Assembly: GCA_017499595.2 (NCBI GenBank)
Contig: CM039005.1
Location: 2,914,001-2,978,000 of the forward strand
Source of the DNA: Psilocybe cubensis
Lineage: Eukaryota
Reading direction: 5' to 3'
Length of the DNA: 64,000 nt
The notes beneath the pieces were generated by a model that was not told the origin of the DNA, made no database searches, and was given only the letters and a program-made list of their open reading frames with translations. Shown here one piece after another: positions 1-64,000 of this stretch (position 1 is its first letter; every line of letters begins with the position of its first letter). The position numbers were made by a program, and so were the translations under genes.

Positions 1-1522
1 CTATGTTCTGCACGCATATTGCTGTGTTCTGCACGCAATGTCACAACGGTGTCACACATAGGGTTGTATCATTTCTCTTTAGTACTCTTTTATTTCGTGC
101 GTAAGGATGATGGTGGATGCTGTTGTACTGTATTGTTTCAAATGCAATTGATATATCTTTAATGCGCTGCGGCCACACTTGCCTAATTCTTGCCGTGATT
201 GCATTTGGATTAATTACTAGTCATCTATTCAGCAATCTATGACACACAGAGGTCATTCCTGTGTTCTTTTGACTCCGGTATTAACAAACTGCAATAAAGC
301 ATTACTAGTACTGCTGGCACGTCCTAAAACACAAGATGGCTTGGCATGCCGTTTTTCTCGGCGTGTCCCCCGAACCAATCTCCGACAGACAAAGCAACTG
401 TCGGCATTGCAAGTTGTAACCGGCAACCGTTTATGTTCGGTGATGTCCGATCACGTCACCAAGCCTGTGAACTTGGGCGAAAAAAAAAACTGGACATACA
501 TTTTGCGTCAGTAAACAACAAAGAGCGTGACAACACAGCACGCTAATCGCACTCAGATGTACGCATCCGACACGCAAGCAGCACGCGACCTACTTTCCCA
601 CGTGCACGCGAGGACGCGCGATGACACGCGATGACACGCGACCCTATTAAATGCGTGTAATTGACACGCAAAAACTTGTAGTTTGCACGCAATGGTCCCG
701 CAGGTAAGTTCTTCTCGCACGCCAGTACGAACTTAGGCGTTTTCGAGTTGAACCACTTTTGTAAAATATATTCAATCAAAATCTCACTGCAGGTCCCAGA
801 GATGTTTGCGAAGAGACAATGTTAGAGCGGCTTTCACCCACGTAATGTATCAATGGTGTAGTTTAGTTGGACAACAATTTATATCCACAAAACATTAAAT
901 ATTGCAGATTTCGAACGTCACCGATTGAGTTTGTGGTTTGGTGTGAGACTTTCCCATACTCAAACCTTGGATGGAGTGGTGGTGGCACCCTTTATAACTG
1001 TGTTAATGCTGTTTGAATCCAAATGTGTTATGGGTGTCCACATGAAATAATATATTCCAGAATTAAATGAGAAGGGATCAACTATACGACGCCTGTCTAT
1101 GATGTTGTTTCATCAGGCCCTTAAAAATCTGCACAAAGCTCGTGAGGAAGACCACTATTGACAATCAAACCTGTTATCAAGTATGAGAAGCAAATTTTAA
1201 TTGACGAGTATAGTACCTTAATAAACTCTAAACGACTTTAGAACAAAGTCCCAACCCAATGCTTATTATAACTAGATAGGTAATATGTAATACTCCTGGC
1301 AGTACTTAGTATACCATGCTAGATGTGAAATTTATGCTGAAATATGCACGCAAAGAACACGCTACATCAATGACGCTGCACGTATTTCAATTACATGCAC
1401 ACGCAAGGTTTGACAACTTGCACGCAAACTCATAAGAAAGTCACGCAAATTTACCGAATGCCATTTATGCGTGCCACGCAAAAATAGGTCGCACGCGGGC
1501 AAGCCACGCTCTTTTCCTGGTG
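1..1522. mobile_element. Putative right end of a CMC/CACTA-like DNA transposon with subterminal CACGC repeats
   Basis: About 19 same-strand CACGC motifs cluster at 10-40, 538-722 and 1346-1510. The cluster ends at CTTTTCCTGGTG (1511-1522), whose reverse complement CACCAGGAAAAG resembles a CAC-starting TIR. The partner end and TSD would lie outside the window. Confidence 0.4.
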
Positions 1523-3887
1523 CCCTCCGTTGGTCGTGCAAATCACCTAACAGTGTCAAGCGTCAGTGTCATTTACTGTTTAAGTGCCAAATCCTAGTCC
1601 GTTTAATGGGACTCACGTCGCTTGCCTCAGGCTTTGCTCTTAAATCTGTCAATGATTTCGTCTCACTGGAGAAATAGCTCGCTTACCGTGGAATTTAAAA
1701 CGTATACCTCATGAACCGTTCGTACCATGAAAGAATATACACACTTCTCCTTGCGCATACATGGTTCAAGCGACATATACCTAGCCAGATACAAGGTCAG
1801 GAACGTGGTGTATAACCGTGAACTTGGCGATATTATACCCGTCGTTCAACCACCACGCTTCGGCGCGCCCGTGCCCTGGTACCCGCCTGCCTCCATTCCA
1901 AAACTCTAAGTCGAAGGAGGCAGCTGAAGAGCTGGTCGTGATAATAAACGTCTCAAAGTTCACTCCTCAACACCCTACTTTCCAATCACCGCCGTTACCT
2001 CAGTCTTTGGTGCGGTGTATGTCCCTGTATCTATGTGCACTATGACTTCAGTGAGAGATGACAGTGATACCAGTATACATCGAAAGGTATCATACCGTAG
2101 AAATATCTAACCCTCCAATGATCTATACACCTCCCATCTCCATGCGCATACATCGTATCAACAAACGTTCGCATCGCTATAGATACATCTGCGTTGAAAG
2201 CAGGTGAAGCAGGTGAAACATGAGCAACGATGTGCATGTCATTAATCGTAACAGCGTCATACCTGCCCTTTAAAGAACCGTCCTTGCGTTTTCCCGACCA
2301 CTGGCGACAACCTCCCCCAGGACGCGAGAATATCTAATTTCAGAGTTCCCACATTTATCCACACTAGAAATGGGGGAAGAAGCGGAGTCCCATCTTGAAT
2401 CCGTCGAGTGAAAAGGAAACGATGGTCGAGATGGTGATTAGTAATGAGGGTGTAGAGTGAATTAATGTTGGCATGGTCGTTCGATTTGATGGAGAGACTG
2501 TAAAATTACGGCGAGGGCGTGTATTAGAGAGGCTATTCATGACTGTGGCAGATGCATGAGATCAAAGTTGTGTGGCTGCTTAAACGGGTACGTGGATGGC
2601 GTCAGATTAGGGAGGAGGTGTGTGGTAGATAAAGTCCTGGGAAGTAGGAAGTGGGGAGGGTCAAAATAAAATGGGTACGCACCACATATGGATGAGCTCC
2701 TGCCTTCTAATATCGCACACCACACCCTGCTGGGATCCTTTACTCTTTGTGACGAGGCGGGAAGGCGGGGACCCTTTGCGTGGAAGGTTGCTTGATGAAA
2801 ATGATTTGGTACGGTGCATGCCGGAAGGAATACGCAGCAGTTATTGTGAGACACTGGATTTTTCTGCTTATCTTCGTCCAACAGCAACCCAATATGTCAG
2901 CATGGCCTTCGAAATTCGGGAATCGAGATAGAGGGTGGTGAGCCTACCTACAAATTGGGCCACAGGCAAACCACAGATCGGCGATGCGAATCGGAAGAAA
3001 GCGCTATACGAATGGCATGTCTCAGTTCTTCGTAAGCATCAAAAGCATGGAAACATGGCCGTGGGCCTTTCCTAGATTTAAGAACCAACTGAACGCTGAC
3101 CTTGCGGTCGCAAAGTTGTCGTTTAAGACTCCGCTTGAACATTGTCCCACGGTACTCGCGCACGAACCATTGTGGGAACTTTGACTTTGCGGTACACAAA
3201 TCTCTGACGCTTTATTATTGCTAATGAATATTGTCCCAATTTTTCGCATTTATGACTGTTACTTGTTTATTGTCGAAAAATAATAAGTAAAATCCTCCTG
3301 TATGCACCCTGTTTTGATGATTTAGTGATTAGGAACAAGAATATACAACAGGCGCAGTGGAAAACGGTTTGCCGAAGCTGAGGATGAGGATACAAAGAGC
3401 CCTGGGACTACGACTATGCTGCGCGCTGGAGCTATCTTGTATATTAAGGGAGTATTTCTTCTTTTCTGATCTGGAAAATTGCCCATTGGGACAAGGGTCA
3501 GTGAACTTGTGAAGCTTTACATTTGGGTTGAACACTTATGACTCACATTCCCTTCACCACAGAATTTTGGGGAGTGTATGTTCATGTATCTATCAGATAC
3601 ATCGGAGATTTCATTTAAAATTAGGGGTAGAGAACTCCCTGCAATTTTTCGGCTCATACTTCGTTGAAGTGATATTTCGAACTGTTGCCCTTCGCGTGTT
3701 CGCCTTGAGCACAAATTTGAATCGGTTAACGTTTGTTGAGACGGGAGTGGACCTTCCTTAGATTACAATCCTATACTACTGAAGTATACAATCAACCACC
3801 CAACAGCACCATATTTATTTACTTTACAAATTTCCCATTATTCCAGATCAAGATTCCGTGTTGATAGTCGCCATTCAATTCATTTCA

Positions 3888-4346
3888 TTAAAGCTTGGTT
3901 CCATCACCAAATGCAATGACGAGTTCAGCACCTCCAGGGTCAGTGCGGACACCCCCGAGAGTGGCTGGGCGACTCGGGTTGGTACCGTAGCAGTCGGTGA
4001 CGAGTTGGTTGAAGGTGGCCAAGCACGATGAGTTGCTGGCAAAGTTTCCAAAGAACCCGGCGGATTGGAAACCGAAGATGAGGCGGCCAGCGGAGGAGAT
4101 ACCAGGGCCCGCGGCGTACTCGTTGCAGAAAATTCCGGCATCGGTGCGTCTGAGGAAAAGGAATGGAATGTCAATACGGGATTAACTGTGATTAAATCAT
4201 AATTATACTTACAAGTCAGCCAACGGGCCGTAGTTAGCAGCGACTGGCGTAGCGGATGTCCAGCACCTGGACGTGGTTTGAGCTGCAACACCACTGAGAG
4301 CGGATGCAGCCATTGCGAGAGTAGAGAAGACAGTTGAGAACTTCAT
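3888..4346 (-). CDS. Small secreted 4-Cys protein, 131 aa, copy 1 (intron 4150-4212)
   Basis: Spliced model reads MKFSTVFSTLAMAASALSGVAAQTTSRCW...GIFCNEY...SCLATFNQLVTDCYG...GGAELVIAFGDGTKL*. It has a signal-peptide-like N-terminus, a 63-nt GTAAGT..CAG intron, a 5'UTR intron and an upstream TATA. Confidence 0.85.
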
Positions 4347-5512
4347 GTTTAAGCTGATCTCTCGAAGAATCTAATAAGCTTTTTATCACACATGATCATG
4401 AGGAGCAAGCTTACCTTGTGAGTTATCGAGTTCAAGTTGGACTGATGGTGAAAGACGTTGACTGCCTCCCTTTTATACCGTTTGGTAGCCCATTGGATTC
4501 CGTGCTTTTTTAATTGGTAACCGGTCAGAACACACGTTCGATAAGTTCTAAGATCTTCTAGCGGCGCTTAGACAATTGTGACTCTATTACACCGTCTGGG
4601 ACTCATTTTAAGCCTAGGTTCATTGTCCTGTCATAGAAGAAGTACCATCATCATGGAAGACAGATATCCTTTGTAAGCCTTTCAGTCTACTGGAGAACCC
4701 CAAGGCGGTTTCGAGCATTTGTTTGCATTTCATTCACTATCCGAATAGAGTGATCTCCTGTCTGTTCTGGCTCCGCCCGTTCTCACACTGCTTCTATAAC
4801 ACTAAATAGCTGTGTACAAGAACACATGTTCCTTCTCTATTCTTGGAATCAACTTATGTCGTGATCGATCGTGGAATAGTCCGTCTTTAGTAGCATATGG
4901 AATGGGTGTTTCCATAAAAGTACAAAGTAAATGTTGCAAGAGGCGTAGTACATAGACAGAAGACTAGATCCTGTCGGTAATGAATGTCGGCTGCAGATCG
5001 ACGTTTCGTAAGAAAGAAATAGTAGAATACATTTCGAGGCCTGTTAACACTAGTGCATTGTTGTTTGATCTACAAGCATACAATTGACACGCAGTGGTAT
5101 ACATGTTTACTTCGGAGCCGAAAGGGAAACGAGTTTCTGTGATTGAGTATATTTTTGACGCTGGCAGTGCACAAGTGTGAATTGATTCTGTTAGTCTGGT
5201 TGTAGTTGAATACAACAATTCAACGTACGCAGTCCAGCTCTGAAGGTGAAGTTTTACCAATACATTCGCAAACGAACAACCTCACTAGAAGCTCAAGACA
5301 ATTGCCAAACACATCTATCCAAAGTTGGGAATCAATTGAAAAGCTACCAAATATACACGCACATACTTTGGAGGCAAAGGATATAAAGGCAAATGTGTTA
5401 TGGTCTTTTAGCATCAGTCCAACTCGAACTCGATAACTCACAAGGTAAGCTTGCTCCTCATCATCTTGTGTGACGATCAGCTTATTAGAGTCTTCGATAA
5501 ATCAGCGTAAAC

Positions 5513-5971
5513 ATGAAGTTCTCAACTGTCTTCTCTACACTCGCAATGGCTGCATCCGCTCTCAGTGGTGTTGCAGCTCAAACCACGTCCAGGTGCTGGA
5601 CATCCGCTACGCCAGTCGCTGCTAACTACGGCCCGTTGGCTGACTTGTAAGTATAATTATGATTTAATCACATTTAATCCCGTATTGACATTCCATTCCT
5701 TTTCCTCAGACGCACCGATGCCGGAATTTTCTGCAACGAGTACGCCGCGGGCCCTGGTATCTCCTCCGCCGGCCGCCTCATCTTCGGTTTCCAATCCGCC
5801 GGGTTCTTTGGAAACTTTGCCAGCAACTCATCGTGCTTGGCCACCTTCAACCAACTCGTCACCGACTGCTACGGTACCAACCCGAGTCGCCCAGCCACCC
5901 TGGGTGGTGTCCGCACCGACCCTGGAGGTGCTGAACTCGTCATTGCATTCGGTGATGGAACCAAGCTTTAA
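5513..5971 (+). CDS. Small secreted 4-Cys protein, 131 aa, copy 2 (intron 5647-5709)
   Basis: Exons 5513-5646 and 5710-5971 total 396 nt. Protein identical to copy 1. TATA near 5381, 5'UTR intron about 5445-5488. Confidence 0.85.
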
Positions 5972-7078
5972 TCGAACGAAAAAGGGTACATGTTGAAAGG
6001 ATAATGTGAATTTGAATTTTGGGAAACTTTGTAAAGTAAATTGATATTGTGCTTTGGGTGGTTGATTGTATACTACAGTAGCATACAATTGTAATCTAAC
6101 CAACGTCCACCTATCCCAGTACATCCCCTTATGCGTAATGCCAGCCGAAGTGAGCAGATCAAGGTATCTTTGAGCCGGTAAGTCACACATTGCCGTCGTT
6201 GTTGGTGCTTTGGCGCCCCGTTGTCCCGATGTCTACCAAGATCTGCGACGAACCAGGAGACTTGGCCAGTGCCTTACCTGCTCAATGTGAAATCCGGTAT
6301 GACTCATAAAAAGCAAAGGTCCATTTTTCGATATAAAAATAACAGAAAATGATCTAACATACCACCGGCACTAGCATGACCACACTCACACTTACCCTCA
6401 ACCACACCCACTCTTTCTTCTTGTAAATGTAGCAGCGTATGTGCGGTGCAAATCAAAGTTCGGAGAGCAAGTAATGTATTTCAATATACGCGATTGAATA
6501 CACTGGATAGAGGGTATCAGATATGAACCATCCAACGTCTAACATCCATCAGCCGACAGGGGCAACACGGGAGACGAGGAAGACTAAAGGACACGAGACA
6601 CGAAAGCGTATACGAAAGAACCAAACCGGAGTATTCAAGTCAAAAAAAAAAAAAGGAACGGAACAGGAAACGAGGAGAGAAAGTGGGGCAAGACGTGTAA
6701 AGATGACAGACGAAGAGATGGTGTACGTGAAACGGAACACCAGCCTCGGGGAAAGACAAGACAAGAATGGATGCCGTTCGTACTGCAGCATAAGACGCCG
6801 AACTAGCACACAGGGGGTGCTGCCTACTGGCACATATGCTCATCAAAACACGGCGTAATATAGTCTTCAGCATGGTAACACTGGCGTCGAGATTGGAGCA
6901 AATTCTTGAAGTTTTACGGCGGATCAGTCCGGAGATGGATGGCGCAAGAGGCAGCAGTCGTTGTTCTGCAGAGTAAATCGCGTGAAGATATGATAATACA
7001 GGACCCTGAGAGAAAGCGATAGGTTTTGTAGCCACACAAGCGGAATATATTCGGTGTCCCAGATAATGGTTTCATTCA

Positions 7079-8158
7079 TCTGCAAATGAACAATGGGACA
7101 TAATCAAAAAAAATGTGAATAGAGTTATAACTGACCATCCCTTTGCTGCTGACCCGCCATCACCATCTTTCACTTTCGCCTTACCCCTCCTACGCTTGGA
7201 TAACGATGTTCCAGCGACGGTACCACGCTCATCATCAACTCGCAGTGGTGGTTTGTACGTCACTGGTCCATGAACGTAATTCAGCCAGGGCCGTTCTTTT
7301 GTTGGCGGAGGCACCACTTCCTTGGATAATGGAACGGGTGCTGGTACTCGTGGTGCCATACCCTCCTCCAGGTCATCCATGTTAGCATTGCGCGAACTAG
7401 GCCGAGAAGGCACAGGTGTGGTGACAGTGGTATATGAGGAGACCACCACGCGACCACGCGCGTTCCCTGGTTTGGATGTGAGGGACATGACTTTGTGCGT
7501 CTGGGATTGGGGTTGGGACTGGCGTGAGGGAGGTGCCGATGCAGCAGTCATCCTGTTCGCTGCAGGTGAGGGTGACGCAGTACCAGATCCACTTCCCGTG
7601 CGAAGCATCGGGAATGCGCCAGCCTCTATCCTGGCCTGTTCTATCTCCCGTTCTCGCGCTGTCTGTTCTGCCGCAAGAGTGGACTCCAATTCGGCCTCGA
7701 TTTGTACAACGAGAGCGTCCCGCGATATTGATCGTGATGTGGATGGTGAAGAAGAAGAAGCGGTGATAAGAGGTTCAGTACAGTGTGGACATGCATAGTA
7801 CGGCGCGTTCATGGAGCATAGAATGAGCCCGCACGAACAACAACGGCGTGTATGGAGACAGCTCATGCGTACGAGCTGTGTGCATTGTGAATTCGCATAA
7901 AACGTGAATGAATAGAGTTTTTCACGCACCAAGACAGAAACACCCTCCTTTTGGATCCCTTTCATCAAGCTTGCTCTTTCTTAGTCCTGAGAGTAGCTTT
8001 TCAAGCTTGCGCACGGGCTTGCTTTTAGGTGGTTTGTCATCGCGCTGCTCGTTTCCTTTTCCTTTATTTTTGGACTGTGTTGCGCTCGGAGGCGGTTTCG
8101 GTTTGATTCTATCCGAAGGAAAAGATGAGGTAGATTTTGTACAAGGTGTCCGACTCAT
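7079..8158 (-). CDS. zf-C2HC5 (ASC-1/TRIP4/Rqt4-type zinc finger) protein with an apparent frameshift near 7843
   Basis: Exon 1 ends GGCFCL, intron 7876-7929, then ARTHELSPYTP, then in another frame CCSCGLILC..YACPHC. Together these give the C-x-C-x3-H..C-x2-C-x4-C..C-x2-C pattern. The stop TG/A appears split by a terminal intron. Confidence 0.7.
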
Positions 8159-8620
8159 GGCCGCTGTAATCGCTGTTGGATGATAAGCGCTAAGCGCTAA
8201 GCATTGACTGTATTGTTTGGCTTTGCATCGATGGAAATTAATCTCCGCTCCAAATATTGGCGTGGGACATTCAGGACGGCAATTCGGCTTTGGCGATATC
8301 GATGACTTGAAGCCAGCCTGTAGCCAGCTATAGAGGGCGGGTTGGGCGAAATTAAAACAAATCACAATCATCTCATTAAAACATTCTTCTGAACAGATTA
8401 TAAAGCCCAAAGGGCCCATTTTTTTTTTATTTTTTTAATGGCGTGCACATGCTTCTATCGTAAGCCTAACTAGAGTATAGTACAGTGCTACTGGTAATAA
8501 GCAGGTGGAGGCCGGTTTATTCTAAATTTTATAGTAAAATGCAAACTTAATCGAGACCAAGACCGAGAAACAGGACAGGAACGGAAACGCTAGACACAAA
8601 CAGAGAAACAGGACGAGATG

Positions 8621-8700
8621 CAGACACAATCCGAGAAACAGAACAAGAAGCAGTTACAATCCGAGAAACAGAACAAGAGCCAGAAACAAATCGAGAACAA
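8621..8700. repeat. Short tandem repeat (~30-bp unit, about 2.7 copies) in a purine-rich low-complexity tract
   Basis: ACAATCCGAGAAACAGAACAAGA occurs twice at 30-bp spacing, followed by a degenerate third copy. Confidence 0.7.
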
Positions 8701-9229
8701 ACACAATAACAATACCAGGAACGAGACTGAGGACAAGAGACAAATACATGAAAACAAGCAACAAAAACACACAGAAGCAACCAAGCCAAACCTAAAATGG
8801 GAGGGGGAAAGGGAAGGGAAGGAGGAGGGAGAGCGGAGGGGGAGGGGGAATATTCATAGGAAAAGCAAAGGACCGACGCCACGGACGATTGGTAACAATA
8901 TATGCGTACGTGGAGCAGAAACTAGGGGAAATTGCTTTCGAGTTGAATGTTGATGCCGTTTTCAATGGGTGTGAACGATTAATAAACTGTAATTAAGTCG
9001 AAATTGGTCATTACTATTTACCATGAATAGCTGCTGAATAACTCACTGATACAATATAAATTGACTTGTTCATGATGAACAACCAACCACAATGTACCAA
9101 ACCATCACGAAAGCAATGACTCTTGAAGAGGTGACCTTGAAGTAGAATCATCTCTGTGACTTTGGTGAATCGACATCATGATCAAGACGAAAATATCGTC
9201 GCTCATGACGGACTCGTCAACAGAGAATC

Positions 9230-9690
9230 CTCTAGGGCCAGTCATTGTTTTCGTGGCAGCAGGGTTGGGCGGGAAACATTCCAGAGGGCAGTAAGGAATA
9301 GGATAGTACTGGCGGTAGTTTGTCATGATGTCAGAATCAGATAAAACAATGAAAGTATCTTGTGCACCAACCCAAGTGGCATTGCGAACCCGAGACCTCT
9401 AGAGATGTTTTGGAGATATCCGAGATACTGTGTGCCAATACCGAAAATATCAACCAACGGCTTTATCAAATGACTCTCGTCTAATGTTACAACAATTAGG
9501 TGTCAGCATTGCATGTTTTGAATTTCTGCGACAACAACACTTACCAGAACAATGATCAGAGCGCCAACTAGTTGTCAGATTCCGCATGAGCTAGCACCAG
9601 ACGCATTGTAGACCGCAACCATTCCTTGGGTGCCAATGCACCCTAGGTAGGAGAGGGCATTCAGCCGTTTGCCTCAGATGCCTGTGCACC
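9230..9690 (-). pseudogene. Degenerate multi-exon gene, possibly a membrane protein
   Basis: Minus-strand GT..AG intron-like segments, TATA near 9845, and a hydrophobic peptide LNALSYLGCIGTQGMVAVYNASGASSCGI*QLVGALIIVL containing an internal stop. Confidence 0.25.
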
Positions 9691-10572
9691 CGAGGCTGGA
9701 AAATGTTATTCGTCAGGCATATCAATGCCTTTTAAAAGAAGCGTAGTGTTATTCGAGGAGAATGTGTGTGAGAGTAATGGGGATTCGCTGTGAAGCGACG
9801 GTCGTGGTATGAAGGAAAGTAAAGGAACAGAGTAACTGGTTTTATACCTTCATGATGTTCCAGCCTCCTGGCCAAATTTTAAAACAATGAATCAGGCTCC
9901 CCCGACGGCGGATTAAATGAGGATCGAGCCTAGTTGTACTGCAGGTCAGTCATAAACACGTATTTCAGACAGTGTAATGAGCCAATTCGACAACGTGAGG
10001 TTCTGGTGCACGTACAATAGGAATGTAAGAGCATGAGTGTAAGGCAGGTAATCCTGATCCAACAATGTGCACAACCACCAGCATGCACCACTCTGGTGGG
10101 CAAGTATGGACTCTGTCAGCAATCCATAAGCTAATAAACGGGTTATCAATGAAACAGAAGCTGGGGCTTCTTAAGCCGAACGGCGTAACCACATCAGACA
10201 AACATACGTTGGCTTCTGGAACCCGCCATACAACTTTATCGACCGTGCGTACTATTAAGGCAGATTATGTTGTACACCCAGTATCACATATGGTGATACT
10301 TGAAGAATCAATTTGGAATTCTTGTGGTCCACGATGACAAGTCTCCGAGAAAGATGAATGTCATTACAAAATAGAGGATACCTACAGTGGACATTTAACA
10401 GGGAGATGGTTCCTTGAAGTCCCAAAATGGAGCCAAAGGGATTGAAAGTTACCCCATCGAGCACAGAAATGCCGTTCTACACATCTGGACACGGGACTTC
10501 AAACCGCAAGCATTCACCCCATCGACAAGAGTTGATAAAAATCACCCACAGGAGTCTGAAACAAGCTGTAAG

Positions 10573-11901
10573 CTATGGAAAGCGAGACTGTCAAGCCTCG
10601 AAAGCCGTTGCCAAACATCATCGGGTTGTCAAGCCGGGCACGCTTGGCAAACTCTCGGCGAGCAAAGACTCCGTGCACCTAGTGCCGCCAAAAGACATAG
10701 TTAGAATTTAATAAGATCAGGTTGTGTAGACTATATGTACACAATTTCTCCGCTACGTGGTGCATATATAAGAGCATCCATGCAAAAAAGGGGGGATTTA
10801 GTGCTCCCGCGCTGCTTGCAGCAGCATGAGCGGCCCGCCCGTGGGGTTTGGTGTAAAATGCAAGTAAAATGGCTACTTTTAATCGCGCGCAACACATGTA
10901 CAAGTTAACCTCGTAAAATGCTCACTCCCATTCACAAAAACATTTGATAGCACTGTCTGGCAATTGTATAGATGTAATAAAACCCTATAAAGTAGTTTAT
11001 ATCAAGACATTATGGCGGAAATTGATAGTATCATGTATAATAAAGGCCCTACAACGACTGTAGCTTGTGATCTACCATCAACGCACATAGACGCTGAGAA
11101 CTTGCTGACCGACCCACAAGTTATGACCCATTTGTAAGTAACTTTTTAACATGAAATTTATTTTTTGAGGTTATATTATCTCCATTGCACAATCTCTTTG
11201 GTGAAGGAAATGTTCAAGAGAATAATTTATGAGTTTGCCATTTCAGGACAGGTGCAACACATAATGCTTTGAATTGGATCCCCTAAATATAGAGAAGGCG
11301 GGCACAGGTGGAGTGTGTTAAAAGAGACACTCTGAGCTATAATGTCTACTATGCTCATTAATCAAATGTTATTGTTCTTCATATACAAAATTTGACTCCC
11401 ATACGCTTCACATTATTAGTAGCAAAGCAAACCTACTAGAGTACACTAACTACTGTTAAGGTATACCAAAGATTGTATACTGTAATTTTCTTGCTATAAA
11501 TCAGAACGCTGTATTTTGGGAAAGGGATCAAAGGGCCAATGATTGACCCTCAAGCGCATCCATCCGCTCTGTGAGTCGAGACTCGATTGAGGAAAACACC
11601 TGGCAATGAGTTTGATCGACTGACGCTCACACGGTAATCCTGGCCCACGGGTAATCCTTTGTGTTACCGAATGAGTGGCAGTCTTTCAAAATAAATCCCT
11701 GCTGAACATGTAGTAGGTCGAGGTTGAGGCGCCCAACAGAATGCCACCATCCGAGTCGAGCTTGGCAGTGGCTGATACGACGGTACCCAAAGGGGGTTTC
11801 CGGGGTCAGGTTGCGCCTCTGGATTAAACAAATAACCGGCAAACTCATCCGGTCAATGTTTGGCAACGGCTTTTGAGGCTTGACAGTCTCGCTTTCCATA
11901 G
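10573..11901. repeat. 46-bp inverted repeat (10573-10618 / 11856-11901) within degenerate paralogous coding fragments
   Basis: CTATGGAAAGCGAGACTGTCAAGCCTC[G/A]AAAGCCGTTGCCAAACAT, one mismatch. Both arms translate as YGKRDCQASKAVAKH. Confidence 0.75.
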
Positions 11902-12606
11902 TAAGCTAGGCGCTTCAAATACCCTTTGTCCAATAATAGAAGTTTTGGAACTGGACATCTTTTCTCATGGCTGATTCCGTGCCCGCCGCTTTCCCCTTCG
12001 TACACAGCGTAAGTGCTGTTGCGCTAGTAGTCTGAGCTGGTCTGAGGCAAGCGAGCAATTTTGGTTGCTAGTGTACGTTTTAAATAGTAACTATGTTATA
12101 CTATTTATTCTAACATATGCTTCAGACAGTTTGAGTGCCCAACAACGGCACAATGCTGACCTATTCCAAGGCCGTGTGGCGAAATGGCATCGCGTCTGAC
12201 TACGATTGGTTGTAACTCATCCCATTCTTTGAAATCAGGAGATTGTAGGTTCGAGACCTACCTCGGTCATATTATTTTATCCATCCCATCGAGTTCTTCC
12301 CAAGTTCTTCTACTGTATTCAATTTTTCTTTGTCTTGAATTTTTTTGGACAATGCTTTTATCCCTGCAACACAAAACGCAGCTGAGAATGTACCTGCTAG
12401 AGGACGGTATTCACAAGGGTCCCACATCATGAGATAGATCCTGCTTTGATCAATTACGGGCTTCCATACAAAAGCATTAGAAGGTGTTCTGTTTTATCGA
12501 GGTTAAAAATGTAGTAAAAGCGCCTTGTTGCGGAGCAAAATGTGTCCAACTCTATGCGTCGCTCCAATGTATATACGGCCGTTTATTTGCAACTTTTTCT
12601 TCAAAG

Positions 12607-13930
12607 CTATGTGTACATCAAGTCAGCTAAGCGATGTACCTCGTATACCTCCGCTCCCAAGGGATCATCCCACTCAGCCCCGTCCTCGTCATCTAGTCGG
12701 TCTTCCCATACCTCGATATCTCTGAGCGAATATTCGTCCGATACGTCACCTCCAATTACATGAACTTTCACACAATGAAGAAAATGGGCGATGAGGAAAA
12801 TATCATCCGGTCCTTGTCTGTCTTCCCGGTGGAAAAACGGTCTCTCCAGTCCTTGTAGAAATTTCCCTGTATCTCCAAGGTCGTAGAACAGAACAATTCG
12901 ATAATTGTCCTGTGATTAACGATATGAAATGGCAACGACATAACGAATGTATCTGTCAACTTACCTCAACGTCAACTCCAAATGCGTTATCATTCAAGGC
13001 CTCAATTAAATCCTTGCGCAGTGTGATTGCATTGGATACAACACATGCCTCCGAGTAGTTGTTGAATTTACGTGGATCTTGGGATGCATCTTTCAACTAT
13101 TGGGAAAAATAATCCTATTTCAGGCTGACGGAATAATGGACGCGTTGCTTAGACATACCGCGTCTATCATGGCTGGAGGTATAAGCCACGTAATTGCGAC
13201 CTCGTGTTCTCCGCAAGCTCCAGTTATGACGCAGTGGCCTTTATCCCGCTCAGCAACTGCCCGCTCAATTTCTTCAGGCATGGCATACTTTATTGACACC
13301 CATGATATTGGGTATTAATTTAGCATTATGAATATGCTACCGGATTTGCTTACCCAAGGCATCATCTCAGCATTACGAAAAAGATTGAAACGGTCATTTG
13401 GTGCAGGATTTTCGATCACTCTCCTGATCGTAGTAAATGATCTATCGCCGATGGAGCAATCAAATATAATAAGTGACCCCTCTGCAAAGAAAACATTGAT
13501 ATTTCATTGTGCTGAAACTCTGCAGGAGAGAGAAACTTACTCGGGTTGTACAAATTGTAGTCTCCTGGGAGAAGTATTTCGGTTGAACCCGGGGGCCAAA
13601 TGTTTCGACCAACTCGTTCTCTGTTGTAAAACAACGGTAAACCAGGTACTTTCTCAACCTTTACAGGAAATAATCCAAATTCCTTTCTTTCCCTGTCTAT
13701 CAGACGTATCCATCTATCAAGAGTGGCGACGCTTATGGGTGTTATGAGATGGTTTACACCTGACACAATGTAAGGGCCATTTCAACATGTTGGAGCAGTT
13801 ACTGACCTCCAATCAGACGTTGGCCTCCAACTGCCCAGATGAATACATCCTTTTTGAGTTTTCTAGACTTGGTTGACAAAAGATGGGCTGGTTTATAGGT
13901 ACTTTCTGATAAATCTGATGCTTGTGACAT
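12607..13930 (-). CDS. Pseudo-HNH family protein, copy A (6 exons, most divergent member)
   Basis: Spliced: MSQASD..KDVFIW..RLIGG / ..LLPGDY / .. / RDKGHCVITG..ITWLIPP / SNAITLRKDLIEALNDNAFGVDVE / DNYRIVLF..GPDDIFLIAHF..GGD..*. No internal stops found. Confidence 0.8.
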
Positions 13931-14156
13931 GATAAACTGGAGTGGGTTTTGGGCGTGATTGGGGACCGTACATCTAAACGATACTCGCAATTATCACTCT
14001 CATCACATTTTTAAGTTCAAACCCCGACAGCTTGAATTATCGTATTAATTTAGAGTTCGCGTGGTACTCTGCCAACTAAAGAAATGGTGAATTATTTTAC
14101 AGAGTGTTATACATCCAATTCCAATATCCAGTGTATTCCTCTGAGCTAAATAACTT

Positions 14157-14400
14157 CAATCGATTTCTCCTTCATCAACATCTTCATAATAATCGTCTTC
14201 GGTATCACTGTTATCTACATGGGGCCCAAAGGACTTCCATGATGCTTCTCATGTAGATAAAGACTCATCTCATCCTACCACAGCGCATCTTGACTGGAAA
14301 TGTGTATTTCTCCCTGAATAATGCCATGATCAGATAGCCGTTGGCCTACATCATGAGATTTTGTACGTCATTTTTAAACATAAATAAAAGCATGTACCTA
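14157..14400 (-). pseudogene. Relic last exon of a pseudo-HNH family gene
   Basis: Reads ISSQDALW*DEMSLYLHEKHHG, frameshift, FGPHVDNSDTEDDYYEDVDE. Matches the family tail LWxDELSxxxYE..PFGP..DNSDTE. Confidence 0.65.
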
Positions 14401-14583
14401 TCAATTGGTACAGAGAAGCGGAAATTAGGTCTGTCAATGCGAACATGGAACTTGGACAGTGGGATTTAGATACTAGAAGTAAATTTACCCACTATCATAA
14501 TGGAAAATGTGCAATGCATTTATTATAGTCGGCGTGCTTCGTGCTATTGCCAAATTCAATCCTGAGGCATACCCCATAACGGT

Positions 14584-16036
14584 TTACGCGTTTACATCAT
14601 CTCCATATTCGTCTATATTGGAAACGTCGTCCATTTCATCGATAGGTTCATCCGAGCTATCCCAAGAATCCTCGTCTGCTGCATCATCGTCGGATTTATA
14701 AGGTGAATCATAATAGTACTGGTATATCACCCGACTCAGCTCTTTTTTCCACAGGGGATGGTTATGCGGAAGCGGACGCCTCTCGCCATCAAGCCTCAAA
14801 ATTTGCATTTGTCGATCAACTACCTCCCGTGTGTATTGTCGAGTAATGTCCCCGCCGTATAAATTGACATACAGACAGTGTAAGAAATGCGCTCGAAGAA
14901 AAATATCATCCGGTCCCTTGAACCGGTCCCGATTCATGGGCTGTTTGAAATAGGGCCGGATATTTGTGGCACCCTTGAATGGTTCGCCTATTGGACCAAT
15001 ATCACGGAATAGCACAACGCGATAGTTGTCCTGCTCCATCAGGTTAGGTAATGTGTCATGGTGGCATGAAATAACTCACATTGACATCAATGCCAATGGC
15101 GTTCTCAAAAAACGCATCGGCTAAATCCTTTTGCAATGTTATAGCATTTCCTGGAATATATAACTGATTGGGGTCCTTGTATTCACTTTCATATTCTAAC
15201 TGTTTCATCTGTGAGGACAAGGACAATACATGGCTTTAGCATGGGCATGCGTAACAACGAAACAATATAATTCATACCACTTCCACAAAGGGTGGCGGAA
15301 CTAGCCACGCAGCAGTGACTACTTCTGCATTGGTAACTCCAGTTATCATACATTGACCGTGGTCACGACGCATTACTGAATTGATGATAATGTCATTAAG
15401 CTCGAACTAAAACACATCATAGGTTAGATTTACACTCATATGCAAGAGAACTTTGCTTGACTGACAAGAGGCATATACTCTGGTTCGACCCTCACCATCC
15501 AGCGTGCATTCGGCTGTTCAGCGTCGTACTTCCTTTCCTTGAAGGATGGTACACCGGAAACAATTTTGAAAGGATTGGAGAAAGGACCTATTGCGGAATA
15601 TTAGTATGCATTCCTCGAATTCAATGCCCCGAAAACTCACTGGATGGAATATCAAAATCGTAGTCTCCAGGCGGAATAATGTCCGTTGAATCCGCTGGTA
15701 TATTATCTCCACTGCGCGTACGATAGCAATTAAACAACCCACGGCCCTTTTCGACCGTCACGGGATATATTTCAAAGTCAAGGCAGTCCTCGTCAACGAA
15801 ACGACCCCAGTCATGCAGGATTTTGCTGCTAATCGGAGTGATCTCCTGATTAAGACCTGATAGTTCAGAGAATGAGATCTGTTGAGCGAGCTTTGAATGA
15901 GTTTTCACTTTCCTCCAATCAACAGTTGTCTAGTTGGAGACCAAAAAAACGTGTCACGATTCCGTTCTCGTGATACCTTCGAAAGCATATGGACTGGCTT
16001 GTATTTTGATGCTTGCGTGTTGTCGGGTTGAGACAT
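14584..16036 (-). CDS. Pseudo-HNH family protein, copy B
   Basis: MSQPDN..RDTFFWSPTRQLLIGG / ..IIPPGDY / RDHGQCMITG..AAWLVPP / GNAITLQKDLADAFFENAIGIDVN / DNYRVVLF..DIFLRAHF..acidic tail. Intron positions shared with paralogs. Confidence 0.85.
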
Positions 16037-16639
16037 TGCCGTTGAATCTGAGGCAGGGAAGTGGTGTTAGGTTCGCTCATCGATGCTACCGATTGTTTTT
16101 TGCTTTGGAATTTTTGAAATTCCCACAGTTTTAATTTCTGTCCTGGAATACGACCGCGTGCAAAGAAATGTCACCATTTAGGCCCGCACAATATGGATGA
16201 AGAAGCCTCATCACACTAGAGCTAGGTTCCCGGTCCGAACTCCACTGTATATTTGTGAACCTCGAAGTCATAATGGAAATGATCTCGGACTGTCAGCAAC
16301 GTGTCTGATAAAAAAACCCATGTGAGCGATCTGAATTATAGAGACAACTCACGGCAGGGTGAATATCAGACACGACTCGGAAAGTCCCAGATTGTGCACA
16401 AAGAGTGATAGTCAGTTTTCAACAGGAAAGACCACCAAGGCCATGATACATGAAACCCAAAGCTTCGATCCAAGTAATGAGTGAGTAGATGAACGAAGGT
16501 GCAGACCGTGAGAATATTTGGAGGAGTGATGTCGTTCTAGCGTATTACCGGCTTGAAGTTCAAAGACAATCTGTCATTTAAAGTCGTAGGTAAAGCCACA
16601 TGAAGTTGGAAACATTTTTCTGAGACATTGTTAGTGCTA

Positions 16640-16780
16640 TACACCCTGTACAATAGGTTGATCATCGTCGTTGTGGTAATCGGCAACCTTGTCTATAACG
16701 GCAATTCAAGCTGAGTACAAACGGCACGATGTCGGCAAGCTGTGTCATCATCGGATTGACATCGGAGTTCAATATTCAAT
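16640..16780 (-). pseudogene. Possible HsbA-like relic exon
   Basis: After an acceptor-like TTTCAG it reads ILNSDVNPMMTQLADIVPFVLSL, frameshift, IAVIDKVADY. This aligns by eye with VSDEHVLKVFSTFNSFTPDIMDYLNGITEKSADF of the 62-kb gene. Confidence 0.3.
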
Positions 16781-17365
16781 GCTGAAAGTAAGCCGATACC
16801 GGCTGAAGCGACGGTGCTTAAAAAAAGAAATCATCGAGCACTGAGCGAACACGACTCTTCAAACCAAGTGTTTTGTTATCGTCGGGAGTAGGGAAGAAAA
16901 GGATTATGGATATAATCAAAGGGACGGTTCAACTCAAACTATTACCCTATACCCTAGTGAGAAGGAATTACAACAGAGACCACCTTCTACACAGGTGCCG
17001 CTCCGCGGTGATGGAATCTGACTGAATACACAACATGGACTGCACAATTGCAATACACGAGGATGTATGTCAGCAGGGACGTGCATCCCGGCCTACCTTG
17101 AGGTTCAGAGGCTTCTATATGAACTTCATCTTCGTAGAGTGATCTCAGAGATGTCTTGTTTGGGAAATCAGGAGGTATATCGGAGCTGGGCAGACAGATA
17201 AAATAGCGCCGAATTGTTTAGATTGCTGTACTGTGAGCGGTATACACGGGGTATACACATACTGTTCACCTTTATAAATTCCCAATGTAATTGAATTTCT
17301 GTACCCAAGATTTATATTTTCCCTGTTTCTGAGCTCTTCCCGGGGTCTGCTCCTACATCATATCA

Positions 17366-18838
17366 ATGGATCACTCAAGCGCGACATCATCACCAAGCAC
17401 TCCCGTCTATCCGACTCGTCACCTTCCACCACTGGATTTTGAAGGTACGCTTGGTTGTAGCCTTATCCTTTTGAATCGCACAAATCTGATGTTGAAAACC
17501 CCAGATACAGCTGACTTGGAAGACAGTCGCGATTATCTTGTCATACCGCTGTATTCCAAGTGGCCCTTTGGGCCAGACACATTCCACCATTATCTTCCTT
17601 GCATACCCACAGACTTGCCAGATATATTGTCTCTAGAAGGGTACACACATACCAGGGTAGACGTGACTTTACCACACACCGCACATCCTCCAATTGTACA
17701 GCATGAGTTCAATCAGTCTCAGTATGACCATCGGGCAGGTTCCGGTGCATTGGAGACGGAGCTCTTCACTAGTGGTCCAAATGTTGCACACGATAGAGAA
17801 AATGATGAATGCTCAAGCACCATGAGCTTCAATCCGAGTCGTACCTTGAGCACGACATCATCATCAAGCACTAGGATAGATGTGACTCCTACAACATATC
17901 CATGGATCACTCGAGCGCTACATCATCACCAAGCACTCCCGTCTATCCGACACTTCGATTCCCACCAATGGACTTGGATGTACGTATAGCCATTTGAATC
18001 TCCTCCAAAATCGTAAACATCTGATTGTGGAAACCTTAGATACGGCTGACTTGGAAGACAGCCTTGACTACCTTGTCATACCCCCGTATTCCGAGTTACC
18101 ATTTGGCCCCGACACAGTACACTACTATCTTCCTCGCAGAGTTACAAACTGGCCGGATTCGCTCTCTCTGGAGGTGTATCCTGATATATGGGCTTGTCAT
18201 CCCGAGTACTATTGGCCGTATTCCGGTGTAGGGGATGTAGCTGTAAGCCAGAACCAGCCGCAGAGCCATATTACAATCCATGAACGCAACTTCAATAACA
18301 CTCCCAGCGGTTCAAGGTTGGGAGATTTTGAACAGCAACCTTCGGTCACCACTCAGGAAAGGCAGAATATGATATTTCATACAATTGAACATGGACACCC
18401 GGGCGAAGACACAGAATGCTCCGGAAATCGTCCCGTTGAGCGGAATGAGGAGTATATCCGCCCAACCACAGCTCAAAGGTAATGTATATATCTCTGCCTT
18501 TCATGTAATTGGTGTTGACGAACGGTTTCATAGCACCCGCGGAAGCAGTGAGACCCGGCCTTGCACGCGAGTAGAGCAAGGCCTGGGTGATGGAAGGGGT
18601 AGTAGTAGGGGTGTAGAGTCCATCCCAATGCACTCCCAAGGGGATGACAGTGCCCAAATTCAGAGGTGAGCCTATTTCTTTCCGTCAATACGTGTTCAGT
18701 GACAAGAACTTACGCAGGCACTCTGACGGCAGCAGCAACGTCGCCCCCGATCCACAGCCCAAGGGGCGCTTTGATGCCTTTGGCAGGTGGGTAACCAAAG
18801 GCGGAAGATTCGATTTGAATGAAAGAAAAGGCAAATAG
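17366..18838 (+). CDS. Uncharacterised multi-exon gene C with an internal tandem duplication (units start at 17366 and 17902)
   Basis: Two units read MDHSSATSSPSTPVYPT..(intron)..DTADLEDSxDYLVIPxYSxxPFGPDTxHxYLP. Downstream exons end ..GRFDLNERKGK* at 18838. How the two units are joined is uncertain. Confidence 0.55.
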
Positions 18839-19124
18839 ATATTGCTCCTGTGTGGATGTAGCGGTGGATTGACGGAATCGGCGGAGAGGCTTGGGTGGTA
18901 GATATAGTTCGAGATCGAGGACAATGAAATTATCTTAGTAACAAAAAATTACTACTACCTTATCTATGTGATGGCATCGCCGTGTTTGTTTGTTTGCTTG
19001 TGCGTGCTCGTCGGGTCTTGGCTTTGCGGAATCACCGTGCCTTTTCTCTTACCTCCCACCAACTATGGGCTATTCAATGCAAATTCGACGCTTACCCGCG
19101 TCTGATTGATCAAGTTAAAGTCTT

Positions 19125-19656
19125 TCCTTGCGAAGCGTGATAGCATTAATTGATTTGTAGAGTTCCCCCATTGCGCTGTACGCGCTTCCGCCTTCCACAT
19201 AATTCATCTTGTTATACGGAATTAGTACCCAAGGTCGAAGAATGACAAACAAGATCCCTTACCGCATAAATTAATGGAGGTGGAACTGCCCATACGACAG
19301 AAACTACGTCGTTTCCCGAAACGCCAGTAACTACACATTGACCGTGATCTCTTTGCAGAACATGCTTCTGGACATCGTTGGGTACGTCAAACTATTGAAC
19401 TTGTCAAGTATTTCCTAGAATTTGTAATTGGGGGATATTGCTTACCTTGACCACTTCTTCTGGTCTGACGGTGTAAATCAAGACTGCGTCTGCCTTTGGA
19501 AGTGTGGTTAAATATTTGACTTTCGTAATGAGACGTATGTTTTTACATGGACTTAACGTGTACTTTCTCGGAACTAAGCTTACTAGATACGCGTGCATCT
19601 GCATTTTCCTCATCATGCTTTCCACTTTCAGGTTTGTTTTTCTCCGAATCCGACAT
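19125..19656 (-). pseudogene. Internally deleted, 3'-truncated pseudo-HNH copy D-prime
   Basis: Inverted copy of the 56952-58497 gene. It lacks about 0.5 kb (equivalent to ~57083-57590) and everything after NAITLRK. Confidence 0.85.
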
Positions 19657-19983
19657 TTGATCTTTTGCGCCTAACGAATCGCTGAGAAAAGGCAGATAAA
19701 TCGATGGCTTTACGTACGGTGAGCAAGGCTATCATGTTCCTCACATTCCCACAGTTATAATACCTGTCTGATGATGCCGCGCGGCTCGGAGTGTGATTGT
19801 GAGCTATATATTCGAACTCCGAATGCTCGGCCATAAGTAAAAACTTAGTCTCGTACCCATTTTTTCAATTTTGTAGTACCGGCAAGGATATTTTAGTCCT
19901 AGTACTGATACTAGTAGTAAGTGAATTGTGAGAATTTGATGATCACCAATATAATGAATAGTGCCGATAATCGTCCATCTCCA

Positions 19984-21574
19984 ATGTCCATCGCCCTACC
20001 GAGCACCCCAGCCAGCGTCGGCAGTAAACACACACAAGAGCCTGCTATGCCAGAAGATGAAAATCAACTCCCTAACGAGGATCAATACCAGCCACAACAC
20101 GTACTCTCAAAAGTATCGAAGACACTCGGAAAAGACACGTTTTTCTGGGCACCAACCAGTCAGCGACTCATCGGCGGTAAGTTAGAGGGCTCGTACTCAT
20201 GGTCTTGTATGTTCGCGCTAATGGTATTCTCAGGGCTGAACCACAACGTCACGCCAGTCAACAGCAAAATTCTACACACGTGGGCCACTCTTCTTGATAC
20301 CACCAACGACCGCCGTGTCAGGTTCGAGATATATCCCGTGCAGATCACCAAAGTTCCAATTGGACTATTCTACTACGAGCGATATCGGAGCGGGGAGAAT
20401 GTCCCGGAAATGTCGACTGAGCCGCTGCCCCCTGGAGACTACGACTTTCAAGTTTTTGCAAGTGAGCACCTCCTTTCGTCGTTTCGTATATTATTGTGTT
20501 TGTTTTGCAGACTGTGTAATTTTTCGATGAGGCAGATACGAAAATCGATCCTATAGCTCCTACGAGTAACATACTATCTTTCAAACAAATCAAATATCAA
20601 TCGACATTGCCAAAAGAGAAATCCTGGCTGCTTCGGCCTGTGGCTCCTGAAATGATGTACATGGTGAGATTTTATATTCATTCAATAAAATAGACTCATA
20701 GAAATGACATTTTCGCGACAGTTTGACGTCCCAGACGATATTCAGAAGGAGGTCATCGAACGTGACGGCGGACGGTGTCTCATTTCCGGCACTGCGGGAG
20801 ATGATGAAATCACTGTTGTATGGGCGATTCCACCTCCTTTACCGTTTGCTGTGAGTGCAATCCTCCATTGTCAAAAGTTCTATGGGCTGATTCTCGAAAA
20901 TTTAGATGAGGTATGTCGATGGTGGTGGTGTATACAAATCAACCACGGAGCTTTACAAGTCCGACAATGCATTTACGCTTCGCAAGGACTTGGCGGATGC
21001 TTTCCTTGACGGGGCTTTTGGCGTTGACGTAGATGTCAGTATCCCGCTACTTGTTTTCCTAAGCTAGAAAACTAATCAGCATGAAATGACATGCATCCAC
21101 TTTCAGGACGACTATCGCATCGTGGTACTCAAAAACTTCGGACCAGCGGCACAACCACTCATCGGACCCAATATCCAAGCCTACTTCCATCACCCAGGCG
21201 TCAAAGCCCAATTCAAAGTCGGACCCAAGGACATATTCCTCCGCGCGCACTTCGTCAACTGCCTCTACATAAACTTCCAAGGCGGCGACATCGTGACCCA
21301 GTACCCAACGCACATCGTAGAAGAACGAGAAAAGCTTCTGGGGTTCTATCCCGGCGAATCGCGTGTTTCCCGGAGGAGTAGGCTGTGGGGTGATGAATTG
21401 AGCCAGTTGATATATGAGCATTACTATCAAAGGCCGTTTGGGCCTGACTCGGACAACAGCGATACGGAGTTTGAGTACGAGTCGGATTTGGACGAGGAGC
21501 TTGTAATTGGGTGTAGCGGGAACTATGAAGATGAGGGTGATCTAGGTAATACCAATGTCAGAGATTCAAAGTAA
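19984..21574 (+). CDS. Pseudo-HNH family protein, copy E
   Basis: MSIALP..KDTFFWAPTSQRLIGG / ..PLPPGDY / RDGGRCLISG..VVWAIPP / DNAFTLRKDLADAFLDGAFGVDVD / DDYRIVVL..DIFLRAHF..DSDNSDTEFEYESDLDEE. The start could be the upstream ATG near 19954. Confidence 0.85.
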
Positions 21575-22962
21575 ACAGTAAGGTATATACGTCGACGTAG
21601 TCAATAAAAAGATCATTTTGACGCCATTTTTAAGAGGTGAATAATTGTAACCACACGCATTGGCAACACTTCAAAAAGCAAAAGCAGCAAATCCACATTC
21701 AACTCGTCAAACAAGTCTCACGACACAACGACACAATGCAGATCCCCAAAGTCTAAAAGATTGTGTTAAAAAAGTGGGAATTAAACGAGTGTGTCTGGTG
21801 TACTCAGGCTTATAGTTATACTTGCTAGTGCTACTTGCTACTTTACCTCGTGCCTCGTGCCTCATACCTCATACCTCGTGCATCAAACCTCATACCTCAT
21901 ACTTTGTAGTTGTACGTACGTATCTATAGCTATATATACCAATTAAAACAAAAATAAGCAACCGAGCGAGCGAGTGAGGGAGCGAGTAAGCCATCGGCAG
22001 TGGAGTACGAATAAGCGGGGTAGGAGTATTAACTAAAACGAAAAGAAAGTCAACAATAGTAGTAGTATCTAGTACGTAGTACGTAGTAAAATCACCAATA
22101 AAAAACGAGTGTCGAGCGGTGAGCGGAGAATATAATAAGACTTCGATGGGAGATAAAAAGACAAGAGATAGAAGTAAGAGACAAAGACAAAGACAAGAGA
22201 CAAAGACTCGACTGAGAGGAGAGAGACAGTATCGTCAAAGAATAATGAAAACAAACACGACAGTATAACACAGCAGGAAAGAGAAAATCGGAGAGTGAGG
22301 TCATGATTACGGATTGTGAATTGCAGGGTTGCAGAGTGTAGATTGCAGATTACGGTATGTGGGATTGTGGTATACCAAACAAAAAAAGAGAAAAAATCAT
22401 AAAGCCAGGCAGAACAAAAACCGAGAAACGGAAACATCATGCATCGTGAACAGAACCAGACTCACAAGGAAAATAGAATCAAAAGTCAGAAATTAGAAAT
22501 CGGAGAGAGACAGACGGATTGTGAGAGAAACAGAGAAACAGAGAAACAGAGACGAAGGGAAAGGTACCACATTCGAAAGAAAATTTGAAAATTTGAATAA
22601 CGCATTGCAAAACGACGAAAAAAAAATCCAAAAATTCAAACAACAACACTCAAACTTGAACTCGAACTCGAATACATCAAAAGAAGATCGATCAGCTAAT
22701 TAGAACCGAAACAAATGCAACGACAAAGTGTAACAGAATCAGAAGTAGGAACAGGATGGGAAGAGAAGAAAGAAATCTACACCACACATAATCCAGAATC
22801 AAACAAAAGGAGGAAAACAACTTGTGAACGACAAACGACAACCGACAAACGGAAGAAATCAACGAACGAAAAAAGCACAACACACCCAAACCCTTTCTCC
22901 CTCCCTCCCTCAAAGTGACCCAACGCCCAACGCCCAACGCCCAACCCCCACACATCCCACCC

Positions 22963-25900
22963 TCACAAATCCGCACCAACAGCATCCACAACATACAGCA
23001 CCTGCTGCGGCCTCACAAACAACCCCCTCGACTCCGCCCCCGACCCCGACATCTCCGAAACAGCCGGACTCACACTCCGCACCCTCTTCATCCTCTCCGA
23101 GGCAATACTCAGCTGATCGCCTTCCCTCTTCAGTAATCCCTGCATCTTCGGATCGCGGTCCCCTCTCAGCGCACCGGTGCCGGTGCTGGCTGTGCCCCAG
23201 GCAGTCATGGCAGAGCCGCTGGACGCATCTAGTCGCCTACGACGCGCAGCACGATCGTCTGTGCCGCCGCCGCTGTACCAAGTGGGATTCCCAGAGTCGA
23301 ATTCGGAGCCAGAGAGCATACCCCCAATCTCGAAATATCGGATTCCGCCCCACGACCCGTCGTTCCACTGTCTATCATCCACAACACCCGTTTTATCCAG
23401 TACACCGCTCCCCTGCCCATGTCCGTGTCCGTGTCCGTGTCCGTGTCCGCTGTGGGTGCTAAACCCACTCCCCGGAATCCCAAACCCAGAGCCATCCCCC
23501 CACCCATCCCCACTCCCACCCACACCTCCCGCAGGCACCGGCACCTCCACACCAACCCACTCCCCCTTCTCCCCCACCACCTCGCCAATATACCTCGCAT
23601 ACGCTTTAAACCTTTTCCGCTTCGACGAGATGATGCACGGGATGCCGATCTCGAGTGTTGCGCCTGTGGGCACGTCGGATGCTAGGAGGGCGTCGATGGA
23701 TGAGAGCGGTTTGTTGAGGGAGGCGGTGGTGTTGGTGGTATTGGTGAGCGTTGATGATTTTTTGGTTGGGTGTAGCGGTGATGGTGAGTGTGGTTGTGGT
23801 TGTGGTTGTGGTTGTGAGTGTGCGTGTGCGTGTGCGTGTGGGGAAGGGGAGGGAGAAGAAGAGGATGGTGGATGTGAAAGGGACGATGTAGACGGTGGAT
23901 GCGTGAGTGAAGAAGAAACTGGCATCGAAGACGGTAACAAAGGCGACGCCTTGGGTCTTGGCGAGTCGACAGAGAGAGGGAGCGGCGGGAGCGGTGGTGA
24001 AGTCGGCAACCCCTTCGCCTGCAGCTGCATCTCCTTCGAGCGTGGCCTACCTTCATCCACATCCACATCCTTCTCCTTCTCCCTATCCTTCTCAGACGAA
24101 GGAGCACCCGAAACGACCGACGAAAGTCCAGACGACTTGACCGTGCGGATCGTATCGCTCGATCCCTTCCTACGAAGCGTCGCAACACTCGAGCTCGACG
24201 CCGAGCTGCTCGTCTTTTTATGCTCGTTACCCGACCCTGTCCCTGTCCCTGTCCCACCGCTGCTACTACTACTAACACTCCCATCGTCCGAATGAACTTT
24301 AGCTCTCGGTTTGATCGTAATTGTGCTGGATGTATTTTCAGGGAGCGACGAGAGTGGTGCGTCCTCGGTGGTGGTGGTAGTTGTTGTAGGTTGCGGGATA
24401 ACAGACTCTACATCCCCATTCTCACTCTCACCTGCACCTTTCTCTTTCTCCTTCTCCTTCTCTTTATCAGGCAACGCAGGCGGCACAGACGGAGCAGGCG
24501 ACGAAGGAACATTGTCCTTCACCATATCCTTCTCCTTCTCCCTATTTTCCAATTCCAATTCCTTGTCCTTATCCTTCACCTTCACCTTCCCACCAACCCC
24601 AGGCCTCCGCATACTCTCCCCAGACTTCTGATGCGCCAACCTCCGCGCCGCAGCCGTAGCACCCACACCCGCCGCACCCACACTCAACTTCTTCACCATA
24701 ACCTTCTCCTTTTCCTTGTCTTTAGCATCCACAGACCCAGACCCAGGTCCCGAAGACGCCGTCTGAATCTGCGCCCCAGCACTTTTCGCCCTCCCAACTC
24801 CAACAGCAACAGCAACAGCAGGACTCAACCTGCTCGGATCCAACACACCCTGCGCCTGCGCCTGGCGCTTCGTCGGCGTACCACCCGCCCCCGCCCCCGC
24901 AGCCGCACCGCTACGCGTTCTCCTAGTCGCACCAGGGGCGCCAGCACCAGCACGCACACTACTCGCATTACTCGCCACAGAACTCACACTCGCACCCGAC
25001 ACCCGCCGCGCCCGCATCTGCACCGGCGATCCCGTCGCAGACCTCCCTCCTCCTCCTCCAGCCGTACGCACGCTAGCCGTACTCGTCGCCGACGTCCGGC
25101 GCGTGCGCACCGCCAACCCAGCAGTACTACCTGACCCCGACCCAGAAGCAGGCGCGGTGCGATACGTGCTCGCGCTCCCCGTGTCCGTTTCCGTAGCAGT
25201 CGCCGTAGACGCCGTCGACACAGGTCTATTCGCACCTTTCCCCTTTCCCGCCCCCGCATTCCCATTCCCACCTGACACAGAGCGCGTAGACACCCTCGAC
25301 ACAGGCCTCGACGTCGGTTTCCCTGCACCACCGAACGTAGCAGTAGTAGGCGACGCACGCGTCGTCGACACCCGCGGTGTGCGCGGTGATGTGACACTAT
25401 ACGAGCTGCCCCTTGAACTGGGCCTCGACGCGGACGCGGCGCTCGTGTACTGCGATGTCCTAACAGACGACGTCGAGCCCGATACGACCGTCTTGCGCAC
25501 TGATCCTGATACCGACCGCTGAGCAGAAGATTGAACAGACGGAGCAAGCGAGCGCGGTTTGGATATCACCGTTTTCACCCCAGCCGCAGAGCGCGTGGCA
25601 GCAGAAGACGCGGGAGCCTGCGCGCGCGCTGTGGGTGCGGTGCTTGCGCGCGGGGTGTGGTATACGGAGGGGACGTCGCTGGCGCTGGCGCTCGCTAGAC
25701 TCTGCGTGTCGTCTTGCTCCTGCTCCTGTTCGTGTTCGTGTTCCTGCTCCTGGCCTTCCTCGTTCTCCTGCTCCATCTCCGTACCCGTTCTAAAGCTGAC
25801 CGTATCATCTTCATCCTCATCCTCCTCGCCCTCACCACCATCTTCCTCCTCCTGATCCAACACACTCTCCCTCTCCCTATCATCCTCACCCTCCAACACA

Positions 25901-28850
25901 CTCTGCTCATCACCTTCACCTTCACCACCATCACCGTCGTTTTCAGCGTACTCATCCGTGAGATATATATCGCTATCCGCACCTACACCATCAGGTTCCA
26001 CAATCGACGGTGTAAGCTTCGAATCCGGCCTCTCCCTCTCCCTCTCCCTCTCCTTGTCTTTCTCCGGCGTCCGGCGCACACCAACACCAGCACCAGCATG
26101 TGCAGCACGCACCTCAGACGCAATCCTTTTCGCCGGGGACATTTTCTCCCCATTACCAGTCCCAGCCCCAGCCCCAGCCCTCTTCGCACGGGTAACAGTC
26201 CCAGAACCGCCTCCCTGCCTCGGCGCCGAAATCGTACTGGCACTCGCAAAGCTCGCAACAGAATGCGTGCTAGCAGCACTACTCCGCACACTCGCGTTGC
26301 TCCTCGAAGGCGAGAGCATCGATCCCCTCTCCTCCTCCCTCTCCCTGTCCCTCTCGCGCCCGGAACGCACAGACGACGCCACACTCCCTCGACTACTGCT
26401 CCCTACTCCCCCGCCCGCACCGGCTCTAGACCCGGACCCAGATACACTCCCCGCAACACTCCGACTGAGCACGCTGACGCGCATACTGCTCGCCGCGTCG
26501 CTCTCCGCGTCCACCTTGGACGTGTGCGGGTGGTTCGATATCGGGCGGAGGTGGTGGTGCCCGTGGTGCCCGTGGCGCTGTCCCGCTTTCGCATGTGCAC
26601 CGGCGCGTTTGAGGTTCGATGGCGAGCCTGTCATCGACCCGGAGAGTGAGGGCGAAGAGGGGGAGGGCGAGAGACCCTTGTTGGATGTGTACGATGGCGG
26701 TGAGAGAAGGTCGTCGATGGGTACTTCGATGTCTAGTTACACAGATTATGTTGTGAATTGAATAGATGAAATGAAAGGAGATAGAGAGAAAACTCACGAT
26801 CGCTGATCTCCTTCAACGCCCATCCTTCAAGCACATCAAACCCTTTCTCCATGCGCACTTCAAGCCAGTGCTTTCCTATCCATCGCAGCAACTCGACGCG
26901 CGTCTGCTCGACCTGCACATGTACGTGGGACGTCACGGGCAGCATGGGCGCCGTCACATCCGTCGGATGCGGGCGCAGAAGGATGGACGAGACGAGCGTC
27001 TTTCCAGCGCGAAAAAAAAATCAATAAACCTACCTATTACATGATACAGCAAACAACGCACCTGATACAGCGCTGCAGCATACGGCTCCTTCACACCTCT
27101 CAAAACAGCCGCCATCGCCCACTCAACACGCTCGCCATCCTCAAAGCGCACTCCCCCGCTCTGCATAATCTCCATCCACTCCTCCGCCTCAAAACACCGC
27201 TCGCTCTCCCTCGCCAGCACCTCATCCACGCCCTTACGTCCCGCAAGCAGCATCTCCCTCACCACATCCGCCCAGGGCTCAATCACACTCCCAATCTTCC
27301 TCAGCGCATGCTCAGCCGCAAAGAGCAGCGGGAACGCGTTCTCCGGCGTCGTCCGCTTCGCCAGGCCGCGCAAGAGCGACTCGCGCAGTTTCGGCGGCAT
27401 CATGTTCCCGAACTCTGCCGTGCACCACCCTTCGCCGAACATACCCACCAACGCCCGCCGCGCGCCCCTCTCCAGACACGTGTTCCGCACATCCTCGCGT
27501 ACAGCGAATTCGAGCACGCGCGGCGCTCTCCTAGCGCACTGCCTGCACCGACACCCGCCCGTCCCCCATCTTCCCTGCGTAAGCGCCTCGTACGCCGCAA
27601 ACGGTATAAACGCGTGGAACAGCCCATGACACATCTCTTGTACAATGCGCGCCTGCACCTCATCATGCAGCGTCGGGAGCGAGAGGTACATCGCCGATTG
27701 CAGGAGGGAGAGCGCGGTAGCGAGGTCGTACGACCGATGCGAGAAGATGAGTGTGCCGGTGTATATAAACCCCAGTGTAAAGTGCAACGACGCAGGCGTG
27801 AACGGCGGCGACGGCAGCGTGAGCGTTGGAGGTTCGCCACCCCCACTAGCAACCGCTTTCGCAAGCGGCCAGCCAATGAGCGCGGTGTGGAAGTACGGCG
27901 AGCGCGAGACGAGGATGAAGCGGTGCGACGAGAAGATCGCGGTGGTGTTTTCGCCCTGCGCGCTGTGCGAGCCGCCAAAGTTGCCCGTGAGCGCGATCCG
28001 CACATCGGAGTACAATCGCGAGCGCCACATGAACACGAGGTCCTTGCGGAGCTTGTCGATGCGCAGGGATTCGGGATCGTCGGGGCTCAGCCCGTCCGCG
28101 GAGAGCGTGCCGGGTGCTGGACGCGGCGTCTCGCGCGAGTCGGCGGTGTCGAAGAGAAACTCGAATGCCTCACCGAAGCCTTTGCCTGTGTACAGGTACT
28201 CCAGCTCATCTGAGAAGAGCGACGGGTTAATGTTGGTCGTCAGGCGCAGCAGTGTCGTGTTGCTGCCGGGTGTCTGCGTCGTGGTATAGCTGCTGTGGTT
28301 ATTATGGTGTGCAAGGGACGTGGAAGCAGAAGGTGATGGCGAACGCCGTTCGAGCGCGAGGTTGATGGATGACTCGAGGCCTAGAGAAAGCGCCGAGTCG
28401 CCGATGGGGTATGACGGCGACGATGAGTACGGCGCAGGCGATAGCGCGCCGCCGTTCGGGCGAAACGTGAAATATCGATTCTGGAAGCTAGGCGGTGCAC
28501 GCGCATATACAATCGCTGCACCATCACAACATCCCAACACAACACACAAAAAAAAAGCACGACGGCATTATACACTCAAAACCCGCATATATACGGGATA
28601 AATACACACCTTTGTGACCCCATACCTCCTCTAGCATTCTGCTATCCTCCTCCTCGCTCCCTACGAGCTCCCAGACGACGTCAGGGAAGCGGTCCTTGGC
28701 GTGGTGGAACAGCGATTCGAGATCGCGCTGCCACGCGAGTGTCGAGTTCTTCGTGGCCTCCTGTAGGCCTGGCGGTGGCGGCTGTTGCTCCTGCTGCTGC
28801 TGAGAGACAGAAGCCAGTGTGGCTGTCGATGCGACTGCGAATGGGGCCAT
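22963..28850 (-). CDS. Large BTB/POZ + low-complexity linker + C-terminal CAP-Gly protein (4 exons, roughly 1,900 aa)
   Basis: BTB-like segments: FPDVVW..VWGHK/AIVYAR and YSDVRIAL..FSSHRFILVSRSPYF..LGFIYTG. CAP-Gly motifs: RYIGEV..GEWVGVE..NDGSWGGIRYF..GLFVRP. Introns near 28.52-28.61k, at 27000-27061 and at 26733-26797 join the ORFs in frame. Confidence 0.9.
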
Positions 28851-29013
28851 GGCCGGGGGTCGGTGTGTATCGTCGCGGCCACCTTCTTTGTCGCTGTCGT
28901 CTTTATCGTCTTCGTTGTAGATTTTCCTTAGTTTGTATGTGTTGCTTTTTCGCTTTGCTCTGCGTTGGTTTTTGGGTACTCAGGGGCCAAGCGAGGCGGA
29001 GCGGGTGGTGGTC

Positions 29014-29156
29014 GATAGCAAGGAGCAAAGGTTGCCAACGATGACCGGAAGGACTAGTGACAAACACGAGGCTTGTTGATTGTTTCTGTGGTTAGGGTTT
29101 GTTTAGGTAATCAGGATCAACGAGACTCCTGTTCCGCGTTTGCTTCCTTTTTCTCA
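29014..29156. promoter_or_regulatory. Upstream region of the BTB/CAP-Gly gene, directly repeated at 32584-32732
   Basis: About 140 bp (GATAGCAAGGAGC...GTTAGGGTTTGTTTAG...GTTCCGCGTTTGCTTCCTTTTTCTCA) is shared by both sites. It contains a telo-box-like AAACCCTAA on the minus strand. Confidence 0.6.
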
Positions 29157-30740
29157 TGACATTCACAAAGGATGAACTCTAGACTCGACTGCGTATATGA
29201 TTTTTACTGTCATCTCTGTTGCCACGGAGTGAATGTTATGTACGTAGTTCCCAACCGCACACACGGCTTAATTCAGGCTTAATTGAAGGGGTGTTTATCA
29301 CACTTCTATTTTGAACATTTATCCGTGCATTTAAGTAGGATTGATAATTCAAGGGTTATACACATGCATGTCATCCACGACGAGAAAATAGAACTCGGTA
29401 CCACACTCTATTCGCATTTCGACATTTGGTGCATCAGGGCTTGGTTGCTCTTACCTTCTTTCACTGTTTTGTCGTCTCGATCCATTCAAAGCTCGACGCA
29501 AAAGAAAGTAATGGATGGACAAGCGTATATTAGCGCTTTTGTCCCATATCGCACGTCAGTTATCACACTCCTAGACTTCATAATACCCAATGAGTCCACT
29601 TACACGTACGGTTTGGTCCTTTGTACGCACAGGCAGCCAGTTGTGTTCTTCCTTTCGCGGCGCTTGATGCTCTCGTTGCCCAATCTCTCTACTAGTAACG
29701 ACACATTCACCTCGGCAGCAGATCGTGCATATGCATCACATCTCTAACCACTTTGATGATAAGGTTCTTGTGCAAATTACTCGAAGTATTCTTTTGATAC
29801 CGCATGCCTCGTACGCAACATTTAAAAATTGAGATTTAGTGCTATCTCTCGGGGAAAAATACAATATACAAATGTACAAGTGAATTGTGAATACATTTGT
29901 TTTTCTCTTCTAGCAATTTCTGGTTACATGTTCGATCTGGGACTGTTGAAGTTCCATGGTCCACTGTGTGTTAGGCATCTGTATTTGTCTATGACTCTTG
30001 TCTTCTGAGGAGTGTATAGATCATTATTGGGCTTTGAAAGAACTTCACTGCCGTATTTATTATTTAGGTTAGATTTAGAAAGGCCCGAAGGCGGGTACGC
30101 GTTTCTCATGCGGAAGATACGCCGTCTAACTTTCCCAAGATCATGGATATTTGAATGATCTCCTTCTCGCTTTGCTAAAGTAATAAATGGGACTACATTT
30201 AAAATTGTCAAATGCCCTTATGAGCTGAAAACAAGTATTAGGTTGTACGGCCATACGGTTCTTAAGTGAAATTTAAATTTTGAAAATATTGTCACCACAC
30301 ATGACACTTGCCATATAGTGTATACTCATATTGACTTTTAATGCGACATACTGGGTGAGTTCTTAACACTACTTTTGTCACAAGTGCCTTTAACAATCGA
30401 CTCCTAGAATCAGACAGGTTTGCGTTCTGGGACTGCCTCAAGAAACAGACTTCATCAGCATAACTCAGCAAGGTAGTCAGTGTGTTAATATTATATGCTT
30501 AGGCAATCATCGTTGTCACCTTGACGTTAAATGTCCTTCACACAGCCCAATCATGATATTTTATCAGTTAGATCCGATGACCATTATGATTATAGCAGCA
30601 TATACAAAAGGGTCTAACGGCATGATGGTTGTCTGTAGGAATGTATTTATATAATAAAAGCAGAACAATAAATAGGCCTGCAAACCGTGAAGACTGATTA
30701 GCTTCCCCGTCTTTAGCTGTATAACCCAAAACACGGAAAT

Positions 30741-32266
30741 ATGCAAGACACCTCAGCTTCACATATCGAAAATCAAGCTCAAAATGAATACCAGCCTGAA
30801 CACACACTTTCACGGAAGTCAATAGAAAACAAGCGGAACATTTTCTTTTGGTCTTCAACTACACAGCATCTCATTGGCGGTGGGTGAACGCCGTCCACAG
30901 TCATTAGCATCTCTCATACATTTGATAATAGGGTTGAATCATGACGTTACGCCCATTAACAGCAGAATTGTGCATTCATGGGCTTCCCTTCTTGATTACA
31001 AAGGATCCCGCACGGCACGATTTGAGATATATCCAGTGACGGTAAAAAAGTTTAGTGCGGGAATCTTTAATACTCTGCGAACCCGTAGTGGAGCAAACAT
31101 CCCGGAATTCTCGACAGAGATTCTTCCTCCTGGTGATTATACTTTCCAGGTTTTTTCAGGTTAGTTAAATGTCGTTGTTTGTAAATGGCGGGATTGATAT
31201 AAACAATATGCAGAAAGAGTCGTTGATCCCATAGAACCCGTTCGAGATATAGATTCCTTTAAAACGCGCAAACTCGATGGGGAAAATGCAGCCGAGGGTG
31301 CATTAAATAAGCTCACGTCAGACCAAATACGCACGGTGAGGCATATTTCATTGTCACTTTCAATAAATTGAAGGTGGATAATGGTATTATCTCAATAGTT
31401 CGATGTACCCGGTAAAATACAGGAGTTTGTAATGGAGCGGGACCATGGTCGATGTGTGATTACAGGTGCATCACAAGTTGATTCAGTAACTGTTGTGTGG
31501 ATAATTCCTCCTTCGTTCGTGGATGCGGTACGGCAATATTTACTGACACCTACTGGTCGTTAACAATCACTTTCACACAATGCTGGTTTATAGATTCAAT
31601 ACCTCAAAGAAAATGATGTGATATATGACGAGCCTGAGCAAATCACCAACCAGAGTAATGCAATCACACTTCACGAGGATCTCAAAGATGCATTTTTCAA
31701 CAACGACTTCAGCGTCGACGTCGACGTTAGTACCAGTTTTATATGGCGTGCATGGGACAATAATAATTAACATTTCTCTACAGGATGACTATCGAGTTAT
31801 TCTGTTTCGAGATTTTGGACCTGCAGCACAGTCACTCAAGGGAGCAAACATTCAGGCGTATTTCCGCCGTGGAGATCTGAAAGATCAATTTTCTGGGCCC
31901 CACGATGTATTCCTCCGTGCTCACTTCGTACACTGCCTTTTCGTCAACTTCCTTGGCGGAGACATTTTTTTCCGGTATCCATGGAATGTTGTTGAAGAAA
32001 GAATAGTTGACCTCGGCTTGGATGAGGAAGGACGTCGTATTTCTCGCAGCCACGACTTATGGAAAGACGACTTGAGCCGAATTCTTTATGAGAGGCTTTA
32101 TGAAAGGCCGTTTGGGTCACATGAAGATAACAGTGATACAGATCCAGATTCTGACCAGATTAGCGAAACTGACGAAGATGACCAGAGTGATGATAATGAA
32201 AAGGAATATGAAGGAGAGGAGAGGGGCCCTAATTCAGAGGACGTCTCTCAAAGTGACGCCGAATAG
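30741..32266 (+). CDS. Pseudo-HNH family protein, copy F
   Basis: MQDTSA..RNIFFWSSTTQHLIGG / ..ILPPGDY / RDHGRCVITG..VVWIIPP / SNAITLHEDLKDAFFNNDFSVDVD / DDYRVILF..DVFLRAHF..long acidic tail. Confidence 0.85.
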
Positions 32267-32583
32267 GCTCCATAGATCGCCACGGGAATTGTCAATTTGT
32301 CCTTCATCCTACAGATTATAAATACTTACCAAAAATTACTATCTTTCTATTATCCCCTTATTTTTCTACTTGAATGCTCATTAGTTCATTAGTTCATATA
32401 GGCTCATGCCCAGCCATGGCTGACTTAGCTATTTCGAGCTCCGCTCGGTTGACATTGATTTTTGAAGACCTCGGAATGTCTGGCTAGAACGATTAATTTG
32501 CTATGCCAGTACCTGGTATGCTCTAGTATAATCTTGCCGCATCACAAATGCCAGTAGGTCTTCCTGCTAAGTTCGTAGGCTCG

Positions 32584-32732
32584 GATAGCAAGGAGCGAAG
32601 GGGTTGCCAACGATGACCGGAAAGGCTAGTGACATACACGAGCAATACACGAGGCTTGTTGATTGTTTCTCGGGTTAGGGTTTGTTTAGCTAATCAGGAG
32701 GCTCTTGTTCCGCGTTTGCTTCCTTTTTCTCA
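32584..32732. repeat. Direct copy of 29014-29156 placed just upstream of copy G
   Basis: Sequence comparison shows small indels only; it ends about 90 bp before the ATG at 32821. Confidence 0.8.
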
Positions 32733-32820
32733 CGGTTTGCCATATCATCATCCTCTATACTCGACAGCGTTCGTCGACTACTGGTCCCGTTACACAATTG
32801 TTATAGTCGCCATTCGAGAA

Positions 32821-34284
32821 ATGTCGCAGAAAGAGATATCGCAAAAGAAAGCATACTCACCTGCTCATCTGCTGTCAAAAAGATCGAAAGCATATAATCG
32901 CAACACATTTTTCTGGACTTTGCAAAATCCTCGAATCATCGGCGGTCAGTTTAATGCATCAATGCCCTATTGTGTTACTTCACAGATAATTTTAGGATTA
33001 AATAACAACATAACGCCTGTGACTAGCAAAACATTGCATAATTGGGCAAACCTTCTTCATGATGAGGGAGAATGTCCCGAATTTGAGTTCTATCCAGTCG
33101 ACGTCAAGCCATACAGGATCTTTAACCATACCCTGGCTCGAAGTGGTCCCAACATTCCAGCAATGTCAACCGATCTGCTACCTCCTGGAGACTACTGCTA
33201 TGATCTTCTCTCCGGCAAGTGTCGACGGCGTTACTTGACATTGTATATTTCAATAATGAATTTTACCGTTAAGATGGCCTGTTCAACCCTTTCAAGAGCA
33301 AGGTTTCCCTCCAATCCTTCAAATTAGTCAAGCATGAAACTGAAAACGCGGATAAATACGATGATCTACTCTATACACCCCAACCAGAACTGTTGCATCT
33401 GGCAAGTTGTATTTTTGGCCGACGCATGACGCTAACCCTTAGTTCTGCTAGTACAACGTGCCCGAAGACATTGCGAAATCTGTTCTTAAACGCGAACAAG
33501 GGAGATGTATCATAACTGGATGTGCTGATCCAGACGCGCTGACAGTTGCTTGGCTGATTCCACCCCTCTTCGTGAAACATGTAAGCAATTTGTTTTTCGG
33601 AAGCTCTCTTTGCTGAGTCGGATACCGATCGTAAACTAGCTTTATCATGTCAGGGGAAACAGAGAATACACAAGATATTCCGAAATAACCAAGCCGGGCA
33701 ACGCGATCACATTGCGTAAAGATCTGGAGGATGCATTTTTGGACGGAGCCTTTGGAATTGACGTAGATGTCAGTGACCCTTTTATGTTTCTTATCCAACG
33801 ACTTTAACTTGTACGCTTCAATTTTTAGGAAGATTACCGGCTTGTGATGTTTCGAGACATTGGCCCGGCAGGGCATACTCTCAAGGGATTAAACGTGAAG
33901 GCTTATTTCCGTAGCCCGGACGTCGAGGCACAGCGCACAGGACCAGAGGACATATTCCTCCGTGCCCAACTTGTCAACTGCATTTATGTCAATTTCCACG
34001 GGGGTGATATAAATGCCCAATGGACACCCGGAATGATAAGGGAAAAGGAGGACGAACTGGGCTTGAGCCCACGAAGTGATTTTCGTCGTCCAAGAAAAAA
34101 TAAACGATGGGAAGACGAGCTGGCTCAGATTGTGCATGAGCTTCATTATGGTAGACCTTTTGGGGACCATGACGACAATAGTGACACAGAGTACGATTCG
34201 GAGGTCTATAGTGACTCGGAAAGGGGTGGAGGTGGTAGAAATGAGGGTGATAGCTCGAGCAACGAGTCTAATCTGGATAAATAG
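32821..34284 (+). CDS. Pseudo-HNH family protein, copy G (third intron GC-AG)
   Basis: MSQKEI..RNTFFWTLQNPRIIGG / ..LLPPGDY / REQGRCIITG..VAWLIPP / GNAITLRKDLEDAFLDGAFGIDVD / EDYRLVMF..DIFLRAQL..DDNSDTEYDSE. Confidence 0.85.
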
Positions 34285-34949
34285 GAGGAACCGGGGAAGT
34301 CATTTGACATAACCTATCGACTTAATCACCAATTTCCTCGAGATTTGCGTCGTTTACCACGCTATATAACATACTTTGCGCGGACATCTCATCCAGTATG
34401 TCTTGAAAGTTAATGTACCAAGTAATCCCTGTCAATATCACAGTGCGTCGAGTTGGCAGGCCAAATTTAGTCAACAAATTATCCTAATATTCTAGTCAAA
34501 CTTGTCACAAAACAAATATAAATGCCCCGGAGGGAGAGAGAAATTACCCAATAGGATGATACTTTGATGTGTATTGTCCGTTGTCGAGGATTTCAAACCC
34601 AGGTCTCGCGGATTTAAGAATAGGGGTACCAAGTTCTCTCCACGTCTTTCTCACAGTCTGATATTTCGTGGTCGTCTCGTACCAATGGGCCGGGAAATCC
34701 AGGAACCCCATCAACCTCTAGAGTCTAAATTAGCTCCACCATCATCCGGATCATGCTCATAGAATTGTTGGTCAGTAACTAAAATAATTTTCTACGATAA
34801 AAATATTGCACCTGTAACAATCTGCCTATACAAAGTCATACCTCCTGAGCTCCCAGAAGCATACTTGTGGTAATAGAAGACAAGGATTGCAATGTGAAAA
34901 AGCATTAAAGAAAGCCAGTCGGACTCAGATGGTTCAAGACTTCCCCCTC

Positions 34950-35637
34950 ATGAAAATCTTGCTGGCCCTGTCCACATTCATTGCCTTCCCCTTTGCGGCT
35001 TCCGTGACTCTCGCGGATGTTCAGGCTGATATAAATACCATCATAGCGGTGGCTACAACCTACGACCAGGATATTATAGCGCTTTCGGCGGACACTCCTT
35101 CAGTTATTACCATTCTGGTCTGGTCATTTTCAAGACGCTTGATTTTATTAATATTTCAACGTACTAAATCATAAACAGGACGTTCACACCGACGCGGAAG
35201 TCCTTATCAGTTCACTTAATCAGTTAACCGCAGATTTGAAGGTTAACTCCAGCTGTCTGCCTGCCGACGTCAGCTAACGCATTACGGCAGAGCCTTCCCT
35301 TACCCATTGACGACGACGATGTCACTTCACTGCTAAATAATATCACATCATATGTGTCTCCTATAACGGACGCCTTGTCAGAAATTATTCTCAAGAAATC
35401 GGCCTTTGCCAGCTCGGATGTCGCAGGTGTTCCTGCAATCATATTGCGTGATCTCATTGGCCTAAACGCCAGCAACTCGAATCTTGAAACGACCATTCTT
35501 GCTACATTCCCTGAGGTAAGGAGTTGTTGCATTTTCTTGCAATTCATATGATTGTTGACGGCTCGTAAAAGATGGATTGTCACACTACTGCTGTAGATTC
35601 CGCATTTGCGAATGCCATAGCTGCCTATACCAACTAA
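34950..35637 (+). CDS. Secreted HsbA-like (hydrophobic surface binding protein A) helical protein, 4 exons
   Basis: Signal peptide, then TLADVQADINTI.. / DVHTDAEVLISSLNQLTADLK / ..ITDALSEIILKKSAF..GVPAIILRDL.. / ..VDSAFANAIAAYTN*. These patterns are typical of agaric HsbA-family proteins. Confidence 0.75.
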
Positions 35638-37719
35638 ACACTCCATCTACAACGGATTTACGGGTCAATTGGGATATATGATTATAAAAAGAGGATTCAA
35701 TCAGGAGTTGTAATTTTTTTACAGCGCGGTTGAGACATTATCTTCTAAAAGTATTCAGGTACCTCGTGGGGTGTTGGGAGAAGAATGATATGTATGTTTT
35801 TATAGCGCATCATGAAGTTCCTTGCCAAGTTCACGGTTCAATTGTCTCAAGCAAGGAGAATAAATCAAGTTCCTACATTGTCTTTCTTCCTGAACAGACG
35901 GAATTAGTTAATAGAGACGCAATGCTTCTATCAAGTTATAACCTACACCAGTGAGTACCAGCACACACTGACTGTATGATGGACATGATTGAGTTGACAC
36001 TACGGGTGATAACGACGACCTATTTGATTGGCTCGGACTACCATCAAAATGTTGCCGAATCAGACCGTCGGTCTTTGAAATGAAGCCTCGTTCCGATTTT
36101 TGCCGCGTCGTACCCTGTTGGAAGGATCTTAATCAGTCGAGGATGTTATATGGAAACCTCAATGGATGCAGCGGCCTTCAGCGGTGGGGGTGAGTGAGTG
36201 TATCTCTTCTTGATCAGCCTGATAGTCAATCACACTCACTTTACCTCTTTTGTGCTCCCTTCGAATCTATCTCCCCGCCACGACGACATGTGTCATGTTA
36301 GAAATGGAAGAGAAGTTGTACAGGCTTTTTCATGGACCCGTGGTGCGCCAATCCATCATCATGCGTCTTGTATACAGTTACGAATCTATATGTGCAATCG
36401 GGCGTGATTCTCCGAAAAAAACAACGAGGCAGGCGATCCAGATGACCTCCGAGTGTGTATTTGTTGTGAATGCATAGAAGATTCCTTGCAGTATTAACAG
36501 GAACTCGGCCAGTCCACTCGTTTCATCCCTTCCACAGTGAGTGATCCTTTGCTGTTCAATCCATGCTAACTCGTTCTTTGGTTCCCATCCTGCAGGCCTG
36601 TCAGTGCATCCTATCTACCTCGTCCGTCTATCTTGTCCAGTGAATATCACAGGGAGGTAGCTGGGCGAGTACATAAATTTTCTCATCTACTTCATGGTAT
36701 GCGACATGTTTACATTTCTTTTTCACGTGTCTTTCACCCTGTATCACCACTGTGTCAAATCGATCAGTTTGCCCTTTTGGATGCAGAGAGGTGGTCGTGC
36801 TTACCTTTGCGGCACGAATACATGAACGCGCACGACTGGAAGCTCGGCAGCGAGCAAACGTGAATGATTCACCCAATAAATGGACTTACCTTTTCTTATG
36901 AATACATCCAGTCCCCTGCTCATGTGCTGGGGATGTGTTTTACATGTTTCATTGCTAGTGGCATACCTTCGCGTGTCGCGCCGCTTCAAACTAAATGCTT
37001 CAGCCCTGTGACTTGTGCTTATCCAATAAATGGAGTTTATCCATCCCGCTTGAGCATTTGTCGTGGTCCCAATTGCAGGTAACATTCGACACTTCAGTGG
37101 AAAAATACCCAATTTCTGCACCGGAATGAACATAATGGTACCTGAGGTATAGTTTTGGAGAATGCCCTACCTGCTGTTCGAGCACTGTGATTGTGGTTAG
37201 GGTTTGAAATGTGCGGATGTTAGGGCCCTAGGGTCCAGGCCCAGGATATTATGTAATCGATGATATTCCGTTTTTCTCCTTGTCATTTTCTCATGCTCAC
37301 CACTTGATTCGAGGATGTTGCCGGAATGGGCTTCAAACTTAGGACATGCTCATGCCTCCGGTCTGTGATATATTACCTTGTTCTTCACATTAATCTCCTT
37401 ATTTCATCTGCAGCTCTCCGCTTCCTGGGTCCTCTGAAATCAAGAAACGAACAAAAAGGCTTAAACCGCGTCTGAATACTGGCACCCCTTAGCTCTTAGG
37501 CTTGCTGACAACTCAAACTGATATCCTGCCCTTGTCTGTTGGTGATGATCCCGACGAACTGGCCAGTCTTCCGTAATGAAGGTAGTCGACTCTTCTTTGC
37601 TCCCAAATATTGTAATAGTCTGTGCTCTCCCGGCTCATACCCAGATCTTAGAACCCAAAGAACATGCCGTTCTTGTATCCCATTACATGTGCGAAGTGCT
37701 CTGCATACCCTTTCCAGTA

Positions 37720-39523
37720 GAAAACTGACTATCACTCTTTGTGCACAATCTGGGACTTTCCGTGTCGTGTCTGATATTCACCCTGCCGTGAGCTGTCTCT
37801 ATAATTCAGATCGCTCACATGGGTTTTTTTATCAGACACGTTGCTGACAGCCCGAGATTTCCAGCACGACTTTGAGGGTCACAGATTTACAGTGGAGTTC
37901 GGACCGGGAACCTAGCTCTAAACGGTGACATTTCCTTGCACGCGGTCGTATTCCAGGACAGAAATTAAAACTGTGGGAATTTCAAAAATTCCAAAGCAAA
38001 AAACGATCGGTAACATCGATGAACGAACCCAACGCCATTGCGCTGCCTCAAATTCAACGGCAATGTCTCTGCCCGACAACACACAAGCGTCAAAATACAA
38101 GCCAGTCCATATGTTATCGAAGGTATCACGAGAACGAAATCGTGACACGTTTTTTTGGTCTCCAACTAGACAACTGTTGATTGGAGGAAAGTGCAACCTT
38201 ATTCAAAGTTCGCTCAACAGATCTCATTCTGTGAACTATTAGGTCTTAATCAGGAGATCACTCCGATTAGCAGCAAGATTCTGCATGACTGGGGTCGTTT
38301 CGTTGACGAGGACTGCCTTGACTTTGAAATTTACCCCGTGACGGTTGAGAAGTGTCGTGGGATGTTTGATTACTATCGTACGCGCAGTGGAGATAATATA
38401 CCAGCGGATTCAACGGACATTATTCCACCTGGAGACTACGATTTTGATATTCCTTCCAGTGAGTTCTCGGGGCATTGAATTTGAGGAATGCATACTAATA
38501 TTGCGCAATAGGCCCTTTCTCAAATCCTTTCAAAATCGTTTGCGGTATACCATCCTTCAAGGAAAAAAAGTACGACGCTGAACAGCCAAATTCACGCTCG
38601 ATGTTGAGGGTCAAACCGCAGTATATGCCTCTTGTCAGTCAAGTAAAGTCCCATTGCATCTCAATATAAATGTAACCTGTTGTTTGCTTTTAGTTCGAGC
38701 TTAATGATGCTATTATCGAAGCAGTAATGCATCGCGACAACGTCCAATGTATGGTAACTGGAGTTGCCAATGCCGATGTAGTCACTGTTGCATGGCTAGT
38801 TCCACCACCCTTTGTCAAAGTGGTATGAATCATATTTTCTCATTGTTTACTCATGCCCATGCTGAAGCCATGTATGGTTTTCACAGATGCAACAACTAGA
38901 AGATGAGAGTGAATACAAGGACCCCAATCAGTTATACATTCCAGGAAATGCTATAACATTGCAAAAGGATTTAGCCGATGCGTTTTTTGAGAACGCCATT
39001 GGCATTGATGTCAATGTGAGTTCTTTCATGCTTCAATTTTCATCACAATGACGCATTATCTAACCTAATGCAACAGGAAAACTATCGCGTTGTGCTATTC
39101 CGTGATATTGGTCCAATAGGCGAACCGTTCAAGGGTGCTACAAATATCCGGCCCTATTTCAAACAGCCCATGAATCGGGACCGGTTCAAAGGATCGGATG
39201 ATATTTTTCTTCGAGGACATTTCTTACACTGTCTATATGTCAATTTCTACGGAGGAGAAATTACTCGACAATACACACAGGAGGTAGTTGAACGACAAAT
39301 GAAAATTTTGAGGCTCATTGGAAACAGGCGTCCGCTTCCGCATAACCATCCCTTGTGGAAAAAAGAGCTGAGTCGGGAGATATACGAGTACTATTATAAT
39401 TCACCTTATAAATCCGACGATGATGCAGTAGACGAGGACCCTTGGGATAGCTCGGATGAATCTATCGATGAAATGGACGACGTTTCCAATATAGATGAAT
39501 ATGGAGATGATGTAAATCGTTAA
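37720..39523. repeat. Inverted duplicate of 14584-16420 (gene B plus its upstream region)
   Basis: Reverse-complement match includes introns and about 350 bp of promoter. Confidence 0.9.
38063..39523 (+). CDS. Pseudo-HNH family protein, copy B-prime
   Basis: MSLPDN..RDTFFW.. / RDNVQCMVTG..VAWLVPP / GNAITLQKDLADAFF.. / ENYRVVLF..DIFLRGHF... Close paralog of B. Confidence 0.85.
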
Positions 39524-40156
39524 GGGGCCGCAAAAGGACTTGTATTGTTCTTCTTCTTCGACATTACCTGTCAGCATACAGTCATACAGTCATACAGTAA
39601 AACCTTTTTTGTATCAATCTATTGCTATCCCAACCGTTACCTGTCAAGCTGTTTACATAGACGACGTAGGGTACACATTATCACTGATTGTACAGTGCTG
39701 CTACAATCAACTTTCGTCGTACAAAAAATATTACGCCCATCCAATTCTTTGTATAAAATGACATCAAATTATTTGTTATACTTCAAGTCCCAGTTGCCTG
39801 GGAGAAGTTCAATACAAACTGGCCCGGGCAGGTTATTGGACGCGTGATCAGAACATGGTTAAGAGATGACTGACCCCTGCATATATCCAAATGAATTGTT
39901 TTGTAGCCGGTAGTTATACTCTTATTTTAGATTTAACTTTAAGTTGAGTTAGAGGGAAGTTGATTGCTCCTTTGTGACAAACCCTGGATGCTAGTTGTAA
40001 TTATATTGGGATAAGGCTGGTGAGAGCGATATCTGGAGTATTATTTTTGTATGCGGATATTCGGACCTGGAGGAGCCTTGTTTGGCTGGCCAGTTAGGCT
40101 TAGTTAAGAAACTTAAGTCACGGCGCTAAACAGACCACTCAATATGCAGCATCACG

Positions 40157-41192
40157 ATGTCAAATCAAACAGGTGGGATACCTTGTTTTATGGAATTTTC
40201 AAGTCGGTAAGCGGGTTTAATATTATTGATAGCATTCTGTAGCTCAGCCTCTCCCTCTCGCTGTCGACTCGCCGAAAGTGAAGGTGGTGCCTTTGTTACC
40301 GTCCTCAGGGCCACTTCCTTCTTCGCTCACGCATCCTCCGTCTACATCGTCCCTTTCACATCCACCATCCTCTTCTTCCCCCTCCCCTTCCACACATGCA
40401 CACTCACCACCACCACTACACCCAACCAAAAAATCATCAACGCTCTCTAACACCACCGCCTCCATCAACAAACCGCTCTCATCCATCGACTCTCTCCTAG
40501 CATCCGACGTGCCCACGGGCGCAACACTCGAGATCGGCATCCCATGCATCATCTCGTCGAAGCGGAAGCGGTTTAAGGCGTATGCGAGGTATATTGGCGA
40601 GGTGGTGGGTGAGAAGGGGGAGTGGGTTGGTGTGGAGGTGCCGTTGCCTGCGGGAGGAGTGGGTGGGAGTGGGGATGGGTGGGGGGATGGCTCTGGATCT
40701 GGGATGGCCGGCAGTGGGTTTAGTACTCATAGCGGACATGGGCATGGGAGTGCTGTACTGGACAAGACGGGTGTTGTGGATGATAGACAGTGGAACGACG
40801 GGTCGTGGGGCGGAATCCGATATTTCGAGATTGGGGGTATGCTCTCTGGCTCCGAATTCGACTCTGGGAATCCCACTTGGTACGGCGGCGGCGGCGGCAC
40901 AGACGATCGTGCCGCGCGTCGTAGGCGCCTAGACGGATCGAGCGGCTCTGCCATGGCTGCCTGGGGTACATCTAGCACCGGTGCACTTCGTGGGGACCGC
41001 GATCCGAAGATGCAGGGTTTGTTGAAGAGGGAAGGCGACCAGCTGAGTATTGCGTCGGAGAGGATGAAGAGGGTGCGGAGTGTGAGTCCGGCTGTTTCGG
41101 AGATGTCGGGGTCGGGGGCGGAGTCGAGGGGGTTGTTTGTGAGGCCGCAGCAGGTGCTGTATGTTGTGGATGCTGTTGGAGCGGATTTGTGA
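40157..41192 (+). CDS. Truncated CAP-Gly-only paralog of the BTB/CAP-Gly gene; candidate model 40157-40172 + 40243-41192 (321 aa)
   Basis: 40245-41192 is an open inverted copy of the last ~1 kb of the parent CDS. The candidate first exon ATGTCAAATCAAACAG and 70-nt GT..AG intron give an in-frame join. The first exon is inferred. Confidence 0.5.
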
Positions 41193-43021
41193 GGGTGGGA
41201 TGTGTGGGGGTGGGCGTGGGCGTTGGGGGTGGGGTGGGAGTGGGGGTGGGGTGTGTACCTGGGTCACTTTGAGGGAGGGAGAGTGTGGAGGCTTGGAGGG
41301 TGTGTGTGCTTTTTTCGTTCGTTGATTTCATTTGTCGGTTGTCGTTCGCAAGTCGTTTCTTCCCTTTTGTTTGATTCTGGATTATATGTGTGGTGTAGAT
41401 TTCTTTCTTCTCTTCCATCTTGTTCCTACTTCTGGTTCTGTTCCTGTGCATTTTTCATGTTTTTTTTTGGTTCCGACTAGCTGATCTTCTTTTGATGTAT
41501 TCGAGTTCGAGTTCGAGGTTTGTTGTTTGTGAATTTTTTGGATTTTTTTTCGTTGTTTTGCAATCCGTTATTCAAATATTCAAGTTTTCTTTCGAATGTG
41601 GTCCCTTTCCCTTCGTCTCTGTTTCTCTGTTTCTCTGTTTCTCTCATAATCCGTCTGTCTCTCTCCGATTTCTAATTTCTGACTTCTGATTCTATTTTCC
41701 TTGTGAGTCTGGTTCTGTTCACGATTCACGATGCATGATGTTTCCGTTTCTCGGTTTTTGCCTGCTTTTATGATTTCTTTTTTTTTGGTATTCCACAATC
41801 CCACAATCCCACATACCGTAATCTGCAATCTACACTCTGCAACCCTGCAATCCACAATCCGTAATCATGACCTCACTCTCCGATTTTCTCTTCCCTGCTG
41901 TGTTATACCGTCGTGTTTGTTTTTATTATCATTTGACGATACTGTCTCTATCTCAGTCTCCGTCTCTCTCTCTCTCTCTTCCAGTCTTTGTTTCTCTCAG
42001 TCTTTGTCTCTCTCAGTCTTTGTCTCTCTCTTGTCTTTTTTATCCATTTGCAATTTCCTGTTCTCCAATCCCATTTCCATCTCCCATCTCCCATCTCCCA
42101 TCTCCCATCGAAGTCTTATTCTCCGTTCACCGCTCACCGCTCGACACTCACCGCTCGACACTCGTTTTTTTTATTGGTGATTTTACTACGTACTACGTAC
42201 TACTATTGTTGACTTTCTTTTCGTTTTAATTAACACCCCGATTATTCGTACTCTACACCGCCTATGGCTCACTCGCTCGCTTATTTCTGTTTTAATTGGT
42301 ATACATAGCTATAGATACGTACGTAAAACTACAAAGTATGAGGTATGAGGCACGAGGCACGAGGTAAAGTAGCAAGTAGCACTAGCAAGTATAACTATAA
42401 GCCTGAGTACACCAGACACACTCGTTTAACGTTTAATTCCCATTTTTCTGACAAAATTTTTAGACTTTGGGGATGTGCATTGTGTCGTTCTGTCGTTCTG
42501 TCGTGAGATTTGTTTGGCAGGTTAAACGTGGATTTGCTGTTTGAAGTTTGAAGTGTTGCCGATGCGTGTGGTTACAATTATTCACCTCTTAAAAATGGCG
42601 TCAAAATGATATTTTTATTGACTACGTCGACGTATATACCTTACTGTTTACTTTGAATTTCTGGCATTGGTATCACCTAAATCACCCTCATCTTCATAGT
42701 TTCCGCTCCACCCAATATCAGGTTCTTCGTCCAAGTCCGACTCGTACTCAAACTCCGTATCACTATTGTCCGAGTCAGGCCCAAACGGCCTTTGATAGTA
42801 ATGCTCGTATATCAACTGGCTCAATTCATCCTTCCACAGCCTACTCCTCCGGGGGACCGCTCCTTGATCCGCTACCACCACCTTCAGCGCAATTCCCACG
42901 CGTCTCGCACGCCTGGAAACGACTGTAAGGCAGTATAAGCATTCGAGTAGAGCAATTAAAACACACACACGCACCTTAAAACCTTCAAATATCGCACTAT
43001 CACACATATATTCACACCGAA

Positions 43022-44611
43022 ATGAACGGAACCTCCGGGACTGCCAGAGCCCGGAAAGCTGTCACTGGAAATAGTACAGCAACCCCGGGTACAGGCGATC
43101 CCACGTCAACGGACAAGATGACGAGAAGCAAGGGGACCGTGACAAACGAAGACCTTCAGGAAATCCAGGACTCCCAAGGGGGTCGTTCAATGCTCGAAAA
43201 GAAACAGCTGCTCGTGCCAGCGGGACAAGGTCTCACGGCGGCGAGAGCAGCAATATGTCTGTTCCAAATCTCGCAAATGGACTCGAGGACGCCGGGAGTG
43301 GTAGTGAATGCCATGAGAGGCCTTGCCTTTCTATTAGAAGAAATGGAAATTCCCATCGCAACTCAGGTGTACCACGACGGGTTCGGAGAGGAACTCACCA
43401 CCTTCACAAACGAGATCAAGTCACTCATCACGCACACGCAAGAAAAGGTTGATCAAAAACTTGAGGAGATAACAAAAGCTACGTCAAATCTTATCAAAAC
43501 AGCCGAGGATACTGCAAAGATAACCCCACAGCAGACCCCCCTCTACAGCCAGGTGGCCAGAGGCCACGTATCACACAGTCAAATCGCAGCACAACCGGCT
43601 GTATCAGCCAACCCCAGGCTCCTCGCCAGACACGGAATACGAGCCCGTCAGCTCATGCTAGAAGGAATCGCCAAGGAATCGAAGCTAGGAGCTCACGGCG
43701 ACAGGGAAGCTAAGGACTTTATCAACAAGATCCTCGCCAAACTCGAACCAGAAGGCTCAATACGCATTCGATCGGCAACGAGGCAGCGCAATGGAGGAAT
43801 GCTGGTGGAATTTGACTCGGACTATGGTGCTGCATGGGCAAGGGTTGAGGACAATCGGGACAAGCTGTGTAAGGAGATAGGAGACGACGTTACCACCAAA
43901 AAGCGAACCTACGAAGTCATTGCAATGGGAGCTCCGATAACGGCTGAGCCTGAGGACGCAGATTTCATACAAGAAATAGAGGAGTCCAACAAAATCGAGG
44001 ATGGCACAATAGTGTCGATGCGATGGGCCAAAAAGGTATCCCGACGAGAGCCGGGGCAGAAGTGCGCGCACATCATCATCACGGTCAACGATCCAAAGGA
44101 AGCCAACAGGCTGATTGCCCTCGGTATGTACATTGCTAACAAGCGAGTGAAGGTGCAGAAATGCAAAGTGGACCCGATACGTTGCATGAAGTGCCAAGGC
44201 TACAATCACTACGCGAAGGAATGCACAGCGAAGGAAGACACCTGTGGCCACTGCGGAGCGAAGGGACACCGCACCAGCAACTGTGAAAGAGAGAACATGC
44301 ACTGCATCTCATGCGACGCCGACGATCACCCAAGCTACGCGAGGGAATGCCCCTACTTCAAGAAGAAAGTGGAAGAGAAGGACCAGCGAATCCCTGAGAA
44401 CCGCCTCCCCTTCATCCCAACAGACGAGCCGTGGACCTGGGCCACAAGCGTAGATGCGGCACCCCCTTTCAAGTCAACGTCGAAAAGCTTCCAGCGGGGA
44501 CAATCCCCGAGGTGGACCGTCCAGGACGTCTCGCGGAAGACGACGCCCCGACAGACGAGCCCAGCTAGCCAATCTGACGATGCCAACGAGGAGGCAACCA
44601 AGGAAACCTAG
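43022..44611 (+). CDS. LINE ORF1 (gag-like nucleic-acid-binding protein, 529 aa)
   Basis: Three zinc knuckles: CMKCQGYNHYAKEC, CGHCGAKGHRTSNC, CISCDADDHPSYAREC. Confidence 0.92.
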   Translation: MNGTSGTARARKAVTGNSTATPGTGDPTSTDKMTRSKGTVTNEDLQEIQDSQGGRSMLEKKQLLVPAGQGLTAARAAICLFQISQMDSRTPGVVVNAMRGLAFLLEEMEIPIATQVYHDGFGEELTTFTNEIKSLITHTQEKVDQKLEEITKATSNLIKTAEDTAKITPQQTPLYSQVARGHVSHSQIAAQPAVSANPRLLARHGIRARQLMLEGIAKESKLGAHGDREAKDFINKILAKLEPEGSIRIRSATRQRNGGMLVEFDSDYGAAWARVEDNRDKLCKEIGDDVTTKKRTYEVIAMGAPITAEPEDADFIQEIEESNKIEDGTIVSMRWAKKVSRREPGQKCAHIIITVNDPKEANRLIALGMYIANKRVKVQKCKVDPIRCMKCQGYNHYAKECTAKEDTCGHCGAKGHRTSNCERENMHCISCDADDHPSYARECPYFKKKVEEKDQRIPENRLPFIPTDEPWTWATSVDAAPPFKSTSKSFQRGQSPRWTVQDVSRKTTPRQTSPASQSDDANEEATKET

Positions 44612-45445
44612 ATCAGATGAGTACCAATTCCTCGACAGAACAGGCAAACTCCCAGATCAGAATCCTACAGATAAACCTCAACAAGTCTGAAGTTGCGCAC
44701 CTCGAACTGATCAACGATGATCTCCACGAGCGATTTGACGTTGTGCTAATACAAGAACCACACACCACCCACTTCAAAAATATTCGTACCAACAACAACT
44801 TCCGGCAAGTATATCCTGGAAACCGCAACACGTCAACACCGCGCTCTGGAACGTGGATCAACAAACGACTCAACACCAACAACTGGAGCGAGATCGTCTT
44901 CCCAGATACGGGCGACCTGACCGCAGTACGGATTCAGTGCGAAAGAGGTATAATCTTCATTTTTAATATTTATAATCCTGGACACGAGGGACATACCATC
45001 CGAACGTTACACCAGTATCTGCTCGACAACCGCAATACCATGATGCAGGTAGGCACGCACATGATATGGGCAGGCGATTTCAATCTACACCACCCGATGT
45101 GGGACCGTGATGAAGACACACGTCTCTTCACAAGGACTGCATTAGCGGATGCCGAAAAGCTCATTGAACTGGTAGACACGTACAACATGGCTATGGCACT
45201 GCCAAAAGGACACCCCACGCTCGAACACATGGTCACGAAGAAGCTGTCAAGACCCGACAACGTCTTCTGCTCAGATGGCCTACTCCCGTTTGTCACAAGC
45301 TGCGAAGTCAGGTACGACCTACGCCCGACCAATACAGACCACTACCCAGTCATCACAACAATTGACACAACATACGTTAAATCTGTCGATGTGCCTACCC
45401 GGAACTTCAAACTGGTCGACTGGGAAAAATTCAACAAGACGCTAA

Positions 45446-45895
45446 TGTCAGGGTTTCTCCAGTTTCCCCTCTTTATCTTCACAGAATTATCTTATCCTTT
45501 CATTATCTTATCAATTATCTGATTAGATAGTTTATTTCTTTCATCACAGCCTTCTTGCTCCACTTCTTTCTAGTAAATTCTATATGATTCCTAGTCTTAC
45601 TCATCCTTTTTCTATATGATGTCACTTTTATTCTTTAACCTTCCTTTATGATGTAATGTAGGGAATATTCTAGAATAGCTGTAGAGTATAAATACTGGAC
45701 TTGTAGGTAGCTGTAGCTTCAGCTTCAATCTCTTAGGATATCCACTATCATTGGTGTGATCTCTTAGAACCATTGAATCTCTCTCACTCTCTTATTCTCT
45801 CTTTGCTCTCTTACTCTCCCTCTGCTCTCTCTTTCTCTTTCTTGCTTAATCTTTGTTGGTGGCCTTGTCACACTGATTATAGTGTTGCCCTGACA
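45446..45895 (+). repeat. 5' LTR
   Basis: Termini TGTCAGGG...CCCTGACA; TATAAATA at 45687-45694. Confidence 0.97.
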
Positions 45896-45897
45896 GA

Positions 45898-45908
45898 AGA
45901 TTGAAGCT
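45898..45908 (+). other. Self-priming primer-binding site
   Basis: AGATTGAAGCT, 2 nt after the LTR, is the exact reverse complement of AGCTTCAATCT at 45721-45731, just downstream of the LTR TATA box. Confidence 0.8.
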
Positions 45909-46400
45909 CTCTCAAGACAACTCCACCATCTCTCTTTCAACACCAAACTCTTCACCTCTTCAACCTCTTCAACACCATCACCTCAACCTTCTTCCTCCAC
46001 TTCCAACCCACCAACCTCTTCATCAACCTCTTCACCAATCTTCTTACCAATCTCTACATCTCCACCAATCTTCAACATCCTCCTCAAAACCTTTCCTCAA
46101 GACCTTTCCTCAAGACCTTTGGCTCATCATCTTTCCTACTCTCTGTTGTGTGCTGTGTGTGAACTTAGTAGATAGGGATACCAACTGTTGGGGCAGACAC
46201 AGTCCTACTAGTGTTCTGTTTTTGGTGGTCTAGGAAATATCCAGTAATCCTGTGATCCTAGGTTTAGAGCCCTGAGTGGTGTGACAACTGGGTATCCAGT
46301 AGATAGATATTTTTTTTAGAATACTTAGTATAGTTTCAAGGGCACTTTCAGTAGATAGCTTCTCCCACACACACATCAGAGAGCCTACCTACCCCTACCC

Positions 46401-47510
46401 ATGGACATGGACCCCTCCCAATTGCCTCCCACCACTCCTTCTGTGGAAGAGCTCATGCATCAGGTCCAGCTCCTTACCCAAGAGTTGAATTTTCTTAGAC
46501 AGCAGCAGCAGTCATTATCCACTCCACCACACCCTCAGCAACCAGTCAGTCAGTCACCATCACCACCACCACCACCACCACCTGCTGCTCTAGATATTCA
46601 CTCTTTCCCTACTCCTCATGTTGCCCCTTCCTGTTCACACTCTGCCATTAAAGTCTCACCTCCAGATCCATTTGATGGTTCTATGGAGAAGGCAGAAAAC
46701 TTCCTCAGTCAGCTTAAATTATATTTCTATGGGAAAGGGATTACAGATGACTTTCAGAAAGTTATTTGTGCTCTATCTCATATGAAAGGAGGTACTGCTG
46801 GGAAGTGGGCATATGAGAAGACTAAAGTAATAGACAATGCTCAGTCCCAAGAAGGTCTTTGGGCTGATTTTGTTTATGAATTTAGGGAAGTGTTTGCAGA
46901 TCCAGACCCCTCCAACACAGCTAAGCATAAAATGCACATGCTCAAGCAAGGCAGACAGACTGCTGATGAGTATGTTGCTAGCTTCAGGGCTCTGATCTCA
47001 GATACTGGGTATAATGATGCTGCTTTGGTAGACCAATTCAAGGCTGGGCTTAATGAAAATCTTAGGAATGCAGTCTACTATGTTCCTGACATGCCCAAAA
47101 CCTTGGATGGATGGATTAAATGGAGTACTAGGCTAGATAGGCAGTGGAGACAGAGTGAGGCCTTTACCAAGTCTCTTTCCTCCTCCTCTTCTTCTCCCTT
47201 CCTTAAAGCCCCAACTCCCAAGGCTGTTCCTAAGCCTACTCCAAATCCTCCAGTCTTTTCCAACAGCAGCTCAAGGACCTTTGGTGCTCAGGCAAAGCAA
47301 CCAGATGTAGTTCCCATGGAGGTTGACTCTGGATGGAAGTCAGTTAGGCCAATTGTTTGCTTCAAGTGCAGAAAACCTGGTCATAAGGCTGTAAACTGCA
47401 GGTCATCAGTTAACATCAATGCTATGACCCATGAAGAACTGGCTGACTACTTTGGGAAATTAATCTTGGAAGGCAAGGAGCAGAAAGATGAGGAAAAGAA
47501 AAATTTTTAG
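46401..47510 (+). CDS. gag: Gypsy Gag (369 aa)
   Basis: PDPFDGS, retrotransposon capsid segment LKQG..ADEYVASF, PMEVD, zinc knuckle CFKCRKPGHKAVNC. Confidence 0.95.
   Translation: MDMDPSQLPPTTPSVEELMHQVQLLTQELNFLRQQQQSLSTPPHPQQPVSQSPSPPPPPPPAALDIHSFPTPHVAPSCSHSAIKVSPPDPFDGSMEKAENFLSQLKLYFYGKGITDDFQKVICALSHMKGGTAGKWAYEKTKVIDNAQSQEGLWADFVYEFREVFADPDPSNTAKHKMHMLKQGRQTADEYVASFRALISDTGYNDAALVDQFKAGLNENLRNAVYYVPDMPKTLDGWIKWSTRLDRQWRQSEAFTKSLSSSSSSPFLKAPTPKAVPKPTPNPPVFSNSSSRTFGAQAKQPDVVPMEVDSGWKSVRPIVCFKCRKPGHKAVNCRSSVNINAMTHEELADYFGKLILEGKEQKDEEKKNF
47501..47507 (+). other. -1 ribosomal frameshift slippery heptamer A AAT TTT
   Basis: X XXY YYZ pattern immediately before the gag TAG. pol is in the -1 frame and open through this site. 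Confidence 0.75.
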
Positions 47511-47518
47511 AAGCACCA

Positions 47519-50500
47519 TTGGTGAAAGACATGTCCCAATGGAATAGATTTAATGTACTAGAAAATGAAATTGACAGACTTGATCCTCAGTCTTCAGATT
47601 CTGGTGCAGAAATCATGTCTTCTTCTTCCTCTCTTTCTACCTTCCCTGAAAAGATCTACATCCTCAACCATAATCCTAAAACCTCTACCCATTTGTCTGT
47701 CATCTTAAAGACAATGGACACAGAGAAAAGGTTATCTGTTGATGCTTTGCTTGATTCTGGAGCTACTGGCCTCTTTCTGCATTCTGGTTTTGTGAAGTAT
47801 CATAATCTCAACACAAGGAAACTTCCTAGAGCCATTCCAGTCTATAATGTTGATGGTACTCTCAACAAGAGTGGCTCTATCCATGAGGAAGTAGACTTAA
47901 TTATGGTACACAAAAACCATACAGAAAGGGCCACCTTTGCTGTTTGTGACTTGGGAGACAAATCTGCTATCATTGGACATACTTGGCTTTGGCACCATAA
48001 TCCAGATGTTGATTGGAAGACAGGGGATGTCCAGTTTATTAGATGTCCCTCTGACTGCCAAATGGAAGCCAAAAGAGCCAGAAGAAAGAGGCAGAGAATA
48101 GCTGCAGTCAAAAGGAGGAAACTCCCTCAATTTGATGAAGAAGAAGATGATTCTATTGAAGATTCTTCTGATTCTGAGATTGAGCCTGAGGATAGAATTT
48201 TTATCTCATACCTTCATCCTCAGAAGCAGTCTATTAATGCTACTTCTACTATGTCTCAAAGATTAGCAGAAGAGTCTCATCAGCAAGCTGATTCCCCTAA
48301 GAAAACCTTTGAAGAAACTGTTCCTAAGCACTATCATCAGTTTAAAGGTGTTTTTTCAAAGGAATCTTTTGATAGGCTACCAGACAGAAAGCCTTGGGAT
48401 CATGCTATTGAGCTGAAACCTGGTTCTGAACCTTACAGATCCAAGATTTATCCTCTTTCTCCCAATGAACAAAAGGAACTTGATGCCTTTTTAGAGGAAA
48501 ATCTGAAGTCTGGCAGGATTAGACCCTCCAAGTCACCTATGGCCTCCCCTGTATTCTTTGTCAAGAAGAAGGATGGATCTCTTAGGCTTGTCCAGGACTA
48601 TAGGAAACTGAATGAAATGACCATCAAGAACTCCTACCCCCTTCCATTGATTTCTGACATCATCACCAAACTCAGCAAAGCCAAATACTTCACCAAACTT
48701 GATGTTAGGTGGGGATTTAACAATGTCAGAATCAAAAAGGGAGATGAATGGAAAGCAGCCTTTAGAACCAATAGAGGGCTGTTTGAACCATTGGTCATGT
48801 TCTTTGGTTTAACCAATAGTCCTGCTACCTTCCAAACTATGATGAATGATATCTTTATTGAGCTCATTGATGGAAATGTTGTCATTGTCTACATGGATGA
48901 CATTTTAATTTTCACTGAGACTCTTGATCATCATAGAGAGGTAGTCAAGCAAGTTCTGCAAATCTTAGAACAGAACAAACTCTACCTTAAAGCAGAGAAA
49001 TGTGAATTTGAAAAGGAAAAGATTGAATATCTTGGACTAATCATTTCACAAGGCAGGATTGAGATGGATCCTGTCAAGGTAGAGGGAGTTTCTAAATGGC
49101 CTGAACCTGAAAATGTCAAGGATGTCCAATCATTCTTGGGATTTGTTAATTTTTATAGAAGGTTCATAGAGGATTTTGCAGACATTGCTAAGCCCCTTCA
49201 TGAATTGACAAAGAAAGGAACAGTCTGGAGATGGAGTCTTAGACAGCAGGAAGCCTTTGACCAGTTAAAGAAGAAAGTCACTTCTTCACCTGTCTTGATT
49301 TTCCCTGATGATAACAAGCCATATAAAGTTGAAGCAGACAGTTCAGATTATGCTACTGGGGCTGTTTTATCTCAGGAAGGATCAGATGGGAAATGGCATC
49401 CTGTAGCCTTTATGTCTAAGAGTCTATCTGAAGTAGAAAGGAATTATGAGATCCATGACAAAGAGATGCTGGCTATTATCAGAGCACTAGATGAATGGAG
49501 ACATTATCTTGAAGGAACCCAACATTCCTTTGAGATTTGGACAGACCACAAAAACTTAGAGTACTTTATGGTTGCCCAAAAGCTCAGCAGAAGGCAAGCC
49601 AGATGGTCACTCTTCCTGTCCAGATTTGATTTTACTCTTCATCATAGGCCTGGTAAAAGATCTCTTAAGCCAGATGCTTTGTCTAGGAGACCAGATCATA
49701 AAAAGGGAGAGAATGATAACCAAAATGTAGTTCTCCTCAAACCTTCCTACTTTAAAATCCAGGCTCTCAAGCAGGGCCATGCTACCATTACTGGTGCAGA
49801 AAATGATCTTCTTAAGAAGATTAGAGAAGCTAAGGAGATGGATGAAAAGGTGGTCAAGGCAGTTCAGGAGCTCAAGAAATCTTCTACCAAGAAGATTGAA
49901 GGACAGGAATGGTCAGAAGAACAAGGCCTTATTCTCTACAGGGGGAAGGTGTATGTTCCCAAGGACAAAGATCTTAGAAGAAAGATTGTGGAACTGCACC
50001 ATGATGCCTTCATTGCTGGACATCCAGGGAAATGGAAGACAATTGAGCTAGTCTCTAGGAATTATTGGTGGCCAGGAATGTCACATTTTATTGCAGCCTA
50101 TACCAGAGGTTGTGATAGATGCAACAGAACCAAAACCTTTCCAGCCAAACCTCTTGGCCTTTTAATTCCTACTGAGATTCCCTCTGATGTCTGGCAATGC
50201 ATCTCTGTGGACTTTATTATGGGGTTACCAGAATGTCAAGGGTATAATGCCATTATGGTGGTTGTGGATAGACTTAGTAAAATGATCCACATTATCCCTA
50301 CTACAGATGAAGTCACTTCTGAAGGGACAGCCAGACTATACAGAGATTATATCTGGAAACACCATGGCTTACCCATTAAAATTCTGTGTGATAGAGGTCC
50401 ACAGTTTGTCTCAAGGTTTATGAAAGAACTCAACTCAATACTTGGTATCCAGACAGCCTCATCTACAGCCTACCATCCCCAAACTGATGGTCAGACTGAA

Positions 50501-51388
50501 AGAGTTAACCAAGAAATTGAGCAGTATCTTAGACTCTTTATAAACCATAGACAAGATGATTGGGTTGAATGGTTAGCTCTAGCTGAATTCTCTTATAACA
50601 ATAGAGTTCAGGCTTCAACCAGGCAGACACCATTCATGCTCAATAATGGCAGACATCCCAGAATGGGCACTGAACCCCTTAGAGATAGTAAAATGGACAC
50701 TGTGGATACCTTTGTGAAAAATATGGAAGAAGCCAGAAAAGAAGCAGAGTCTGCACTTAGAAAAGCTGCTGATGATATGGCTAAATTCTATAATAGACAC
50801 AGAGGTACTCCAACTCAGTACAAAGTTGGGGATTTGGTATGGTTAGATGGCAAGGACCTCAAAACTGATAGGCCCTCCAAGAAATTGGATGATAAAAGAT
50901 ATGGGCCTTACAAAATTACCAAAGTTATTAGCCCTAATGCCTATGAGCTTAAGCTGCCATCTACCATGAAAATCCATCCAGTGTTCAATGTGGTTAAACT
51001 TCTACCTTATTACCCAGATATTGTAGGAAGAAAGCCTCCTTCTAGACCACCTCCTGTCATTCAAGGAGAAAATCCTGAGTGGGAAGTTGAATTTATCAAG
51101 GACAGCAGACTTTTTAGAAACAAACTTCAATATTTGGTCAAGTGGAAGAACTATCCTAATGAAGAATGCACTTGGGAGCCTGCAGAGCATTTGAAAAATG
51201 CTTCTAAGGCTATCAAGGACTTCCATGCCAAACATCCTTCAGCACCTAGAAGGATTTCTGCTGTGACCTTTGATAGACTTTCTTTCACTCCTATTATTAA
51301 CTTTACTGAACCTCCTCCTCTTCTTAAACCCTCTAAACTAACCCATCCATGTGCACATTGTGGAAAATGTGCCTTAGAGAGGGGGTGA
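47519..51388 (+). CDS. pol: Gypsy Pol polyprotein with chromodomain
   Basis: Protease LLDSGA, RT YMDD, RNase H ADSSD..RNY..KE, integrase H..H..CDRC, DF..DRG..E, GPY, chromodomain WEVEFI..YLVKWKNY..TWEP. Confidence 0.97.
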   Translation: MVKDMSQWNRFNVLENEIDRLDPQSSDSGAEIMSSSSSLSTFPEKIYILNHNPKTSTHLSVILKTMDTEKRLSVDALLDSGATGLFLHSGFVKYHNLNTRKLPRAIPVYNVDGTLNKSGSIHEEVDLIMVHKNHTERATFAVCDLGDKSAIIGHTWLWHHNPDVDWKTGDVQFIRCPSDCQMEAKRARRKRQRIAAVKRRKLPQFDEEEDDSIEDSSDSEIEPEDRIFISYLHPQKQSINATSTMSQRLAEESHQQADSPKKTFEETVPKHYHQFKGVFSKESFDRLPDRKPWDHAIELKPGSEPYRSKIYPLSPNEQKELDAFLEENLKSGRIRPSKSPMASPVFFVKKKDGSLRLVQDYRKLNEMTIKNSYPLPLISDIITKLSKAKYFTKLDVRWGFNNVRIKKGDEWKAAFRTNRGLFEPLVMFFGLTNSPATFQTMMNDIFIELIDGNVVIVYMDDILIFTETLDHHREVVKQVLQILEQNKLYLKAEKCEFEKEKIEYLGLIISQGRIEMDPVKVEGVSKWPEPENVKDVQSFLGFVNFYRRFIEDFADIAKPLHELTKKGTVWRWSLRQQEAFDQLKKKVTSSPVLIFPDDNKPYKVEADSSDYATGAVLSQEGSDGKWHPVAFMSKSLSEVERNYEIHDKEMLAIIRALDEWRHYLEGTQHSFEIWTDHKNLEYFMVAQKLSRRQARWSLFLSRFDFTLHHRPGKRSLKPDALSRRPDHKKGENDNQNVVLLKPSYFKIQALKQGHATITGAENDLLKKIREAKEMDEKVVKAVQELKKSSTKKIEGQEWSEEQGLILYRGKVYVPKDKDLRRKIVELHHDAFIAGHPGKWKTIELVSRNYWWPGMSHFIAAYTRGCDRCNRTKTFPAKPLGLLIPTEIPSDVWQCISVDFIMGLPECQGYNAIMVVVDRLSKMIHIIPTTDEVTSEGTARLYRDYIWKHHGLPIKILCDRGPQFVSRFMKELNSILGIQTASSTAYHPQTDGQTERVNQEIEQYLRLFINHRQDDWVEWLALAEFSYNNRVQASTRQTPFMLNNGRHPRMGTEPLRDSKMDTVDTFVKNMEEARKEAESALRKAADDMAKFYNRHRGTPTQYKVGDLVWLDGKDLKTDRPSKKLDDKRYGPYKITKVISPNAYELKLPSTMKIHPVFNVVKLLPYYPDIVGRKPPSRPPPVIQGENPEWEVEFIKDSRLFRNKLQYLVKWKNYPNEECTWEPAEHLKNASKAIKDFHAKHPSAPRRISAVTFDRLSFTPIINFTEPPPLLKPSKLTHPCAHCGKCALERG
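51376..51385 (+). other. Polypurine tract
   Basis: AGAGAGGGGG lies 3 nt before the 3' LTR. Confidence 0.8.
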
Positions 51389-51838
51389 TGTCAGGGTTTC
51401 TCCAGTTTCCCCTCTTTATCTTCACAGAATTATCTTATCCTTTCATTATCTTATCAATTATCTGATTAGATAGTTTATTTCTTTCATCACAGCCTTCTTG
51501 CTCCACTTCTTTCTAGTAAATTCTATATGATTCCTAGTCTTACTCATCCTTTTTCTATATGATGTCACTTTTATTCTTTAACCTTCCTTTATGATGTAAT
51601 GTAGGGAATATTCTAGAATAGCTGTAGAGTATAAATACTGGACTTGTAGGTAGCTGTAGCTTCAGCTTCAATCTCTTAGGATATCCACTATCATTGGTGT
51701 GATCTCTTAGAACCATTGAATCTCTCTCACTCTCTTATTCTCTCTTTGCTCTCTTACTCTCCCTCTGCTCTCTCTTTCTCTTTCTTGCTTAATCTTTGTT
51801 GGTGGCCTTGTCACACTGATTATAGTGTTGCCCTGACA
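51389..51838 (+). repeat. 3' LTR
   Basis: No differences from the 5' LTR found by eye. Confidence 0.97.
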
Positions 51839-54800
51839 GCTAAGAGCACGCCTTAGACGTGAACAACAACCAGGACCGATCCGCTCGCCGGAGGAAATCG
51901 AGGAATCAGTGCACGTACTGACTCGGGCTTTGCAAGACACGATCGTGAAAGAGGTCAAGCTGCGCAAGCCGTTGCCAGACAAGAAGTGATGGTGGACAGG
52001 TGATGTAGAAGAGGCAAAACGGTACAAAAACAGGCTGAGCAGTTTACATCACAGGTTCCGGGCGCTGCCAGACCATCCCTGTCACCTTGAATACAAAGCA
52101 GCAAAACGGTCGTTTGCAAGGTTGGTAATCGAGGCAAAGAAGACGCACTGGGAAGAGTGGCTACTCGAAGCAGAAGGCGGCGATATTTGGACAGCAAACC
52201 GGTACTTCAAGAACCCGACAGGAGACGGAGGCAGACCACGCATTCCATCCCTGCATGTCAGCAACGAGTACGAGGAGCTAGAAGAGGTAACCACTAATGA
52301 GGAGAAAGCTCAAGTTTTCGCTAGAGCCTTCTTCCCCAAAAAGCCACTCCACTCGTCGGTCCCACTCGACTACCAGTATCCGGAAGCACTACCCGACCTG
52401 GGGGCAATCACAAGAAGTCAGATCACCCGGCAACTTCGACGACTGTCACCACACAAGGCACCTGGAATCGATGAAATCCCCAACGTAGTGCTCCAGAAAA
52501 CGGCCCCAATTATTACAGACCACCTCTATCACCTGTACAATGCTATTCTGGATACAAACTACTATCCGGCATCGTGGAAACACTCGATCACGGTAGTTTT
52601 AAGAAAACCAGGTAAACCTAACTACAAGATTGCAAAAGCTTACCGTCCTATAGCCCTCCTCAACACTCTCCCAAAAGTGCTGACGGCGATAGTAGCGGAA
52701 CGCCTGAGTTTCATCACGGAAACTCACAATCTGCTCCCGGATACACACTTTGGAGGCCGCCCAGGTAGGACGACCTCCGACGCCATGCACTACCTTACCG
52801 AAAAAGTCAAATCTGCATGGAGAAGAGGTAAAGTAGCCTCAATCCTGTTCCTAGACGTCGAGGGCGCCTTTCCGAATGCGGTCACGGATCGTCTCCTTCA
52901 CAATCTGAGGAAACGCAGAATACCAAAGAAATATGTTGACTTCATCGCAAACCTACTCAAAGATAGGAAGACGAAACTGAAGTTCGACGATTTTATATCC
53001 GCTCTGATGAAAATCGACAATGGTATTGGCCAAGGTGACCCTCTCTCCATGATACTGTACATCATTTACAATGCAGATCTGCTTGAAATCGTCAACCGGG
53101 AGGACGACGAGGATGCGATTGGCTATGTCGACGATGTAACAATGATTGCAGTGGGAGATACAATGGACGAAACCACTGACAAGCTCAGCATTATCATGAA
53201 CGACGAAGGAGGGGCCCAGACATGGAGCGACGACCATAACTCAACGTTTGAAGTGTCGAAACTGGCGATAATGCATATGGACCCGCGCGACCCTGACACA
53301 CTGGATCATCCACGTCTGGAAGTGAAAGGGGAGTTGGTAAAACAGGTGAACCACTTTAGATGCCTTGGTTTTCAGATTGATTGTCGTCTGCAGTGGAAGG
53401 TGCACTTACAGAAGGCAACAGAGAAGGCAACAAAGTGGCTGTCGAACTTCCGACGGCTGTCCAAACCAAGCACGGGCATCCAACCCAAGCTAATGCGTCA
53501 ACTGTACATAGCGACGGTGATCCCAAGGCTCGCATACGGTATTGATGTTTGGTATACACCACCTACGAAACCAGCGGGATACCGCAGGAATACAGGGTCG
53601 GTAGCCGCGCTCCGACAAATGACAACGATACAGCGGAAAGCTACTCTCGTAATCACTGGAGCCATGCGGTCAACACCAACAGAGCTACTGGATGCCCATG
53701 CGGGCGTCCTGCCACTCGAACTCCTGCTGCTGAAGATTTGCCACAGAGCGGTAACGCGGATGTGCACCCTGCCAATGACGCACCCTCTCCACAAGGCAAT
53801 CCAGAGTGCAGGCACAAGAACTCAACGAAGGCACAGATCCCCAATATATCTACTGCTTAAAATCTTTGACATGGCACCCGAGTCAATGGAAACAATCTCT
53901 CCATTCACAATACCACCCACGTACAACCCTCCGTTCAAAATCGTTATCGCGAGAACTCGGAAGGAATCAATGCGAATTGAAAAGGAGTGCAAAGCTAAGT
54001 TCAGAATCTACTCGGATGGATCGGGTCATAACGGTCACGTAGGTGCTGCGGCCGTCCTATTGAAAACAAGGAAGGATCGACATGGGAAGGTACTCCGCAA
54101 ATACCTGGGCCCAAAAGAGAAACACAACACGTATGAAGCGGAGGGTGTTGGAAGCATCCTGGCCCTAGAGCTGGCTCGAAGCGAGAAACCAGAAGCAAAC
54201 GATGAAATCGCAATCTTTAGCGACAACCAGTCCCTTCTAACAAACTCAAACATGCCTAGAGCTAAGTCGGGTCAATATCTAGCACGGAAATTGATTGACG
54301 CAGCACAAGTCATACAGGGGAGGATTACACTGTACTGGATTTCCGGCCACTCAGATGTATTGGGTAATGAAAGAGCCGATGAAGAAGCGAAACGAGCGGC
54401 CGAGGGAGACAGCAGTCCGATGGAGGAGCTTCCGACATCTCTGCAGCACGCCCTACCCGCCAGCGCATCTGCAGAACGACAAGCCTATCACGTCGAACTA
54501 CTATCCATGTGGGAAGAACGCTGGAACGAGTCCAAACGAAAGGCGATATTCAACACAAAGAAGATCGACACCGAGTTCCCATTTACAAAATTCAGGAAGA
54601 CAGCACAGCGACTGAACAGAGCTCAAGCTAGCATCCTGGTACAACTACGCTCCGGACACGTAGCGCTGAACTCGCACCTCAGCAAATTCGATCCCAAGTT
54701 CACAAAACATTGCCCGAAATGCTACGAGCGACGAATGGGCGAACGGGCGACAGAAACAGTCAAACACTTCCTGTTCGAATGCAGGGCGCACAGCAGTCAA

Positions 54801-56951
54801 AGGCAAGAAATGTGGGCGGAGATCGGCGACAAAATCACGAATCTAGAGGATCTTACAACGAAATATGCGAATGCTAAAGCACTGGTGACATATATTGCAA
54901 AAACAAAGAGGCTAAAACGAACATACAAAGACGACATACTACTACGAGGACTGGAGGAGGAGGAGGACTAGGGAGGAGGGAACAAACACACAAAGTGGTC
55001 CAAGGGACCGCGAAGACAAAAGGAGGTCAAGGAGGTGGAATACACCAGGAGGGAAGGAACTGCCTAAAGGAGGCGCTGGAGGCGCTGGGCCAAACAACCC
55101 GGGGAAGGGGTTGGGTCTAGAGGGGGGACGAGAGGGCCCTCCGAGACGCAGGCACAGGCCGATGAAGGCAACCACGGGCTCGGGGAGTCTATAGGTAAAT
55201 TAGTAGTACTACGCCGAGGGAGGGATCCTCCCCTCAGAGGCGCTAACACAAAAATAAAAAAAAAAAATAAAAAAACTCCTCCGGGAAACACGCGATTCGC
55301 CGGGATAGAACCCCAGAAGCTTTTCTCGTTCTTCTACAATGTGCTTGGGGTACTGAGTGACGATATCGCCGCCTTGAAAGTTTATGTAGAGGCAGTTAAC
55401 GAAGTGCGCGCGGAGGAATATGTCCTTGGGTCCGATTTTGAACTGGGCTTTAAGACTCGGATGATGGAAGTAGGCTTGGATATTGGGTCCGATGAGTGGT
55501 TGTGCCGCTGGTCCGAAGTTTTTGAGTACCACGATGCGATAGTCGTCCTGAAAGTGGATGCATGTCATTTCATGCTGATTATTTTTCTAGCTTAGGAAAA
55601 CAAGTAGCGGGATACTGACATCTACGTCAACGCCAAACGCCCCGTCAAGGAAAGCATCCGCCAAGTCCTTGAGAAGCGTAAATGCATTGTCGGACTTGTA
55701 AAGCTCCGTGGTCGATTTGTATACACCACCACCATCGACATACCTCATCTAAATTTTCGAGAATCAGCCCATAGAACTTTTGACAATAGAGGATTGCACT
55801 CACAGCAAACGGTAAAGGAGGTGGAACTGCCCATACAACAGTGATTGCATCATCTCCTGCAGTGCCGGAAATGAGACACCGTCCGTTGTCACGTTCGAGG
55901 ACCTCCTTCTGAATATCATCTGGGACTTCTATCGTATGAATATAAAATCCCACCATGTACATCATTTCAGGAGCCACAGGCCGAAGCAGCCAGGATTTCT
56001 CTTTTGGCAATGTCGATTGATATTTGATTTGTTTGAAAGACAGTATGTTGCTCGTAGGAGCTATAGGATCGATTTTCTTATCTGCCTCATCGAATAATAT
56101 GCGCAGTCTGCAAAACAAACACAATAATATACGACAAAAGGAGGTGCTCACTTGCAAAAACTTGAAAGTCGTAGTCCCCAGGGGGCAGCGGCTCAGTCGA
56201 CATTTCCGGGATATTCTCCCCGCTCCGATATCGTTCGTAGTAGAATAGTCCAATTGGAACACTGGTGATTTTTACGGGATATATCTCGAACTTGACACGG
56301 CGGTCGTTGCTGGTATCAAGAAGACTGGCCCATGTGTGTAGAATTTTGCTGGTGATTGGCGTTACGTTGTGGTTCAGCCCTGTGGATGTCGTTATACCAT
56401 TAGCAACAAAAGACGATGGATGAATCATGAGCCTCTAACGCACCACCGATGAGTCGATGACTGGTTGGTGCCCAGAAGAACGTGTCTTTTCCGAGTGTCT
56501 TCGATACTTTTGAGAGTACGTGTTTTGGCTTGTATTGATCCTCGTTGGGGAGTTGATTTTCAGCTTCTGGCATAGCAGGCTCTTGTGTGTGTTTACTGCC
56601 GACGCTGGCTGGGGTGCTCGGTAGGGCGATGGACATTGGAGATGGACGATTATCGACACTATTCGTTGTATTGATGATCATCAAATTCTCACAATTCACT
56701 TACTACAAAAATATCCTTGCCGTTACTACAAAATTGAAAAAATGGGTACGAGACTTCACTAAGTTATTGCTTATTGGCCGAGCATGCGGAGTTCGAATAT
56801 ATAGCTTACAATCGCACTCCGAGCCGCGCGGCATCATCAGACAGGTATTATAACTGTGGGAATGTGAGGAACATGATAGCCTTGCTCACCGTACGTAAAG
56901 TCATCGATTCATCTGCCTTTTCTCAGCGATTCGTTAGGCGCAAAAGATCAA

Positions 56952-58497
56952 ATGTCGGATTCGGAGAAAAACAAACCTGAAAGTGGAAAGCATGATGAGG
57001 AAAATGCAGATGCACGCGTATCTAGTGAGCTTAGTTCCGAGAAAGTACACGTTAAGAAGACCAAGTGAAAACACGTCTCATTTCAGTTACACCCTCAGAA
57101 GTTGAGGCGCAATACCAGCCACAGCATATACTTTCAAAGGTATCCAAGGACCTCGGCAAGGACATTTTCTTCTGGACTCCAAAGAGTATGCACCTCATGG
57201 GCGGTGAGTAAGAGGTGTGGCCAGTATCGCAAGTATGTCGGCTGATGCTCATCGTAGGGTTGAACCATAATGTCACACCAATCAACAGCAGGATTCTGCA
57301 TCTTTGGGCCACTCTTCTCGATTTCAGAAAGGAACGTCGCGTCAAGTTCGAGGTATTCCCAGTGACAGTGAAAAGAATTCCTACCGGAATATTCCACCAC
57401 GAACGATATCGCAGTGGAGAGAACATCCCCGAGATGTCGACTGATACGCTGCCCCCTGGGGATTATGATTTCCATGTTTTTGGCGGTGTGTAAATTGCAT
57501 ATGGTATTGTATACGTACTCAAAGGATATTTAATTTGCAGAGAAAAAAATACATCCTTTTTATCCGACCTTTAACATTCCATCTTTTAAGAGAGTCAAAT
57601 ATTTAACCACACTTCCAAAGGAAGAAGCAGTCTTGATTTACACCGTCAGACCAGAAGAAGTGTTCATGGTAAGCAATATCCCCCAATATTAAATTCTAGG
57701 AAATACTTGAAAAGTTCAATAGTTTGACGTACCCGACGACGTCCAGAAGCATGTTCTCCAAAGAGATCACGGACAATGTGTAGTTACTGGCGTTTCGGGA
57801 GACGATGTAGTTTCTGTCGTATGGGCAGTTCCACCTCCATTAATTTATGCGGTAAGGGATCTGATTTGTCATTCTTCGACCTTGAGTACTAATTCCATAT
57901 AAAAAGATGAAGTATGTGGAAGGCGGACGCACATACAGCGCAATGGGGGAACTCTACAAATCAATTAATGCTATCACACTTCGAAAGGACCTCGCTGATG
58001 CTTTCCTTGATGGAGCTTTTGGCATCGATGTAGATGTCTGTGCTTGATATGCCTTATTTCTTCAAGACTTTACTTACTATGAATAACATTTGCAGGACGA
58101 TTACCGAGTTGTGGTACTCCGTAATTTCGGACCGGAGGCGCAGTCGCTCATTGGAACCAACATCCAAGCATACTTCCGTCAACCCGGCGCTAAGGATCGA
58201 TTTGAAGGACCTATGGACATATTTCTCCGTGCTCATTTCGCTAATTGCCTTTTTGTCAACTTTCAAGGCGGTGATATTGTCGATCAATACCCAATGCACG
58301 TTGTCGGTGAAAGATGTAACCGACTTGGTCTTTCTCTGGGTGAATCGCGCATTTCACGTCGGAGCAAATTGTGGAATGACGAATTGAGCCAGATTTTATA
58401 TGAACACTGTTACGGAAGGCCCTTTGGTCCTCATCCAGACAACAGTGATTCGGAGTTTCAATACGAGTCGGACTTGGACGAGGAGGGTTGGCAGTAA
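56952..58497 (+). CDS. Pseudo-HNH family protein, copy D (head-to-head with E-prime)
   Basis: MSDSEKN..(extra intron from ~57025)..KDIFFWTPKSMHLMGG / ..TLPPGDY / RDHGQCVVTG..VVWAVPP / INAITLRKDLADAFLDGAFGIDVD / DDYRVVVL..DIFLRAHF..DNSDSEFQYESDLDEEGWQ*. Confidence 0.85.
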
Positions 58498-59330
58498 CGG
58501 AAGCGAAGAAGATGGTGGCCAAGGTGACACCACGAGACCAAATCAAGGGACACAGTGTAGTTGTTCATACTAGTTGACAATATATGACATTTCTGCCCAT
58601 AAATTACTACCATAGCAAAGTTGAGTGGTTATTATCATCAACGAAATGGAAGACTGTGATTATACCGGTGCCCTGACATAGGCAAGAATTGATAGATAGC
58701 CATTACTGACGACATAAGATAATTTCATGATGTCTTTAATCTCAAGCCACACTAGTACTCTTCGTCGTAGTTTCTGCCAGTCCCTTCCGTTAATTTACTC
58801 CCAACGAGATGACATGTGTTGCTTGCATTTCTTTAGATTGTATCTTTCACCCTGCATTACCAGTGTGCTACAGTAGTGTAGACGGTATCGGGGCCAAATT
58901 ACAACTCGAAATAGGGAGGTATCAGAATACGGTCATGACTGTATCCCAAGCCAGTCGTGTTTTTGGTTTACACAATCAATTTTTTGCGATTTAGGAGGAG
59001 AAGGCTACGACATCTGAAGCGAAGAGCCCTGTGTTGGCCTATGTTGCTGGCCTGCACGACAATACTTTAAAGCAAATTCACTTATATGACTTCGTCGAAT
59101 TTGCGTCGAATAGCCCATAGTGTTACCGCAAAGCCGAGACCCGACCTTGTTAAGTTCCCACGAGCACGCACAAGTAAACAAACAAACACGGCGATGCCAT
59201 CACATAGATAAGATAGTAGTAATTTTGTTACTAAGATAATTTCATTGTCCTCGATCTCGAACTATATCTACCACCCAAGCCTCTCCGCCGATTCCGTCAA
59301 TCCACCGCTACATCCACACAGGAGCAATAT

Positions 59331-60267
59331 CTATTTGCCTTTTCTTTCATTCAAATCGAATCTTCCGCCTTTGGTTACCCACCTGCCAAAGGCATCAATG
59401 CGCCCCTTGGAATGTGGATCGGGGCCGACGTTGCTGCTGCCGTCAGAGTGCCTGCGTAGGTTCTTGTCACTGAGCATGTATTGACGGAAAGAAATAGGCT
59501 CACCTTTGAATTTGGGCACCGTCATCCCCTTGGGAGTGCATTGGGGCGGACTCTGCACCCCTACTACTACCCCTTCCATCACCCAGGCCTTGCTCTACTC
59601 GCGTGCGAGGCCGGGTCTCACTGCTTCCGCGGGCACTATGCAACCGTTCGTCAACACCAATTACATGAAAGGCAGAGATATATACATTACCTTTGAGCTG
59701 TGGTTGGGCGGATATACTCCTCATTCCGCTCAACGGGACGATTCCCGGAGCATTCTGTGTCTTCGCGCGGGTGTCCATGTTCAATTGTATGAAATATCAT
59801 ATTCTGCCTTTCCTGAGTGGTGACCGAAGGTTGCTGTTCAAAATCTCCCAACCTTGAACCGCTGGGAGTGTTATTGAAGTTGCGTTCATGGATTGTAATA
59901 TGGCTCTGCCCCTGGTTCTGGCTTACAGCTACATCCCCTACTCCGGAATACTGCCGATAGTACTCGGGATGACAAGCCCATATATCAGGATACACCTCCA
60001 GAGAGAGCGAATCCGGCCAGTTTGTAACTCTACGAGGAAGATAGTAGTGTACTGTGTCGGGGCCAAATGGTAATTCGGAATACGGGGGTATGACAAGATA
60101 TTCAAGGCTGTCTTCCAAGTCAGCCGTATCTAAGGTTTCCACAATCAGATGTTTACGATTTTGGAGGAGATTCAAATGGCTATACGTACATCCAAGTCCA
60201 TTGGTGGGAATCGAAGTGTCGGATAGACGGGAGTGCTTGGTGATGATGTCGCGCTCGAGTAATCCAT
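59331..60267 (-). CDS. Uncharacterised gene C-prime (single-unit version of gene C)
   Basis: MDYSSATSSPSTPVYPTLRFPPMDL / DTADLEDSLEYLVIP.. / .. / ..ERKGK*. Same introns as the second unit of C. Confidence 0.6.
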
Positions 60268-62035
60268 TGATAAGTTGCAGGAGCTCAGAAACAAGGAAAC
60301 TGTAAATCTTGGGTACAGCTATACTGGACATTTATAAAGGTAAACAGTGTATTAACATGCGTGTACTTCGTGTCTACCGCTCACAGTACAGCAATTCAAA
60401 CGATTCGGAACTATTTCATCTGTCTGCACAGCTCGGACTTACCTCGATCGTTCTGCGAACATGAAGTTCACAGAGAGTCCACTAAACCTCAAGGCAGGCT
60501 GGAATGCGTGTCCCGGATAACCTCCAGCCTCGTTTATTGCAACTGCGCAGTCCATGTTGTGTATTCAGTCCCGCGGAGTGGCACTTGCGTTGAGGAAGGC
60601 AGAGAAAGCCGGTCTCCATTACAATTCCTCCTTACTAGGGTATAGGGCAATGGTAAAGCCCATACCGAATTTAGGCTGAGGTTTGAACATCTTCGAAATT
60701 CCCTGAGTCGTTTCGAATCCAACAAAGAGCCGTAACGGATGCATTCCGAAAAACCCAGGAGGTTGCTTTTTTAGCTGGGAAGTTACGTTTTGACGAGGAT
60801 GTATCGTGGCGCAGTCAAATTCCTCTTTAGCATATATATCTGTTAAGGGAAATAGCAACACGTCATGGATGGGCAGCACCCACTAATGTGCCTACCGCCG
60901 TCGGGATGGGGGGAATGGGGCCTCGATATATCTGACTCGCGTGAGCTCAAAACTTGAGTAGTAAAGACGATGGTGGATATTAAGGCTGATAGGAGCTCGT
61001 GATTTAACTTTGGCTTTGAGGTTACAATGTCAATCAATAAACTATGCAGTTTGCTATCAGACACTCCGGTCCACTGGAAAAGTGTGAGAGTTTTGATCTC
61101 TGACTTTGCCAAGCTTTTACAAGTTATTCATCGATGGTACAGGGTAGTAAAAATAGTAAGATAGTATTATTTTGATACTTGAGCTTCGCAGAGCCATGTG
61201 TTCTATCTCTATTAAGTAAGTAGTCTGATTTCAGAGATTTACAGCCACAGAAACGAATCCTGATTTGCAAAAGATATAGGCGTTCTTCTAATCAACGTAC
61301 ACAGAAGTAGACTTGTATGGACGGCTACATAGTGGCTCATGTAGACAGCTTTTAACATCGTTCAGACTTTCCGAACCTACTGCATATCAATCTTCCTTTC
61401 TCGCGGCTTTCACTGAATCGTGGTTTCATGGACCACAAACTTAGGCCCAAAATAACTTTAGATATGCCTCAAGAGTTAGGCAATTCCAGGATCGGTGCCA
61501 TGTTTATTTTATATCAGAAAAATACTCGACATATGTAAAGAATATGTCTGCCTCAAGATACGTATGTACATTATTTGGAAAGAGTAAACCAAAGTAGGAG
61601 CTTCATGCTCTCGCTTCTGCCTTAAATGCGCTCGGACATAACTTTATATCGATTTGACTCCCCACCTTTGTCACCACAAATGATTAAATAGGGAAGTACC
61701 GGTGGGAACAATCTTTGGATTTTCTGTTACATTACTCTATCTCTCACTGTATGGTCAGTTTGTGTGATCAAAATGCGTGTCTATCAACCCAGATTCGTGG
61801 ATTTCATGCTTCTAAATGATGTACTGGATCTCTTCCATTGTAAATCATCTGTTGGCTATGGATAATTTGGAAATATTGTTTTTCCATTGAAAGAGCGGTG
61901 TGAATATGGAAGACACATGATCCACTTTTCCTCAGGCCCAAAAGTATTAAAGGCGAGCGACACTGGAGACTACAGTAGGCCGTCTCTTGGTTTACCACAT
62001 CTATCTGAATCAGTTCAGCTTTACATCCAACAGCC

Positions 62036-62740
62036 ATGAAATTCTCTTTGTCCATTGCCGTATGTCTGGCTGCTATGGCTTCAGCGGCCAGCGTTGGGAC
62101 CACTACCGCATCAACCATGAAGGCTATTATGGGAGACTTCTCCAAGCTTGGGCAACAGTTCGCAAAAATCGCCAACGATGTTAATGCCTTCCCTCAAACA
62201 GGAATGGCGGGTGTTCAGGTAAGGCAAACAAAATATTGGCAAATAATTACTGAAACCTTGCGTGTAGGATATACACAACGATGCGGCTGTCATTCACGAC
62301 CTCTTCTCGAGCGTGAATGACAATCTAGATGTAAGTACAAAGACGTGTACAATGTCCCCGGATGACCTGATTGGCGTTGTTTAGGCTCTTCCAAGACCAG
62401 TATCGGATGAGCATGTCCTCAAAGTCTTTTCTACGTTTAACAGCTTCACCCCCGACATCATGGACTATCTCAACGGGATCACGGAAAAATCTGCTGACTT
62501 TAAAGCTCTTGGCACGGCTTCCTCAACGATCTCTATCGACTTACAGGCCTCTGTGAAATCGTGCGCACAATTCGGACAAACAATAATGACAATGATTCCT
62601 GTGAGTGCCTTTTAATATTGAATATACTGCGTGATGATGACGCCATGACGATATGCAAGCCCGCTATGAGCGACACAGCGAGCGCTACGTTCAACGAAGT
62701 CGATGTTGCCAGGCAAAATGCCATTGCTTCTCTTGCTTAG
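62036..62740 (+). CDS. Secreted HsbA-like protein, 4 exons
   Basis: Signal peptide MKFSLSIAVCLAAMASA, then DIHNDAAVIHDLFSSVNDNLD / ALPRPVSDEHV..EKSADF.. / ..VDVARQNAIASLA*. Same intron layout as 34950-35637. Confidence 0.7.
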
Positions 62741-64000
62741 GATTGTGCCCTACAACCGCAGCGTGTTACATACAACACCATGGGCCATTTCATGTAGTCA
62801 ACGATAACAAAGAAACATATATGTCTAACTTCATAAACAATACATTTGAGCTTGTTGCGTATAGAATCTAATTGCCACCGTTGCGAGAATTAGGTCAGTT
62901 CAGCGATTTAATGCACGTATCCAACTATATACATAAATTTACATGCTGAAGTCACAAAATATACTTTTAGGATATGGTCATCAAAACGGTACTATTCACC
63001 TATTCTGCGTCCATTTCTTAAACAAATGTCGTGGGAAAATGAGTGTCTATGTGATAAAAGCACAAAAATCAGGCTAAAAGTTCAAATGTATCCTTTCGGG
63101 AAACACTCAGATGCGTTGGATTGTATTTTAGCCTAGTATCCAGCTGAGAGAACATCAGGGAAAATTCAAGTAGTTGTTTTTCGGGAGCTATGTTATTCCA
63201 AGATACTACCCATAGAACATCCGTATCAAAACACATCGTATAGCCCATCTGCCCGGCAGCGCTAAGATTAGGTTGCCAGTCTATGGTTCGATAGAGGCCA
63301 TACAATGCAGGACATATGAAAGAATTTACGTGTTTTATTTTCTTCAGCATCCTAGCACCAACCCCGCAGCATGACCCTCTTGTTTCATGACATCCACCCC
63401 GTGAGTCCGCTATCTGTCTGTATTGGCCTGTATTGGCTGCGACGTTCTGAGTGATTTGCACTGTAAATGCGAGGCGGGTTTGATTGAGAAGCGGCCTGTG
63501 TGTACGTAGCGGGGTGAAGGTGAGTCTTGTGCGCCTTATGCATATGTTTATGCCGAATCTGCCAACACTTTTCTGACACTTGGTCGCAGTCATCGTGATT
63601 CGACAGGTCCGATAGAAGGATAGGGCGATTTGGTGGAAGAATTGCGAGGGTTAGCATTTTTGCCGTTCATTCCTGTAGCTTGCACCCGTACAGCGTCGAC
63701 AGCGTCGAGCACACTAGGAGATCATGAGTATCAGCACATTCCCTACAATGTGCAGACACTGACGCACTATTTTAACCAGCGTGTTTCTGTCTCTTGGTCC
63801 CTCTTCCCCTCCGTTCGATGATGGTAATAATATTCTGGGTGAATTTTCAATATGCTACGTGGATTACTTCGCGTCTGACACGTCTTGGGTTCCCTCTATG
63901 TGTGCTGTTCCTTGGTTGGATGTGCGTACGTCCAATCTGCGCGACAACTCTTGAGAATACATTCACTTATAGGGAGTCTTTAACTTGATCCATCAGACAT

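Follow-up and report, generated by a model that had tools for sequence, protein, structure and literature searches.

VcaM4I and TagI, bacterial modification-dependent restriction enzymes, are active nucleases with N-terminal domains that read modified bases. Pseudo-enzymes that have retained a nuclease fold are, to our knowledge, few and informative. A further set of comparators is provided by the Crinkler or CR-type effectors, in which a ubiquitin-like header is followed by an HNH-type domain; according to one review, AeCRN13 and BdCRN13 bind DNA via an HNH-like motif (PMC5289972), and the His-Me finger classification places CR-HNH under PF13391 in its Table 1 (PMC5714182). That classification also describes two His-Me fingers without activity, in the Smad MH1 domain and in the nuclease-like domain of ENPP, where catalysis was lost but the fold still serves to bind DNA or substrate (PMC5714182). 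Our literature search found neither a publication on the tryptophan-bearing family described below nor any described function for its parent, the fungal DUF7881-HNH_2 family. We consider it reasonably probable (about 0.6) that the genes discussed here belong to an old branch of that parent family, one that extends through the Agaricomycetes, and that their products serve as non-catalytic binding modules.

The window, that is, the whole 64-kb stretch of DNA that was analysed, is from Psilocybe cubensis according to its database proteins. It contains nine copies of a gene with six exons, and a small fragment of a further copy (Table 1), recovered by motif scan, tblastn and spliced alignment, in agreement with the earlier note, which had counted about 10 genes. 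The limits stated in that note, 12607 and 58497, are where c1 and c9, respectively, have their stop codons. Spliced alignment places introns at the same five positions in all full copies, as had been proposed, with one extra 5' intron in c9. Seven copies had been called intact, a description that holds cleanly for c1, c4, c5 and c9, while c2, c7 and c6 are open with oddities, namely the intron-1 donor change from GT to GA shared by c2 and c7, which have 88.6% DNA identity, and, in c6, the GC-AG introns together with an FLRAHF motif that reads FLRAQL (HF to QL). The division of c8 by a LINE was recognized correctly, its 3' end being found detached across the element; this copy has also lost its intron-3 acceptor, which results in a 7-residue read-through, and its database model P0002 continues into the LINE. 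Both c3 and the C-terminal fragment are dead, c3 retaining the RDHGQCVVTG...WAVPP exon and part of the next and showing two internal deletions relative to c9. The annotated c2 model, P0004, follows an alternative splice that omits the conserved FFW segment, and P0011 and P0005 are partial database proteins of c1 and c6.

Table 1. Positions of the gene copies and transposons of the array within the window.
Feature	Letter in earlier note	Position	Strand	Description
c1	A	12607..13930	-	intact, 344 aa, 6 exons, five GT-AG introns; gene model
C-terminal fragment (further copy)		14171..14358	-	dead; template residues ~347-409 in two overlapping frames; tblastn
c2	B	14584..16036	-	exons 2-6 open; intron-1 donor reads GA instead of GT
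c3		19124..19819	-	dead remnant of a c9-like copy
c4	E	19954..21574	+	intact, 434 aa, five GT-AG introns
c5	F	30741..32266	+	intact, 410 aa; identical to database protein P0003; structure-modelled copy
c6	G	32821..34284	+	open frame of 394 aa; two GC-AG introns required
c7	B-prime	38064..39523	+	exons 2-6 open; inverted duplicate of c2
Detached 3' end of c8		~42651..42853	-	left of LINE insertion; tblastn
LINE splitting c8		42854..55274	+	Exo_endo_phos, RVT_1, RNase_H, poly(A) tail
Ty3/Gypsy nested in LINE		45445-51839		identical 452-bp LTRs; target-site duplication GCTAA
c8	E-prime	55275..56666	-	5' part of c4 duplicate; last exon truncated by LINE
c9	D	56952..58497	+	intact, 401 aa, six introns, all GT-AG; same sequence as database protein P0001

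The encoded proteins begin with an N-domain of ubiquitin-like (beta-grasp) type, which a linker of variable sequence joins to an HNH_2-type beta-beta-alpha domain and a C-terminal helical extension, FLRxHF...GGD, which in most copies is followed by an acidic Ser/Asp/Glu tail; c1, the most divergent copy, lacks this tail. A six-frame motif scan of the window bears out the motif series described earlier, R[DE]xxxCx[IV][TS]G being matched nine times (at 13219, 15338, 19323, 20761, 31438, 33491, 38733, 55864 and 57762), each time with W.[IVL]PP 30 nt downstream. In the same scan NA[IF]TL occurs nine times, once in each of the nine copies, and D[IVL][FL]L..HF seven times, being missing from the truncated c3 and from c6. 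The position of the general-base histidine, at the end of strand 1, is Trp in 9/9 copies, just as the earlier note had read it, and its account of the second, metal-binding histidine (helix motif LHxxFD) as A, I, K or E stands copy by copy: I in c1, A in c2, c4, c7, c8 and c9, K in c5 and E in c6. The scan finds no His-bearing relative in the window, consistent with the remark that no active partner is visible there.

That these proteins have an HNH fold, which had been proposed from the sequence alone, is supported by structural modeling and profile comparison. The AF2 model of c5, built from a 96-sequence alignment (pLDDT 87.7, pTM 0.84), displays the beta-beta-alpha arrangement of the His-Me finger (strand 193-197, strand 229-233, helix 234-241), and a VIA-align comparison with 48,161 chains gives as best matches of the HNH region VcaM4I (6yex_A; Z 10.2, rmsd 3.0, 130 aligned residues) and TagI (6ghs_A; Z 9.8, rmsd 3.1, 111 aligned, model residues 162-307), with all later matches at Z <= 5.6; the VcaM4I entry is also the top Foldseek match (E 0.03, probability 0.97). 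The superposition is at about 3 A and sequence identity to the two enzymes is 13-15%; the window proteins differ from them in lacking the catalytic His and in carrying a ubiquitin-like N-domain, whose structural matches in VIA-align are ubiquitin-like folds (DWNN, UBX and Ubl, Z 4-5.6), with no SRA or EVE reader domain among the matches listed. PDB sequence searches returned chance-level matches only. Against Pfam HNH_2 (PF13391; gathering cut-off 21 bits), P0005 (c6) scores 29.6 bits, P0003 (c5) 19.9 and P0004 (c2) 16.3, P0001 (c9) and P0002 (c8) having no match; among 72 homologs 3 exceed 21 bits and 6 reach E <= 0.01, most members falling under the threshold.

The affiliation is indicated by comparison with a canonical fungal protein, P0163 of Tuber brumale, which scores 99 bits for DUF7881 (PF25324) and 53 bits for HNH_2. 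hhalign aligns the family with P0163 over 228 columns, from the N-domain to the C-terminal extension (probability 98.7%, E 3.9e-16), and together with the c5 and c6 scores this supports the HNH_2 homology claimed in the earlier note. Both share a beta-grasp N-domain followed by RDxxCxxTG, N, DDxY[KR], LRxHF and a Gly-rich motif; the N-domain falls on P0163 residues 9-80, its DUF7881 region, and FLRAHF...GGD is paired with LLRWHF...GAGE, past the HNH core. The two differ at the catalytic positions, where W197 is paired with the general-base His of VAHVFP and K237 with the metal-binding His of TMHALFD, P0163 thus having both histidines and the family of the window Trp and A/V/I/K. The Pfam DUF7881 model has no match at E <= 10 in P0001, P0002 or P0003; the Atlas structures nearest to residues 23-130 are DUF7881 clusters (TM 0.63 and 0.56), and the neighbours found in the Atlas are clusters of fungal HNH_2 and DUF7881 proteins.

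The exchange of His for Trp had been presented as a feature of this array, and here the earlier note was too narrow. The family comprises 202 cluster representatives at E <= 1e-3, and in the 96 aligned representatives column 197 reads W in 92, Y in 2, V in 1 and a gap in 1, with H in none; H is likewise missing from column 237, so that both histidines are gone in 96/96. Thirty of the proteins were looked up; 29 are named, and all 29 belong to mushroom-forming genera (Agaricomycetes) of several orders, the taxonomy having been checked for four species. Judged from this alignment, the His-to-Trp change is a hallmark of an old Agaricomycete-wide clade rather than a local change. The clade, with at least 202 sequence clusters in several orders, Trp fixed at the catalytic His and selection still acting, can be diagnosed by RDxxCxxTG...W[IV]xPP...NAxT[LM], and its definition shows that automatically assigned names of the kind "HNH nuclease domain-containing protein" need correction.

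Because both histidines are replaced, the general base by a near-invariant Trp and the metal ligand by small, aliphatic or charged residues, the branch cannot act as a canonical His-metal nuclease. The other conserved residues of the fold (RD, C, TG, N, DxD, YR, LRxHF and GGD) are retained, and we suggest that the proteins bind rather than catalyse, the likeliest partners being nucleic acid or the partners of active relatives, with Trp perhaps occupying or exploiting the pocket where the active site used to be. Smad MH1 illustrates that a nuclease fold can turn into a DNA-binding regulator, and we propose the inactive His-Me fingers as a functional analogy; Smad MH1 and ENPP belong to different His-Me groups, no specific similarity to the window proteins was found, and the analogy is one of principle. 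What the dead HNH domain binds in mushrooms thereby becomes a tractable question.

We regard it as unlikely that the proteins are still enzymes, whether nucleases or other hydrolases, with a site rebuilt from Asn228, Asp248/Asp250, His297 or Asp310 and with Trp stacking on the substrate. Tryptophan is not capable of the general-base role, and both histidines are missing throughout the alignment. Among the 96 representatives, N228, the Asn before strand 2, is conserved in 93, C182 in 91, D248 in 90, G309 in 82, H297 in 78, and D250 and D310 in 74 each; D248, D250, R254, R295, H297 and D310 could in principle form an alternative active site, purifying selection is strong (see below), and PacI, according to a review, functions although a Tyr stands where the catalytic His would be (PMC5714182). 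The same residues are, however, also conserved in the His-bearing P0163 (DDEY, LLRWHF, GAGE), and they therefore look structural family-wide rather than compensatory.

The layout shared with the CR-type effectors, a ubiquitin-like header followed by HNH (PMC5289972), brings in a second alternative, which goes back to the earlier note with its decoy, antidote, sensor and non-self recognition roles. On this view HNH_2 toxins or nucleases that are active and still bear His, whether from the same fungus or from competitors, would have the proteins as their decoys, antidotes or immunity partners. All parts of the active family's architecture are retained, and lineage-specific expansion with gene death would also be in keeping with such a role, which we nevertheless find rather improbable: His-bearing relatives are absent from the window and from the best 150 of 202 family matches, and the folded domains are evenly conserved, so that no hypervariable surface is evident. 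No direct support for a Crinkler connection emerged: Pfam scans of P0001-P0003 yield no Crinkler header (PF20147) match at E <= 10, though PF20147 may be missing from the Pfam copy scanned; the ubiquitin-like fold of the N-domain is seen at Z ~5 only, and no Crinkler cluster is found among the Atlas matches listed. In contrast to CR-HNH effectors, the window proteins have lost the catalytic motif, both His being gone, and the host is a saprotrophic mushroom. A wider and doubtful proposal is that a large, ancient ubiquitin-header and dead-HNH family of mushroom-forming fungi, with an active nuclease or toxin as its ancestral architecture, might supply non-catalytic guards in genetic conflict, that is, sensors, decoys or antidotes that recognize foreign or damaged nucleic acid or neutralize active HNH relatives, in which Trp would be a base-stacking or plug residue and lineage-specific arrays a diversifying repertoire.

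The earlier note had regarded the copies as maintained, and the substitution pattern upholds this. The pairs c2-c7 and c4-c8 have a dN/dS of 0.27, the pairs c4-c9 and c8-c9 one of 0.13, with nonsynonymous changes significantly depleted (Fisher p 4e-6 and 1.5e-8), which indicates purifying selection; among the old paralogs, which are saturated at synonymous sites and yet constrained, the folded domains are 47-49% identical versus 27% for the linker. Transcript support concerns c1 in one run, X2, in which joints mark the removal of three of the five c1 introns (13096/13159, 13287/13354 and 13481/13541) at a depth over c1 of 5-8, a low value; the RNA nature of X2 is a guess, backed by contigs in which the neighbouring gene is also spliced. 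In the DNA run X3 two indels (13302 and 13496) both lie within c1 introns. It is hardly credible that these are merely pseudogenes in decay without present function, as might be suspected from the three clearly dead pieces (c3, the fragment and c8) and the splice or motif defects of c2, c7 and c6; against this stand the dN/dS values, the wholly canonical structure of four copies, the splicing of c1 in the RNA-like run and the conservation of the family across several orders. The array copies have been under purifying selection while c3, the fragment and c8 died.

As to local origin, the eight window copies in the tree form one clade (SH-aLRT 97), and inverted duplicated blocks pair c2 with c7, c3 with c9, c4 with c8, and a partial copy of the neighbouring gene with the gene itself, demonstrating that the array, which lies among many transposons, grew by tandem duplication and by inverted duplication of a large segment. 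The abundance of transposons in this region (the LINE, the Ty3/Gypsy element and inverted repeats), together with a weak hAT dimerisation match (E 0.004) in the distant homolog P0023, might suggest that a mobile element carries the genes as cargo or passengers, their copy number reflecting transposition rather than host function. We judge this very unlikely, since the duplicated blocks also hold unrelated neighbours (a CAP-Gly/BTB gene and an ORF family), fitting segmental duplication, the five conserved introns are kept, the saturated old paralogs remain constrained, and the genes are interrupted by transposons rather than carried by them. The birth-and-death evolution inferred earlier is corroborated by the monophyletic local clade, in which a transposon has split one copy and two further pieces are dead, and the array offers a clean example of this process with dated events, marked by the LINE, with its target-site duplication CTCCTCCGGG, and by the nested Gypsy element with its identical LTRs.

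The HNH-like genes of the window are real genes and belong to a tryptophan-bearing branch of the fungal DUF7881-HNH_2 family (hereafter the Trp family), and their proteins retain the fold and lack both catalytic histidines. Among the nine copies, c1 to c9, the protein of c6 matches Pfam HNH_2 at 29.6 bits, above the cut-off of 21, and that of c5 scores 19.9 bits against the same cut-off along profile positions 1-66 of 66; the Pfam scan gave no HNH_2 match for the c9 and c8 proteins, and the domain was matched at E <= 0.01 in 6 of the 72 homologs scanned. When 1.84 billion representatives were searched exhaustively with HMMER, using a profile built from three window proteins, 202 family proteins reached E <= 1e-3 and 91 of these reached E <= 1e-10 (the best 150 are listed), and the family alignment, A2, comprises 96 of 151 proteins, the 55 left out being mostly short fragments. 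With A2 as input, AlphaFold2 modeled c5 at a pLDDT of 87.7 and a pTM of 0.84 (a three-sequence alignment gave an unusable model, pLDDT 34.7), and the closest structures found by VIA-align among 48,161 chains were the HNH domains of VcaM4I (6yex_A; Z 10.2, rmsd 3.0, 130 residues) and TagI (6ghs_A; Z 9.8, rmsd 3.1, 111 residues), the remaining rows, at Z <= 5.6, being either further HNH domains, among them GVE2, McrA, Cas9, and Cap5, or ubiquitin-like folds that match model residues 28-124. Foldseek agrees weakly (6yex, E 0.03, probability 0.97), and the HNH fold that the earlier note had proposed is upheld by the model and its likeness to the VcaM4I and TagI domains.

Sequence comparison links the family to P0163 of Tuber brumale, a canonical relative with DUF7881 at 99 bits and HNH_2 at 53 bits, with which A2 aligns at a probability of 98.7% (hhalign; E 3.9e-16); the 228 aligned columns extend from the N-domain through to the C-terminal extension. 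In that alignment W197 stands opposite the histidine of VAHVFP, K237 opposite the histidine of TMHALFD, and FLRAHF opposite LLRWHF. The histidines of VAHVFP and TMHALFD are, by what is established for the fold, the general base and the metal ligand of HNH enzymes. The Atlas neighbors, both of the whole protein and of the N-domain alone, are fungal HNH_2 and DUF7881 clusters; a feature search of the Atlas restricted to the N-domain returned nothing usable, the PDB, searched by sequence with A1, A2, and P0163, yielded matches at chance level only (E 0.28-1.3), and a word-indexed protein search found the window's own three proteins only, joined by P0131 and P0163 when the 96-row profile was used.

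The exchange of histidine for tryptophan had been taken as a trait of the array itself, a view that does not hold, as column 197 of A2 reads Trp in 92 of 96 family representatives, Tyr in two, Val in one, and a gap in one, with histidine in none; at column 237 histidine is likewise found in 0 of 96 rows. Other positions are strongly kept, namely N228 (93/96), C182 (91), D248 (90), R177 (85), R254 (83), G309 (82), and H297 (78). Organism names, available for 29 of 30 representatives looked up, all belong to mushroom-forming genera, which we take to fall in the Agaricales (Hypsizygus, Gymnopilus, Armillaria, Mycena, Agrocybe, Collybia), Polyporales (Laetiporus, Sparassis, Grifola, Pilatotrama, Somion), Boletales (Hygrophoropsis), Hymenochaetales (Rickenella), Amylocorticiales (Plicaturopsis), and Russulales (Amylostereum), four of the species having been checked in the taxonomy. 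Some family entries carry the automatic UniProt name "HNH nuclease domain-containing protein". Two pairs of homologs, P0031/P0166 of Somion occarium and P0168/P0169 of Armillaria solidipes, have neighboring accessions on the same contig, which suggests that local arrays of the Trp family exist in further Agaricomycetes.

Regarding function, we infer that the Trp-family proteins have lost His-metal cleavage of nucleic acid and would serve instead as binding modules, like other dead His-Me fingers: Smad MH1 and the nuclease-like domain of ENPP are cited in PMC5714182 as His-Me fingers that are inactive and have been retained for binding. An acidic tail of Ser, Asp, and Glu, together with the lack of an obvious signal peptide, may point to an intracellular role. 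Roles as decoys, antidotes, or sensors are possible but not supported. A link to Crinkler effectors was also considered: Crinkler headers are reported to be ubiquitin-like and CRN13 effectors to bind DNA via an HNH-like motif (PMC5289972), the header corresponds to Pfam PF20147 of the ubiquitin clan, with HNH unmentioned there (PMC9815663), and 120 fungal proteins are placed in an HNH_2 group and the CR-HNH effectors in another (PMC5714182). The link found no direct support, with no Crinkler Pfam match at E <= 10 for the c9, c8, and c5 proteins and none among the listed Atlas clusters. None of the papers retrieved by full-text search for PF13391, or for HNH_2 together with fungi, describes the Trp family, although the primary Crinkler paper or supplements may mention Trp-type fungal members, and full-text searches for DUF7881/PF25324, and for "HNH nuclease domain-containing protein" together with Agaricomycetes, returned nothing.

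A six-frame motif scan of the 64-kb window found nine matches to R[DE]xxxCx[IV][TS]G, each with W.[IVL]PP ten codons downstream, together with nine of NA[IF]TL and seven of D[IVL][FL]L..HF. Gene models were obtained with a custom spliced protein-to-DNA aligner, by which the hand-built c4 model or the nearest database protein was aligned to each copy (two of the c1 junctions were set from joints seen in sequencing run X2); queries to outside tools were database proteins or single exons, and spliced c1, c4, c6, and c7 were used in scripts. Five intron positions are common to all full copies, as had been proposed, and c9 has an additional intron near its 5' end. Database searches with the window copies led to Psilocybe cubensis proteins: the c5 and c9 models equal P0003 and P0001 exactly, P0004, P0005, P0011, and P0002 are the counterparts of c2, c6, c1, and c8, and no database protein for c4, c7, or c3 was among the matches listed. 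The state of each copy confirms the earlier count of seven full copies, one split by a LINE, and two fragments; the description of all seven as intact fits c1, c4, c5, and c9, whose frames are open and whose introns are all GT-AG, and is too generous for c2, c7, and c6, which have donor or motif defects. In both c2 and c7, GA replaces GT at the intron-1 donor and exons 2-6 are open, while the frame of c6 is open only if two GCAAGT donors are used, and FLRAQL occupies the family's FLRxHF position there. In c8 the last exon is interrupted by a LINE and the intron-3 acceptor is lost, which results in a 7-residue in-frame read-through, and c3, a remnant resembling c9, carries two internal deletions. 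The annotator's model of c2, P0004, avoids the GA donor by an alternative splice that omits the conserved FFW segment; the alternative frame, from which this segment is missing in c2 and c7 alike and in which the old intron is read in a different frame, is open through the former intron 1, and this 5' end may be a new gene structure instead of decay.

Coordinates of array features, duplications, and neighboring elements in the window
Feature	Position	Strand	Paired position	Identity	Method
C-terminal fragment of a further copy	14171-14358	-			tblastn
Detached 3' end of c8	near 42651-42853	-			tblastn
Alternative frame of c2	15857-16036	-
Alternative frame of c7	38064-38242	+
Inverted duplication block	14591-16430		39516-37710		self-BLAST
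Inverted duplication block	17886-19014		60283-59157	96.7%	self-BLAST
Inverted duplication block	19125-21379		57989-55275		self-BLAST
Inverted duplication block	21369-23986		42853-40247		self-BLAST
Ty3/Gypsy element	45445-51839
Large GC-rich gene	22963-28610	-
Partial inverted copy of GC-rich gene (3' part)	40247-41995	+		82-84%
Unannotated ORF next to c3	17333-18482	+
Unannotated ORF next to c9	59157-60331	-
Inverted repeat pair outside array	3747-4456		5403-6110	91.9% over 712 bp
Zinc-finger ORF	7072-7980	-

The window genes are under purifying selection, and the array expanded in place through segmental duplication, and some of its copies have died. Nei-Gojobori dN/dS was 0.27 for both c2-c7 (dS 0.21) and c4-c8 (dS 0.12), 0.13 for both c4-c9 (dS 1.63) and c8-c9 (dS 1.66), and 0.53 for c3-c9, c3 being dead (dS 0.51), synonymous sites being saturated in most older pairs; nonsynonymous change is depleted in c4-c8 (Fisher p 4e-6) and c2-c7 (1.5e-8). 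Values of 0.13-0.27 are not near 1 and, together with the segmental duplications and dead copies, agree with the maintained family under birth-and-death evolution that the earlier note had envisaged. Neutral decay of the array was rejected. Identity between old paralogs is 47-49% in the folded parts and 27% in the linker, and no hypervariable surface stands out among those compared. Self-BLAST reveals a large inverted duplication, made up of the blocks tabulated above, and c2 and c7 are inverted duplicates with 88.6% identity over 1.85 kb. A maximum-likelihood tree was built from 80 rows, namely the eight window copies, 71 homologs that are 280 aa or longer, and, as the outgroup, P0163; it recovers the window copies as monophyletic (SH-aLRT 97), with c1 basal, followed by c6, (c2,c7), and (c5,(c9,(c4,c8))). 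The protein library was clustered at 50% identity, which could hide close orthologs in other Psilocybe, and the array is therefore not claimed as species-specific.

No sequencing run recorded as RNA covers the window. Expression was approached through runs X1 and X2, which we guess to be RNA, since three introns of a neighboring CAP-Gly/BTB gene are skipped in contigs from both, as they are not in those of the DNA runs X3 and X4. In X2 contigs c1 is joined across three of its five introns at a depth of 5-8, and the two indels of DNA run X3 within c1 both lie inside introns. No X1 or X2 contigs fall on c2, c3, c4, or c5, which has no bearing on the expression of those copies. The neighboring gene itself is clearly transcribed and spliced in X1 and X2, with the three introns skipped at a depth of 25-79; it is the large GC-rich gene (GC about 0.6), whose long ORFs match CAP-Gly weakly (23.6 and 30.1 bits) and contain a BTB domain (36 bits).

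The LINE in c8 has a target-site duplication, CTCCTCCGGG, a poly(A) tail, and Exo_endo_phos, RVT_1, and RNase_H domains. Nested in it is the Ty3/Gypsy element, in which gag, RT, RNase H, integrase, and chromodomain are present; its LTRs, 452 bp long, are 100% identical, and its target-site duplication is the 5-bp GCTAA. The identical LTRs and the nesting inside the LINE indicate a very recent insertion. The array as mobile-element cargo was a reading considered and rejected. The unannotated ORFs adjoining c3 and c9 form a small family without a Pfam match, sit in the inverted duplication, and carry an internal repeat, …DTADLEDS.DYLVIP.YS..PFGPDT.H.YLP…. The ORF with a zf-C2HC5 zinc-finger match (27.8 bits) is apparently unrelated to the array.

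Follow-up and report, generated by a model that had tools for sequence, protein, structure and literature searches.

A young, multi-copy Ty3/gypsy chromovirus of Psilocybe cubensis that contains no CpG dinucleotide

In mushroom-forming fungi the chief heritable brake on transposons is considered to be DNA methylation, which targets CpG almost exclusively. The window analysed here, a stretch of 64,000 nucleotides of the Psilocybe cubensis genome, holds an LTR retrotransposon in which an initial annotation, made from the sequence alone, had noticed no CpG at all, and which it took for an active lineage purged of methylation targets. What is this element, how complete is the absence, and how could an intact transposon have come by it? 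The premise of that annotation, that methylation in these fungi falls on transposons mainly at CpG, agrees with a published study, where basidiomycete 5mC is predominantly CpG methylation of repeats and CHG methylation amounts to 0.5% (PMC6191308). The literature searched contained no paper on Psilocybe that deals with DNA methylation or with the composition of its TEs.

The element occupies positions 45446 to 51838 (6,393 bp, 41.0% G+C) and is a Ty3/gypsy chromovirus of the Tf1/sushi type. This copy, one of many, is complete, was inserted very recently and lies nested in a LINE (Table 1). As in other Metaviridae, direct LTRs with TG...CA ends (identical at 450 of 450 positions) are bordered by a 5-bp target-site duplication, gag contains a capsid region and a CCHC knuckle, and pol follows the order protease, reverse transcriptase, RNase H, integrase. 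Pfam matches in pol comprise RVT_1 (E 1e-37), RT_RNaseH (5e-39), Integrase_H2C2 (7e-20), rve (2e-10) and SH3_Tf2-1 (6e-18); the evidence for the protease is a DSG motif that is invariant in our alignment A1, with no match to Pfam RVP at E ≤ 0.001. The chromodomain (PF00385, pol residues 1188-1237, E 2.5e-15) lies after rve and SH3_Tf2-1 and places the element among the chromoviruses. Relative to gag, pol is read in the -1 frame, which stays open from 47492 onwards. Where this region recurs as a paralogous inverted copy, the host LINE is missing. One host ORF matches a protein of Psilocybe cubensis at 100% identity, which agrees with an agaricomycete host. A search for Rfam families within 40000-57000 found none.

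A tRNA-type primer-binding site was ruled out, as no TGG follows the 5' LTR. The 11 nt at 45898-45908 are an exact complement of 45721-45731, a stretch that begins 34 nt after TATAAA; we estimate the chance of such an 11-nt complement at about 0.002 for the search space. The pairing is kept in both the MFE and centroid folds (z -1.77). From this complementarity we infer a candidate primer-binding site of the Tf1-like self-priming type.

Table 1. Features of the CpG-free element and its insertion site (positions within the window)
Feature	Position	Strand	Remarks
Target-site duplication, left copy (GCTAA, 5 bp)	45441..45445	+	same 5 bases after 3' LTR
5' LTR, 450 bp, TG...CA, 8-bp terminal inverted repeat	45446..45895	+	450/450 identical to 3' LTR; 0 CpG vs 13.4 expected
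TATA box TATAAATA in LTR	45687..45694	+	predicted U3/R boundary (transcription start) lies about 30 nt further downstream
11-nt stretch at predicted R start, reverse complement of primer-binding site (candidate self-primer)	45721..45731	+	exact complement
Untranslated leader with short tandem repeats	45896..46400	+	0 CpG vs 21.0 expected; copies vary in length (13-nt and 1-nt variants)
Candidate primer-binding site, Tf1 self-priming type	45898..45908	+	2 nt after 5' LTR
gag, 369 aa: Ty3 capsid-like, Retrotrans_gag, CCHC zinc knuckle	46401..47510	+	E 3e-10, 3.5e-9, 3.3e-4
pol, about 1,298 open codons: protease motif, RT, RNase H, integrase, SH3_Tf2-1, chromodomain	47492..51388	+	Pfam
Candidate -1 frameshift heptamer A AAT TTT, directly before gag stop codon	47501..47507	+	putative slippage site
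Chromodomain, integrase C-terminus, pol residues 1188-1237	51080..51229	+	Pfam
Polypurine tract adjoining 3' LTR, overlapping pol stop codon	51376..51388	+	sequence
3' LTR, identical to 5' LTR	51389..51838	+	LTR comparison
Target-site duplication, right copy (GCTAA)	51839..51843	+	sequence
Host LINE (ORF1, endonuclease, RT, RNase H) carrying the insertion	42853..55275	+	CpG O/E about 0.87-1.01 per kb

Base composition predicts 266.8 CG dinucleotides for the element, and counting returned 0 (Poisson P(0) = e^-267), in agreement with both the absence noticed at first and the couple of hundred then roughly expected. The reverse dinucleotide GC occurs 216 times (O/E 0.81). CpG is absent from every part, from gag (57.1 expected) and pol (158.3 expected) as well as from the 955 bp of non-coding LTR and leader (Table 1). 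At the codon level, all 91 Arg residues are encoded by AGR (12 in gag, 79 in pol) and none by CGN, again as first noted; the three ORF pieces of the interrupted LINE use 78 CGN vs 51 AGR. None of the 398 four-fold codons for Ser, Pro, Thr and Ala is NCG, and no codon ending in C is followed by one starting with G, where about 89.5 such junctions were expected. Were CpG only as frequent as in the intact relative with the strongest depletion (O/E about 0.06, an expectation of about 16), the probability of finding none would still be about 1e-7.

The CG-free run extends from 45440 to 51849 (6,409 bp), the nearest CGs lying 6 bases before the first base of the element and 11 bases past its last; the next longest such run in the window is 202 bp. 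The flanks are CpG-normal, with 2,428 CG on the left (O/E 0.97) and 614 on the right (O/E 0.93), bearing out the earlier description of the surrounding LINE and host sequence as CpG-rich. A regional CpG desert is thus ruled out, since the limits of the run coincide with the ends of the element, and the earlier claim that the depletion predates the insertion is upheld by the confinement of the zero-CpG state to the element. General word avoidance was likewise ruled out: every 3-mer and 4-mer without CG occurs in the element, so the avoidance is specific to CG. With no CG present, CG methylation of the element is impossible. Escape from CG methylation follows logically, and escape from silencing may be a consequence of it.

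Raw DNA reads show that the element is one of many. In one run (X19), internal read depth was 1,353-1,662 vs a flank depth of 15-64, a ratio that corresponds to about 30-90 family copies; the LINE, at a depth of 15-33, is low-copy. A total of 45,128 of the 73,017 mapped reads (62%) are at least 99% alike and a further 32% are 95-99% alike. At the two LTR ends, 1,595 and 1,082 reads pass into unlike sequence with a consensus agreement of only 0.33-0.34, which indicates many insertion sites. A 13-nt deletion at 46081 is carried by 687 of 1,609 reads, and an LTR:internal depth of about 2.7 reveals an excess of solo LTRs. Among the best-supported 40 of 859 read differences, only one is carried by all reads, and it lies in the flank at 40658. 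The sequence is present in runs of 8 studies, with no RNA run listed among them. A run that is RNA by guess only (X14) contributed six short contigs at a depth of 2.4-4.5, too little to be of use. For a diverged relative in another run (X13), none of the 39 listed differences creates a CpG vs 3.5 expected (P(0) 0.02), a weak signal. The identical LTRs, the target-site duplication and the open ORFs, all but the duplication among the first observations on this locus, establish that the element is intact and young; the multi-copy state and youth of the family fit an active lineage.

We compared CpG content across 128 relatives of at least 3.5 kb each, the DNA relatives reached having at most 59% amino acid identity. 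The median CpG O/E is 0.85 in the 43 relatives with an intact pol ORF vs 0.42 in 76 broken ones (p 2.6e-13), compared with 0 for the element and 0.87-1.01 per kb for the LINE. CpG loss therefore usually accompanies decay, and the element is an exception. Intact relatives encode a median of 60% of Arg as CGN, which implies that the lineage of the element was recoded. Among intact elements, just one more approaches zero CpG (L151), an unrelated chromovirus whose circularly permuted contig is deposited as part of a bacterial MAG; it has intact gag-pol (ORFs of 1,461 and 730 aa), 23 CpG vs 392 expected and 3 CGN among 78 Arg codons. The nearest protein cluster, at 87% amino acid identity, includes 7 proteins of Psilocybe cf. 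subviscida and points to a long residence in the genus; the next named relatives belong to Agaricales or other Agaricomycetes (Lyophyllum, Phellinidium), with source names of the type 'tf2 155 kDa protein type 1-like'. Scans for DNA of closer relatives gave lower identities: IMG/VR scans with pol, alignment A1 and two close relatives as queries returned relatives at ≤53% identity or nothing, a metagenome scan with ultra-conserved peptides gave 38-60% relatives among the matches listed, and a scan of prokaryote genomes gave contaminant contigs at ≤58%.

If the CpGs had been lost by deamination, a surplus of TpG and CpA would be the footprint. We looked for this in the dinucleotides of the element and did not find it: the mean TG/CA O/E is 1.20 vs 1.54 when the trend of the intact relatives is extrapolated to CG = 0, and AG, CT and CC are raised instead. 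The element consequently differs on two counts from a hypermutated TE, having no TpG/CpA surplus and retaining an open gag and pol with all domains present. It contains 909 TG+CA sites, each one transition away from CG. The initial proposal of an active lineage purged by methylation is thus sustained in part: the family is multi-copy and young, but deamination as the cause is opposed by the missing surplus and by the older LINE, which is not CpG-depleted.

We propose that the element represents an active lineage whose CpGs were purged under the CG-methylation and deamination regime of the host, probably aided by selection, and that it is now unmethylatable at CG; we give this proposal equal weight for and against. 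Agaricomycetes would place 5mC almost only on CpG within repeats, where methylated CpG would mutate to TpG/CpA, and in ordinary relatives such mutation would appear as CpG loss plus ORF decay. The lineage of the element, by comparison, would have passed this filter copy after copy, the masters still transposing being those with synonymous or tolerated CpG losses only; for Arg, CGR could become AGR via a single synonymous C>A change. Masters with fewer CpGs would undergo less methylation and less mutation and would leave more descendants, leading to an end state with no substrate for CG methylation or methyl-CpG deamination. The LTR promoter would then not be CG-methylatable and the ORFs would be immune to the main repeat-directed mutation, with the chromodomain presumably still directing insertions to heterochromatin or other TEs, as in the LINE insertion observed here. 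This proposal is consistent with the recent expansion to tens of near-identical copies. Against it stands the resident earlier LINE, which is not CpG-depleted, though low-copy; its normal CpG content indicates that CpG decay is not the general fate of TEs here. From copy number alone, we infer that the CpG-free state may bring a transposition advantage.

A bolder reading, held tentatively and with somewhat less than even confidence, is that of a 'stealth-recoded' retrotransposon, in which the adaptive loss of all CpGs, from the promoter and leader through to gag and pol, would have hidden the lineage from a CG-specific defence and enabled the recent burst to tens of copies; at least one distant chromovirus (L151) would have reached the same solution on its own. 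If so, CpG erasure would be a recurrent counter-defence strategy of fungal retroelements.

Mutation might also have sufficed. An efficient repeat-directed CpG-to-TpG process (MIP/RIP-like, dependent on Masc2/Dnmt1), combined with purifying selection on the proteins, could lead to a CpG-free equilibrium that confers no transposition benefit. CpG loss is indeed widespread, with a median O/E of 0.58 and values down to 0.03 in a set of 139 relative loci, and it tracks decay; a persistent lineage also gathers exposure across many copy generations. However, to keep 909 TG+CA sites at 0 CG (upper bound about 3), by our calculation CpG would have to be lost more than about 300 times as fast as it is gained, and the most decayed of the 128 relatives still hold at least 5% of the expected CpG. 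The TG/CA surplus is missing and the adjoining low-copy LINE is untouched. A CpG-to-TpG bias is documented in basidiomycete TEs (PMC4352252, PMC3318451), but Horns et al. saw no clear sign of RIP-like hypermutation among the three Agaricomycotina that they examined (PMC3318451). We consider mutation on its own unlikely.

It is more doubtful still that the composition was imported, that is, gained in a host with a harsher regime and brought into Psilocybe by horizontal transfer, in which case it would say little about the present host. The dinucleotide profile of the element is unlike that of its flanks (AG and CT O/E 1.38 vs 0.93; CG 0 vs 0.96), CpG is at normal levels in the resident LINE and in host genes, and the expansion of near-identical copies is burst-like. 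Set against this, the nearest relatives are multi-copy in a congeneric species, the next come from Agaricales and other Agaricomycetes, and the solo-LTR excess together with the 95-99% class of reads indicates some residence time.

Selection at the RNA or cDNA level, by a host factor that senses or edits CpG there (a ZAP-like sensor or a CpG-context deaminase) in place of genomic DNA methylation, appears similarly improbable. All parts of the element, U3 included, are present in genomic RNA, so that DNA- and RNA-level pressure are inseparable in these data, and TG/CA is not enriched as simple genomic deamination predicts. However, we know of no CpG-specific RNA sensor in fungi, and decayed genomic copies of the relatives lose CpG after insertion, pointing to a DNA-level process. 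CpG methylation of repeats, moreover, is the documented CpG-specific system in basidiomycetes (PMC6191308).

Total CpG absence is otherwise typical of engineered CpG-free constructs, but an artefact, whether it arose in assembly or sequencing or through contamination (for instance by converted reads or by synthetic CpG-free DNA), can practically be dismissed given the natural LTR-retrotransposon anatomy, the target-site duplication inside a host LINE, the agreement of independent raw reads with the sequence, the many insertion sites and natural length variation seen in those reads, the presence of the element in runs of 8 studies, and natural relatives at up to 87% amino acid identity.

A complete, young, multi-copy CpG-free element provides a natural control for the idea of methylation as a brake. 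Should the family prove to be expressed, free of methylation and still expanding, with families that carry CpG silenced, it would directly show that sequence evolution can defeat CG methylation, and what this costs in codon choice; should it nevertheless be silent, other layers (H3K9 methylation, RNAi) must suffice. The promoter and ORF pair of the element, CpG-free by nature, could also be put to use as they are in basidiomycete reporter experiments.

Like Tf1/Tf2 of Schizosaccharomyces pombe and the sushi chromoviruses, the element has the order gag-PR-RT-RH-IN-chromodomain, an SH3_Tf2-1 domain and a candidate primer-binding site complementary to the predicted start of its own transcript. 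Tf1 expresses gag-pol as a single ORF, unlike the element, where gag and pol are split by a candidate -1 frameshift, and to our knowledge Tf1 has no CpG-free composition. L151 is a second, independent near-CpG-free and active-looking element; unlike the one described here, to which it is about 32% identical in amino acid sequence, it is not fully CpG-free and has a TG/CA surplus (1.45/1.26).

No description of a completely CpG-free intact retrotransposon was found in the literature searched, though Clutterbuck 2017 (Fungal Genet Biol 104:16) may contain related cases. The CG-deficient TE fraction of basidiomycete genomes described in that paper, as cited in PMC11451569 and PMC10787394, and the CpG-to-TpG bias of basidiomycete TEs (PMC4352252, PMC3318451) link CpG deficiency to TEs, with methylation and subsequent deamination as the cause given. 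Our 76 broken relatives fit this picture; that fraction consists of hypermutated, decaying copies with a TpG/CpA surplus, whereas the element is intact, young and multi-copy, with zero CpG and no surplus. In Microbotryum, TE lineages show a paucity of TpCpG where C-to-T would be non-synonymous (PMC3318451), and the two cases share the idea of a TE lineage whose sequence adapts to the motif that a host hypermutation defence attacks. In that member of the Pucciniomycotina the paucity concerns a trinucleotide and is partial, whereas here a dinucleotide is wholly gone from all codon positions and from non-coding sequence. A parallel in promoter design is ONSEN (ATCOPIA78), an active element of Arabidopsis thaliana whose promoter LTR lacks CG and CHG sites, read by its authors as bypassing stable maintenance methylation (PMC3907296). 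The 450-bp LTR promoter of our element is likewise free of the symmetric sites relevant to its host, here CG. Unlike ONSEN, a plant Ty1/copia element in which the absence of sites is reported for the LTR of about 440 bp only, it is CG-free throughout its 6.4 kb, of which about 5 kb are coding, and its fungal host methylates practically no context other than CG.

The chromovirus at window positions 45446-51838, a Ty3/gypsy element inserted in a host LINE of Psilocybe cubensis, contains no CG dinucleotide over its 6,393 bp (41% G+C), as compared with the 266.8 predicted by base composition. The initial annotation, made from the sequence alone, had described an element devoid of CpG where a couple of hundred would be expected, and both statements are borne out by the computed count. 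The reverse dinucleotide, GC, is present in 216 copies (observed/expected ratio, O/E, 0.81), and a word count shows that every 3-mer and 4-mer lacking CG occurs in the element, hence the avoidance is specific to CG. The CG-free run begins 6 bases before the element and stops 11 bases after it, while the second-longest such run across the 64-kb window is 202 bp; the trait is thus a property of the inserted element and not of the region. In line with the earlier reading of the flanks and LINE, the former hold 2,428 CG to the left (O/E 0.97) and 614 to the right (O/E 0.93). The absence extends to the codon level, with arginine encoded exclusively by AGA/AGG, as previously noted (91/91 codons), no NCG among 398 Ser/Pro/Thr/Ala four-fold codons, and no C|G codon junctions against approximately 89.5 expected. 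By comparison, 78 of the 129 Arg codons in the interrupted LINE are CGN. The zero-CpG observation is therefore confirmed and highly non-random.

Structurally, the element is unremarkable for a Tf1/sushi-like chromovirus, but its composition is extraordinary. It is intact, as had been proposed, with gag present, pol open and LTRs identical at 450/450 positions. The LTRs start with TG, end with CA and carry an 8-bp terminal inverted repeat, and a 5-bp target-site duplication is found on both sides of the element. The heptamer A AAT TTT, which follows the X XXY YYZ pattern, lies immediately 5' of the gag stop and is the putative site of -1 frameshifting. The protease DSG motif shows no variation when pol is aligned with 37 of the 120 listed homologues, and a 13-nt polypurine tract adjoins the 3' LTR. 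A tRNA-type primer-binding site is absent. Instead, an 11-nt stretch starting 2 nt past the 5' LTR is exactly complementary, in reverse orientation, to another 11-nt stretch located 34 nt 3' of the LTR TATAAA, and this pairing is kept in both the minimum-energy and centroid structures of the predicted 5' RNA fold (z -1.77). With a transcription start predicted from sequence, this layout would be that of the self-priming Tf1/sushi-type chromoviruses.

Window coordinates and CpG content of the element and its surroundings
Feature	Window position	Expected CpG	Observed CpG	Description
CG-free run	45440-51849		0	6,409 bp
LTR (each)		13.4	0	450 bp
Leader		21.0	0	
Leader repeats	46046-46110			short tandem repeats
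gag	46401-47510	57.1	0	Ty3-capsid, Retrotrans_gag and CCHC matches
pol	47492-51388	158.3	0	open, -1 frame; RT, RNase H, integrase zinc and core, SH3_Tf2-1, C-terminal chromodomain
Interrupted LINE	about 42853-55275			endonuclease upstream of element, RT and RNase H downstream
LINE ORF2 stop	51987-51989			in frame, shortly after gypsy insertion
Inverted segmental duplication	14591-23986 vs 60283-37710			blocks of 82-97% identity
Flank junction, left duplicate	about 21369-21379			LINE and nested gypsy missing
G+C-rich block	22963-29044			58-62% G+C vs 40-47% in surroundings
Partial copy of G+C-rich block	40233-41192			

The LINE frame is continuous across the insertion, and as ORF2 carries a single in-frame stop, the LINE was probably already defective. 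The LINE and nested gypsy are missing from the left copy of the large inverted duplication, which places duplication first, LINE insertion second and gypsy insertion last. Two ORFs lie in the G+C-rich block, one of 1,257 aa matching CAP-Gly and one of 537 aa containing a BTB domain; taken together, they match a single 1,888-aa Psilocybe cubensis protein at 100% identity. As the 1,257-aa ORF is identical to a P. cubensis protein along its whole length, the host is an agaricomycete, as assumed previously.

Raw DNA reads from sequencing run X19 confirm the assembled sequence and reveal a young, dispersed, multi-copy family. Summed read depth is 1,353-1,662 over the element interior, about 4,100 over the LTR and 15-64 over 5.4 kb of flanking sequence, equivalent to some 30-90 full-length copies, the figure varying with the baseline chosen. 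The LTR/interior ratio of ~2.7 implies about 0.65 solo LTRs for each full copy. Most aligned reads (45,128 of 73,017) are at least 99% alike, with a further 23,143 at 95-99%. The LTR start is crossed by 1,595 reads and the LTR end by 1,082, joining unlike sequence with a consensus agreement of only 0.33-0.34, which indicates many different insertion sites. The recent activity claimed by the initial annotation is thereby supported. At least two subfamilies are distinguished by leader length variants that occur in large read fractions: a 13-nt unit is deleted in 687 of 1,609 reads, while the T-run at 46310 is shorter by one T in 562 of 1,381. Rare internal deletion joints also occur (for example 48236 to 49624, 15 reads). 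The element was detected, whole or in part, in 16 rows from 8 studies, 11 of them with half or more of the sampled words and 0 recorded as RNA.

Among 8,000 scored candidates, 6,005 are significant homologues of pol, the best at 87% identity in a cluster that includes seven Psilocybe cf. subviscida proteins; other named relatives are from Agaricomycetes. Run X13, which bears another organism label, contains contigs of a relative ~83-87% identical in nucleotides (47728-47990 and 49375-49608; word depth ~3,200-3,300), together with low-depth contigs almost identical to the window's element. Of the 39 differences from the diverged relative on an incomplete list, none introduces a CpG where 3.5 would be expected (P(0) 0.02, a small test), only a hint that it is CpG-poor too. 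Most close homologues (listed pol homologues P0001-P0120; fetched loci L001-L011 and L092-L098) lie on contigs of ~4-6.5 kb, about one element long, in metagenome and virus collections, so that whole chromovirus units come out of assembly as stand-alone contigs and enter IMG/VR as viral genomes.

The CpG comparison drew on 178 loci retrieved from IMG/VR, JGI metagenomes and, as contaminant contigs, prokaryote genome records, all at no more than 59% amino acid identity. Over the pol-matching region of the 139 loci in which 700 or more residues align, CpG O/E ranges from 0.03 to 1.29 (median 0.58). Intact and broken copies were contrasted among the 128 loci reaching 3.5 kb, with 50 shorter ones excluded: those with an intact pol ORF (1,000 aa or more, n=43) have a median O/E of 0.85 within the ORF and 0.81 over the whole locus, as opposed to 0.42 over the whole locus for broken copies (longest ORF below 600 aa, n=76; Mann-Whitney p 2.6e-13), with nine loci bearing ORFs of 600-999 aa excluded. 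CpG loss in this clade thus normally accompanies decay, which matches the CpG-to-TpG bias (PMC4352252, PMC3318451) and the reported CG deficiency (Clutterbuck 2017) of basidiomycete transposable elements. Intact relatives encode a median of 60% of Arg as CGN. Only two intact elements depart from the rule, the window's element (O/E 0) and L151, the lowest O/E among the remainder being 0.43. L151 (1-8087) has 23 CpG against 392 expected and CGN in 3 of 78 Arg codons; at ~32% identity, this distant chromovirus from a eukaryote is unrelated to the window's element and likewise nearly CpG-free. Its intact ORFs of 1,461 and 730 aa lie on a contig that is circularly permuted, carries a 300-nt terminal repeat and is catalogued under a bacterial MAG (Amoebophilaceae). 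In all, 90 stretches in bacterial or archaeal genome or MAG records (entry L099-L178) encode eukaryotic Ty3/gypsy pol relatives; being mostly on short low-coverage contigs, these look like eukaryotic contamination.

The CG-free run being bounded by the element's ends, the depletion is a lineage-level trait older than this insertion, as first proposed, and the family has recently expanded. With no CG site, CG methylation and methyl-CpG deamination have no target within the element. The purge would have been driven by host CpG-directed methylation and mutation acting over generations of copies, with purifying selection maintaining the proteins and selection probably favouring less-methylatable masters. 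One synonymous change suffices to turn CGA into AGA or CGG into AGG, and NCG codons and C|G junctions are always replaceable synonymously, hence the route need not cross a fitness valley. The original interpretation of an active lineage purged of methylation targets is plausible and partly supported, in that the lineage-level trait, the agaricomycete host and the recent activity hold; beyond these lie a proposed causal chain and a putative escape from silencing. Simple deamination is opposed by the absence of a TG/CA surplus (mean O/E 1.20, versus 1.54 extrapolated at CG = 0 from the intact-relative trend), AG, CT and CC being raised instead, and by the CpG-normal, though low-copy, pre-existing LINE. 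Both agree better with recoding that is old, equilibrated or selected than with a recent C-to-T wave, and leave room for two further origins: the CpG-free state may have been imported from another host, or may reflect pressure on the RNA or cDNA. An equilibrium set by mutation alone is less easily accepted, as the 909 TG+CA sites each lie one transition from CG, such that zero CpG (upper bound about 3) requires loss >~300x faster than gain. CpG is retained at 5% or more even in the most decayed relatives, and Horns et al. (PMC3318451) found RIP-like hypermutation not to be clear in the three Agaricomycotina examined.

Our literature search, covering main texts other than Clutterbuck 2017, found no account of a complete, active-looking zero-CpG retrotransposon, so an earlier mention is possible, and nothing on methylation or transposable element composition in Psilocybe. 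The nearest functional precedent is ONSEN of Arabidopsis, whose lack of symmetric methylation sites (CG and CHG), interpreted by its authors as a means of avoiding stable maintenance methylation, is reported for the LTR only (PMC3907296). The known CG-deficient basidiomycete fractions combine decay with a TpG/CpA surplus, whereas the window's element shows neither feature. For Microbotryum elements, Horns et al. (PMC3318451) report a paucity of TpCpG at non-synonymous positions, a weaker form of the same idea.
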